64,000 nucleotides of DNA from the NCBI RefSeq assembly GCF_039654945.1, contig NW_027361738.1, positions 74,586,001 to 74,650,000 of the forward strand, given 5' to 3'. This document shows positions 1-64,000 of the stretch, one piece after another (the first letter of the stretch is position 1; every line of letters starts with the position of its first letter). This DNA comes from Dendrobates tinctorius (taxonomy: Eukaryota). A program made the position numbers and the translations under genes. The notes beneath the pieces were generated by a model. It did no database searches, was not told the DNA's origin, and worked only from the letters and a program-made list of their open reading frames with translations.

Positions 1-2107
1 CCCGAGCTGCGCAAGATGCAGCATCCAGGGAGGCAGAGACCAAGTATTTGCCTGCGTGCGAAATTTGGTTGGCAAGGTCCGCCAACTGCTCTGGCTGGTC
101 TCCTGCCAGAATGCCTTGGTGGAGGTCCTCAGCCCATTTGGCCATGGCCTTAGAAGCCCAAGTAGAAGCGAAGGCCAGGCTTAGAACAGATGCCGCCGCT
201 TTGAAAGCTGACCGCAAAAGATTCTATGACTCTGTCATTAGGGTCTCCTAGAGATGCTCCCCCAGAAATCGGAAGGACCGTGTTGTTAGATAGTCTTGAA
301 GCCGGCGGGTTCACAGCCGGTGAAGCTGACCAGTCTGCAATGAGTTCCGGCGAGAGAGGATATAACACCAAGGTGTTTTCCTTTTTGAAAGCGCATGGTC
401 GGATTTTCTCTGGACAATCTTCTGGAAGTCCGAATGATGAGCAAAGACCTTGGAAGGTGGTTTAGACTGTCTGAAGGAAACCTCCTGGTCTGCAGGCAAA
501 TCCTTGATATTGAAGGACTGGTTAAGCGCTGTAATGAGGCTCTGAACCATATCCCTCATATCAGCGATTCGGTCCAAATCTAGCTCCAAAACATTCTCCG
601 AGGGCACATCCGAGAAAGTCTCGCCTGATTCAGGAGAGGAAGAACGGGATAAGGGAGGCCGCTGGGACGGACTATGGGGTGATGCGGAACGGGAAGAGGA
701 ATTGGACCGGTGCTCCCGTCTGGCTCTTTTGCGGCTAATATTAGCAGGCTAAACCAGAGCTTCCTGTGACCTGTGGAAGCCTGCAGGGGCAACCTATCCA
801 GTATGGACACTAAGGTGAGATCCACCACAGATTGTGACAGAGGAAGCCCACCCTGGGATAGGGGCCTCAACCTCACTCAGGACAACCAGGGACTCCTGGG
901 CGGTGGGTTCAATGGGATTGCTGCAGTCCTGACAGAGGGAAGAGGACTGACCTGATGGAAATTTGTGTTTACAAGAATATGCAAAGTGACTGACTACCAC
1001 AGAGGAAGAAGAGCAAAGTGGTTTAGAATTAGACATGGTGAGCTAACCCACCAACAGTGCCAGACAGTTATGGGATGGAAAGCGTCAGTCTGCAGTGCAG
1101 AGCTACTCATGGAACCGGCGTCCTGAAGCGACTTCAAGTAAGGGGCTGCACAGCGGGTCTGCAGACAGAAGAGAGGACAACCAGTTCACAGGCTGAGGAG
1201 AATGGAGCTGTGAGAGAAGCGCGGGCTCCCGAATGCAGTGGGTGGTAATTAACTCACCAAGAGGGGGGCACGGAGATAACTGCTCTCAGGAGCATAAAGA
1301 TGGCGCTATTACATGCCTATAGGATGACTGGGAGTGGGTGGGGCCATGCACCACCTCTAGCCCTTAATGAAGGGGTGGGTGGTGCAAAATGGGTGGGACC
1401 CTATCTTGGAAGAAAAGCCTGCCTGAAAGGGGCGTGGCCTCGCCTCAGAACTAGGCCCGGACAGAAGCCAGGGCCTGGATTAGAAATGGTGGCCGCTGGA
1501 GGCCTTACAAGGAACGCACTTCCGCGGCGCTAAGCAACCTGATATTCGGTGGACTCAGGTAACACTGCCCTGAAGAAACTGCCCTATTGGTGTCTGTTTC
1601 CCACCGCCCAGGGGGAGAATGCTACTGCCAGGAGGAAGGGTGAGGGGCTTAGACTGCCGATACTTACCTTACCTCATTATCCAGTGGGAAATTATTAAGT
1701 CCGTGTATCCATCGACCGACAGGCTCTGGTGGGTGGGAGGGAGACAGGGCCAGGATTGTGTGGGAAGCCCGACACGCATCCGTGTTAGAGGCTCTTGATC
1801 CTGCCCAGAAGACGTATGAGGATATGGTGTGGCAGTACACGCCATACTCAGTCTTTGTGGGAATACAGATGTGACTTTTCACTCTGCATACCTCTGGAAA
1901 CCTGCAGAGGAACGACGCACACTGAGGTAGATAAGGGTCTAATGAAAGATCCGTGTCCACCTCATACTGACACTAAGCTAAACTGATTGAGTGCCAGTCG
2001 GTGGGGTGTATACTACAGAGGAGCTAACTTTATTTGTATAGTGTCAGCCTCCTAGTGGCAGCAGCATACACCCATGGTTCCTGTGTCCCCCAATGAAGCG
2101 ATAGAAA
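1..2107 (-). mobile_element. DIRS-type (tyrosine recombinase) retrotransposon, 5' part, running off the window; lies in ACBD7 intron 3
   Basis: The minus-strand terminus TTTTCTATCGCTTCATTGGGGGACACAGGAACCATGGGTGTATGCTGCTGCCACTAGGAGGCTGACAC (2107-2041) resembles amphibian DIRS termini as I recall them. Broken gag/LAP2-like ORF pieces follow (794-1036 with CKHKFPSGQSSSLCQDC; 311-607; 150-371). Confidence 0.7.
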
Positions 2108-2437
2108 AAAACAAAACAAACAAAAAAAAAAAAAAGCACCATTTCATCATTCATTACACAAGCTACCCAGTCTTATATAGATAGGTAAATTTGAGTGAGG
2201 GTAGGGTAATATTTGTATGCAAGTGAAAAGTGGGCCCCCAAAGTCAGTTACTGGTGGGCTCTTTGCATCCCAGTCCGACAGTGTACTTGTCATGAAAACC
2301 AGCCATGGCGCCCACCCCCCCCCCCCCCCCCATGCCAAGCCTGACAACTTTAGAAGAGTGCTGGGATAATTCTTGCGCAAGAGTTTGCAAAGTGTATACA
2401 TTTAATACCAATTGGTTAGCTATAAACAGAACTGCAC

Positions 2438-2500
2438 CTTTCTTTGAATTCCACGCTTCCCATTTGGCCTTGCCCTTAAGGTCCAACATTCCAGGACAAT
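2438..2500 (-). CDS. ACBD7: ACBD7 (acyl-CoA-binding protein/DBI family) exon 3
   Basis: 63-bp exon ttctgcag|...AAGAAAG|gtgcag encoding (D)[20 protein letters not shown](G), the ACBP signature. Confidence 0.93.
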
Positions 2501-3683
2501 CTGCAGAAACAAGATTTGATTTTACAGTTAATGATTCCTCTATGAGATAACCACCCTGCATGGTGTAATAAAGCATTACATCCCTAGCAACTTACACTGA
2601 TTATAATATACTGTATATCAGAACCCCTGCACAAGACCACCAAGCGGGTAAACTTCTGTCCAGCAAGTCAGAAAGCAGCCCACCCATGTCTACAAAGCTG
2701 GCCTCACATCTGATTCATGGTTCAAGCAAGTCCCATGATGTTTGGACCTGCGCTCAGCCTCAATCCAATCCATTCACCAACCATAAATGTTGGACATGTG
2801 ATACCAGCCGGAGGATTGAGTCACTGGTTGTGCTTTTATGCCACTGCAAAAGTCTCATGCACAGGTAGGGCTTGTTCACACTGTTTGCTTTTCAAAGGGT
2901 AAAAGAGGCTGCACTTTGCAGTACCAACAAATGTGTGAGGTGGCTTATTTTGTCCAGTCTTACTATGTAACCTGTTTTTGTATAAATGTTTAGTGCCCTT
3001 CCCCCCCCCTCCCAAAAAAAAAAAAAAAATCCACACTACACGTAGTGACATGCTTAGTTTTAAAAAAATGCAGCAATTTTATAGTTCAGTCAAGAAAAAA
3101 AAAAAAAAAAAAAAAAAAGACCCATGAGATTTCTGGCGTCTCAGCCGTTGCTGGTAATGTTAAACTTAAAATCTGCATAAGAGATGCAGCAAAACACATG
3201 TATGAACATAGCCTTAGATCTGTCAGTGGTGCAAGACATCCCATGTGAATCCACTACCTTCCAGTCTCAGCATATAGTCTGAAGAGCATGCACAACCTCC
3301 ATTCCGTTGAGAAGGGCTCTGCAGAGACTGATTGTCAGAATCACTGGGGGTTTCAGCAACTGCCCCCACCACAGATCAATGAATTATTGCCCTATACTAG
3401 TGATTGAAATTAACTTTCAATCTTGTGGAAACAGATTTGCCTCTAAGGGACTCCTCTTAACTTAATCTGATTTACAATAGGAAGTTGCATTTGAGGTGGC
3501 AGTGGACGCCTTCACATCTTAGTAGTTTGTACCCATGGATCCGTCAGGTAACAGCTAACCCCAGAATATTGCCCGGGACGTAGGGAAAGCCCCACACGGC
3601 ACAGCTTTGATGTAATAGGAGGAAGACATAATATAAAGAATGTAATTACAAGCATGTCACAACATGGCAATAGCCTGATATAC

Positions 3684-3801
3684 CTATATTGATGTCTCCC
3701 ACAGTGGCCTGCTTATAGAGGCCATAGAGTTCCTTTAGTTCATCATCGGTTGGCTTGGTTTTCAAGTTCTTCACATCCTCTGCTGCCTTGTCAAAATCTG
3801 C
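3684..3801 (-). CDS. ACBD7: ACBD7 exon 2
   Basis: 118-bp exon ttctgcag|GCAGATTTT...AATATAG|gtatat encoding [39 protein letters not shown]. Phase is compatible with exon 3, and synteny with RPP38/NMT2 favours ACBD7 over DBI. Confidence 0.93.
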
Positions 3802-6741
3802 CTGCAGAAAGAACCAAGACAGGCAACAGTAGAAAAAAAAAATTCTGATGCTACAATGTAGTTACTCTACTGCAGTTTAAAAAAAATAAAAATAAAAATA
3901 TAATAAATAAAATTATACTGCATCTCTATCCCATAGGCACAAACAGCAAGAAACGTAGACAACTGATTATCAGAAATGTTTGAACAAAGTGCCAGTTCAC
4001 TACTGATTAGCTTACACATACCCAGTGGATATAGAAAATGCAAGAAACAGACACTGAGCATTGTTAGTGTCCTTATCACCTCCAGATCTGGATTTACAGT
4101 TGCATTGCTCAATACTTATGTACAAATATTCTCTACGCAGCTTCTAGACAGACATCAGGTGAAGGAATCCCTCATGCCTGTGTAACATGCATGTGAGAAT
4201 TAGCATCTAGTCTTAGCCTACTAGCTCATGGGCAAGTGAAAATTAGGAGCCAAAACTGGTGACGAGCGCAAGATACAAGTCACAGTGACCAATAATATGG
4301 TTATTCTTAATATATAGACGCTTCATTTGAACAGTCAAGCCTCAGAAGTACTACTATGTGTTTTAAATATGGTACCTACGTATGTTAGGCTCTGTGATTC
4401 TCACTTTTGGATGACAATTTTACAAAAGATACCTACACTACACATTATACAGTGTCATTCCACATGTCAATGGGCCAGGAGACCAAGCCTCTTTATGCAG
4501 TGGATTATGCTAGTTCAAGATACTGAAACACTACCGAGTGAGCTAGGCCAGTGTTGCCCTACACATGGCATCTTTATCTGTGCCGATCAGGCCATGATAT
4601 TCCCAGGAAACCTACAGGAATCACATTCCGTTCTGAACACCATGGATGGTGCCAACTAGAGTTGAAAATGCTGCCAATTATGTTGTAATATATTGCATAT
4701 ATAGCGCCAAGCCAACCCTACTAATCCAAAATGCCCCAAGGATCCTTGCTGTCCACCAACGAACACTATACTCCAAGCCTGATCTTGAGAGCAAGTAGCC
4801 AGGATACCATGAGAAACATGACAGTTGTAACGTAGCTTTACGTTAGGCTGCTGTCCCAAGGATTAAAGATGCAACCCCAGCATGTTCACCCATACTTACG
4901 AGGATTAGACCTGATCTGCAGGTGTCCTTAGTGAGTTACCTGCCCTACTCACCTTGATGTAGTAGTGCAGAGCAGAGACTACTCATTAAATAGGTATCCA
5001 ATTGGCCTTAACCCATGATAGACCACTACCTGTATACACAGCCATACATAGGCTGATAATGACAACCTACTGGACTCAAGCCCAGAAAAGTTAAAATGCC
5101 AAAGCTCCATTTATACTGAATCTTTCCATAGGTCACAAGCTCAGTGGTGAATAAAGTGCATTTTCTTCCTGCAGTATTCGGCTACATGCACGAGTCAGGC
5201 AGGTTAATTATTTTTGTGGTGACAAGTTCCCTTCAAGCCTGCAGCTATAGAATTTTGTGAATGAGGATAAAGTAGTTTGCATGTAGCTGAAAAGTGGGGT
5301 CCTGGAGTTGGTTACTGGTGGGCTCTGGGCACATTACATTCCTATATGGAGCAGTGCTTTGCCATCTTTGTTGGACTAAACTCATCTACAAATTCTTCCC
5401 AATTTAAACATGTTCCTTAGCAGAAACAATGGGTCAACTGTATCTAGCACTGACCCAGGCAGATGACATTTCCAAGAGCCCAAACAAAGTGGTTACAGTG
5501 TTACTGGGAAATGTGGAAACTGAATACATTAATGAACCCATTCATCTCCATACTGGTGGCAACCTCAACCAATAGTGCTGCATCCTGCTCGGCACCTGTC
5601 ATCAGGACTTTATACCCCAAACTAATAGCATTTACATCGAAAGCACTAGAATGCAGATTTCATTTTACTCATAAAAGTTAAATTTGCAGTTTTAGAGAAA
5701 AACAGTTGAAATTGTATGTTAATGAGTTGCAAGTGCAGGGGGCGGGTGCTGCACACAGTGTTCCTGCGTTATGTCCGACAGGTACAATACAAGATACAAT
5801 TGTGGGTGCGCTCAGCTGTGCATGATAGCAACAGTGATATGGCCAGGTGCCGCTGCAGTGGAATAGTGACAATAGAAAAAGGGAGAACAAAAAGCACCAC
5901 TGCAAAAAGAGCGCACACTGCACCAATTAAAGTGACGACTGAAATAAGTAATTTTTATTGATACAAAAAAGATATACACAATAAAAACCACAGAACTATG
6001 GCATCTATGGTACCCAAAATGCATATCAATACAAAAATGTCATACGAATAAGTACATATAATGTGAGCATATAATCCAGCGACACACTAGCACTATACCT
6101 CCCTATTTCCAGGCTTATGAGGACTAAATAACCGTAAACAAAGCCCAGCCCATAATAAAGCAACCACAAACAAAAATCCATGTAGTTTTCATGCTAGCAC
6201 CCTAATAAGCCCAGATAGCAAGGTCCTGGGTATGGCATCCGTGTATCTTTATTTCCATTGCGACTATTGATTGTCTTGGTGGCAGTTTTAGATATTGTTT
6301 TGCCTTACTACGTGTCCTGGCACCACTGACATGTGGAGTTAACTTTTCTTTCCCCTTGCTATCTGGGCTTTTACCTTGTGTGGCAGCTACTCATATGGGT
6401 CTAGGAATAACATGGAGGTGCCGACTGCCATTTCCCAGGGGCAGCTGAATGCAGGCAGACTGAGCCAAGAGCGAGGTAGAAGCGTTTTGCTTTCTAGGAC
6501 TTGGAATTTTATTTTAAGTCAAGTTGTCAGAGCTATTAAAGCAAACTGAAGTTATCGGAGGACATGACATCTGCAAAAACTCAAGAGGATGCACATCCTG
6601 ATCTTCAGAGGTGAAGGTGTGCACAAGGACAGGAATGAACACTTGGCATGTGGCCATCACATACCCCAAACCCCTCACTATTATTGCACACTCACAAAGT
6701 TGTCCTTCTCATCTAACCAGTGCCGAATGGCAAAATAAGAG

Positions 6742-7818
6742 TGTGGGCCCCTGAGGGTTCAGTTGCCACAGAGGTACTGCACCTCCTCCTGAGGTGTGGT
6801 ACCCCACCATCCAGGTAAGTTGGAGGCTCCTGACCAAGCTCCAACACAACACGGTAGTTCAGCAAAGCCACATTGCAGCTCCCTGCTTGGCGTGTAGCAG
6901 AGCACCTTTGGTGGCTCCCTGCTTGGAATAGAATTGTGCTGGGAGGCAGGTGGAGTTAGAATACATAAAAGAGTGGGAAGGTTTAGAATTTGAGGGAGTT
7001 GAGTGGCAAGAGTGAGGAGAAGATCCCTGGGAGAGGGATGGAGGAAGGATGTGCTGCAGCAGATCAGTGACCTGGGTCTCCTGGCACGGGAAAGAAAAGA
7101 AGGAGAAAGACATTGAACCGAAACCTGATCTTCCATAAGAAGGAGAGACGAGTATGGCACGTAGGAATAAAAGGGACCAGAGGACGTGGGTTAGGAGAGA
7201 ACCCTGCCTAGAAGTTCTAAGCGCAAGGCCAGGGCCCGGTCCCCGAGGTTGTATGGATACTAATGATCCTGCAGCAGACAGCAGTGGAGTAGTGGGCTGT
7301 AAATGCACTACTCCCATCTAAGACTTGGGGGCACAACAGCAACTTGGATAGTGAGCCGGGACTTAGGAGTAAGGAGTCCCCGAAGCAGGCTACAGCTGTC
7401 TGCCATACTAGTTCTTGGGAACATCTGTCAGGAGGCACTCCAGTGTAACTCAGTACTAGGAGTACTTCACACAAAAGGCGCTATAAGAGAAGACATTCAG
7501 AAAGGCACATGTTGGTGGAGTGTTGGAAGGGAGCATTCCATCTGACCTGGAGGTTGACCGAGCCCCTGACCCGCAGGACACAGCACGGAGGCATTCACCG
7601 GTGTATACTACAGACTGAGTAAAGCTTTGGAGCTACAAGCCCTGGTGTCCTCCATTTATTCCCACACCAACACACCCTGTACCACTACATCTGGGTACCA
7701 GCTTCTACACCGCCTGGGCCTCTCCCCCTACATCTACACTGCCCTGGGACTACAGCTCCACCTGTGGGGAGCTTCACCATCTTGGCTGCAACACACCACC
7801 AGACCTAGAGGAGCTGCA
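6742..7818. mobile_element. Probable solo LTR (Gypsy-like), degraded
   Basis: TG...CA-bounded ~1.1 kb segment (TGTGGGCCCC...GAGCTGCA) with LTR-like composition; no matching TSD seen. Confidence 0.35.
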
Positions 7819-8660
7819 TGCAGTGTCGGCTTATGGGGCTCGGCTGACAGTTCTAAACCCTCCATCCCTTTTTCTTACAGACAATAGAGTCCTCAGCCTG
7901 TCCAAATTCCCATGCCACCACCGACACTGGTTCTATAGCAACACTCATTATGGTGCCAGGGCTTGACAACCAAGGTCTTTCCATGACCCTTAAAGGGGGT
8001 TGTCTCACAAAGGACATTTATGGCATAGTTTTTGGTAGGGCTTCTCTTCTGCCAAGCCAGCAATACCTAGATTTCAACTCATGCATTTATCTGCAAGACT
8101 TATGGGTAAGTGCACACATTAGAGGGGTTGTCTGGTCCAAGAGAACAGAGCCTGACTAGTGTACACGGCCTCACTCCATACGACACTAGTCGGAGTACGA
8201 TTTTGGCTGGAATACGCTACACATGACTCATACAAACCCTCCGCCCTGGCTCAGAAGCCAATGAATCCCCCAGCAGTGCACAGTGACTGTAGACTTGTCG
8301 ATTTGGACTTGACCACCCCGTTAAGTATTCAGAGTAGAAATTTCTGCATCTCTGTTCAGGAAATAAATCAAAATAAAGTAGTTTTTGTGCAGATTATCTC
8401 ACACTCAGTATGGGTGAAGGATGTAGCAAAAAAAAAAAAAAAAAAAAACACTGAACGGATTGACATGCTGCAGATTTATATTTTCAATTCAAAGATAAGC
8501 AGGAGACGTCGACTCATTTGCTGGCATCAGTAAACCCTTCAGGTTTTGACCAACACGTGTGCACTCAGCCCAACACTACACACCTAGAAGACATTGTTTG
8601 CATGACAGAACAGGAGCAGTACAACTATGGAAATGTGTAGCTAAAGTCACATGCAGATTA

Positions 8661-9192
8661 GGCTAGTTTCACATTAGCGTTTTTTTGCGCAGCGCATCGG
8701 GCGCATAAAAAACGCAAAGAAAAACGCAAAACAAACGCGCGTTTTTTTAACGTCATGCGCACGCTGATGTGTTAAAAAAAAGCAGCGTTGTTTGCATTTT
8801 ACATGCGTTTTTTGCATGCGTTGGCGTTTTTTATGCGCATGCATTTTTAAGTGTGACGTTTTTTCCATTGTCTAGAGAACATTCTAGACTTGTTTCACTC
8901 AAAAACGCATGCGTAAAAAAAGGCAACCGTGCGCAAGACCATGCGCACGCATGCGTTACCATAGACTTCAATGTGTTGTTTTTGCGCATTCCGTGCGCAA
9001 GTGTTTTTTTGCCGAGACAGGGCGCACCAAAAAATCCAACATGTTGCGTCTGGCGCAAAAGACAAAAAAACGCATGCGCACGAAAACGCAAGTGTGCGCA
9101 AAGACATGCGCACGTCATGTTAAACATAGGTGCGCAGTGTGCATGCGTGCGCACGATGCGCTGCGCACAAAAGCGCAAATGTGAAACCAGCC
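8661..9192. mobile_element. PIF/Harbinger-like MITE
   Basis: TIRs GGCTAGTTTCACATT...AATGTGAAACCAGCC, TTA on both sides, internally palindromic. Confidence 0.75.
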
Positions 9193-9441
9193 TTAGCGAT
9201 TCACCATACAGCAATTTGCCTTATATGACAGCTACCCAAGTGTGTGTGCCAACTAAATATGACAGACGTACACCAATATACACATAGACCTCATTTAGCA
9301 GGACTGCTGCCAATGGCAACCAATCACAGCTCAGCTCATTTTTTTAAACAGCTCCAGTAAAGTCAAAGCTGCACTGTGATTGGTTGCTATGGATGACAAA
9401 GACCACTTCATGCAGCCGAGAGCTTCCCTGTGCTGCGCTCA

Positions 9442-10023
9442 TTATACATCCCCGCGCTCCAACTGTTGCACAATGGCCAATTTATAGGGGTGGAAATGCA
9501 GGTCTAAATGCAAAATACGCCTTACTGTACGATTCCTGAGGGCAAGTTCTAAAGAATGTTTCCGAGCAGATCGACTCGGACTACGCAGCATGGCTTGCCT
9601 GACGCGTTCCACATTTTCAGGGGTACGTGCCGTTCGTGGAGCCCCCGGTGGTCGTTTGTTCATTAGTGTACCTCGTGTACGGAGTGCTTCAACCCAACGT
9701 AGGATAATGTTACGAGCGGGAACAGCTTGATTTCTGTGAATATTGAAATGACGCCGAAACTCACGCTGAACGGCTGTGATACACTCATTATTCTTGACAA
9801 AACTGTCGTACGCAAAAACGCGATGTTCTATCGTCCACGGCACCATAGCTTAAAGTGAAACTAAAATAAAAACAATGCTTTCACCTCACAAACATAACCC
9901 CGCCTCCCGCACATCTCTACCTCCACCTGGTGGTGAGTTATAGCCACTTCAAATACATCCGTCCTTTATATTTAACGATTTTATGATTAGTTTAAAAACG
10001 TCCGTCCTTTATGACTCACCCGG
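9442..10023 (-). mobile_element. 3'-truncated Tc1/mariner element with a DUF4817-type (rosa/DD41D-like) transposase N-terminus
   Basis: Terminus TA|CCGGGTGAGTCATAAAGG at 10025-10006. Uninterrupted ORF 9846-9442: MVPWTIEHRVFAYDSFVKNNECITAVQREFRRHF...RTARTPENVERVRQAMLRSPSRSARK...HPYKLAIVQQL. Confidence 0.8.
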
Positions 10024-10506
10024 TATAACTATACGGTCCATATCACCAGACGCCTCACTGAAGAGGGAGGTTGGAGGAAAACTGACCATGAGTTTTATAC
10101 TCCCACCACAAAAGACAAAACTAAAGACTGAGAAAACAGTGTAAGCAAGACAGACTTTCCCTGCACAGATGTAGCAGAGCCAGATTTGTAGTTTACATCT
10201 TTGAAGGCAGTCAAAAAAAAAAAAAAAACCAAAAAACAAAACACCCCCACTAAATCCATTTCTCTAGCAGTTGTCAGTCACAAGACCCCACCAGAGCTGC
10301 ATGGGGGTGCAGCTAGAAGCTCAAGGGGCCCTAATACTACTGAGATCTTATATGGCAGAGAGAGTTTGAGGACCATCACACCCCAACTAGACAAGACATG
10401 AAGAAACAAAAAAAAAAACCCAAATACAGTATATAGCTTTCTTATAATAATGACCCCATCTGCAGCAATAGAGCTGCAGCAGCAGGGAGCCCACAATGGG
10501 CTGTAC

Positions 10507-10518
10507 CTGGAGAGCCAT
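10507..10518 (-). CDS. ACBD7: ACBD7 exon 1 coding part (MALQ)
   Basis: ATG GCT CTC CAG|gtacag gives MALQ, matching the ACBD7 N-terminus MALQ-ADF, with a TATA box about 60 bp upstream. Confidence 0.85.
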
Positions 10519-10576
10519 GATGGATGCACAGCAGCAGCACAATCAGCAGCAATAATCTGCAGCTCAGCTGTCTCCC

Positions 10577-10640
10577 TTTTATATGGGTCAGGGCTCCAGC
10601 ACCCCCTGATTGGTTCCCATGTCTTGTGCAATGACATCAG
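10577..10640 (-). promoter_or_regulatory. ACBD7 core promoter
   Basis: Minus-strand TATAAAA at 10583-10577 and CCAAT at 10613-10609; C/EBP-like TTGTGCAAT and CRE-like TGACATCA at about 10624-10639. Confidence 0.7.
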
Positions 10641-11042
10641 CCACCATTGTGTGTGACATGGAGGGGAGGCTGCAGGTGTAACCCATTCACTGCCAACCCA
10701 TCCATGCGGTGCTGAGAGAGGGTTTCCAGCTCTGCACTGCAGATGCAGCTTATTGCACACACAGTATTATATACTATAGGTGTCCACTAGACATTGGGGG
10801 ATGGAATAGAAAATGTTTCCATGTTCCTCGAGCTGCACATTTCGGTTTGGTTTCCAGTCTTGTGCAATTTCCTGCATTCTGGAAGGTTTATTTCCACCAC
10901 ATCATGTAGTTCTGAATTTGCTTTTACTGTAATCTGCAGCGGAGTTTGCAGAGCTCACGTCTTATTAGGGTGCATTTACGTGTGACGTTTTGGTGGGGTT
11001 TTTTTCACCATGGGTAGAATTCTTTTGCCTTTTTTTCATTAA

Positions 11043-11884
11043 AGGGGATGTCCAGGTTTTTCACGAAAGTCTGCAGTCCCTGTATGTGACTGCAGACCCG
11101 TGAAACCTCTCAGAGCTTGCAGCGCGTGCTGTGAGGATCCTCCATTGGTGGAGGTGACCACAAGTATGAGATATCCATACTTCCAGCCATACAACTGAAA
11201 TGAATGAGGCCGTGCACATCTAGTCGGACTGTGGCCGACACCGAAGAATCCTTACAGTGCGTAATGTGAGGATTCTCCAGTGTCGATGGCGGATGTGACC
11301 ACAAGTATGTGATATCCATACTGAGGGCAGGGTCAGACTTGCGAGAAACTCACACGAGTCTCGCACCTCAATGCCTGGCGCTGCCGCCAGCACTCGGGAC
11401 CGGAGCGTGCGGCTGCATGTATTTCTATGTCTGAACTTGGCCTTAAGGTTATAAAAATGAAAGGAACGATGCCGATCACATCTAGTCTGACTGTGGCCGA
11501 CACTGGAGAATCAGCACAGCGCGTCATTAGAGGATTCTCCAGTGCAAGCAGCGAGACGGCTGATGTGACCACAAGTATGCGATATCCACACTTTCGGTCA
11601 TATAAATGAAATGAGCGAGGCCAATCACATCTAGTCTGACTGTGGCCAACACCAGAGAATCCTCACAGCGCATACTGTGAGGATTCTCCAGTGCTAGTGG
11701 CAAGACGACAGACGTGACCATATCCATACTTCCTGCCATACAAGTGAAATAAGCAAGGCCGTGCACATCTAGTTGGACTGTGGCCGACACCGGAGAATCC
11801 TTCCAGCGCAAAATATGAGGATTCACAAATCTGCAGTCACACAGAGTGACAGTAGTTTTTCATGATAAACCTGGACAACCCCTT
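11043..11884. mobile_element. Kolobok/T2-type MITE with internal tandem repeats and a nested Harbinger-like fragment
   Basis: TTAA|AGGGGATGTCCAGG...CCTGGACAACCCCT|TTAA; repeated CACATCTAGTCnGACTGTGGCC units. Confidence 0.7.
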
Positions 11885-12482
11885 TAAATTATATGGTAAA
11901 ATGAATGGAGTCATTCAGAACAGAAACTAGTCCTGCAAAGAAATCAAGAGCTAGTACAACCGTGTCGCAATTAGACAGCAGTATAAATCAGAGCGAGATC
12001 AGATGGCAGCGCTCAGACTGGTCGGCGGCTCTTCCAACCTGATCGTGACAGCTGCAGAGAAAGACATGAGGCTGTGACGCTCACTCGGGTCAGGAGAGCT
12101 GCCGGCCAGTCCACGCACTGCGTTCCGATCTTGCTCTGATTTATATGGCCGTCTAAGTGTGCTTTATTGGAAAAAGAAAAGATATGGGTCTTGAAAAAAG
12201 AAGGAAAAAAACGAAAGCGCACAAGAGAAAATTGGGAGTGGGGGAAGGAGTTAGTGTCCCCTATGTCCTATAGGGGCTTTAGAAATGTAGGGAGGGTTTC
12301 ACTCAAAGTCATCCTTTTTGTTGTAAGCTCTAAGGACTCTTGTTTATTTGCTGACGTAACACCAGCGCCCCCTGTCTGTATTGTCAGTACAGTACAACCA
12401 CAGAAGCTTCATAGGGATGTACCATAAGCAGACAAATGGCTCTCTGGGAGAGTAACGCCATCCAGGAGTGGCGCTATAGAGT

Positions 12483-12655
12483 CAGGGTTGGACTGGCCCA
12501 CCAGAGAACCGTAGAATCCTCCGGTGGGCCCTAGATTCTTCTTTAGGAGAGTTCATAGTGCAAACCTTGCAGCTGCCATGGGACTATTGAGTGGGGGAGA
12601 AAGGTGGGCCCCAGAATCAAATCCTCTGGTGGGCCCAATGTTCTTCAGTCTGACG
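12483..12655. mobile_element. Short hAT-like MITE, absent from the paralogous block at ~29880
   Basis: CAGGGTTGGACTGGCCCACC...GGTGGGCCCA...CAGTCTGAC flanked by (T/G)ATAGAGT direct repeats. Confidence 0.55.
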
Positions 12656-13034
12656 ATAGAGTTATACAAACATTTATTTCATGCATTATGGTTCTGATGT
12701 GGAAAACGTCAGTCATTTTATTCCTAAATGCAGAAAAAATCCATCTATTTTCCAAACCACTAATATAACTTAACTTTCAGTTATCATAGTAAAAGAGATA
12801 TAAGAAATCTATGGCGGAGACTTCTATATACAATTAAAATCTCAAGGAAGTGTCACCATTAGTGTATGAATGTATCAGAAAGCATCACTATATGAATTCA
12901 GTATGGATTATTACTATAGCAATCGTATAGATAAAAGATAGATAATAGGACGAAATATTTCCGATGGCAGTACTATAGTGGATGATGCGGAGTGTAGAAA
13001 GAAAATGTAATTCTGCAATAATTGCCATAAATCA

Positions 13035-13073
<39 letters not shown>

Positions 13074-13296
13074 TGCTCAAATAAATGAAGGGAACACAAA
13101 CAGACTGTTGCAAATGGAAGTGTTCCCTTTATTTTTTTGAGCAATATATATATAGTTATATAGTTATGTTGCATATATACATATATATATAATTGTAGCA
13201 GTCTACTATAATATAATAATATTGTAATAAAACCCCCAGGGAGCACAGTCAGGTAGTTTGAGACAGCACATATAACACCTGTGTTGGATTTTCATA

Positions 13297-13540
13297 CTAA
13301 AACTACATCTCCCACAATCCCCGGAGCTTCAGCCTCTGTGTCGGACTACAACTGACCAATCAAATACCACTTCCTGTTTTTTTGCTAAAACTACATCTCC
13401 CACAATCCCCGGAGCTTCAGCTTCTGAGTCGGACTACAACTGACCAATCAAATACTACTTCCTGTTTTTTGCGTTCCAAAATGTATTCAAAACTGGGACG
13501 CAGCGTACACCGCGTGTTCTGATTGGCTGGTTTTTGTATC
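13297..13540 (+). promoter_or_regulatory. RPP38 housekeeping promoter built from a tandem 88-bp duplication
   Basis: Two copies (starting 13297 and 13385), each with ACTACAnnTCCCA (ZNF143/SBS-type), CCAAT and ACTTCCTG (ETS). A reverse CCAAT lies at ~13522 and another ACTACAATCCCCAGCA at ~13675. Confidence 0.7.
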
Positions 13541-13593
13541 AGTGTCGGTGCAGTCTATGTGACCACCCGGTGCATGGGGACGGAGAGCGGCGG
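13540..13593 (+). other. RPP38: Putative non-coding exon 1 of RPP38 (start approximate)
   Basis: Strong donor CGG|GTGAGT at 13594 just downstream of the promoter motifs; both RPP38 CDS copies are preceded by a polypyrimidine-AG acceptor. Confidence 0.55.
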
Positions 13594-14100
13594 GTGAGTT
13601 TATAAAGCTTGTGAGTCAGAATGACGTGCGGTATAGGAGAAATGAGCCCGTGCAATGTCACCCACGTTATGTGCACTACAATCCCCAGCACGCTCTCAGC
13701 ATTCCGTAGTGGAGAATGGTCGCTCCTTGGTGACGGTTTCCACACATATGACCATACTTTTTCAATGGCTAGTTTAGAGTCGGAAGGGAAAGTCCGCAGT
13801 AAATAGGTGTGTATATAATCACCAAGTGACAGAAATAATTCTATTTTTTTGACCCCTTATTTTACTATGATCATATCTCCCTTTATTTTGAGAGGTAGCG
13901 GTCAGATTTTACCATAAAATGTACTGGAAATGATGCAGTGTGTTGTTATATTTTGGGTTTCGCTTTTATGGTATTTATTGTGCAAAAAACAAAACCCCCA
14001 GATAAAATATATATAGCTCTGAACTTTGAAAAAAAAAAAAAAATTCTGACATTTTCTGAGATTCTGACTTTTTCATCCAGCGATGGAGCCGCCTCTCTAA

Positions 14101-14284
14101 GGCCGGGATCACACATTGCGAGGAATACAGCGGAATCTCGCATGTTAATACACGGCGCTGCCGCCGGCACTCGGATCGGAGCGCGAGGCCACATAGCAAT
14201 ACATGGAGCCGCACGCTCCGCTCCCGAGCACCGGGTATTACCATGCGAGATTCCGCTGTATTCCTCGCAATGTGTGATCCCGAC
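14101..14284. mobile_element. Palindromic Harbinger-like MITE
   Basis: GGCCGGGATCACACATTGCGAGGAATACAGCGGAATCTCGCATG ... its inverted copy ending TGTGTGATCCCGAC. Confidence 0.6.
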
Positions 14285-15484
14285 TCATTTTTTGTTGTGT
14301 GAAACAAGCTGACTTTTTTTCATGGTACCATGTTGGGGTACATATGATGTTTTGATTTCTCTTCATAGCATTTTCGGGGGGGAAAATATGGAAAAACCTG
14401 ACAGATCTTGAGTTTGGATTTTTAAAAAAAAATTTCTGTACATATATTTTTATACATTGAGATTCACTCAGCAGGCCCTAAATATTCTGTAAAAGGGTCA
14501 GGACAGCGGTCATAACGGACACAGACTCTGAGTGGCTGGCGAGACCGGATGCCGATCTGGTTCAGACTGCGGCTTCGGAGTCCACAGTGCAGAATCGGAG
14601 TCCAGAGCAGGACTGGGTGCTGAAGCTGGATCAGACCGTGTGGGTACTGGAACATTAGACCAGTACACACAGGTTCAGGGATAGATTCAGCTACAGGCAG
14701 GACGGGTTCCGACTTAACAGCTTGAAGACTAACTAAACACTAATATGGCTCGGGCACCCCCCTACAGGGGAATGTGCCTTAAATACTTCTCGTTTCCCAG
14801 CTATTGGCTGGGAACAGATCAGGAGTGTGTGCACAAATCCTTTAAGAATGGGGGATCACTCGCATCCTAAGCATGCAGTCAGGAGATCTGCACAGCGTTC
14901 AGGTTCTGGGGTGCTGGAGCAGAGGACACAGCCAGGCGGTTGAGGTGGTGAGCATGTTGGTGTCCCTGCCTGGGGAAGGGAGAGGAAACATGCAGGGACG
15001 CCAGCATTACACACTGTTCGGTCGGGAGAGCCTCCGGTTAGTCCGAACATTGCGTTGCGATCCTTGTCCAACTTTGTGACTCTTCCCTTATTCAGAAGAT
15101 GGTATGGAAGCTGTTAAAGACAGGATCGTTGATCCCTACTCACGGTGAGGGTTGTCTGAAAATGGTAGAACTCAGGTCCCCAATTGCCAAGGAAAACCAC
15201 ACACCCATTGATAACATTGCTCAGGCACCTATGGAGCTTCTTCCTTCTGTTTAACTGCTTAGATGCCATATTTGCTTTTGGCCATGGCATCTAAAGGACA
15301 AACGACAGGGATTGGCACTAGCGCTGACCTCTAGGGTTGCAGGAAAATGTCAACTTGCTATTGATGGAGTTTAGAGTTTCCAGACGTCGTACAGGTCATG
15401 ACAATTATTACATATTCCTCTATTGATCAAAATATATAGACATATGTATTTTTTTTCTTAGGGGGAAAAAAAAACAGCAGCAAC

Positions 15485-16306
15485 ATGGCGGCTAAGACCC
15501 CCAAAGGGCCCATACGGAAATCAAAACTAATCGTGTCTAAGACGTCTCTAAACAGCCCATATGAGAAGATCTGGACCCCGGAGGTTGGAGAGGACATGCA
15601 GTTCATCCTGCAGACTTTACTGAAAAAGTTTGAGGAACTTGGACTAAAAAAGTTGGAGAACCATACAAGATCCTCAAATGGCAAAAAGGGTCAAAAAGGA
15701 AAACTTTCTGATGGAAGCAAGGAGAAAGTCGCCGACAAAGAGATCCCGGAGGCGGAGGAGGCACAGAAGACAGGATGGACCTATGCAGATCTCAGGAAAC
15801 AGCTGGCCATAGGGATTAATGAGGTCACCCGGGCCTTGGAGAAGAATGACCTGGACATGGTGATCGTGTGTAAGTCCGCAAAGCCGGAGATGATCACAAG
15901 TCACATCATAGAGCTCAGCTACAGCCGGGGGGTCCCTGCCTGTCAGCTGCCGCGACTCAGTGAGAACGTGGCTCCAGCTCTCGGGATTAAGAGTGTGCTG
16001 GCACTGGGCTTCCAAAAAAGCTCTGACGTATTTCGCGAGCAAGTGTTATCAATAATGGCACTAATTCCCCCTCTACATGTCCCTCGGCTACCGACCGAAT
16101 GCGGGCAAAATGAAGATGTCAGTGTTTCAGTGGAAGATGATGGATCAGAAGAGGAGGAAAGCGTTATTCCGACCCCCGTCCAGAAAAGAACACTCTCTCC
16201 CTCTGAGCATCCACCAGATGTGAAGCTGCAGGAGCTAAAAGTTAAGATCGTCCCAAACCCCCTAAAAAAGCAGAAATTTAAAGAAATCGCTGATGAAAAA
16301 ATATAA
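15485..16306 (+). CDS. RPP38: Ribonuclease P/MRP subunit p38, copy A (273 aa, frameshifted C-terminus)
   Basis: KTSLNSPY, GWT...LRKQLAIGINEVTRALEK (L7Ae-like fold), VCKSAKPEMIT, PACQLPRLSE...LALGF; single coding exon after acceptor ttttcttag (15461); synteny. Confidence 0.9.
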   Translation: MAAKTPKGPIRKSKLIVSKTSLNSPYEKIWTPEVGEDMQFILQTLLKKFEELGLKKLENHTRSSNGKKGQKGKLSDGSKEKVADKEIPEAEEAQKTGWTYADLRKQLAIGINEVTRALEKNDLDMVIVCKSAKPEMITSHIIELSYSRGVPACQLPRLSENVAPALGIKSVLALGFQKSSDVFREQVLSIMALIPPLHVPRLPTECGQNEDVSVSVEDDGSEEEESVIPTPVQKRTLSPSEHPPDVKLQELKVKIVPNPLKKQKFKEIADEKI

Positions 16307-16856
16307 AAAACTCTTCCTGGATCCATAAAAACCGGAGAAAAAAATAAGAGGTTTCTGTATTATATTTTTTTTAACCTGCGACTGCAGTTGTGTGTTTTTT
16401 TTTTTTTTTTTGTTTTTTTTTATATATATGTGTTGTTTCCATCAGTTTCTAAATAAGTTAATTTTTTTCAGCTGAAATTGAAAAGTGTCCAACATTCACC
16501 TTCTGATCTGTGTTCTACTGTGGATAAAGTACAGCGCTGAGTGTTTTTTTTTTTTTCTAGATCATTGCGTTCTTGATTTCTTCCCATTTTACACATCGTC
16601 CCAACATTTTTAGACTTGGCCTGGTATAAATAACCAAACTCTATACTAGCATAATGTTTTGCAGCACAGGAAAAACTTCCATCTATGGCATATGGCTGAA
16701 TCCCAGAGCCGTTCACTGCAATCAGAGAAACAGAGTCTTTGCTCCTTGACTGCGGTGTCCATTTTTTTTGGACGGGCTCATGAACATATTAAAAACACAT
16801 GTGAAATGCACAAATGTGAACACGTTGGTCAGACAATGCTCACACCACCCATTTAC

Positions 16857-17369
16857 TAAGATATGACAAGAGAACATAGAATGGCAGATTTGCAAAAATT
16901 TGCAAAAATTCTCTGCAGCCAAAAAATATGGCAATAATCAGCAAGTGCTGAATAACAAATACAGGGTATTTAGTCGATACGTTTTTTTGCAAAAAAATGT
17001 ATACCAAGCTGCCTCACCAACGTCAAGGTAACCCGTGTCGAAGCAGTCCCTATCTAATGTATATTCCTGTGTGAATGTGCACAAAAAAGCTGTCTCAGAC
17101 CATCAGCCCACACTGGGGAGCAGCCTGTCTGAATCCTGTTCATGTCAAGACACTGTTCAGATGTTCAGGTATTTAATACATTAGATAGGGACTGCTTCGA
17201 CACGGGTTACCTTGACGTTGGTGAGGCAGCTTGGTATACATTTTTTTGCAAAAAAACGTATCGACTAAATACCCTGTATTTGTTATTCAGCACTTGCTGA
17301 TTGCCATATTTTTTGGCTGCAGAGAATTTTTGCAAATCTGCCATTCTATGTTCTCTTGTCATATCTTAG
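16857..17369. repeat. Long foldback inverted repeat (~200-bp arms, ~115-bp spacer)
   Basis: 16857-17061 is the near-perfect reverse complement of 17176-17369. Confidence 0.85.
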
Positions 17370-18610
17370 GGCGCATGAACATGGCTGTCTGAGCAGGACT
17401 CCTCAAGCAGGGAGCACAAGCAGAGTCAGTTTGACATCCATTTGTGTCCTTGCAGCGAATGACTCTAGGATTTAGATGTAGGCCCAGCACTGTAAAGCTC
17501 AGTGTGAATGTAGCCTTAGGGTATGTTTCCACGATCAGAGTTGGGGCTTGGTATCACCACACCTTATGTCGTCAGCCTTCCTTTGGGCAGAAGAACCTCT
17601 TTGCAGACACAGATATGGACGGTGCAAGAAACTTAGACCCGGGACTGCGTTAAGATGGCATAGGACGGCCAAGCGTCCCTCCACTGCCACGTGCAGAAAG
17701 GATCACGCATGCCGGCACCACTCATGGACAGAACACACACCGATGGTCCAGATAGGAAAAAAAAATTGGCAGTATGCACCTTTCTGGTCCAGATTACGGA
17801 CCCTTGTACCGTATGCAATACCAATGACCACACGTCCGCTTTTCAGATATGTGAATGGCCACTTTTTGTTTATATTGACCTCTAAACCTTGACTTAGACA
17901 TCATTCACATGGACCATTTTCATCAGTTTGCTGGATCTGATGTTCATCCCTTTTTTTTGTGGCATTTCATTTTTGCAAAAAAATAATCAGCTTCTCCTAC
18001 CCATTGAAAAATAGAAGGCAGCACTCGGGTGATACATGGATGGCGATCATGGGCGACGCATTGATTTCAGTGGGCAAGTTTGAGCTGTAAGTTAGATAAC
18101 AAAAAAGACACGTGTACGGATTTTTTTTTTTTTTTGTTGCATACACACAGCCCTCCAAAAACCCATGGACAAGTGAACAGCTCTATACAGACTATAACTG
18201 ATGCGTCTGTTTTTCACATACTTATGACATCCCTGTTCTTGGGTAGAACACGTGTAGAAACAAACCTCTGAATTAGACCTTCAAGAGAAACATTAGAAAT
18301 GCATAATGTCCCCCTGTGGATTTTTTTTTTTTTTTTTTAAACACAAATTTTATTTCAAATTTTCATAGACATTGCTTCATTTCACATGACAAGTCATTTT
18401 TCCAATAAACAGACAATAACTCAGCCTATCATCCTCCCTTCCTACCCTCCCTTAAACAAACCCTCTTCCTCTTACATTTTCAATGGTCTCCCCTAGCAAC
18501 TTCGCACACATGTTATGTCTAGACCACTTGTAAAACACAGATTGCAAGCATCACCTCTGTAAAATATCACCACACATTTATCCTTTTTAACTCCTGTCCC
18601 TACCAGGACC

Positions 18611-21600
18611 TTACACCTCGCCTTCATTAGCCAACTTCAGATTCCCCAAATTGTTTTGGATGTCTTCCAGTAGGTACCATTCAGTATATTTAAAGGGCCT
18701 TACTATTCTCCTTATTTCCTCTTCATCACATTGTCTTACTATGAAAAGCCTCCATTTTTTAAAGAATTTACCCGTCAGACCCTCCTTGTTCCTTTCCGCC
18801 TCCAGCTGTTCAATTCTGAGTAAAGATTTAATCTGTCCCATCACCTCTTCCATCGACGGCACACTTCCCTCAAGCCATTTGGACAGTAGAGCCCTCTTAC
18901 CTATCATAGCCACCCCATGAAACAATTTTGGTAATTTGGGCCTCTGTTCCTCTCCTCCTCTTACTACCTGTCCCTTGTTCCTATAATGAAAGATCCACAG
19001 CAATGGATCCATTTCAATTTCCACACTCCCCACTTTTTGCATAAATAATTGCAATCCTTTCCAGAATTTCTGGCTCTCTGGGCATTGCCAGATCCCATGG
19101 AACAGGTCTGTTTTTGGCAATTTACATTTGGGGCACTGAGTCACTCTGTTTATCTGTTGTGTATTTGGGATGTTAAAACCATAAATTGCTCTATGCATCA
19201 GTCTATATTGAGTGTCCCTCCAACCTTCATTAATCACCTCCTTCCTCATCTTCATCCACCCCTGTAATATCTTCTCCCCTGCTTCAGAGTCACCCAGTTG
19301 TCTTGCCCATGCTCTCCAGACTTGTTCTGGGCAGATTGGAATCAAAACCTCCCTCAAAGCTTTATATAATGCGGAGATAGAATTCTCATGTCGGTCTTTC
19401 ATAATAATTCTGTCCAAGTCATTCGTCACCTGTTCCATTCTAACATCCCTCAGTTGTGACATTAGCCCCTTTTCTATCTGTATTGGAGGATTTGAAATGT
19501 GGATAGCCCATATTTTGTCACGATTTCCTGGTATGTCAGCCATCTATTCTCCACCTCATGTATTAGATCTGTCACCCTTTTTATCCCCTTGTTCTTCCAT
19601 TCTGAAAATAATTTGTTGTCTCTTCCCGCTGGGAAATCTGGGAACCTCCATATATCAAGATGCTTGGATATTCTCCAAGACAACTTGAATTTTTTCCTCA
19701 CTGCCTTCCAGGCCATCACCGTATCTCTACATACCAGTGAGTGTTTAATGTTCCTTGGTATGTTGGCCAATGACGTGTGTAATAGTGCCCCTAAATCCCA
19801 GGGTTTACAAAAATCACTCTCCAAACGTATGTCAGAATGCCCATTTGTCTTCCTCAACCAGTCTATGGCATGTCTCATCAGGCATGCCAAATTATACCCT
19901 CTAATATTTGGCAGTTTAATGCCTCCTTGTTCCAAAGATTGCATCAATTTTTCCGTTTTAATTCTCGGTCTTTTCCCCCTCCATAGGAATGTCGAAAATG
20001 CTTTATTCAATCTATTTGTCTGTATGTTTCAACAACATGGGGATGGTCTGCATTGGGTAGAGTAACTTTGGAAAGCACATCATTTTCAAGAGATGATTTC
20101 TACCTAGCAGAGATAACGGTAGCCCTTCCCACAACTTCAATTCCCGTTCTATTTTCTGTATCAAAGGTTTGTAGTTTAAGTCATATATCGATGCTGACGT
20201 ACATCCCATCTGTATTCCTAGATATTTAAGATGTGACTTTGCTATTGGTATCCCACAGATTTCCCCCCTTGTTCCATCTGCTACCATTAGTGGCATCCTT
20301 TGCCCACAGAGAAATAGTATTTCACACTTTGTTCTGTTCAATTTAAAACCTGACAAGCTCCCAAACTCCTCTATCTGTCTTATCACTTTCGGTAGGTCCC
20401 TCTGAGGATTGTTCATGAATAATATAATATCATCCGCAAATAGCGCTGAGTGCAGTCGTTCCTTCCCAACACTAATGCCTTCGAAACAATCTCCTTCATT
20501 TAACAGTCGAGACAATGGCTCAATGGCAAGGTTAAACAGAAGGGGTGACAATGGACATCCCTGTCTAGTCCCTTTGTTCAAAGGGAAAGACTGCGACAGG
20601 AACCCGGGCGTTGCCACCCTCGCCTGAGGATTCGCGTATAATACTCCTATAAACGTACGAAAGGCTCCCTCTATCCCCATATTGTCGAGTACCGTCTCCA
20701 ACCATGTCCACCCCACGCTGTCGAACGCTTTTTCAGCATCAAGCGTGACCATGGCTGGACAGTCCTCCTTTCGAAGATCCCTGTGTCTAATAGCATCCAT
20801 TACCAACATGGCCCTCCGCACATTTGTCACCACTGCCCTCCCTTTAACAAACCCCGATTGTGCCGGTGAAATTAAATTTGGTATTATCTCCGCCAACCTA
20901 TTGGCCATCAATTTGGCCAAGATTTTAAGATCCTGATTTATTAATGAAATTGGCCTATAGTTTGCTGGATTGTCTAGATTCTTATCACCCTTGGGTATCA
21001 ATTTTATGTACGCAGTGTTGAGATGTCCCGAAATTCCACATCCTCCCAGTATTTTATTGTGCATTCTATTCAAAACCGGCGCTATCTGCTCTCCCATTTC
21101 TTTATAAAATTCCCCATTGAACCCGTCAGGTCCCGGTGTCTTGTGTATATTCAAATCCCTTATTACCGACTGTACTTCCTCTATTGTTATTTCCGCGTTC
21201 AATCTAGACAGCTCTTCCGAATTTATTTGCGAAAGTTTTATTTTTCCCAACAGATCACTTCCCCTGTCTCCCGTCTCTTCCCCCCTGCTATATAAATTCG
21301 CATAGTACTTCCCCAAAATCTCTGTAATCTCCTTTGGGTTTGAGGATTTGCTCCCGTCCGGTCTAGTCATATTAGTTATCAAGGTCATTGGTCGTCGTCC
21401 TTTCGCCAGATTGGCCAATAATTTCCCCGCTTTATTGCCAAATTTGTGTAGATCAACTTCCTGTTGTGATCGTATCAGGTCCTCTCTTTTCCCCACCCAA
21501 GAGTGAAATTCCTGTCTCGCTGCCTTCCACTCCTCTTTCGCACTTTGTGTCTTGTTTGCTAAGTACCCCGCGTATTTCTCTCTGAGGGCCTCGCTTGCGT

Positions 21601-22538
21601 TTTGGTATTGTTTATGAGTATGCTTTCTAAGTTTAGCTACATGTCCCATCAATCTACCTCTCAGTACTGTTTTTGCAGTTTCCCAGAACAACATTACATC
21701 CGCCGCATGTTCACTATTAGTACTGCTATAATCATCCCACCATTCGATCAGAGTTTTGGCAAATTCCTTGTCTCTAAGCAAAAACGACGGAAACCTCCAC
21801 AGATAATCTGTCCCCCTCTGTATTGTATCAGTGATGTCTAAAAGCACTGGGCTATGATCCGATATCACCATATCCTCAATAACCACATCTCTAACCCTAT
21901 GCATCAAAAGTTGGTCAACCAAAATGTAGTCAATCCTGGACCACGCTTCATGAGGATGTGAATAGTGAGTGTACTCCCGGTCATTTGGATGATGCAATCT
22001 CCAGCTATCTTTCAAATTTGTGTCCTCCAAAAGCTTGGCCATTAAACCTTTTACCTCTCTAATCGGCCTACCATCATCCCTACTATATCTCTTGTCTTCC
22101 CCCCTTGATACCACCGCATTAAAGTCCCCTCCAACCACCCTTTTGAGTTCCGTATCCTTTTCCAATTCCTGAGTGATGAAGTTAAAAAAAGAAGTTTGTT
22201 CATTATTGGGGGCATATATGTTATGTATACCAAATTCTCCCTGTGGACTGGAAAGCTTGATGTAGATATACCTCCCTTCCTCGTCATTGGTCTGAGACAC
22301 TATCGTGTGGTTAAAATTTTTGTTGATCAAAATCATCACCCCTGCCTTGCGTCCCATGGAGCCTGACCCAACTACTTTTCCCACCCATAGTTTTTGCATA
22401 CGAAAGAAATCTCCCTGGGGTAGATGAGTCTCCTGTAATAATGCTATATCCACTTTCAATCTTTTGAGGTGCCTCAATATCATCATACGTTTGTGGTGAC
22501 TTCAATCCTTTTACATTCCATGTCACTATTTTAACCAT
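18611..22538 (-). pseudogene. L1 ORF2p (APE endonuclease, RT, CCHC) split by three small frameshifts
   Basis: MVKIVTWNVKGL, LQETH, GGDFN, SRIDY, SDHSPV; RT motifs YRPISL, DAEKAFD, GTRQGCPLSP, FADD, KYLG; CPKC...HGIWQC. Frameshifts near 22490, 20012 and 19480. Confidence 0.9.
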
Positions 22539-23193
22539 TATCCCAATTCCTCAAATATGTCAAGTCGCCATGTGGTCTTTCATATGTGTGGTGTTTTGCT
22601 TCCTTCAAGCGTTCAGTGCGCTTATGCCGTTGCATTCCCTGTACCCATCCACCCTTCCTGTATCATTAACAATTAACAACCCCTCAACTATCCCCCCCTG
22701 TACAATCAAATGTCTCTGCACTCCCATTTTTTCTGTGATGCTCCTGGCTCCGCTATTCTCCCTCAGCCATTTAATTAAGAATTATACGTAGTCTATCCCT
22801 CATTAATTTATTACCCAACTAACCCAAACAAGGCCTTCTTGGTCAGTAGTCTAGCCAACATATAGCACCCCCTCCCTCCTTTCCCATGCATAATATTTGT
22901 CATTACTGAACCCAGAATCTTTCTTCTTCCCAGCTTTGTGGATACCTCAACATCCAACAGAGGAGTTTATCAAATAAAAATATAAATGCGAAAGAAACCC
23001 GATTTCCCCCCCCCCCAGATATTAGTACTCCCCTACCCCTACCCCTCAGAGTAAGCAAAACCCCAATATCAATAACATCTGGAGAGACGAGAGGAACCAG
23101 TAAGAAGAGGCCACTTCAACCCCCACTATCCGTCAATCTCTCCTCTCATAAATCCCTCAGTTCAGTCTTCAAACCTACTCCCCAGAGTCTCTC

Positions 23194-24375
23194 TCAAGGC
23201 ACTCCCCTGCCCTGGTTTCCCGACTTGTGTGACGGCGATCTTCGTGCCTTAGGGTTCTCCATGTGAGGCTCCTTCCCTTCCTCTCTCCTTTCAGTCCATT
23301 CGTTCCAGCCCTCCTCCCGAACCTCCCCTTCCCTCTCCCCGTGTCGACCACCCCTCCTCTCCGGAGATTCACTTGTCAGGTTTCTGTCCTCCATCTCCTC
23401 CATCCATCTCTCCGCCTCTCTCAAGTCCTTTGTCACAAAAAAAGATCCATTTCGTTTTGTCACTCTCAGAAGAGCAGGGTAGAGTAGTTGAAACTTTATA
23501 CCCTTGCGGTACAGTGCGGTGCATATCTTGCTGAAGGACTTCCTTTTCCGGGTGACCTCTGCCGAATAATCCCCAAAGATCAATATTTTATGTCCTTGAA
23601 GAGACAGTGGGGTCCTTCGTCCTCTAAATGCTCGCAACAACTCTTCTTTGTCCTTGTATTCCAAATATTTTATTATGACTTGGCGCGGTCTGGCTGTTCC
23701 AGTCACCCCTGCATTACCTTCCTTCCCGTCCGCTCCCCATGCGCCCGTGTTTTCTCTTACAGGGCCCACTCTGTGCGCTCTTTCCACTCTGCATCTGTGT
23801 GTCCGGCCCAGCGCCTTGGGAAGCTCTGCTTCACAAATGTTATCCAGCTGCCGCATGGTTATTGATTCCGGTAACCCCACCAGTCTTAAGTTGCTTCTCC
23901 TGGACCGGTTTTCTAGATCTTCCAGTTTGTCTTTCATAGCCTGGGAACCCTCCTCCATCTCCTTCATTTTCCCCTTTAACGTTGTCACCTCATCCTCTGT
24001 ATTAGATAATCTTTGTTCCAGCTCTGCCACTCTGGCTCCCTGCTGTGTGACCTGTTCTTTAATGGGGGATAGCGCCACCCCCACCATGGCCTCCAGGGAC
24101 TCCTTTATCTTGTCTGCCAGGTGTGCTGCCACTGCTCCTGCCAGGCGATCATAGTCTATGAGCACGTCCGTTAACTGACTGCTCTGCTGGGCTGCCGGCT
24201 GCTCATGCTGCCTTCTCCCCTCCTCCTCCATCAGGCTCTGCTCACCTCCCTGCAGACCGCTGTATCCCGCGTCTGCCCCGCCCGCCGCCATTTTGAGATC
24301 TCGTGCTGCGTGGTCTTCCCCAGCAGCTCCTGGCTTTAAATGCTTGCCGCCGCTCCGGAGAAGGTACCGCTCCAT
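23194..24375 (-). CDS. L1 ORF1p (coiled coil + RRM + CTD), intact, 393 aa
   Basis: LEDLENRSRRSNLRLVGLPES, VERAHRVG, RPRQVIIK, DYSAEVTRKRKSF, LLYPALLRV. Confidence 0.9.
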   Translation of the reverse strand: MERYLLRSGGKHLKPGAAGEDHAARDLKMAAGGADAGYSGLQGGEQSLMEEEGRRQHEQPAAQQSSQLTDVLIDYDRLAGAVAAHLADKIKESLEAMVGVALSPIKEQVTQQGARVAELEQRLSNTEDEVTTLKGKMKEMEEGSQAMKDKLEDLENRSRRSNLRLVGLPESITMRQLDNICEAELPKALGRTHRCRVERAHRVGPVRENTGAWGADGKEGNAGVTGTARPRQVIIKYLEYKDKEELLRAFRGRRTPLSLQGHKILIFGDYSAEVTRKRKSFSKICTALYRKGIKFQLLYPALLRVTKRNGSFFVTKDLREAERWMEEMEDRNLTSESPERRGGRHGEREGEVREEGWNEWTERREEGKEPHMENPKARRSPSHKSGNQGRGVP

Positions 24376-24981
24376 ATACCGGCGTCTCCTACTACTTATC
24401 CCTCACTTCCCGCTGTCTCCCGCAGCCTTGGGGTGATCTTTGTCGGTCTTTGTAGCTGAGGGGAGCGCGGAGCTCTGTCTCCTGCGTCCTCACATCACAG
24501 CACTGGAACCGGAAGTCCCCCCTGTGGATTTTAAGATTGGAGGCCCTGTGTAAACTGACTTGCGATGCATGCAGCCCATAAATGTCAAGATTTTTTTTTT
24601 TTTTGCCTTTTCCCTGCAGGTTTCACTCTTCACAATGAATGCCATAAAAACAAAACCCAAAATAATACACATTTGTCTTTTTCACTATAGGTAGATTTCT
24701 TTTTGACGTTTTTATTAAGAGTTATCCAGGTTTTTCACGAAAGTCTGCAGTCCCTGTATGTGACTGCAGACCTGTGAAACCTCTCGGAGCTTGCAGCGCG
24801 TGCTGTGAAGATCCTCCAGTTTCAGTGGCGAGATGGCGGATGTGACGACAAGTATGAGATATCCATACTTCCGGCCATACAAATAAAATGAGCGAGGTCG
24901 TGCACATCTAGTCGAACTGTGGCAAAACTGGAGAATCCTCAGTGTGCACGATGTGAAGATTCACAAATCTGCAGTCACATA

Positions 24982-25631
24982 CAGTGTCATGTAAAAGTCT
25001 GGGCACCCCTGCTCAAAATTACTGTTATTGATAAAGCAAGTTGAAGATGAAATGATCTCTAAAAAGGCCTAAAGTTAAAGATGACCCATTTCCTTTTGTA
25101 ATTTAGGCAAAAAAAAATTTTAATCTCTTGCATTTTAAAAATTACAAAAAGGAAAATGAACCGATGCAAAAGTTTGGTCACCCTGCATGGTTAGTATCTA
25201 GTAACACTCCCTTTTGAAAGTATCGCAGCTTGTAAATGGTTTTTTTTGTAGCCAGAGAAGAGTTTGTCAGTTCTTGCTTTGAGGGATTTTCATCCATTCT
25301 TCCTTGGATAATTCTTCCAGTTCTCTGAGAGTCGTCTTGCATCCTCTGCTATTTTGAGGCCTAGCCACAGATTGTCAATGATGTTTAGATCAAGGGACTG
25401 TGAGGGCCACTGTAAAACCTTCAGTGTGCGCCTTTTGAGGTCGTCTTTTGTGGACTTTGATGTGTGTTTAGGATCATTATCTATTTGTAGAAGCCATCCT
25501 CTTTTCAGTTTCGGCTTTTTTACAGATGGTGTTATGTGTGCATTGAGAATTTGTTGAAATTTAATTGAATCCATTATTCCCTCTACCCATGAAATGTTTG
25601 CCACCCCAAAGCATGATTGATCACCCCATGC
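24982..25631 (-). mobile_element. Tc1 remnant (3' part), interrupted by a TTAA element
   Basis: TA|CAGTGTCATGTAAAAGTCTGGGCACCCC terminus; ORF 25290-25604 with DNDPKH...WPSQSLDLNIIDNLW; a short continuation follows 29209. Confidence 0.8.
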
Positions 25632-25635
25632 TTAA

Positions 25636-28600
25636 CCCCTTACCTACAATTGACGTAATATTCCGTCCATGTGACCATGGACCTAATTACCATGGACGGA
25701 ATATTACGTCATCGCGATCAGCGGCGCCCACGTGGTGAGCGCCGCTGATCGCGGCCGAGTGTCAGCTAATTATCATAGCTGACACCCGGCACAGTGTGTC
25801 AGGGGCGGTCATGGACCGCCCCCCGACACGTTAACCCCTTGCACACCGCGATCAAACGCAATCGCGGTGTACCGGGGGTTAAAGGGAAGCATCGGCAGGG
25901 AGGGGGCTCCCTCCGTGCTTCCCTGAGCCCCCCACGGCAGCGCAATGTGCAGCGCTGCTGCGGGGGGCTCCTTTCCTCCAGGCCCCCGAATCCAAGATGG
26001 CGACGGGGGCCTGAGGAAGCTGGCTTCCTCAGTGCCTGCAAAGCGCAGGCATGAGGAAGCCTTCAGCAGTGCCTGTGTCAGATCGCTGATCTGTCACAGT
26101 GATCTGTGATGTGACAGATCAGCGATCTGTCACAGGACAGTGATGTCCCACCTGGGACAAGGTAATAAAGTAAAAAAAAAAAAAAGTGTTAAAAATAATT
26201 AAAAAAAAAATCGCTAAATAAATTAGTAAAAAAAAAAAAAATATTCCCCAATAAATCCATTTTTTCAAAATAAAAAAAACCAAAAACAATAAAAGTACAC
26301 ATATTTGGTATCGCCGCGTCTGTAATGACCTGCCCTATAAAACTGTCCCATTAGTTAACCCCTTTAGCGAACCCCTTAAATAAAAATAAAAAACGAAGCA
26401 AAAAATAATGATTTATTATCATACCACTGAACAAAAAGTGCAATAACGCGCGATCAAAAAGACGCATATAAATATGCATGGTACCGCTGAAAACGTCACC
26501 TTGTCCCGCAAAAAACGAGCCGCCATACAGCATCATCTGCAAAAAAATAAAAAAGTTATAGCTCGCAGAATAAAGCGATACAAAAATAATTATTTTTTAT
26601 ATAAAATTGTTTTCATTGCAAAAAACCGACAAAACATAAAAAAACGACCTAAATGAGGTATCTCCGTAACCGTACTGACCCAAGGAATAAAAACGCGTTA
26701 TCAATTTTACCGCACGCGGAACTGTGTAAACGCACCCCCCCAAAAGAAATTCATGAAACGCTGGTTTTTGTTCATTCTGCGCCCCAAAAATCTGAATAAA
26801 AAGCGATCAAAAAATGTCACATGCCCGAAAATGGTACCAATAAAAACATCAACTCGTCCCGCAAAAAATAAGACCTCACCTCACAATACCGAAAAATTAT
26901 AGCTCACAATATGTGGTGATGCAAAAACTATTTTTACAATAAAAAGCGTCTTTTAGCGTGCGACAGCCGCCAAACATAAAAACCGCCATAAATCGTAAAT
27001 CAAACCCCCCGTTATCACCCCCTTAGTTAGGGAAAAATTATAAAACTAAAAGAAAATGTATTTATTTCCATTTTCCCGCTAGGGTTAGGGCTAGGGTTAG
27101 GGCTAGGGTTAGGGTTAGGGCTAGGGCTCAGATTAGGGTTAGGGGTGTGTTGAGGTTAGGGTTGGAGTTATAATTGGGGATTTCCACTGTTTGGGCACAT
27201 CAGGTGCTCTCCAAAGGCAACATGGCGTCTGATCTCAATTCCAGTCAATTCTGCGTTGAAAAAGTCAAATGGTGCTCCTTCCCTTCCAAGCTCTGCCATG
27301 TGCCCAAACAGTGTTTTACCCCCACATGTAGGGTATCAGCCTACTCAGGACAAATTACAAAACAACTTTTGGGGTCCAATTTCTCCTGTTACCCTTAGGA
27401 AAATAAAAAATTGGGGGCAAAAATATAATTTTGCGGAAAAAAATGTTTTTTTTATTTTCACGCCCAGGCGTTATAAACTTCTGTGAAGCACTTGGGGGTT
27501 CAAAGTGCTCTCCACACATCTAGATAAGCGCCGTGAGGGGGTCTAGTTTCCAAAATGGGGTCACTTGTGGGGAGTTTCAATAGTTTAGGTACATCAGGGG
27601 CTCTCCAAACGCACATGACACCCGCAGACCATTCCATCAAAGTCTGCATTCCAAAACGTCACTACTTCCCTTCCGAGCCCCGACGTGTGCCCATACAGTA
27701 GTTTTCTCCCACATATGAGGTATCAGCGTACTCAGGACAAATTGGACAACAACTTTTGGGGTCCAATTTCTCCTGTTACCCTTGGGAAAATAAAAAAATG
27801 GGGACTAAAAGATCATGTTTGTGGAAAAAATACGATTTTTTTATTTTCACGCCCGGACGTTATAAACTTCAGTGAAGCACTGGGGGGTTCAAAGTGCTCA
27901 CCACACATCTAGATAAGTTCCTTGGGGGGTCTAGTTTACAAAATGGTGTCATTTGTGGGGGGTTTCTACTGTTTTGGTACATCAGGGGCTTTCCTAACGC
28001 GACATGGTGTCCGATCTCAATTCCAGCCAAAAACGTCAAATGGCGCTGCTTCCCTTCCGAGCTCTGCCATGCGTCCAAATAGTGGTTTACACCCACATGT
28101 GGGGTATCAGCGCACTCAGGATAAATTGCACAATATCTTTTAGGGTCCGGTTACTTTTGGAAAAATAAGAATTGAGGGTGAAAAGATCATTTTTGTGGAA
28201 AAAATATGATTTTTTAATTGTACTGCTGTACGTTATAAACTTCTGTGAAGCCCTTGGGAGTTCAAAGTTCTCACCACATATCTAGATAAGTTCCTTGGGG
28301 GGTCTAGTTTCCAAAATGGGGTCACTTGGGGGGTTTCCACTGTTTAGGTACATCAGGGGCTCTCCAAACGCGACATGGCGTCCGATCTCAATTCCAGCCA
28401 ATTTTGCACTGAAAAAGTCAAACAGCGCTCCTTTCCTACTGAGGTCTGCCATGCGCCGAAACAGTGGTTCCCCCCCACATATCAGGTATCAGCGTACTCA
28501 GGACAAATTGCACAATAACTTTTGCAGTCCAATTTCTCCTGTTACCCTTGGTAAAATAAAGAAAATTGAACCTGAAGTATTTTTTTTGTGAAAAAAAGTT

Positions 28601-29205
28601 AAATGTTCATTTTTTTTTTTAATATTCAAAAAATTCCTGTGACGCACCTAAAGGGTTAATAAACTTCTTGAATGTGGTTTTAAGCACCTTAAGGGGTGCA
28701 GTTTTTAGAATGGTGTCACTTTTGGGTATTTTCTATCATATAGACCCCTCAAAGTGGCTTCAAATGTGAAGTGGTCCCTAAAAATAAAATGGTGTTGCAA
28801 AAATGAGAAATCGCTGGTCAATTTTTAACCCTTATAACTTCCTAACAAAAAAAAATTTTGGTTCCAAAATTGTGCTGATGTAAAGTAAACATGTGGGAAA
28901 TGTTATGTATTAAGTTTTTTGTGTGCCGTATCTCTGTGATTTAAGGGCATAAAAATTCAAAGTTGGAAAATTGCGAAATTTTCAAAATTTTCGCCAAATT
29001 TCCGTTTTTTTCACAAATAAACGCAAGTTTTTTGAATGCAATTTTACCACTACCATGAAGTACAATATGTCACGAGAAAACCGTGTCAGAATCACCGGGA
29101 TCCATGAAAGCGTTCCAGAGTTATGACCTCATAAAGATACAGTGGTCAGAATTGTAGAAATTGGCCCGGGAGTTAACGTGCAAACCACCCTTGGTACTGA
29201 AGGGG
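25636..29205. mobile_element. Non-autonomous piggyBac-like element (3.6 kb) with internal tandem repeats
   Basis: TTAA|CCCCTT...AAGGGG|TTAA; several ~380-bp internal repeats at about 27170-28700; no transposase ORF. Confidence 0.75.
27079..27165 (+). repeat. Interstitial telomere-like (TTAGGG/CTAGGG)n tract
   Basis: CTAGGGTTAGGGCTAGGGTTAGGGCTAGGGTTAGGGTTAGGGCTAGGG, then degenerate units. Confidence 0.85.
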
Positions 29206-29910
29206 TTAATGGTAGGCAAGATGTTTTTTTTTTTTGTTTTTTTTCAGAAATTCTGTGCCCTTTTTGGTGGAGTTGGAGTCAGTATAAAATGGACCAACTC
29301 CTCCTAAAGTATAAAATTAAATTGAGTTCAGTAGTACAATGCAGGATGTGCTGTAAATGTTATCATAATAATTTGGGAAAGTTTTGAAATGTCCTATAAA
29401 TATCTGTTCCTGATCTAAGGAACTATGCTTTTAGTTGAGCTAAATCTGTGCTGCACTTTATGGACATGCTCAGCAGTGACCAGTGCTGTGGAGTCGGGTG
29501 GCTTGGTTTACCGCCTCCACCGCTCTGCATCTAACTGCGCCCTTTGGGGAAAAAGAAAAGTTATGGGTCTTGAAAAAGTGGAAGGAAAAAGCGCAAAAGA
29601 GGAAATTGGGAGTGGTGGGAAGGAAGGAGTTAGGATTTATGAATGATGTCCTATAAGGGTTTTAGAGATGTAGGGAGGTTTTTACTCAACTTTAATCCTT
29701 TTTTTTTTTTTTTTGGGGGGGGAGTTAAGCCCTAAGGACTCTTTTTTCTGCTTGCATAACACCAGCGCCCCCTATCTGTATTGTCCGTACAGTACAACCA
29801 AAGAAGCTCCATAGGGATGTACTGTAAGCAGACATCTGGCTCTCCAGGAGCAACGTCATCCAGGAGTGGCGCTATAGAGTTATACAAATGATTACTTAAT
29901 GCCCTATGGT

Positions 29911-30570
29911 AAAGAGGAAAAAAGACGCGCACTCTTGCTACAGAGGTGCTGACTGAACGTGGAATTGTTCCACTGACCGTGATTCAGAGGATGAGCAGTC
30001 ACACTCAGAATCTCATAATTTGCAGAAAGTTTTATTTCAATCACAAAATATAATGATAATACTTCACCGCAGTAGAAAAGGCAAGATATTCCAGAAGTAT
30101 AAGGTAACGTTTCCACCATATCCCAGGTCTTTGTCAAACCTTACTGGAGAGAATAAGAAAGTATAAAGAAACTTGATAAAGATATTTACAAGAAAAAAAA
30201 GTACAAGAAAACATACACAAATAAATCTGATAGTGCTGTACAATTATATACAAATATATACAAGTTTGAAAAGACACAGGATCCTACGAAAATAAATCCA
30301 TGGACTCAAAGTCATAAGATGCAAAAGGCTTCATGGCATTGTGAATTATATGTTCTTGTAAATATCTTTATCAAGTTTCTTTATACTTTCTTATTCTCTC
30401 CAGTAAGGTTTGACAAAGACCTGGGATACGGTGGAAACGTTACCTTATACTTCTGGAATATCTTGCCTTTTCTACTGCGGTGAAGTATTATTATTTTTTG
30501 TGATTGAAATAAAACTTTTTCTGCAAATTACAGTCTATGAGATTCTGAGTGCAACTGTTTATCCTCTGGG
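29911..30570. mobile_element. Non-autonomous Penelope-type foldback insertion with two mirrored minimal hammerhead motifs
   Basis: 15-bp TSD TTAATGCCCTATGGT (29896, 30571); ~210-bp inverted arms (about 29985-30195 and 30352-30568); absent from the paralogous block near 12690. Confidence 0.7.
30404..30447 (+). ncRNA. Minimal hammerhead ribozyme-like motif, U3-A8 variant (mirror copy at 30100-30143 on -)
   Basis: TAAGGT-TTGACAA-A-GACC tgggatac GGTG-GAAA-CGT-T-ACCTTA: 6-bp stem I, palindromic stem III AACGTT, one mismatch at the base of stem II. Confidence 0.5.
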
Positions 30571-31245
30571 TTAATGCCCTATGGTTCGGACGTGGAAAAC
30601 GTCAGTCATTTTATTCCTATATGCCCCTTAAGGGCACAATAAATCCACCTTTTTCCAAGCCACTAATATATAACTTTTACTTTCTTAACTAAAAGTTACC
30701 CTAAGAAATCTATGGTGGAGACTTCTATATACAATTAAAATCTCAAGGAAGTGTATGAATGAATCAGAAAGCTATATAAATTCAATATGGATTATTATTA
30801 TAGCAAAGTAGTGTCCAACACTGGTGAGGGTGATGTGGATGATGCGGCATGTAGAAAGAAAGTGTACACTAAATTAAAAAAACTGCCCTAATTCTGTGAC
30901 TATTTCTATGCAGCTGTCACGCTCGGGTCGGGAGAGCCGCCGGCCAGTCTGAGCATTGCGTTGCCATCCTCGTCCAAGTTTGTGACACTTCCCTTTTTCA
31001 GAAGACCGTACGGAAGCTGGAAACAATAGGATCATTGAACTCAGGCTCTCAGTTGCCAAAGAAAACCACACACCCCTTGATAACATTGCTCTGGCTCCTA
31101 TGGAGCTTCTTCCTTTTCTTTAACTGCTTAGATGCCATATTTGCTTTTGGCCATGGCATCTAAAGGACAAACAACCAGAATTGGAGCTAGCGCTGACCTC
31201 TGGTGTTGCAGGAAAATATCACCTTGCTATTGATGTCGTTTAGAG

Positions 31246-31896
31246 CAGGGCTGTGGAGTCGGAGTCGTGGAGTCGGAGTCGGTGCTCATTTTGGTGGAGT
31301 TGGAGTCGGAGTTGGAGTCGGTATAAAATGGGCCGACTCCGACTCCTAAAATATATAATAAATTGGGTACAGTAATTCAATGCAGGATGTGCTGAATATT
31401 TTTTCATAGGAGTTTGGGAAAGTTATGAAATGTCCTATAAATGGCTGTTCTATTCCTGATCTAAGGCTACATTCACACACAGCGTTTTTCCTGTGTTTTT
31501 TGAGGTTACGTTTTTCAGCTGCAAAAGTTGATCATCTTTTTAAAAAACTGCATCACCTGAAAGGTTTTTGAGCTCATAGATAATGTTACTCAATAGCAAA
31601 AGCAGATTAGAAATCTGCTCTATCTATCCATTTATCCATATCTGTCTATCCATATCGTATCTGTACCAAAAAGAATGAAAACCGGGTAGTACACCAATAT
31701 ATATTCTGTTCTATCTAAATATCTTGATTATTGGATCATAAAAATGATTAAATGTCTGAGGTTCACATTGTACTACAATAAATTTTTCACTTAAATATAA
31801 GCAATATGTGTGGGAGTCGGAGTTGGAGTCGGAGTCGGTGTAAGGGAAATTGAGGAGTCGGAGTCGCAGGTTTGGTTTACCGACTCCACAGCCCTG
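31246..31896. mobile_element. hAT-like MITE (GGAGTC-repeat family)
   Basis: TIR CAGGGCTGTGGAGTCGG...CCGACTCCACAGCCCTG; 8-bp TSD GTTTAGAG/GTTTACAG; absent from the equivalent site upstream of RPP38 copy A. Confidence 0.85.
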
Positions 31897-32002
31897 GTTT
31901 ACAGTTTCCAGATGTTGGACAGGTCAGGAAATTTATAAAATATTCCTCTATTAATTAAAACATGTTCTTTTTTTTTTCCTTAGGGCAAAAAACAGCAACA
32001 AC

Positions 32003-32866
32003 ATGGCGGCCAAGACCCCCAAAGGGCCCATACGGAAATCAAAACCAATCGTGTCTAAGACGTCTCTAAACAGCCCATATGAGAAGATCTGGACCCCGGT
32101 GGTCGGAGAGGACATGCAGTTCATCCTGCAGACTTTACTGAAAAAGTTTGAGGAACTCGGACTAAAAAAGTTGGAGAACCATACAAGATCCTCAAATGGC
32201 AAAAAGGGTCAAAAAGGAAAACTTTCTGATGGAAACAAGGAGAAAGTCGCCGACAAAGAGATCCCGGAGGCGGAGGAGGCACAGAAGACAGGATGGACCT
32301 ATGCAGATCTCAGGAAACAGCTGGCCATAGGGATTAATGAGGTCACCCGGGCCTTGGAGAAGAATGACCTGGACATGGTGATCGTGTGTAAGTCCGCAAA
32401 GCCGGAGATGATCACAAGGCACATCATAGAGCTCAGCTACAGCCGGGAGGCCCCTGCCTGTCAGCTGCCGCGACTCAGCGAGAACGTGGCTCCAGCTCTC
32501 GGCCTGAAGTCTGTGTTGGCACTGGGCTTCCGAAAAAGCTCTGATGTATTTCAAGAGCAAGTGTTAGCAATAAAGGCACGAGTTCCCCCTCTACATGTCC
32601 CTTGGCTACCAACCGGATTTGGGCAAAATGAAGATGTCTGTGTTTCAGAGGCAAATTCAGAAGAGGAGAAAAGCGTTATTCCGACCCCTTCCAGAAAACG
32701 GAAATTCTCCCCCTCTGAGCGTCCGCCAGATGTGAAGCTGCAGGAACTAAAAGTTAAGAAGATCGTCCCAAACCCGAAAAAGAAGCGTAAAGTTAAAGTA
32801 AAGAAATCGCTTGTGAAAAAAATTACAAAAACTCTTCCTGGTTCCATAAAAAAAGAGAAAAAATAA
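32003..32866 (+). CDS. RPP38: Ribonuclease P/MRP subunit p38, copy B (287 aa, intact Lys-rich tail)
   Basis: Paralogue of 15485-16306; keeps VPWL and KKIVPNPKKKRK; acceptor ttcttag at 31983; AATAAA at 32862 and 32984. Confidence 0.92.
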   Translation: MAAKTPKGPIRKSKPIVSKTSLNSPYEKIWTPVVGEDMQFILQTLLKKFEELGLKKLENHTRSSNGKKGQKGKLSDGNKEKVADKEIPEAEEAQKTGWTYADLRKQLAIGINEVTRALEKNDLDMVIVCKSAKPEMITRHIIELSYSREAPACQLPRLSENVAPALGLKSVLALGFRKSSDVFQEQVLAIKARVPPLHVPWLPTGFGQNEDVCVSEANSEEEKSVIPTPSRKRKFSPSERPPDVKLQELKVKKIVPNPKKKRKVKVKKSLVKKITKTLPGSIKKEKK

Positions 32867-33264
32867 AATGTTTCTTTATTTTTTTTAACCTGCGACTGCA
32901 GTGGTTTTTTTTTTTTTGTTTTTTTTAATGAATTTCCAGGGATTGGAACAAAAACTGTTGTGTTTCCGTGTGTCGGGGTGTATAATAAAACTGCTACAAA
33001 TGTTTTCCAAGGTGTTACCTTTTCTTCCCTCATTGCCATCTGTATTAATTCAATAAGAACCCCCCCCCCCCAAAAAAAAAAAAAAAAATTATTTCTGCCC
33101 TCAATTATTGACGGCCTTCATATTGGAACACGGAATCCCCAGATATCCTTTTCAAAGGGCTGTATTAAAACTTGGGTATTCTTATCTAGATGGCATATCG
33201 GTACGATATGATCAATTGTGTCTTACCTCTGGGACACCCACCGATCCTGGTCACGCACAAGGAA

Positions 33265-33690
33265 CTGTAGGAGGTGAGCTGTGACAGCACCTATTGTGGC
33301 TCCTGTGTGTCATCTCCTATATATAGATCTGTCTTCAGTCATTGTACAGGAGGAGTAGGAGGTGAGCTGTGATATCGCCTATTGGGAATGGTGGCTCCTG
33401 TATTATCTGCTGTATATAGAGGTGTTATCAGTCATTGTACAGGAGAAGGAGGCGAGCTGTGATATCACCTATTGTGGCTCGTGTGTTTACTGTATATAGA
33501 TCTGTCTTCAGTCATTGTACAGGAGGAGGAGGCGAGCTGTGATATCACCTATTGTGGCTCTTGTGTGTTTACTGTATATAGATCTGTCTTCTGTCATTGT
33601 ACAGGAGGAGGAGGTGGTGAGCTGTGATATCACCTATTGGGAATGGTGGCTCCTGTGTTATCTGCTGTATATAGAGGTGATATCATATTG
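33265..33690. repeat. Tandem repeat of about five 80-90 bp units
   Basis: Repeated AGGAGGnGAGCTGTGATATCACCTATTG...TATATAGA...CAGTCATTGTAC. Confidence 0.75.
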
Positions 33691-33870
33691 TAATTCTGTC
33701 TGTGAAGATGATGAGACCGTTGAAAAGTTATATGTATCAAACAGGCAGTACAAGTCGAATATAAGGCTGAGTTATGTGGCCAATGTTAAAATTGTAAAAT
33801 TTATTATTTTCTTAATTTTATACCGATCGTGATATGGAAAAACTAAATTTAATATAAAAACCTGATTTAA

Positions 33871-34241
33871 CCCCTTCATGCCACAGTTTGTTTTTGCATT
33901 TGTTTTTCGCTCCCCTTGTTCCGTCAACTTTCTTTTTTTTTCCATCAATAAGTACTTTTGAACGACACCATTAGTTTTACCATGTCGTGTACTTGAAAAC
34001 AGGAAAAAAAATTTTTTCCAAGTGCTGTGAAATTGCAAAAAAAAGTGCAAATCCACAACTTTTTTTTTTTTTTAACCATGTTCACCAAATGCTTAAACTG
34101 ACCTGTCATTATGATTCTCCAGGTCCTTATGAGTTCGTAAACACCAAATATGTCTAGGTTCTTTTTTTTATTTAAATTGTAAAAAAAAAAAAAAAAATAG
34201 CCAACATTTGTTAAAATAAAAAATTGCGTCATTTTCCAATA
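33871..34241. mobile_element. Left part of a piggyBac-like non-autonomous element, split by the Penelope insertion (resumes at 40449)
   Basis: TTAA|CCCCTT start; colinear with the related element at 47376-48579 on both sides of the insertion. Confidence 0.65.
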
Positions 34242-34344
34242 TAGAAAAAGGAAAAGTCCAGTTGATAAAAAAAAAAAAAAATAAAGGCGATTTATTGAAA
34301 AAATTCAAGTTAAGATCAGCATCCCGCAGTCAATTAGCGGTAAC

Positions 34345-34390
34345 GCAGCTACGCTTTTCGGACACTGAGTGTGTTCTTTGTCAGAGCTGC
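34345..34390 (-). ncRNA. Degenerate Penelope terminal-repeat hammerhead motif
   Basis: GCAGCT-CTGACAA-AGAACAC actca GTGTCC-GAAA-AGCGT-AGCTGC; the inverted copy keeps AAACGCGTAGCTGC at ~40273. Confidence 0.45.
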
Positions 34391-36954
34391 ACATTGACAT
34401 TTAGAAGAACGATTTACACACATTCCGTAAGAAAACCGCTCCCCGTCATGAATCACACAATTAAAATAACAATTGTTGTGCACCTGAACAATCAATTAAA
34501 AACATAACCTGTTTTCTTGCATCACTTAACAAAAAAAAGCCCAAAAAACATGCAATTATAACAGAGAATCAATAATGAAATAATAGCTCTCTCTGAAGAT
34601 TAAGTCCACAAGGATGGCAGGTGTCCGAATATCCAGAAAGCCTCACGATCGCGCCGATATTTACGGATGTCACCTCCTCTTGCTGATGAAACAGTTTTTT
34701 TTCTATTGCAAAAACTTGGAGAGATGCAGCGCTGCGCTCATGGCATTGTATGAAATGTTTAGAAGCCTGTGACATTGTGCGAGAAGAATGAGAGATGTTA
34801 CCAATATCGTTTAAATATTCTGAAATACGTTTCTGCATATTATGAATGGTACATCCAACATACACTTTATTACATATGGAACAATTATGGATACCACATA
34901 TTGACTATTACAATTCATAACTTGTTTTATACTAAATTGTTCAGAGGAATTTGAGTTAGAAAAATTCTTAGTAGTTGTCACAAATTTGCATATTCTGCAG
35001 CGGCTTTCACCACATTAAAAAAAAAACAAAAAACCTTTGCAATCAAGCCATGTAGAGCTGTCATTTTTTCTCCTATTATTTGGAGCTGGTAGGAGACTCC
35101 CTAATGTTCTGGCTCTTTTTGCTACTACTGCACAACCCGGTTGTAAAATTTTGGATAATATCCTATCTTCCTCCAAAAGGGGTAAATATTTAAGTACAAT
35201 TTTTTTTTTAATATTACAGAATTGTGGACTATATTGTAAAGATAGTACGGGCTTAGTTTGCCATTTTCTTTTCTTTTTTTTTGGCTGCATCCTCCACTAA
35301 AAGTTCAAAACGATCCTTTTTCTCTCCTATATTTTTTGCTCTATGTAGCATCCAATTTGAATAGCCCCGATTAGAGAGTTTTTTTTTTTTTCCCACTTTC
35401 TTCCAATTGCCCCTTTAATTTTACTTCATCTTTGCAATTCCGTTTTATACGTCTGAATTCCCCTACAGGGATCGACCTGATCGTGTGCTTGGGGTGACCG
35501 CTGCGTGCATGCAGTATGCTGTTGCCTGACACATTGGGGTAGAAAAGGTAGAAGTCATCATAACATTACCTTTGCCCTCCAAAAAAAAAATCTAAAAAAA
35601 AGAAATAAAAGATGGATGAGTGCTGGATGTAAAAGAAAGACCAAATGTATTATTGTTAATGTAGTTTACACAGTCAGGTCCAGTAGCAATATCACCCCTC
35701 CAAACAGAAGATCATCAATAAATCTGGCATACCACTGTATATTGGAAATGAATGGATTAGAGCTTGTATATAAATAACTTAATTCCCAATAGGACATTAC
35801 TAGATTTGCTACTGATGGAGAAAATTTTGCCCCCATTGAGACGCCCCTGCATTGTAAATAAAATTGGTTGTCAAAAATGAAAAAAATTGTGTCTCATCAG
35901 AAAAAAACCCAAATCCAATATGTAATTACATAAATCTGCTGAGTAATTACTGTAACGGGACAAATGAAGTTATAATGCCTCCAAGGCAACCTCATGGGGA
36001 ATGCAAGTGTACAAGGCCACTACATCACAACTGACCCAGGAATAATTGGAATTCCAGGACAGCTGTTGTAGAACATCACGGGAATCTGTCAAAAAAACGC
36101 ACGCTCTTTGTACTAATGGTTGCAGCATGTGGTCGAGCCGATCTCCTGCACGTTCGGTTACTGAACCGATCCCGGAGATGACTGGTCTCATGGGAGGGGG
36201 AAAAGATCACTTTGAGTTTTTGGTAAACCATAAATATATGAAATTGTAGGTTGATCAAGAGTCATATATAATTTTTGTTGCTGGGTTAAAACCTCCAAAA
36301 CGAAACCTTCATTGATAATGGAATGGGTTTCTTTCATATACATATCAGATTCCCTGTTCACTTGGTGTAAATGGATGAATCGGATAATAGCGCATACATT
36401 TGGAAGTTATGCATGTTCAAATCCATAACAACAACTAGTCCCCCCCCCCCCCTTATCAGACATTTTAATAATGACATTGTCTAGGGATCTAAGCTGTTTT
36501 TAAAGCCATGGATTCAGCATGATTAAGGTTAAATTTCTTAGAATTAAATTGCAAAGACGCATGCAATTTTTTCAGATCTCGCTGAACGGCTTCTTGAAAT
36601 TGATCCATCAGGTCCGATCTGGACTGAACAGGATAAAAAGTGGGATTTTTTTTTTGTTTGAAATTTAGGCATGTTTTCCAATAAAATTTGTGCACCCCCC
36701 CCCCCCCCTTCTCTTTCACCTAAATCCTGTAGATTCAATAAGGTCAACTGTTCATCAAAATCAAGAGACCTGTATTCATTGATGCCAAATGTAAAAATGT
36801 CATCTTCAATATCATTGTCATAATCAGAAAAAAAAAATGTATTTTTACCGTAAGATTTCGTACAAAACTGTTAACATCCAATAATGTCCCAAATAGATCA
36901 AAAGTTTTGGCTGGTACAAAATGAAGTCCAGAACTGAGCACACGTAACTGCATA

Positions 36955-38831
36955 GGCCTCTTACACACATCCGTAGTCGGCAGTCAGCTGAAATCCACTA
37001 AAGGGGGAAAAAACTGATCCGTCGCCGTTCAGCGAAGATCGGATGACAGCGGACTACGGATCCGTGTAAGGAGGAAAGCGACGTGAATTAAAGTGACCGC
37101 GGTCCTTTTAAAGTATCGCCGCGATATCGCAGGATTGCAAGAGTACTTCCATGAACGAGTGCGGGCCTCGATCGCCGCAGGCATCTTTGAGATCGGGCAA
37201 TCTCGCGGTGACCGGCGGCGAGGAGAGATCGGGCAATCTCGCGGTGACCGGCGGCAAGGAGATATCGGGCAATCTCGCGGTGACTGGCGGCGAGGAGAGA
37301 TCGGGCAATCTCGCGGTGACTGGCGGCGAGGAGAGATCGGGCAATCTCGCGGTGACTGGCGGCGAGGAGAGATCGGGCAATCTCGCGGTGACTGGCGGCG
37401 AGGAGAGATCGGGCAATCTCGCGGTGACTGGCGGCGAGGAGAGATCGGGCAATCTCGCGGTGACCGGCGGCGAGATGGGGCAATCTCGCGGTGACCGGCG
37501 GCGAGATGGGGCAATCTCGCGGTGACCGGCGGCGAGATGGGGCAATCTCGCGGTGACCGGCGGCGAGGAGAGATCGGGCAATCTCGCGGTGACTGGCGGC
37601 GAGGAGAAATCGGGCAATCTCGCGGTGACTGGCGGCGAGGAGAGATCGGGCAATCTCGCGGTGACCGGCGGCGAGGAGAGATCGGGCAATCTCGCGGTGA
37701 CCGGCGGCGAGGAGATATCGGGCAATCTCGCGGTGACCGGCGGCGAGGAGATATCGGGCAATCTCGCGGTGACCGGCGGCGAGGAGAGATCGGGCAATCT
37801 CGCGGTGACTGGCGGCGAGGAGAGATCGGGCAATCTCGCGGTGACTGGCGGCGAGGAGAGATCGGGCAATCTCGCGGTGACTGGCGGCGAGGAGAGATCG
37901 GGCAATCTCGCGGTGACTGGCGGCGAGGAGAGATCGGGCAATCTCGCGGTGACTGGCGGCGAGATGGGGCAATCTCGCGGTGACCGGCGGCGAGATGGGG
38001 CAATCTCGCGGTGACCGGCCGCGAGATGGGGCAATCTCGCGGTGACCGGCGGCGAGATGGGGCAATCTCGCGGTGACTGGCGGCGAGGAGAGATCGGGCA
38101 ATCTCGCGGTGACTGGCGGCGAGGAGAGATCGGGCAATCTCGCGGTGACTGGCGGCGAGGAGAGATGGGGCAATCTCGCGGTGACTGGCGGCGAGGAGAG
38201 ATCGGGCAATCTCGCGGTGACATCGGGCAATCTCGCGGTGACCGGCGGCGAGATGGGGCAATCTCGCGGTGACTGGCGACGAGGAGAGATCGGGCAATCT
38301 CGCGGTGACCGGCGGCGAGATGGGGCAATCTCGCGGTGACCGGCGGCGAGATGGGGCAATCTCGCGGTGACCGGCGGCGAGATGGGGCAATCTCGCGGTG
38401 ACCGGCGGCGAGATGGGGCAATCTCGCGGTGACCGGCGGCGAGATGGGGCAATCTCGCGGTGACCGGCGGCGAGATGGGGCAATCTCGCGGTGACCGGCG
38501 GCGAGATGGGGCAATCTCGCGGTGACCGGCGGCGAGATGGGGCAATCTCGTGGTGACCGGCGGCGAGGAGAGATCGGGCAATCTCGCGGTGACTGGAGGT
38601 TAGGAGAGAGACGCAAAAATGCGGATCCGGCTCCCAAAAAAATGTTGCATTGTCCATCCGGTGATGTCAGCAGACGCCAAAATTTTGGCGGATCCGCTGA
38701 AATATGGATGCAACGGACGACCGTCAGTCAAAATCCGCCTCTAATGCAAGTCCAATGGGGACAAAAACGGATCCGCCAAGAAAAATGGCGGATTTTGACT
38801 GATGGTGACAAATGTATGTGTGAAACAGGCC
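36955..38831. mobile_element. Harbinger-like MITE inflated by a minisatellite, nested in the Penelope element
   Basis: Imperfect TIRs GGCCTCTTACACACAT...ATGTGTGAAACAGGCC. Confidence 0.55.
37189..38597. repeat. CpG-rich minisatellite of interspersed 36-bp and 31-bp units
   Basis: GAGATCGGGCAATCTCGCGGTGACYGGCGGCGAGGA (36 bp) and GAGATGGGGCAATCTCGCGGTGACCGGCGGC (31 bp), about 40 copies in total. Confidence 0.95.
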
Positions 38832-39210
38832 ATAGGGGTTAATACCTGTTGCGATAAGTTCAAAACATTTGAAAAGTCCACGTATTTCTGAGCATTTAAA
38901 CGATATTGGTAACATCTCTCATTCTTCTCGCACAATGTCACAGGCTTCTAAACATTTCATACAATGCCATGAGCGCAGCGCTGCATCTTTCCAAGTTTTT
39001 GCAATAGAAAAAATTGTTTCATCAGCAAGAGGAGGTGACATCCGTAAATATCGGCGCGATCGTGAGGCTTTCTGGATATTCGGACACCTGCCATCCTTGT
39101 GGACTTAATCTTCAGAGAGAGCTATTATTTCATTATTGATTCTCTGTTATAATAGCATGTTTGTGTTGTTTTTTTGTTAACCTGTGTTTTCTGGCATCAC
39201 ATGTTTTTAA

Positions 39211-40149
39211 CCTCTTAGTGACAGCCAAATTTTAAAAATCTGACCAGTGTCACTTTATGTGGTAATAACTCTGGGACGCTTCAACAAATTCCAGTGATAT
39301 TGAGATTGGGTTTTTTTTGTGACAAATTATACTTTATGATAATAGTAAATTTAGGTTGATATGTTTTGTGTTTATTTATAAAAAAAATCAGAAATTTGAC
39401 AAAAATGTAAAAAAAATAGCAATTTTCAAACTTTGAATGATTATCCCTTTAATTCAGACAGTCATACCATAGCAAAAGATTAATAAATAATAATTCTCAC
39501 ATGTCTGCTCTACATCAGCACCATTTGTAAAGTTGTACTTTATTTTGTTAGCATTTTAGGGGGTTTAAAAATGTAGCAGCAATTTTTCATATTTTTTTTT
39601 CAAGGAAATTTACAAATTTTTTTTTTTTTTTTTAGGGACCTATCCAGGTTTGAAGTGACTTTAGGGGTCCTATATATTGGGAAACCCCACAAAGTTATAC
39701 CATTTTAAAAACAACACCAAGTCGTGACATACTGAAAACTGCTATCAGACAGTTTATTAACCCTTTAGGTGCTTTTCAGGAATTAATACAAAGTGGCATG
39801 ATAGGAATGAAAAAGTTGATTTTCACCACCTAATTGTCGCGGAGTTTTGAACCTGTAGCCGGGAGACTCTAAGGCCACTATTTGGCTTTGAATTGCCATG
39901 GCAAACATCAGGAGCACACAATCATGATCTCAGGGTGCCAATGGGGATAACGAGGGAGAAGCCACACTCTTTTAAAGCAGCATCTAAGGGGTTAAACAGA
40001 TATGGACGGTGCCAACACTGATCGTGGCTGATGCAGCAAGTTGTCAGCTATGGTGGACAGCCGACAGCTGCTGGATTGTTACTTGTATGGGGATCCTATT
40101 CTCTTATATCTCAGGTCAGTTAAAAGACGTATTGGGGGTCATTAAGGGG
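39211..40149. mobile_element. piggyBac-like non-autonomous element inserted in the Penelope inverted arm
   Basis: TTAA|CCTCTTAGTGAC...GTCATTAAGGGG|TTAA. Confidence 0.7.
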
Positions 40150-41467
40150 TTAATTGTTCAGGTGCACGACAATTGTTATTTTAATTGTGTGATTCATGAC
40201 GGGGAGCGGTTTTCTTACGGAGTATGTATAAATCGTTCTTCTAAATGTCAATGAGAACACACGCAATGTTGTAAACGCGTAGCTGCGTTACCGCTGTGTC
40301 TGCGGGATGCTGATCTTAACTTGAATTTTTTCAATAAATAGCCTTTTTTTTTATCAGTTGGAGTTTTCCTTTTTCTATATTGCTTCCAAGCGGTCTCCTT
40401 GCAGTCCGTGCTGACAACACGCCACAACAGGTGAGCTGGCTTTACTCTGTCATTTTCCAATACCCGTAGCGCCTCCATTTTTCGTGATCTGGGGCTGGGT
40501 GAGGGCTTATTTTTTTGCGGGCCGAGCTGACGTTTTTAATGATACCATTTGGTGTGGATATGATCTTTTGATCGCATTTTAATTCAATGTTTTGTTGACC
40601 AAAAAAAACCCCGTAACGCTGGTGTTTTGCCCTTTTTTTTTCGCTACGCAGTTTACCGATCGGCATAATTCTTTTTATAGCTTGATAGATCGGGTGATTC
40701 TGAATGCAGCAATACTAAATATGTGTATGTTTTATTTTTTTAATTGTTTTATTCTGAATGGGGTGAAAGGGGGGTGATTTGAACTTTTTATATTTTTTTT
40801 ACTTTTTTTTTTTTTTACTTTTCGTTCGCTTCAATAGCCTCAATGGGAGACTAGAAGCTGCAGTTGTCCGATCGGCTCTGCTACATACACGCGATCTGGC
40901 TATGACAACCATAGAGGTCTGCTGGAGGCCTCTGGTTGTCATACTGACCTGCGATCATGCGCCGGTCACACCTAAACAATAGGTCATTTTCTGATCACAT
41001 TCTTTTTACAGTTCTGCTCCGATAATGGGGGCTAATGACCATGTCTTTGAAAGAGAAAACATTGAGTATAGTGTTGCCTCGTTTTTCCTAGGCAGAATTG
41101 TGGCTGCAGTGTATTTATGGTGTTTTAGATCATTACCCAACGAGATGTAATAATGTCACATGTCGGGTGTCTGTCACCGTGCCCGAGTGATACCATCTTA
41201 GTTACACAGCAGACATCTTTCTGTTTCAGCAGCGACTGGAGCGAGCTCCGGTCGCTTATTGTGGCTGTTTAACCATTTAGATGCCGCTGTCACTCGCTGA
41301 AAGGGCTTCTAAATAATTTGGCTATCGGTGTGTGCGCTCTGACTCCTATTAGTTCACTGTGACATGATCACAGGGGCCTGAAGACTTGTAATGGCATCCG
41401 GGGTTCTGCTAAAGGCCCCAATAGCTGCCAAATGAAAAGCTGGGCATATACATTACATGGTTGTTGG

Positions 41468-42102
41468 CAGGGCTGTGGAGTCGGAGTCGGTGCTCATTTT
41501 GGTGGAGTCGGAGTTGGAATAAAATGGACCGACTCCGACTCCTAAAATATATAATAAATTGGGTACAGTAATTCAATGCAGGATGTGCTGAATATTTTTT
41601 CATAGGAGTTTGGGAAAGTTATGAAATGTCCTATAAATGGCTGTTCTATTCCTGATCTAAGGCTACATTCACACACAGCGTTTTCCCTGTGTTTTTTGAG
41701 GATACGTTTTTCAGCTGCAAAAGCAGATCAGCTTTTTAAAAAACTGCATCACCTGAAAGGTTTTTGAGCTCATAGATAATGTTTTCAATAGCAAAAGCAG
41801 ATTAGAAATCTGCTCTATCCATCCATTTATCCATATCTGTCTATCCATATCGTATCTGTACCAAAAAGAATGAAAACCGGGTAGTACACCAATATATATT
41901 CTGTTCTATCTAAATATCTTGATTATGGGATCATAAAAATGATTAAATGTCTGAGGTTCACATTGTACTACAATAAATTTTTCACTTAAATATAAGCAAT
42001 CTGTGTGGGAGTCGTGGAGTCGGAGTTGGAGTCGGTGTAAGGGAAATTGAGGAGTCGGAGTCGTTTGAGTTGCAGGTTTGGCTTACCGACTCCACAGCCC
42101 TG
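41468..42102. mobile_element. hAT-like MITE, near-identical to 31246-31896
   Basis: Same TIRs; perfect 8-bp TSD GTTGTTGG. Confidence 0.88.
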
Positions 42103-42879
42103 GTTGTTGGCTGAAAATTGCCATTTCAGCTGATGCTCCCATAGACGGGAGCGCTCGATCCAAGTATTTAAAGGAAACCTGAGTGTCCCACATACCGGAC
42201 CCACGTCTTTATCCTACTCGTTCTACTACTTTAAACAAGCCCCCTTTTTTTGTTTTCTGCTTAATTTACATATTTTTTAGTTTATTTGGCCAGGGATATA
42301 CGAATCAGTGAGTGACTAGTCAAGGGCGTGGACTAATCATCCTACTAATCATATTATCCCCCACACTGCGCGTGACTAACAAGATTTGCCAAAGTGGCGT
42401 CAGCTCTTTGCAAATCTCTACCTCCTTGACCATCCGCTTATCAAGCACAGGATCTTACTGTATAAAAGGGTGAACATTTCCCGCGTATCAGTTGGTTTCT
42501 TGTCCTTGAGGGGTACCTGTATCTGAAGAATCTGGTGAGAAAAGGAGCGGAAGAATACTGGCCTAGTTGCTGAGAACGGTTCCTTGCTTGCAGCGCCCTT
42601 GTCGGGTCATGGAGGTGCCACCACCGGTCCAGTGGGGGCTTGTGCATGCACAAGTTCTTGATGCTTTTCGTGAGTCTGTTGGCCGCCGTGTCGTCCTGGG
42701 TCTGCTGGGAGTTAAGTCTGACCCAGAGGTGGTAACTTCACTTCTGGGGTCCAGTGGGAGTGTCCATGTGGGAGGAGATGCTGTTGGCTGATCCCTCTCA
42801 TTTTAAGAATGGGGTGTGACCCACAAAGAGCAACCCATGTTTGGTGGGTTAGAGCAGAAGAGGTGTACACTTTCAGTAA

Positions 42880-43060
42880 ATGAAAAAAAAAATCAACCTC
42901 TCTTTAAAAAAGAAAGGTTCACTACCCTCATCTTCAAAAAGAAAGTACACCTTTGAAGAGGAGACAGCCCCATGGGATAAAGTTCCAAAGAAAGATGTAG
43001 CAGGGGCCAAATCTGATCCATGCAAGAGGCCAGAAATTAAGGGTGGCCCTATTTATAAAT
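42880..43060 (+). mobile_element. Possible DIRS gag remnant
   Basis: LPSSSKRKYTFEEETAPWDKVPKKDVAGAK resembles amphibian DIRS gag as I recall it. Confidence 0.35.
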
Positions 43061-43284
43061 TAAAAGTTCAGACACAAAAAAAATGAATGCCATCATAAAG
43101 AGGAGGATGTAAGTATAGTAAGATTTTTTTCCCTTTATTTTGTACACAAATTCTTAAATGTTTCCAATATTGAGTGACTGAATTTGTTCTCTACTTGATT
43201 ATCTTTTCCAGAGCTTTTTTCTCCTGAGTTTGACGGCATCATTTAAGTGGTTAACAGCAGCAGTCAAAGCCTGCAACTGCCATA

Positions 43285-43764
43285 CAGTTGTGCTCAAAAG
43301 TTTGCATACCCCGGCAGAATTTTTACTTTCTTGGCCTTTTACCAGAGAATATTAATAACACCAAATCTTTTTCTCCACTCATGGTTAGTGGATTGGTGAA
43401 GCCATTTATTGTCAAACTACTGTGTTTCTCTTTTTAAATCATAATGACAACCCAAAACATCCAAATGACCCTGATCAAAAGTTAACATACCCTGGTGATT
43501 TTGGCCTGATAACATGCACAGATGTTGGCACAAATGGAGTTGACTGGCTACTAAAGGTAACATCCTCACCTGTGACCTGTTTGCTTGTAACCAGTGTGTG
43601 TGCATAAAAGCTGAGTGAGTTTCTGGGATCCAGACAGACTCTTGCGTCTTTCATCCAGCCACTGACGTTTCTGGATTGTATGTCATGGGGAAAGCAAAAG
43701 AATTGTCAACGGATCTATGGGAAAAGGTATTTGATCTGTATAAAACAGGAAAGGGATACAAAAA
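43285..43764 (+). mobile_element. Tc1 5' fragment
   Basis: TA|CAGTTGTGCTCAAAAGTTTGCATACCC; ATG GGG AAA GCA AAA GAA TTG TCA... (MGKAKELSTDL...GKGYKK). Confidence 0.75.
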
Positions 43765-45059
43765 GCTAGCCCCAAGTATACAGATTGTGCAATGATTGCT
43801 GAAATCGAGAAGCAGAGCCGAATCCTAACAGTATGTATATTGCACGCTGTTAGGCTTAGACGAGCACTGCAGCGGCGTTTCAGAGTAAAACTTACAACGC
43901 TGACGTCCTACACAGTGTCTGATTCATGCTGCATGTGAATCAGACAGCACGAGTTCACAGTATCCATAAGCCATTCCGTGACCCCATGATAACACTTCTG
44001 GACCATCTTATCCATGACTCAGAACATCATTGTTACTAATCAAAAGCTTTTTTTTTTTTCAACCCAGACGTGTTTGGCTTTTGATACCCAAAGAAAAGGC
44101 ACTGCCTTAGCATTCTAAAAGGAAGGGTTGTCATGGGGACACAGTGACAGATCATGATCTAATACATGGTTTGACAGTCTCACGTTATTGGAACATATGG
44201 CAAAGTGACATTTTTTAGGTTTTTTATTTCAAATACGCTTTACTTAAAGCTCTGAAAGGAAGTAATACTTTTGCAGGGGAAGTGCATGAGAAGGCGACAC
44301 TGCGATCACACCATGAATGTTCTTATCGGATTTACTATAACATCACACTAGCTCGCCCGTGTATCTACTCATTCTTCTATCACAAACAACATGATTTTTG
44401 TTTTGCCAATTCTAGAGATCTGGCGATCTTTTCCTCGGACTGACCGTTTCCTGGCGGCAGCGACTGATTTCCGGTATTAAAATGACACAAAATAAAGCTT
44501 TAGAAGCAAAAAAAAAACCAAAAAAACAGGAAGGGGACTAATCTTACAGGCCACCTAGGCAAAAATTGGCCAGAGATCCATTGTACAGTAACTTATTTTT
44601 GGCCCTCTGATAACCACATGGTTTTAGATGCTGCATTCGACGGTGCATTGCCAAATCTGAAAAGTTTATTTCACATGCAGTCCGATCCGTATAGAAAAAA
44701 CAAACTAAAAATACAAAAAAACACGATGGTTTAAAGAAGATCACATGATCTGTCATGTCCTTGAAAAGTTAGATCTTTCCAAGCTTAGAGGAATGTGTGC
44801 TTCCGTATTTTTCTCTCTGTGGGGTAGATTTTTCTCGTTGGTTTTAGTCCTGTAAATAAAAGGATGTGCGCCAGGAGGAGAGGACGACAACGACGCTGTA
44901 TAATGTCTGTGTGGTGGCAAAGCTGCCCAGGCCGCTGCTTCCTTTCCTTCACACCACCTGGCGGCTCCAGCATCTGCTTCACGTTGTGCTTGACTCTCCT
45001 GAAGAGCAGCTCCTGACCCATACGTCGAATGACTGAGGCAGTCTACTATGGCGGAGAGT

Positions 45060-45080
45060 TTACTGTAACACTAGGCCGAC
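45060..45080 (-). CDS. NMT2: NMT2 last coding exon (VGLVLQ*)
   Basis: ttttcag|GTC GGC CTA GTG TTA CAG TAA, the conserved NMT C-terminus. Confidence 0.92.
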   Translation of the reverse strand, partial: VGLVLQ

Positions 45081-45954
45081 CTGAAAAAAAAATAGCAAAA
45101 TACAGAATTCTCAATAGGCAGAATTGGTCTCCTTCCACTTCTGGCAGCTGATATTTTTAAATGGCAATTCACAGCTGTTTTAAAGTAATTATGTTTCTAT
45201 CATTAGGATTTTGTATCATTATTCTGCTTTCATGCATCTCCCATGTTCTGCTGCTAATCTGTGTTCATAAGGCCACTCACTGGACAAAATTGATCTCCTT
45301 TCATCTCTGGCAGCTGATAATGGTCGTGAAAGTCAGTTAGCACTTGTTTTATAGTAATTTACTATATTTGTAGCATAAGGGTTTTGCATCACTATTTTGC
45401 CTTCATGTACCTCCTATGTTCCGCTGCTAATCTGTGCTCCTAGAGCCATATACTTGACAAAACTGGACTCCTGCCATCTCAGACAGCTTGTATGGAAAGG
45501 CTGGTACTAACTTTTATAGTCATCTAATGTTTCTAGCAAAAAAAAAAAAAAAAAAATGTTTTCATTTGCTTTCATATTTTCCCCTAAGCTTCTGGGGCAA
45601 AGATTTGAAGAGAATCAATCCTCTTCCCCCTCTGAAAGCTAACAAGGCCGTTTTGTTACTTCACTCGCAGAATAAGTCTTCTTAGCCACGCGGCTATGCT
45701 ACTTCAGAGACTCTGCTCTTTCCCTAACAAGCAAACAGAAAGCTGCTCTATAGTGTATGCTTCTAGGAAAACAGTCATTTTCTGGGTTCCTTGACCCTGG
45801 AAAGCAAAAAAAAAAAATTGATCTTATTTCCTAAAATTCAGAGGCAAGATGGGGACCGCTAAGGGTATTCTACAGTGCAAAGATCCCACCATACACCTCC
45901 CTGTATCTCAGCTTCCGGGTGAGATGTTCCTGCCCACTGTAGGTATATTCTCAC

Positions 45955-46092
45955 CTTTTCAGACTCCATAGCTGGGCATCTCCAGTTGAACAAGTAGTAT
46001 TGCAGATTGCCATCTCCTATGCCAAACTTTAGTTTTTCCAAGAAAGTTTTGTTTTCCATCAGATCCAGGGCATTGAAAACATCAAACCCTTT
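45955..46092 (-). CDS. NMT2: NMT2 exon (138 bp)
   Basis: [46 protein letters not shown] with AG/GT borders. Confidence 0.96.
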
Positions 46093-47375
46093 CTGCACGA
46101 GAAACCGGAGTAAGTTAAATAATTCGATTTAGAATTCACACAATGCAGTTTTTACCCTTTATTCCACTCTAAGTTTCTACAGCTATAATCAGGACTTATT
46201 CCCCACTAGTAAGAAGTCCTTTTCCTGACCCAAGCTGTGCCTCATAAACCCACAATCCCATATCAGGAATTGATGGCATTCCTGTAAGATCTGTCATCAT
46301 GTAATAATCGCTGGTTTTACGATCTCCGAGAAACCCCCCCCATGAAGAGGTTGCAGCGCTGCGCCCCCTTCAGTCTTAGGATTGGTGGTTGTCCCAGACC
46401 AAGATGTCCGCTACTTGGACAACTTCTTCTCATAGCACTCACTTGAGCCCAATAAAGAAAAAAGCTTATACTCACCTCCTATGCCGGGGCTGTTCCCATC
46501 GTGTCTGTGCGCTTCCCAGGGCTCGCATGCGGTGTTGTGAAACCGGTGCCCAATCATGCTTGGTGTCACTGACCCCTCCTTAGGACAAACTGAACATGAA
46601 GAGGAAGCCACGGACAGGCTAGAGCCTGGACTTCCTCTTCATGTTCGATTTGACTCAAGGCGGAGACATTGACGCCAGCGCTGATTGGGCGCCGGGGTCA
46701 CGAGTCACAACACGGGAGCCTCGAGGAGAGCAACAGCCGACACCGCGGGAACGGCGCCGACACGGCAGACGAGTATAGACTTTATTATTTTAAATATTTT
46801 GATCACAAAGGGATTGCCCTAGTAGTGGACAGCCCCTTTAAGTGAAGACCTAGCAAGAAGCCATCACTTCCTGAAGAATACCCCATCACTTGTTCACAGG
46901 ATACATAGGAACCCATTTGCTACGACCCCCACCAATCAAAAGAACAGGGGTCCCAATGTCCCCTGTTTTAAGAAAGCAGTACTGAGCACTCCTATAGACA
47001 GTGGCTGCACATACTCAACAACCCTTCAATCATACTAAAAAATTTGGGACACCTGGGGTCTGATTAGTGACAGTCCACGTGGACGGCCCCTCAGAGATCA
47101 TAAATCAAACCCCCCCTTTAGAATCCACTGGTAAAATCATAAATTCTCCACGCTGGATTACCACATTTTATAGAAGGGCCGGAGGACTGAATGGGTGGAT
47201 ACATGGCAGCACACTTAGCGCACATTCCCACACAGAAGTCAAATCACAGATTTTCGTGGTGAACGTTGCAAAATTTCGATAAAAATATTTGTAATGTTTT
47301 GTCTCCCGGCAGGAATCAAATGATTAGGGTTTGAAAATAAGCGGACACTGGATTCTCCTTGCAACAATTTATTAA

Positions 47376-48579
47376 CCCCTTAACTCCCGGGAGCTGTTTT
47401 CGTTTTTCGCTCCCATTCTTTCCAGAGCTATAACTTTATGTTTCCGTCAATATGGCCATGTGAGGGCTTGATTTTTGCGGGACGAGTTGTACTTTTGAAT
47501 GACACCATTGGTTTTACCATGTCAGGTACTCGAAAATGGGAAAAAAAATTCCAAGTGCGGTGAAATTGCAAAAAAAAGTTCAATCCCACACTTGTTTGTT
47601 TGGCTTTTTTTTTTTCCTAGGTCCAATAAATGCTAAAACGGACTTGCCAGAATGATTCTCCAGGTCTTTACAAGTTCATAGACACCAGATATGTCTAGGT
47701 TCTCTTTTCTAAGTGGTGAAAAAAAAATCCAAAGTTTGCTAAAAAAAAAAAAAAAAGCGCAATTTTTCAAGACCCGTAGTGTCTCCATTTTTCATGATCC
47801 CGGGTCGGGTGAGGGCTTATTTTCTCCGTGCCGGGCTGACGTTTTTAATGACACCACTTTTGTGCAGATACGTTCTTTTGATCGCCCGTTATTGCATTTT
47901 AATGCAATATCGTGGCGACCAAAAAAGCGTAATTCTGTGGTTTTGAATTTTTTTATCGCTACGCCGTTTAGCGATCGGGTTAATCCTTTTGTTTTTTTGA
48001 TAGATCGGGCGATTCTGAACGCGGCGATACCAAATATGTGCATGTGTGATTTTTTTTTTTTGTTTATTATGATTTGGGTGAAAGGGGGGTGATTTGAACT
48101 TTTAGGGTATTTTTAAACACTTTTTTTTTTTTTTTTTTTTTTTACTCTTGGCATGCTTCAATAGCCATAGGAGGCTAGAAGCATGCCACACTTGATTGGC
48201 TCTGCTACATATGGGCGATGAGCAAATCGCCCATATGTAGCAGATTTACTGCATTGCTATGAGCGCCGACCACCGGGCATCGCATCAAGGCATTGCGTCG
48301 CCGACCCCCGATCACGTGACGGGGGTCGGCGATGCCCTCACTTCCAGCTCGGCAACCAGAAGCGCTAGTTAAATGCCCGCAGTCAGCTTTGACAGCGGGA
48401 TTTAACTAGTTAATAGGCGCGAGCGGATCGCGATTCCGCTCGCGCCTATTGGGGGCACATGTCCGCTGTTTATAACAGCTGACATGTCGCGGCTTTGAGG
48501 TGGGATCACCGCTGGAGCCCACCTCAAAGCAGGGGATACTTACCGATGACGTACTATTCAGTCATCGGTAAGTAAGGGG
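47376..48579. mobile_element. piggyBac-like non-autonomous element in an NMT2 intron
   Basis: TTAA|CCCCTTA...TAAGGGG|TTAA. Confidence 0.75.
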
Positions 48580-48632
48580 TTAAAGAACACATCTTGATAG
48601 GAGGGAAAAAAATTAGTGTAAAATCCACTTAC

Positions 48633-48800
48633 TAATTTGGCGATAATCAGTGCATCGTTCATTAGGTCCAGCAGGGGCGTCTCCGTGTGGACGTTGTAGA
48701 AGGAATAAGCGGCTTTGAGAGTTTTGTGCACCGGATGATGCATGACCGTGGAAGGTAATGTGTAAAAACTGAAGAAGTCCGTCAATACGCCTGTGGAGCT
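48633..48800 (-). CDS. NMT2: NMT2 exon (168 bp)
   Basis: [56 protein letters not shown] with AG/GT borders. Confidence 0.96.
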
Positions 48801-49062
48801 CTGCGAAGAAAGGGGAGCACACAGGGAGGTCAACTGGATATTCCCTAGATGTTTATGGCACATTTCATTACACTGTGCCTTTTTATGGAAATCTGCACAG
48901 GTTCCTATTAGGACACGACATACAAGAGTGATGGTCCCGGGTGTCTTCATACGACGGTAGCGATCAGGTCATGGGGCTACAAGTGGTGAACCCTCTCCCA
49001 TGTCCAGTGCCCAACATCTGACCGTGGCGCCGAGACGATTGACTGACGGAACAGAGACTTAC

Positions 49063-49233
49063 CTCTACCACAAACGTATCAATGATGCTATCCTGAGGGA
49101 AAAACCAATGTGAAATCTCCTCTTCATCCATGACCGGGGCGAGGTGGAACTGACTCAGGTAGCTATTTAATAACTGCTGGACCATCGGGATATCCTTCTT
49201 CTCCATTGGTCTTAGCCCAGCAGTCTTCGTAGC
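49063..49233 (-). CDS. NMT2: NMT2 exon (171 bp)
   Basis: [22 protein letters not shown]...[17 protein letters not shown]; aag| acceptor and gtaagt donor. Confidence 0.95.
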
Positions 49234-49499
49234 CTTATTGATAGGAAGGTTAAAAAAAAAAAAAAAAAAAAATCTAAATTTTTCAACCCCCAGTGCAAAT
49301 TTATTTTTTCGAAAAAATTTACACAAGTAAACTAATGACATAAGAACAATGTAAATAGTTCATCACAACTAATGACTAACTGAACATCTAGCGTGGATTC
49401 TCCAAAATCATCAGTAAATGCTAGTTTCACCAATATTTAGGAATTCCTCATAAGAGCATAACTGCAAATTAAGTATTCTCGCAAGCACGACAAAACACA

Positions 49500-51015
49500 T
49501 CAAATACCTGGACTGGCTGGGGGTTTGCTGACTGTGACATTAGAAATATAGCAAAGTGAAGAGAATGGTCCAAAAAGTTAAGGGATGAAATCATTGCCTT
49601 GTACAAATAAAAAAAAAAAAAAGATTCAACAAGATATAAAGGCAGCGATGGTTCCTAGAGATACAGGTGGAAGCAGATATCACAAGCTGAAGGTCCTGGG
49701 AACACTGGCTACCGGGACAAGGCAAAAAGAGGAAGCTGTCACCGGCTGCTACCAGATTCCCAAAAAGAAAGGGGGTCAAAAACCCCTGCGTGATTACAAA
49801 AGACCAGCAGTGAGATGTGGTGGAGGCAGGCACTGAGGTTTCAGTTTGCACAGTCAGTAGGGGGCATACTAAACGCTGACAGTTTCCATGCCGGAGCCCC
49901 AAGTTGTTACCTCTACTGACACAAAAATGCAAGAAATGTTGTCTTCAATGTTCTTAATACTATAAAATAAAACAAAAACGTTCTGGAATTCTGTTCTGTA
50001 GAACGAAGAAACATAAATGGAACTTTTCAGGCCTATGGATCAGCAATCTGTCTGGAGGAGGAAGTTTGAAGAAAATGCTGAAAACACCTTTTGTATAGTG
50101 AAGTATGGTGGTGGTTTAGTGATCTCTTCAATGAAGCACGGTGGTTGGCTTAGTTATGCCAACAGTGAATCATAGAAGCAGCTCAGTGATGCCTACAGTG
50201 CGGCATAACGGTTGTTCAGTGATGCCTACAGTGAAGCATGGTGGTGGCTCGGCACTGCTTACAATGAATCATAGCAATGACTCAGTGATGCACGCTGTTT
50301 AAGCATGGTGGTAAATCAGTGATGTCTACGGTGAAATATGGCGGTGGCTGGGTGATGCATACAGTGAACTATGGAGGGGGCTCGCTGATGCTCTGGGGCT
50401 TCTTCACTCCCTTTGACATTGGACACCTGCAGTGTGTGGAGGGCAACAGGAATTCAATGAAGGATCAGGAAATCCTAAAGAGAAAACATCAAGTCCTCTG
50501 TGAAAAAAGCTGTTTGGATGTCATTTGGCCTTCCATCTTAACAGGACAATGAACCATAGCATATATCACAGACCACCAAGACTTGGTTTCACAAGTCCTG
50601 GAAGATTCTGGAGTGGCCGTCACAGTTGTCTGACTAGAAATCTTTAATAGTATCTGAAGAAGGCGGTGCCAGCATGAAAACCCAACAATAATTAGTGACC
50701 TGGAGGACAACACCCATGAGGAATGGGCCAAGTTCCTCAGGAATGGTGCCAGAAGCTGGTGTCTGGCCAAGCATCATTTGTGCAGCAGGTTATAACAGCC
50801 AGAGGGGCTCTAATAAGTACTAAAGATGCTTAAAGGGTGAATCATTCTGAGACTGGAGTAGTCAGTAAAAGTCAAATTTTATTCTGAATTTGGGCAAACC
50901 ACTTGTTACAATAGTTGTGCTGATCGATTTACAGAACAATAAATAAATAGCAGAAAGTTTGTAAATTTAGACAATAAACCTAACTTACAACAATGTGCTA
51001 AATGGTTTCAATTGC
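49500..51015 (+). mobile_element. Degraded Tc1 element (boundaries approximate)
   Basis: Remnant TVKYGGGWVM/GGGSLMLWGFF and WPSQ motifs. Confidence 0.65.
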
Positions 51016-52692
51016 AGCAAGAAATGGATCACCCTGTTTGCCCAGCCTTAATAAGTCATAACCTATCTGTCTAGAACTGTACAGGGTGATGAACTACAGG
51101 AAGGCGAAAGAAATGTACCAAAAAAACCCCAGCAAACCCAATAAAGGGGAAAGACAGCGAAGGGGACGCACCACCACAGCCTCACGTTTATTCTTTGGGT
51201 CTGTGGTGGTCTGACGTCCACGGACTATACAGTGATGGTATAGCCTAGCAATAAGCCGACACTTTGTAAGATAGGAATAACGGCTTTAACCACTTCATTA
51301 TTGGGTGATTTTACATTTTTGTCCTTTCTTTTTCTTGTTTGTCCTTTTCTTCCAAGAGCCATAACTTTTATTTTTTTTCAGTAAAAATAGCCATATGACG
51401 TTTATTTTTTTGTGCGGAGAGGTGTATTTTGAAATGACACCATCCATTTACCATGTAATGTACTGAAGTTTTTTTTCTTTTTAAGTTGCGTCACGCAAAA
51501 AAAGTTTGCGTCACGCAAAAAAAAATTGTAGAATTGTCATTTTTTTCTTTTTAGCATGTCACGTGCTAAAAAGAAAAAAATGACAATTCTACAATTTTTT
51601 TTTTTTTTTAAATTGTTTTTAAAGCTTTCATTCATTTTGCGGTAAAGACGATCAGCTGAACTGATTCTCCTCCAGTACAGCACAATTACAGCGATACCAA
51701 GCTTGAAAAACTATATCTATATCTTTATTTTTCCATCAAAGGAGCTGTGTGGCGAGCTGGCACATTTTTATTGATACCATTTTGGGGCACAATGATTAGA
51801 TTTTATTTTAGCATTCTTTTTTTTTTTCCGGTAGGTGCGTGAGCCAAGAAAACCCTGGCAATTCTGGCATTTTGAGGTTCTCCAATTTATTTTATTTTTA
51901 TAGATCAGAATTTTAGGATTGCGACGGTAATTAATTTTGCAGACTTCGAGACGCACTTTTTTGCCCACAGAATTTGGGAGGATAATGGGAGTGTGTCTTA
52001 TAGTCTGAATGCAGTTTACCAATGGGGCAGCAGGAGCGGGGTGATCCTAAGCCGGAAGGGGGAGAGGTCAAGGTGTTGAGCTTCAAGAAAATGTTGGCAA
52101 TGCAGACAGGAGCAGAGTCTCCGCTCTGCAAATTGCTCTCCCGGGGGAGGGGCTTCAGGAAAACGGCGCACTCACGGATTTAGATCTCGGCTCAATCACA
52201 AGCAGAGATCTCAATCTGTGCATACGCTGCCAGAGGCGGCAATTTTCCCACAGCCCACCGCCGGGAAAGCAATGTACAGAGCGGAGACTCTGCTCCTGTC
52301 TGCACTGCCGACATTTTCTTGAAGCCCACCGCCGGGAGATCAGTGGCTCCTTCCTCCCTGCCCGGCGCCCGCAGTGGCAACCCCACTCCACCGCCCTCCG
52401 ATAAGCTAAATTCGGACTTATGCTCATCTAAGAAGCTTAACTTGGAGACTCAGCGGTTACACAGCAGGGATCAGATCGAGCTCTGGTCCCTGCTGTTAAG
52501 GCTGTGTATGACACAGCCAACACCCGCCGTGATCGGTGCAGGCTCAGCTCCATTGCCTGGTCCATATAAGAGCACCAACATTGGTCAGATCGGTGTGTCC
52601 TATGTTGGGAAGGGGCTAAGCACCTGAAAATTGATCCAAAATTGTCTTCAGGGTCGTTACCCGTAGACGTACAACAAGCTGTGGCTACTTAC

Positions 52693-52801
52693 ATCTGGCA
52701 GTCTGTACAACTTCATCGTCCTCTGTAACGTCATATTCCGACTAAGGTGAGAGAACTTCACCTCTACCAGTTTTCTAGGGTTCAAGGAGCGATGCCAGTA
52801 C
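52693..52801 (-). CDS. NMT2: NMT2 exon (109 bp)
   Basis: [36 protein letters not shown] with AG/GT borders. Confidence 0.96.
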
Positions 52802-54098
52802 CTGCAGGAAAAAAATAAAGAAAAACAAACCATATGATTATCGCTCCCCTGTACCAGCAAAGAGGAGGTTAACCTGCGGAGACGCCGAGGCGGGCGGCAC
52901 AAGCCCTAGATTCTCATTTCAGGCACACTCTTGGTAAAACAGGTTCTTTGTATATCGGGATGACTTCCGCATACAAAGTTTTCCTTCTCGTCTGAAATCT
53001 ACTTTTAGAAACATCTCCCGTTGCCAAACCGTGACACCCCCCCCCTCTGTAGCATACGGCATTCTGTATACTGAGCCGAGGCCCAAGGGTTAATTGTGAA
53101 CCACACAAAGGCCAACAGTGAAAAACAGAAATGGCAGAGAATTGGATCTTACGAGGAATAAAGACCCCGGCGGGGGAGCGGGGACGCGTCTCTTCATCCA
53201 AATAATGAGGCAACTAAAACACCAAAGAATCTAGAAATAGGGATTAACGGTGACCGATCTCATAGAACGCCAATTAATCTCCTATCTGACCACCATATAT
53301 TATCTGCTTATGCCTCCTGCTGGGACCTACGACAAGTCTGTGCTGTAAACAGAGGCAGTGTACTGTACAGCCTATAAAAAAAAACAAAACAGTATCTTAA
53401 TATAACTACCCAACCCAGCTTAGAGGAAATGCTAAACTCTGCAAAGCCATGTTCCACCACTACTGCCACATCCATCATTCAGGGGACCACTGCAGCCAAT
53501 CACTTCCTGCAGATGTCTCATGTGGCAGGGAGGGATTGTGAAGGTCAAGTGAATGATGTACATGACGTCATCGCTGCAGGACCTGTCAAATTATCATTTG
53601 CATATCCCTTGATACAAAAGGGGTGAAATCTGCGATAAAACCATGGAATTTTTGCAGTGGTAATTGCAGCAAAATCTGTGCAGTTTACTAAATTTTTTGA
53701 TGGGTTAGGTCTCGCATGGGTGTACCCAAAAATGAGGCGGCGGGCCTACTAGGTATGATGTAATTTGTGAGGCTCTTCCATAGTTACGGCTGCACATCTG
53801 CAGCAAAATCCATGTGGGATACCGGCAGATTTTGCTGCGGATTTGGTGCAAATTTCAACCTTTCCCTTGTATCGTGTGAAATCCATAGAAACGATTGACC
53901 TGCTGCAGATGTGAAAATCTGCACTGTAGGCCAAGTTATACCCAGAATATATAAATGTATGGACGAGATTTATTGAAAATGTGATCTACTGAGCTGGTAA
54001 AAACAAATCCATGCTGAATAACAGACGCAGCGCTCGGACCGTGCCGGATGTAGCCCGGGAGTCTAGGCCCATTCTTCACAGGCAATCATGGCCTGATA

Positions 54099-55735
<1,637 letters not shown>

Positions 55736-57789
55736 TATGTAACGCAGGAGATGTCTGCTCGCAGCATGGACAGTATATAAAAAGAAATCCGGCAGCACAC
55801 AAGGTTTTTTTTTTTCCCTCCACCTTATAAAGGTCCTTTGTATGAGTGTTTTGCCATCACTGCTGCTTTCTGTGATAGGTTCCCATGAATGTGCAAACAA
55901 GCAATAATCAGCACACAGGAAAGGCTTCCACTCTTTACAGGCTCGCCTCCGCCAGCTGCACATAATATTTGCAGAGCGTCCCTTTAGAATTAAGGAATCA
56001 TTTTTTTTTAGATGGAGTATTGCGTTCGCACTTGTGGCTTTACAAGGAAAGGCGCTTCTCCAAAAAAACAAAAAAAATCTCAAAATGCACAGAAACTGGG
56101 CAAAATAAAAGGTAAAAATGGAACGTGAAGAGACAAATAAAAATGTTTATACGTACAGCGGGAGAAATAAGTACTGAACGCATCACCAGTTCTCTTAGTA
56201 AATCTACTTCTAAAGTTGCTAGCATTGACATGAAATTCTCACCGGGTGTCTGTAACAACCCATTCGATCCACACAGGCAAAGAAATCATCCATAGATGTT
56301 CAGAAATTAAGCTGTGTGTAATTAAAGAGAAATTACACAGGGAAAAAGTATTGAACACACTTACGGAAATGTAATTAATATTTCTTACAAAAGCCTTTGT
56401 TGGTGAAGAAGTTTCAAGACACCTCCTTGTATGGAGAAACTAGTCGCAGGCATTGCTCAGGTGTGATTTTGGCCCATTCTTCCACACAAACACTTCTTCA
56501 CATCCTGAAGATCCCGTGACCTCCTTCTATGACCTCGGAGCTTTAGTTCCTTCCATACAATTTCTATTGGACTCAGGACAGGTGATCGGCTTGGTCATTC
56601 TAGCAGCTTTGTTTTCTTTCTGTGAAACCAGTGGAGAGTCTCCTTGGCTGTGTGATTGGGATCATTGTCTTACTGAAATGTCCACACTCAATCATCTTCA
56701 TTATCCTGATAGACGGCAGATTTTTATCAGCCTAGGGATAATGCTGCCCGTCATTTTGGATTTTTTCCCTTTTCCTGCAACTAAAATATGTACTTTTTGG
56801 GGTTTATCTCCATAGGGTTGGATTGTCTTCATTCTTGATCGTATTTGGACTGACTGTCTTTAACAATATACATAGAATAATTCAATTTTAATTTAAATGG
56901 GGTATTTTTTAATGTATATCAATTAAAATTTATATTTTAGGCTATGTGCACACGGTGCGTCTCTGCTGCGTATACGCAGCAGAACTGCATGTGATGTACA
57001 GTAGCATTAAAGCCTATGTGAAACAAAATCCGCTGTGCACATGCTGCTTTTTTTTCCACTTCTTTTGTGCGCTTTTGCTGCAGTTTTCCACCTGATCCAT
57101 TCTAGAAATCCACAGGTGGGAAACCGCAATGAAAAACCGCATTAAAAAAGCATAAAAAACGCACTGAGGTTTGTGAAATCTGCAGCTGCGTTTTCTGCCA
57201 GGAGACGCATTTTTTGTGCAGAAAATTCTGCACACAAATCTGCAACGTGTGCACATACCCTTATAGGAAGGGTATTTTTCTGGCACTTACCAGTGAGCAC
57301 TTTGAACCAATTGTACCTGCTGATTCCAAGTCTTCCTGTAGCTCTCCACAGGTGATCCTTGGCTCTTCTGATAATTCTTTTCACTTCTCTGTCTGAAATC
57401 TTGCGGGGAGCACCTGGAAGTTGTGGCCAGTTTATGGTGAATGATGTTCTTTCCACTCCTGAATTATGGCCCCAACAGTGCTCATTGGAACATTCAGTAC
57501 ATTTGAAATTCTTCTGTAACCACTGCCATCAGTAATTTTTGCAACAATAAGGTTGTGAAGGTCTTTAGACACCACACTGGCGATACCCATCATCAGATGT
57601 TTCTTGTGTGGCACTTTACACATTTTATAGGCCATCAGTTCAACCAGCTGATATTATGTCACTAACAGTCAGGATTGCTTTCTACTTACTGACAGATTTC
57701 AGCTGGTGTCAGGACTTTCCATGGCTTTTTGCACTTCTCTCTTCCTTCATGTGCAATACTTTTCCCTGTGTCATTTCTCATTAATTACA

Positions 57790-58111
57790 TGCAAATTGTC
57801 TCTTCAGAGAGGAAGAGGACTAGAACTCTAGTGCCACCTATTGGAAGTAGCAATCCTACAAGTCAATGTCGACCCTTTAACGAGCCTTGTCACATGACTT
57901 GGGATTAAAGCCAAACCAGAATCTCAGTTTGCAGACACGGTGTTTCGGGGTTCTGCCCGTCGTCAGTGCAAAGTGTGAGATCTGTTTGGTTGTGTGAGAG
58001 GCGTCTGACCGATATCCAAGAAGTATCGTTTCTCCTTTCGGAGATTGACATGCTAAGCATGACGAAATCTTGGCATGCTTAGCAAGTCAATGTCCGCAAG
58101 GAGAAACGATA
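57790..58111 (-). mobile_element. Retrozyme-like non-autonomous retroelement (~320 bp)
   Basis: 13-bp TSD CTCATTAATTACA (57777, 58112); contains a type I hammerhead and a terminal 40-bp-arm hairpin (58022-58113); no ORF. Confidence 0.75.
57911..57989 (-). ncRNA. Type I hammerhead ribozyme (core 57928-57972)
   Basis: CCAAACAGATCTCACAC-TTTGCA-CTGACGA-CGGG cagaa CCCC-GAAA-CAC c GTG-TC^-TGCAAA-CTGAGATTCTGGTTTGG: intact CUGANGA and GAAA boxes, GUC cleavage triplet, extended bulged stem I, C-C mismatch at 10.1/11.1. Confidence 0.8.
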
Positions 58112-58412
58112 CTCATTAATTACACATAACTTAATTTATGGACAGTTCACAATTCTGTTGGCTGTTATTGGCTTGTTTTTAGAGATTTCCCAAACAGGTT
58201 AGCGCCTATAATGTCCGATTATTATATAGTGCCGAATGTAAATAAAAAAATAACACTTTCCAAAATACTGGCCACCAAAGAAAACTTTGTGCCCACAAAA
58301 TTAGGTGCTGATTTTCACCTTTTAAGTCTTTAGAGTGAATGCAGCTTGAGACTATAATACAGACACAAGTATATATAAACCCTTATACTGTCCGGAAAAG
58401 CTCTGAAACTTA

Positions 58413-58773
58413 GGCTAAGTGCACACGTTGCAGAAAATTTCTGCACAAAAACCTGAATCCCTTCCCAGAAACCACACCTATTTTTCCGCGGCAGTTTTTG
58501 CGGGTTTTTTGCGCGGTTTTGATGCGTTTTGATGCGTTTTTTACCGCAGCGGTTTCTAAACGCATGGGAGAAGCCAAAACCGCGGAAAAATCCGCAAAAT
58601 TAGTGAGCATGCTGCGTTTTTTAACGCGATGCGTTTTTTTCGCGGTAAAAAACGCATCAATGTGCACATAAAGTGCAAAATGCATAGAAATGACTGTGCA
58701 ACTTATTTTTAGCGGTTTTATAGTGAAAACCGCGGTAAAAACCGCTAAAAAAATGCTGTGTGTGAACACAGCC
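58413..58773. mobile_element. Harbinger-like MITE
   Basis: TTA|GGCTAAGTGCACAC...GTGTGAACACAGCC|TTA. Confidence 0.7.
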
Positions 58774-58968
58774 TTAGAAATAGTCTTAACATTATTACTA
58801 TTATTAAAGGCTTTATCTGGAACTTTAGGGGCGCTGGGATCTTTAAACAGAGAGAGATTCGGATCCCCAATCTAACACCGATGGCCTAAGCAAAAAAACA
58901 AAAACGAAAAAAAAAAGACCAAACACTTTTAAAGCGCACCTGCAATTTCAGGTGAATTTTCAGAATAA

Positions 58969-59899
58969 GGCTGAGTTCACACGTTGCATTTTTTTCGCGT
59001 TTCCGCGGCGGTTTTAACCGCGCGATTTTGCCGCGAAAACGCGAAAAATAAGCATCCCATGCATTCCTATGGGATTCCACAATGCTGTGCTAATGCTGCG
59101 GTTTTTACCGCGGCGGAATCGCTTCGCGGTAAAAACCGCAGCATGCTCATTAATTTGCGGAATCGCGGCGATCCCGCACCCATAGGAATGCATTGTTCCG
59201 CTTATTTCCCGCATGTGGCTGTGCACACCATGTGGAAAGTAAGCAGAACAATGGTGGATGGTACCCACGGTCCGGAGGAGAGGAGACTGTCCTCCGGGCT
59301 TTGGGTACCATATCCCTGTAAAAAATAGAATTTAAAATAAAAAATATTGTTATTCTCACCCTCCGACGTCCCGCGCAGCCTTCCCGCTTCTCTTCACGCT
59401 CCGGTCCCAGTAGTCCTTTGCGAAAATGCTCGCGATGACGTCCGTTCTCGCGGGATTGCGAAGTCTCGCGGTCATCGCGAATTACCGCGAGACGTCGCGA
59501 TCCCGCGAGAACTGACGTCATCGCGGGCATTTTCGCAAAGGATTACTGGGAACGGATGCGCGGGACGTCGGAGGGTGAGAATAACACCGTTTTTTATTTT
59601 TTTTTTTTACATTCTATCTTTTACTACTGATGCCGCATAGGTAGCCTCAGTAGTAAAAAGTTGGTCACACTCGTCAAACACTATGTTTGACGAGTGTGAC
59701 CAACCTGTCAATCAGTTCTCCAAGTGATGCCACAGAACGCTTGGAAAACGCTAGCATTTTGCAAGCTAATTACGCTTGCAAAATGCTACTTTTTCCGCGG
59801 GAAAATCGCAGGAATTTAAAATGCGATTTTCCCGTGGACTGGAATTCCGGAATTCTCGCGGTAATTTCCGCGAGAGTTCCGGTACGTGTGCACTTAGCC
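58969..59899. mobile_element. Harbinger-like MITE
   Basis: TAA|GGCTGAGTTCACACG...CGTGTGCACTTAGCC|TAA. Confidence 0.75.
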
Positions 59900-60369
59900 T
59901 AAGCCGTCTTGCGTGTGCATTTTTCAGTTTTCTCTAAGCTAGGGCAAGGAGACTAGCTGCTATGATGTCTCCCATATACAGCACACACAGACATGAGGAA
60001 TTCTTCCTTTCCTGACTATGTAGCACACGTCTAAAAGCAGCAGCATAGAGGACATTGTATACTAGTAGTGAGCAGTGTATATGTGAATTCAGCACCAACT
60101 TTCTGCTCCTCTCACTCACTGTGGTCCCCTTGTCCTTCTCTGTCATTCTATAGCTATAATTTGATTCCTCGGTGAGCTGGCAGCCCATTATGTCTTGAGC
60201 AATATGGATTTCATCAGTTTTTTTTGAATGGATGGTGAGTTAAGGAGGTGGGGAGGAGGATAAGAAATAGAGAAAGCAGCGTATTTCTCTGTTAAGATAA
60301 AATACAAAGTTTCTTATATTCGCTCGTGATACTGATTTCTGTTTATGACATTACAGGTAGAAACCCTTA

Positions 60370-61244
60370 GGCTATGTGCCCACGGTGCGTGTTAAAACGC
60401 TCACTAAAAACCGGACTCCTTCCCAGAAATCGCGTGTTTTTTTCCCGCGCGATTTCACCGCGATTATGATCGCGATTTTGCCACGATTTTCGGGTGCGAT
60501 ATTCAAGCACTTTCCAAGCGATTTGAAGCATCGCTTGGAAAGTGATTGACAAGTTGGTCACAATCGTCAAACATAGTGTTTGACAAGTGTGACCAGGTTT
60601 TTACTATTGAGGCCGCCTATGCAGCGTCAATAGTAAAAGATAGGATGTTAAAATGCTAAAAAAAATAAAAAAATCCGGGTATATTTACCTTCCGGCGTCC
60701 CGCGCTGCCATCCCGGGCCTCAGCATTCCCAGTAATGCCTTGCGAGACCTGTGATGACCGCTAGAGTCACGCGAGACTACGTCATCACTGGACCTTGCCG
60801 CAAGGCATTACTGGGAACGCTTAGGCCGGGAATGCAGCGCGGGACGTCGGAAGGTAAATATACCCCGATTTTATTTTTTATTCTTTTTTTTTTACAGGGG
60901 TACGGTACCCAGGGCCTGGAGGACAGTCTCCTCTCCTCCACAACGTGGGTACCAACCGCACATGAGACGCTTCCAACATAGCCACATGCGGGAAGTAAGC
61001 GATTCTCATGCATTCCTATGGGTGCGGAATCGCGGCAATTCTTTGCGATTCCGCACAAAAGAATGAGCATGCTGCGATTTTTTCCGCGATGCGATTCCGC
61101 CGCGGAAAACAGCGCAGCATTAGCACAGCATGTGCGGAATGCCATAGGAATGCATGGGGGGCGTTCTGTACACGATTTTTAAACGTTTTTGCGCCGAAAA
61201 TCACGGCAAAAACGCTTAAAAAATCGCTACGTGGGCACATAGCC
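60370..61244. mobile_element. Harbinger-like MITE related to 58969-59899, in the opposite orientation
   Basis: TTA|GGCTATGTGCCCACG...CGTGGGCACATAGCC|TTA. Confidence 0.75.
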
Positions 61245-61409
61245 TTAAAATAAAAATCTGTTAAAAGTTTGTTGGGGTCGATACAACTTTTTAGGCACTA
61301 ATTGCATCATTTTATTTTTTTTTTTTTCGGCGTGCAGCAATTCTTTATAATACACACACAATATGCTCACTAGTGAAGGACTTCGCCCATTAAATTCACA
61401 GAGTAATAA

Positions 61410-62620
61410 AGGGGTATTTCCTTCTCCAAAAGACCATCCTAAAATGTAGTAGGTGTAATAATAATTAATAATAATATTAGGAGATACTTCCAATTAGAAA
61501 TGTAAATCCTATATGCAAGGCACACACCCACAGTGAGTATAAGTAAGGCCGGTTCTGTGCAAAATTGGAGAAATCATATCAGAAGGAAATAGCACCAAAG
61601 GAACCAATTGCTAAAAATATATAAAGTTTTATTGGAGAAAAATATTTTTTTTAAAACGTTGATAGCGTCAGGTGATGGAATAATAACAATGGTAAGCCAC
61701 AAACCACACCTACCTAACACAGGCATACACCAAGGCAAGGGAAACAAAATGTGAGCTGCTCTAAAGGGCATGTGCTTTGTGCAAATAGATATACCCATGG
61801 ACATAGTTTAAATGTTAAGTGCGTAAGTACACAGAGTTATACAAGGGTAGAAATAGACTAACAGAGCTGTACGCAGAGTTAGAAAAAGTGCTGAGCAAAT
61901 GGATGCAAAAAGCAAATGAATCAATGCCTCATGTTACCTGGGAGTTGCGGTGCCAGCGGCCCCAACGCGCGTTTTGGCTCAGTGCCTTTTTTCCGGGGGA
62001 GTCAATTAGAAATGTAATATACAGTATTTCTTCTGATTCACCATGTTGATTACGCCATGTCAGGGCATTGCAGTAGCTTAGGTATTTATGGTTACGACAA
62101 CTAACTAACTCACTATATGTGCATTTGTAAACATGGATATTTAAGCTACTGCAATGCCCTGCACACAGGGTAAGTGACATAGCTAATCAGTTACTAAATT
62201 TCTATGTCGGTTATCCCATGTGCAGGGCGGTGCAGTAGCTTGAATATCCATGGTTACAACCGCTCATATAGGGAGATAGTTGTTACTGGTCATAACTATG
62301 GATACCCAAGCTACTGCAATGCCCTGCACATAGGGTAAGCGACATAACTAACCAGTGAACTATACTACATTTCTGTCGCTTACCCCATGTGCAGGGCAGT
62401 GCAGTAGCTTCAATATACATGGTTACAACTGCTAATATAGTGAGTTAGTTGTTACTGGTTGTAAACATGGATACCTAAGCTACTGCAATGCCCTGCACAT
62501 GGGGTAAACAGCACTGCGAATCAGAAGAACTATACCAAATTTCTAATTTGAGGTATTTGCTAATATTATTATTACACCAACTACATATTGGGATAAGATC
62601 TTGGAGATAAGAATACTCCT
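61410..62620. mobile_element. Kolobok/T2-type MITE with a nested ~500-bp insertion (61506-62002)
   Basis: AGGGGTATTT...AATACTCCT|TTAA; the nested insert has the 15-bp TSD CAATTAGAAATGTAA (61491, 62003). Confidence 0.65.
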
Positions 62621-62623
62621 TTA

Positions 62624-62917
<294 letters not shown>

Positions 62918-64000
62918 CTACATCATCTACACCAGCGGTTATCAGCGTCCCCCCATGACCCCACTAAAGGCTCTGACACTAGAGAGTGCTGCCTTGGACG
63001 TATCCTCAATGTGATTCACATGGGGAAAGTACACTTCAGTACATAAACCAGAATCATTGCTTCTCAGGAGGTGAAAAAGCCACGGTGTCTTGGAGAACCG
63101 TCAGCTCATCTGCACTGTGGGTCTACGCGAGACTTGTTTTATCAAGCATTACAGACGAGCAGATTACTATAAGAACACCAACACTTACTTGTCATAAATA
63201 CGGATAGTCGCTGGAACAGCACTTATAAAACCGACTAATTTCTTGTTGGAAGACACTCTGACACCGCAATGCCACTGAGACAGCCAGCCTGGAGGACGCA
63301 GCGCCCTGTAATACACAGGTATTACCCTATATCATCTTTCAGTCTCCATAGATTACACACAGATTAAAACAGGCATCAAAATGGTTAATCAGCAGGGATC
63401 AGGGCAAGATCTGATCGCTGCTGTGAGAGGCAGGTGCTGGCTGTATAACAACATCGACACCCACTGTGTGCGGAGCCGGCTCAGCTATTTGAAATAACTG
63501 ATCCAATTAGAAGTCATTTGGCTCCGTTCTGTATTATCTGTATTTTTGTGCTTAGTTTATGCTAAGGGTCAGTGCGCTTAACAAGGTAACAGATACCCGG
63601 GACTTTGAGAAAAACAAAAAATGTGCCTAAGCACAAGCACACAGGTAGTTGCTACTTACCTACCTGTTGAGCACAACGCCGTTCTTCCCTGGCACACAGA
63701 GGTCACTGACCGCTCTTGCCGGTGATTCAGCTGCCTCTGCTGATGTCACATCGACAGAGGGGTGGCTTCTTTTCCTCCCTGCTCTGTCAACGGGGCGTGA
63801 CTTCAGACATCATTCTGATTGAAAGCCGGCTCACCCAGTTTGGCAGCAGGAATCCGGCTGTCAGTCCGAATTACACTGCAAGTCCAGCCTTGTCGACAGA
63901 GTGGAGAAGAATCCGGTGCTCTATCGACAGGACGTCAGCAGAGGCAGCTGAATCGTTGGCAAGAGCGATCTGTGACCTCTCTGTGCAGGGGAAGAACGGT

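What the first reader, a model, noticed from the sequence alone, without database searches (positions are those of the whole stretch)
13297..32990. Tandem RPP38 duplication: one promoter, two alternative terminal coding exons?
Seen: block ~12165-16410 is duplicated at ~29545-32920. The second block jumps from the equivalent of ~13008 to ~15015, so it lacks the ZNF143/CCAAT/ETS promoter and the exon-1 donor at 13594, and I saw no replacement promoter. Copy B nevertheless keeps its acceptor (31983), an intact ORF and AATAAA (32862, 32984). Copy A has AATAAG at the equivalent place and no AATAAA in the next ~450 nt. Inference: exon 1 splices either to A (1.9-kb intron) or past A to B (18.4-kb intron), giving mutually exclusive isoforms of an RNase P/MRP subunit that is normally single-copy.
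Basis: partly seen in the sequence, partly recalled or inferred. Interest (0 to 1): 0.7.

Follow-up and report, generated by a model that had tools for sequence, protein, structure and literature searches.

The report
Duplicated frog RPP38 sharing one promoter
In the dyeing poison frog an old tandem duplication of the RNase P/MRP subunit gene RPP38 left the downstream copy without a promoter; RNA assemblies show that this copy, the conserved and more abundant one, is expressed by splicing from the upstream copy's first exon across 18 kb, while the upstream coding exon is slowly decaying. It is a tidy example of a known kind of event, and NCBI's gene models already include the splice.

Summary
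Two Rpp38 (L7Ae/Pop3) coding exons, A (CDS 15485-16306) and B (CDS 32003-32866), lie in tandem in Dendrobates tinctorius. B lacks the ~2-kb promoter/exon-1 segment.

The key prediction is confirmed. A transcript contig joins exon 1 (to 13593) exactly to B's exon start (31984) and carries all 11 B-diagnostic letters. NCBI model XP_073438037.1 encodes the same junction.

B-type RNA is the main form in all four runs laid. Perfect-match A-specific contigs occur in two runs, at roughly 15-19% of B's k-mer depth. An exon 1-to-A junction was not seen.

Comparative data change the story:
- Phyllobates terribilis keeps a promoter/exon 1 in front of B, so the ancestral event was a whole-gene duplication.
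- The promoter deletion in B is shared by Dendrobates and Ranitomeya.
- B evolves like single-copy frog RPP38 (dN/dS ~0.27; 1-2 changes at 78 conserved sites).
- A-types are relaxed (7-17 changes; dN/dS 0.4-0.8). A is broken by an insertion in R. imitator and has a frameshifted tail in D. tinctorius.
- The first ~450-500 nt of A's exon in D. tinctorius were overwritten by B (gene conversion).

Verdict: real, mechanistically clear, a new member of a known kind, of moderate interest.

The parts
13289..13464 (+). Promoter region: two tandem 88-nt modules (13289-13376, 13377-13464, 93% alike), each with an ACTACA..TCCCACAATCC (ZNF143-type) motif, a CCAAT box and CTTCCTG (ETS-type)
   Evidence: (family D14), 7 and 39: these are the only such motifs in the 64-kb window. 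R. variabilis, R. imitator and P. terribilis have one module each (alignment offsets). Function is inferred from motifs only.
13540..13593 (+). Exon 1 (the 3' part seen in RNA; its 5' end is not determined), donor GG|GTGAGT. It contains an ATG at 13574.
   Evidence: the X18 contig has 54 nt on this side of the joint.. NCBI P0001 starts at this ATG.
13594..15461 (+). Intron between exon 1 and copy A (1.87 kb). 13010-15019 is the segment missing from copy B.
   Evidence: There is no RNA depth except over a repeat at 14100-14228.
15462..16411 (+). Copy A coding exon (CDS 15485-16306, 273 aa, Rpp38-like). Its 3' end is not determined. Only AATAAG at 16343 and 16452.
   Evidence: A-specific perfect contigs: X17 15914-16241 and X1 15993-16205, which cross 33 and 23 A/B-diagnostic sites.
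15462..15960 (+). Gene-conversion tract in copy A, overwritten by copy B: about 98% identical to B against about 85% further 3'
   Evidence: D4; sliding window; segment tree: Dt_A+Dt_B at 100% support inside the B clade. The 3' boundary is approximate (15900-15985).
17527..18086 (+). Exon 1b: an alternative upstream exon for B (ATG 18040, donor CT|GTAAGT after 18086)
   Evidence: NCBI isoform X1 (P0121, 309 aa), located. X14 contig record 15 covers 17527-17952 and 18004-18086, then continues for 107 nt off the stretch. Its use in D. tinctorius runs was not shown.
18611..24375 (-). Non-LTR retrotransposon (LINE) that fills much of the A-B spacer: ORF1 393 aa; ORF2 824 aa with endonuclease and reverse-transcriptase domains, plus downstream ORF fragments
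29548..30866 (+). Copy B's upstream block, homologous to A 12169-13009
   Evidence: 78-91% in three pieces.
30867..30925 (.). Junction of the ~2-kb deletion that removed B's promoter, exon 1 and most of its intron
   Evidence: The right-hand breakpoint (window 15020/30926) is at the same place in R. variabilis (L002 15781) and R. imitator (L008 ~23404).
30926..31983 (+). Remnant of B's intron with its polypyrimidine tract and acceptor AG (31982-31983). It is interrupted by a 651-bp element with terminal inverted repeats (31246-31896).
31984..33010 (+). Copy B coding exon (CDS 32003-32866, 287 aa; 300 aa if the exon-1 ATG is used). AATAAA at 32862 and 32984. The 3' end is approximate.
   Evidence: B-type contigs are the main form in X17, X18, X1 and X14. 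Small transcriptome-sized runs hold 0.76-0.90 of its words.

Best explanation
The locus is one working RPP38 gene assembled from the halves of two old tandem duplicates.

Steps, each marked as shown or inferred:
1. Shown: a whole-gene tandem duplication (upstream region, promoter, non-coding exon 1, intron, single coding exon) predates the split of Phyllobates from Dendrobates+Ranitomeya.
2. Shown: in the Dendrobates+Ranitomeya lineage the downstream copy B lost about 2 kb holding its promoter, exon 1 and most of its intron, but kept its acceptor, ORF and AATAAA signals.
3. Shown: B is transcribed from the upstream copy's promoter. Exon 1 (donor after 13593) is spliced across an 18.4-kb intron, which contains copy A's exon, repeats and a LINE, to B's acceptor (exon starts 31984).
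4. Shown: B is the conserved orthologue of vertebrate RPP38. Shown only roughly, from contig k-mer depth: B is the more abundant RNA.
5. Shown: copy A's exon is still present in processed RNA at a lower level. Inferred, not observed: it is spliced from the same exon 1 and so acts as a proximal alternative terminal exon.
6. Shown: A-type exons evolve under relaxed constraint in all four species. A is broken in R. imitator. In D. tinctorius it has lost most of the basic C-terminal tail and its AATAAA. Its first ~450-500 nt were overwritten by B through gene conversion.
For: RNA evidence (checked):
- Joint 13594->15469 in X18 with 54 nt of exon 1 and 'GC' between. This reads GGCAAAAAAC, which is B's exon start, followed by all 11 A/B-diagnostic letters in B's state.
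- The main contig in all four runs carries B letters: 35 of the 37 listed letters equal copy B.
- A-specific contigs with 0 differences: X17 (328 nt, depth 23.6 against 126.5 for B) and X1 (213 nt, depth 4.6 against 31.1).
- No depth over intron sequence apart from repeats, so the runs behave as RNA.

Database models:
- P0001/XP_073438037.1 is the exon-1 ATG plus B.
- R. imitator P0122 has the same design.
- In R. variabilis NCBI files the A-type (X3) and B-type (X1, X2) proteins as isoforms of one gene.

History:
- P. terribilis B keeps a promoter/exon-1 homologue, collinear with A from about 3 kb upstream.
- The deletion breakpoint is shared by D. tinctorius, R. variabilis and R. imitator.

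Evolution:
- 3'-half tree: A-types are monophyletic (support 87-95), and the AU test rejects species-wise pairing (p=0.005).
- 5'-half tree: Dt_A groups with Dt_B (support 100) inside the B clade.
- dN/dS: B orthologues 0.26-0.28, the same as Bufo-Eleutherodactylus (0.25). A-types 0.39-0.75; 0.83 for the Dt_A-Rv_A 3' half.
- Deviations at 78 columns that are >=95% conserved in 112 other tetrapod Rpp38: B 1-2; Rv_A 17; Pt_A 16; Dt_A 7.
- R. imitator A is split by a 5.66-kb insertion with a 14-nt target-site duplication, and has a frameshift.
Against: - No contig showing exon 1 joined to A's GGGGAAAAAAAAAC start was listed, so A's promoter is inferred.
- All RNA evidence comes from per-run assembled contigs, not reads. 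The junction rests on one contig in one run, plus NCBI's model, which may draw on some of the same public data. Depth ratios are rough, and the tool itself warns against ranking by depth.
An extra start site there, or at exon 1b, is not excluded.
- A-types are not neutral. Rv_A-Pt_A pN/pS is 0.44 (Fisher p=1e-5 against 1), and ORFs remain open in three of four species. 'Decaying relic' may therefore understate a retained or modified function.
Confidence: 0.8

Rival explanations
1. Regulated isoform pair. Exon 1 is deliberately spliced either to A or to B, and A encodes a maintained, functionally distinct Rpp38 variant, for example one with altered RNA binding or altered nucleolar targeting. 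On this view A is not a decaying relic.
For: - A ORFs are open in D. tinctorius, R. variabilis and P. terribilis.
- Rv_A-Pt_A pN/pS is 0.44, significantly below 1.
- Neutral simulation gives P(no stop) of only 0.03-0.2 per species.
- A is present in processed RNA.
- A's acceptors are conserved.
- The tail changes touch the region homologous to the human nucleolar-targeting segment NS38 (PMC2150555; alignment).
Against: - A is destroyed in R. imitator.
- A-types carry 16-17 replacements at sites conserved across tetrapods, including the GINEVTRALEK motif in Rv_A and Pt_A.
- P. terribilis A lacks 14 conserved N-terminal residues.
- The changes differ between species, with no common new signature beyond a few shared substitutions.
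- Episodic B-to-A conversion can mimic constraint.
Confidence: 0.2
2. Copy B is mainly driven by its own start site: exon 1b near 17.5-18.1 kb, or an unrecognised promoter (possibly transposon-derived) closer to B. On this view the exon 1-to-B splice is a minor read-through product.
For: - NCBI isoform X1 (P0121) starts in exon 1b.
- The X14 contig is continuous from 17527 to the donor at 18086 and then leaves the stretch.
- There is a weak CpG-rich window at 17501-17800.
Against: - The only junction contig reaching B's 5' end in the organism-A runs, which match this window without differences over copy A (taken here to be D. tinctorius), carries exon 1 (X18).
- Those runs (X17, X18, X1) have zero depth at 17642-17975, so exon 1b is not continuous there.
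- No B-type contig extends into the intron remnant upstream of the acceptor.
- There is no CpG-rich window or ZNF143-type motif between 26.1 and 32.4 kb.
- The exon-1-to-B design recurs in the R. imitator model.
Confidence: 0.1
3. Assembly artefact: the two copies are alleles or a collapsed or expanded repeat, and the duplication is not real.
For: No long genomic reads were examined here.
Against: - The copies differ by 11% with many indels and have different flanks.
- Both are transcribed as distinct sequences in independent runs.
- The same two-copy order occurs in three other species' assemblies, with orthologous A and B clades.
Confidence: 0.02

Closest known systems
Vertebrate RPP38 (human Rpp38, chain C of the RNase P holoenzyme structures 6AHR/6AHU)
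   Same: - Copy B aligns over residues 7-268 with E=3e-62.
- Pfam L7Ae and Pop3 hits are above their cut-offs.
- The gene has a single coding exon preceded by a non-coding exon.
- An ACBP-domain gene lies upstream on the opposite strand. An NMT gene lies downstream in P. terribilis.
- The basic C-terminal tail aligns with the mammalian tail, which in human is the nucleolar-targeting segment (PMC2150555).
   Different: Here there are two tandem coding exons behind one promoter. In the other tetrapods among the best 120 hits only one protein type per genome was seen.
Tandem exon duplication giving mutually exclusive or substituted exons (reviewed in PMC9013439 and PMC9741552; found, abstracts only read)
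   Same: Homologous tandem exons, each with its own acceptor, are chosen alternatively after one shared upstream exon.
   Different: - Classical cases are internal exons that rejoin a common downstream exon, and both forms are usually ancient, highly expressed and constrained.
- Here each alternative is a complete terminal coding exon with its own stop and poly(A) region.
- The arrangement arose by deletion within a whole-gene duplicate.
- One alternative is decaying.
Alternative last exons, and tandem chimerism or 'conjoined' transcripts between neighbouring genes (from general knowledge; no paper read here)
   Same: Transcription from an upstream gene's promoter skips that gene's terminal exon and poly(A) site and splices into an acceptor of the downstream gene.
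   Different: Here the downstream unit has no promoter of its own in Dendrobates and Ranitomeya, so the through-splice is the main route of expression for an essential gene and not a minor by-product.
Duplication-degeneration-complementation model of duplicate retention (Force et al. 1999; from general knowledge)
   Same: Complementary loss in two duplicates makes both loci necessary.
   Different: The complementary losses fall on different kinds of part: the promoter in one copy and coding quality in the other. The outcome is effectively one composite gene and not two subfunctionalised genes.

Membership tests
Rpp38 / Pop3 (L7Ae-fold subunit of RNase P and MRP) | L7Ae-type domain and Pop3 profile above the curated cut-offs | tested here: met
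   A: PF01248 35.8 bits (cut-off 22.1) and PF08228 22.4 bits (cut-off 22). B: 31.4 and 29.8 bits.
Rpp38 / Pop3 (L7Ae-fold subunit of RNase P and MRP) | Orthology to vertebrate RPP38 by best hits and gene neighbourhood | tested here: met
   the named hits are almost all 'ribonuclease P protein subunit p38'; 6AHR_C at E=3e-62. An ACBP gene lies upstream and an NMT gene downstream in P. terribilis.
Rpp38 / Pop3 (L7Ae-fold subunit of RNase P and MRP) | Conservation of residues that are invariant across tetrapod Rpp38 | tested here: met
   Met for B (1-2 deviations of 78). Not met for A-types (Rv_A 17, Pt_A 16, Dt_A 7).
Rpp38 / Pop3 (L7Ae-fold subunit of RNase P and MRP) | Physical association with RNase P/MRP RNA | not testable with these tools
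   Needs biochemistry.
Alternative terminal exons behind one promoter | Shared first exon spliced to the distal exon (B) | tested here: met
   (X18 joint); P0001.
Alternative terminal exons behind one promoter | Shared first exon spliced to the proximal exon (A) | tested here: inconclusive
   A-specific RNA contigs exist, but no junction contig was listed. R. variabilis NCBI models file the A-type as an isoform of the same gene.
Alternative terminal exons behind one promoter | Each terminal exon has its own stop and poly(A) signal | tested here: inconclusive
   B has AATAAA at 32862 and 32984. A has only AATAAG in D. tinctorius, whereas the A-types of the other species keep AATAAA at +126 to +147. 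RNA 3' ends cannot be seen in contigs.
Whole-gene tandem duplication followed by promoter loss | Collinear homology that includes upstream sequence, promoter and exon 1 in at least one lineage | tested here: met
   P. terribilis A 933-11132 against B 19852-25837, including the promoter/exon 1 (4133-4478 against 23382-23724, 81%).
Whole-gene tandem duplication followed by promoter loss | The same deletion breakpoint in the lineages that lack the promoter | tested here: met
   window 15020/30926 = L002 15781 = L008 ~23404.
Gene conversion between paralogues | Discordant phylogenies in adjacent segments | tested here: met
   segment trees, AU tests; sliding window 97-100%, then 79-90%.
Pseudogene (for copy A) | Disabling lesions | tested here: inconclusive
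   R. imitator: clear (insertion plus frameshift). D. tinctorius: only a 5-nt deletion that changes and shortens the tail. R. variabilis: none.
Pseudogene (for copy A) | Neutral evolution (dN/dS about 1) and no expression | tested here: not met
   Rv_A-Pt_A pN/pS is 0.44 (p=1e-5 against 1). A-specific RNA is present. Only the Dt_A-Rv_A 3' half (0.83) is compatible with neutrality.

The most novel reading that the evidence does not exclude
Two readings remain open.

1. The A exon is not just a relic but a maintained, lineage-specific Rpp38 variant produced by regulated choice of terminal exon. Its altered RNA-binding motif or tail would give a distinct RNase P or MRP sub-complex, or a non-nucleolar role.

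2. More generally, the locus documents a route by which two tandem duplicates re-fuse into one gene through complementary loss: the promoter in one copy, coding quality in the other. This creates a long intron that houses the dying exon.
Probability: 0.2. Interest if true: 0.6.

Novelty: new member of a known kind. Interest (0 to 1): 0.4.

Why it matters
RPP38 is an essential, normally single-copy subunit of RNase P and MRP. This locus captures several evolutionary steps across four sequenced poison frogs:
- a whole-gene duplication;
- loss of the promoter in the copy that stayed functional;
- rescue of that copy by long-range splicing from the other copy's first exon;
- relaxed evolution, gene conversion and eventual breakage of the bypassed exon.

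It is a clean natural example of how tandem duplicates can merge back into one composite gene and how an intron can grow around a dying exon.

It is also a practical warning for annotation. NCBI names the pieces inconsistently between species: as one gene with isoforms in R. variabilis, and under 'p38-like' names that suggest separate genes in R. imitator and P. terribilis.

It does not reveal a new kind of mechanism.

Tried and rejected
- Exact-product look-ups found nothing for B (287 aa), P0001, P0002 and P0009. Only the longest product of each gene is on record, so I used the longest isoforms or the A-type proteins instead. No assembled transcript could be fetched this way.
- Two IQ-TREE runs failed for technical reasons and were repeated.
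- I tested whether D. tinctorius B's upstream block (29548-30866) is closer to P. terribilis B-upstream than to A-upstream. The result was indecisive: 76-82% against 79%. The claim that this block belongs to the original duplication therefore rests on collinearity only.
- I expected Dt_A's tail to have lost nearly all basic residues. By count it keeps 8 K/R against 19 in B and about 10 in mammals. The 'lost nucleolar signal' idea is therefore weaker than it first looked and is kept only as a hypothesis.
- The neutral simulation of ORF survival is only suggestive: P is 0.03-0.2 per species.
- A literature search for RPP38 with Dendrobates found nothing. A search for precedents of 'tandem duplicates / chimeric transcript / lost its promoter' gave nothing specific.
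- I built no joined (spliced) sequence to search with. The junction was read from the database protein P0001 and from in-frame translations of each exon by reference.

Full report
**1. The observation**

The window contains two tandem copies of an Rpp38-type coding exon. Self-BLAST and repeat finding give three collinear blocks:
- A 12169-13009 matches B 29548-30866 (78-91%, in pieces).
- A 15020-15376 matches B 30926-31245 (83-89%).
- A 15369-16411 matches B 31897-32926 (89.5%).

A 13010-15019 has no counterpart in B. B carries a 651-bp element with terminal inverted repeats at 31246-31896.

Both ORFs are intact: A 15485-16306 (273 aa) and B 32003-32866 (287 aa). They are 89% identical. Both hit Pfam L7Ae and RNase_P_pop3 above the curated cut-offs.

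Two tandem 88-nt modules (13289-13464) each carry ACTACA..TCCCACAATCC, CCAAT and CTTCCTG, and these are the only such motifs in the 64 kb. The donor follows 13593. A's exon starts at 15462 and B's at 31984. B has AATAAA at 32862 and 32984. A has only AATAAG at 16343 and 16452. There are no N runs in the window.

**2. Whose genome, and what is already on record**

Protein A is encoded exactly in GCA_039654945.1, with an ACBP-domain gene upstream on the other strand.

The word-index protein search names the organism as Dendrobates tinctorius. It returns XP_073438037.1 (P0001, 300 aa, 'p38-like isoform X2'), which is 100% identical to B over B's full length. Its sequence is MGTESGGAKNSNN followed by B. 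MGTESG is the translation of 13574-13591 in exon 1. AKNSNN-MAAK... is the in-frame translation from 31985.

So NCBI's annotation already contains the exon 1 (13593) to B (31984) splice.

A second model, X1 (P0121, 309 aa), replaces the first residues with MAIMGDALISVGKFEL. I located this at 18040-18086, with donor CT|GTAAGT, and call it exon 1b.

I built no joined spliced sequence for any search. The junction was read from the database protein and from per-exon translations.

**3. RNA evidence**

Small, transcriptome-sized public runs hold 0.76-0.90 of the words of B's exon. I used 85% likeness so that B transcripts would also align on A and show themselves by their letters.

The runs behave as RNA. 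There is no depth over intron sequence except a repeat at 14100-14228.

Results:
- **(a)** In all four runs the main contig over the exon carries B's letters. Of the 37 listed differences, 35 equal copy B's base; the other two lie beside an indel.
- **(b)** In run X18 a 572-nt contig joins 54 nt of exon 1 to the coding exon, with the letters 'GC' between the aligned sides. Read with the window sequence this is ...GCGGCGG|GGCAAAAAAC, which is B's exon start; A would read GGGGAAAAAAAAAC. The contig then carries all 11 A/B substitutions of 15469-15978 in B's state. This is the predicted 13593|31984 junction.
- **(c)** Perfect-match A-specific contigs exist in X17 (15914-16241, depth 23.6 against 126.5 for the B contig) and in X1 (15993-16205, depth 4.6 against 31.1). 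They cross 33 and 23 diagnostic sites with no difference. The flanking intron has no depth, so A's exon is in processed RNA, at roughly 15-19% of B by k-mer depth. This is a rough figure, and the tool warns against ranking by depth.
- **(d)** No contig showing exon 1 joined to A was listed.
- **(e)** In X14, from a related organism, a contig covers 17527-18086, stops at the exon-1b donor and continues for 107 nt off the stretch. In the three organism-A runs (X17, X18, X1), which match this window without differences over copy A and which I take to be D. tinctorius, depth is zero at 17642-17975.

**4. Other poison frogs**

- **R. variabilis (L002).** Promoter/exon 1 at about 7752-8011, A at 9979-10906 and B at 16174-17175. 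B's intron remnant begins at the equivalent of window 15020. NCBI files the A-type (X3) and the B-types (X1, X2) as isoforms of one gene.
- **R. imitator (L008).** Same order and the same breakpoint (about 23404). Its B model P0122 starts in exon 1. Its A exon is split after codon ~41 by a 5.66-kb insertion flanked by a 14-nt duplication (ATCCTGCAGACTTT), and it has a frameshift further on.
- **P. terribilis (L003 and L004 merged).** A and B are 14.6 kb apart. B still has its own promoter/exon-1 homologue (merged 23382-23724 against A 4133-4478, 81%) with CCAAT, ETS-type and inverted CCAAT boxes and a GT donor. It lies within collinear homology that starts about 3 kb upstream.

The ancestral event was therefore a whole-gene tandem duplication. 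The ~2-kb promoter/exon-1 deletion in B is a later event shared by Dendrobates and Ranitomeya.

**5. Evolutionary statistics**

- **Trees.** For codons 150 to the end, the A-types of the three species form a clade (support 87-95), and the AU test rejects species-wise pairing (p=0.005). For codons 1-150, Dt_A groups with Dt_B (support 100) inside the B clade next to Rv_B.
- **Sliding window.** Identity of Dt_A to Dt_B is 97-100% up to about codon 150, then 79-90%. This indicates B-to-A gene conversion of about 450-500 nt in D. tinctorius.
- **dN/dS.** B orthologues: 0.26-0.28, equal to Bufo against Eleutherodactylus (0.25). A-types: 0.39-0.75. Rv_A-Pt_A pN/pS is 0.44, which is still below 1 (p=1e-5). 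The Dt_A-Rv_A 3' half is 0.83, not different from 1.
- **Conserved sites.** At 78 columns that are >=95% conserved in 112 other tetrapod Rpp38 proteins, B-types deviate at 1-2, Rv_A at 17, Pt_A at 16 and Dt_A at 7. Six of Dt_A's seven lie outside the converted tract.
  - The hits include the GINEVTRALEK segment (Rv_A GTHEVRKALNK; Pt_A GINGVTWALEK). In L7Ae-family proteins this corresponds to the RNA-contacting NE..K motif; that statement is from general knowledge and was not tested here.
  - Pt_A also lacks 14 conserved N-terminal residues.
- **Dt_A's tail.** Dt_A has 3-nt and 5-nt deletions that turn the tail KKKRKVKVKKSLVKK... into LKKQKFKEIADEKI. In human Rpp38 the last 24 residues, with nine lysines, are sufficient and needed for nucleolar targeting (PMC2150555). 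The frog tails align to that region in mammals. The loss of basic residues in Dt_A is partial: 8 K/R against 19 in B.
- **Neutral simulation.** The chance that the A ORFs stay open is 0.03-0.2 per species, which is only suggestive.

**6. How it most likely works**

One promoter at about 13.3-13.5 kb drives a non-coding exon 1. Most mature RNA skips A's exon and joins exon 1 to B across 18.4 kb. B supplies the conserved Rpp38 protein.

A minority of RNA contains A's exon, most simply as a proximal alternative terminal exon. That junction is inferred.

In D. tinctorius the loss of A's AATAAA would favour transcription running on to B; the other species keep AATAAA at the same place. This effect is inferred.

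The exon-1 ATG is in frame with B, giving 13 extra residues. With A it opens a 17-codon upstream ORF that overlaps A's start codon out of frame. This ATG is not conserved in R. variabilis, so I give it little weight.

Rival readings:
- A regulated, functionally distinct A isoform (about 0.2).
- A separate main start site for B, such as exon 1b (about 0.1).
- An assembly artefact (about 0.02).

**7. Comparison with what is known, and novelty**

The protein family is plain vertebrate RPP38 (6AHR_C, E=3e-62).

The architecture resembles tandem-exon-duplication substitution events (PMC9013439, PMC9741552) and alternative last exons or tandem-gene chimeric transcripts. It differs in three ways: each alternative is a whole terminal coding exon, the arrangement arose by a deletion inside a whole-gene duplicate, and one alternative is decaying.

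It fits a duplication-degeneration-complementation logic in which the complementary losses are a promoter and coding quality.

No paper linking RPP38 and Dendrobates was found. The splice itself is already in NCBI's models. I rate it a new member of a known kind, of moderate interest.

**8. Limits**

- All RNA evidence is from assembled contigs of coded runs. Tissue, strand, transcript ends and true abundance are unknown.
- The junction rests on one contig plus NCBI's model, and the two may not be fully independent.
- NMT2 downstream in this window was not checked by me.

Noticed in passing
window 13289-13464: The 88-nt promoter module (ZNF143-type motif + CCAAT + ETS-type) is tandemly duplicated only in D. 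tinctorius. R. variabilis, R. imitator and P. terribilis each show a single module (alignment offsets differ by 88 nt).
   Followed up: partly
window 13574-13593 with 15463-15496 and 31985-32005: The ATG in exon 1 is in frame with B's start (13 extra residues, as in NCBI X2). With A it opens a 17-codon upstream ORF that overlaps A's ATG out of frame.
   Followed up: yes
window 18611-24375 (minus strand): A long LINE between the copies. ORF1 is 393 aa with no Pfam hit. ORF2 is 824 aa with endonuclease and reverse-transcriptase domains, followed by 178-aa and 310-aa ORF fragments, so ORF2 is interrupted.
   Followed up: partly
window 11001-11879 and 24678-24993: Related repeats: 132-149-nt units, in 4 tandem copies at 11.15-11.83 kb. 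One unit, plus a 94-nt stretch that is 97% identical, lies just beyond the LINE's ORF1 start. They may be tandem monomers of the LINE's 5' region, with a solo fragment near the ACBP/RPP38 intergenic region.
   Followed up: no
window 27174-28611: Tandem array of about 385-nt units (about 4 copies, 72-93% alike) in the A-B spacer.
   Followed up: no
window 31246-31896 and 29318-29409: A 651-bp element with GAGTCGGAGTCG-rich terminal inverted repeats is inserted in B's intron remnant. A related fragment (85% over 92 nt) lies 2 kb upstream.
   Followed up: no
window 33317-33685: Tandem repeats of about 80 nt just downstream of copy B's 3' end.
   Followed up: no
window 14100-14228 and 16790-17370: Very high contig depth in all runs, with opposite-strand joints. 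These are transcribed interspersed repeats and not part of the gene.
   Followed up: no
L005 4325/9985 (= L008 5021/10681), R. imitator: A 5.66-kb insertion with a 14-nt target-site duplication and a T-run at one end splits the A-type coding exon. NCBI's 218-aa 'p38-like' model starts at an internal Met and bridges a frameshift with an intron.
   Followed up: yes
L004 1-10067 and L003 1-20795, P. terribilis: A thioesterase-domain (OLAH-like) gene model on the same strand spans the whole RPP38 region and ends 67 nt into copy B's coding exon. It is probably a read-through or chimeric model.
   Followed up: no
L002 8159, R. variabilis: NCBI isoform X1 (322 aa) begins about 150 nt downstream of the exon-1 homologue, with an unrelated N-terminal extension. 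Like D. tinctorius exon 1b, this looks like a species-specific minor 5' variant.
   Followed up: no
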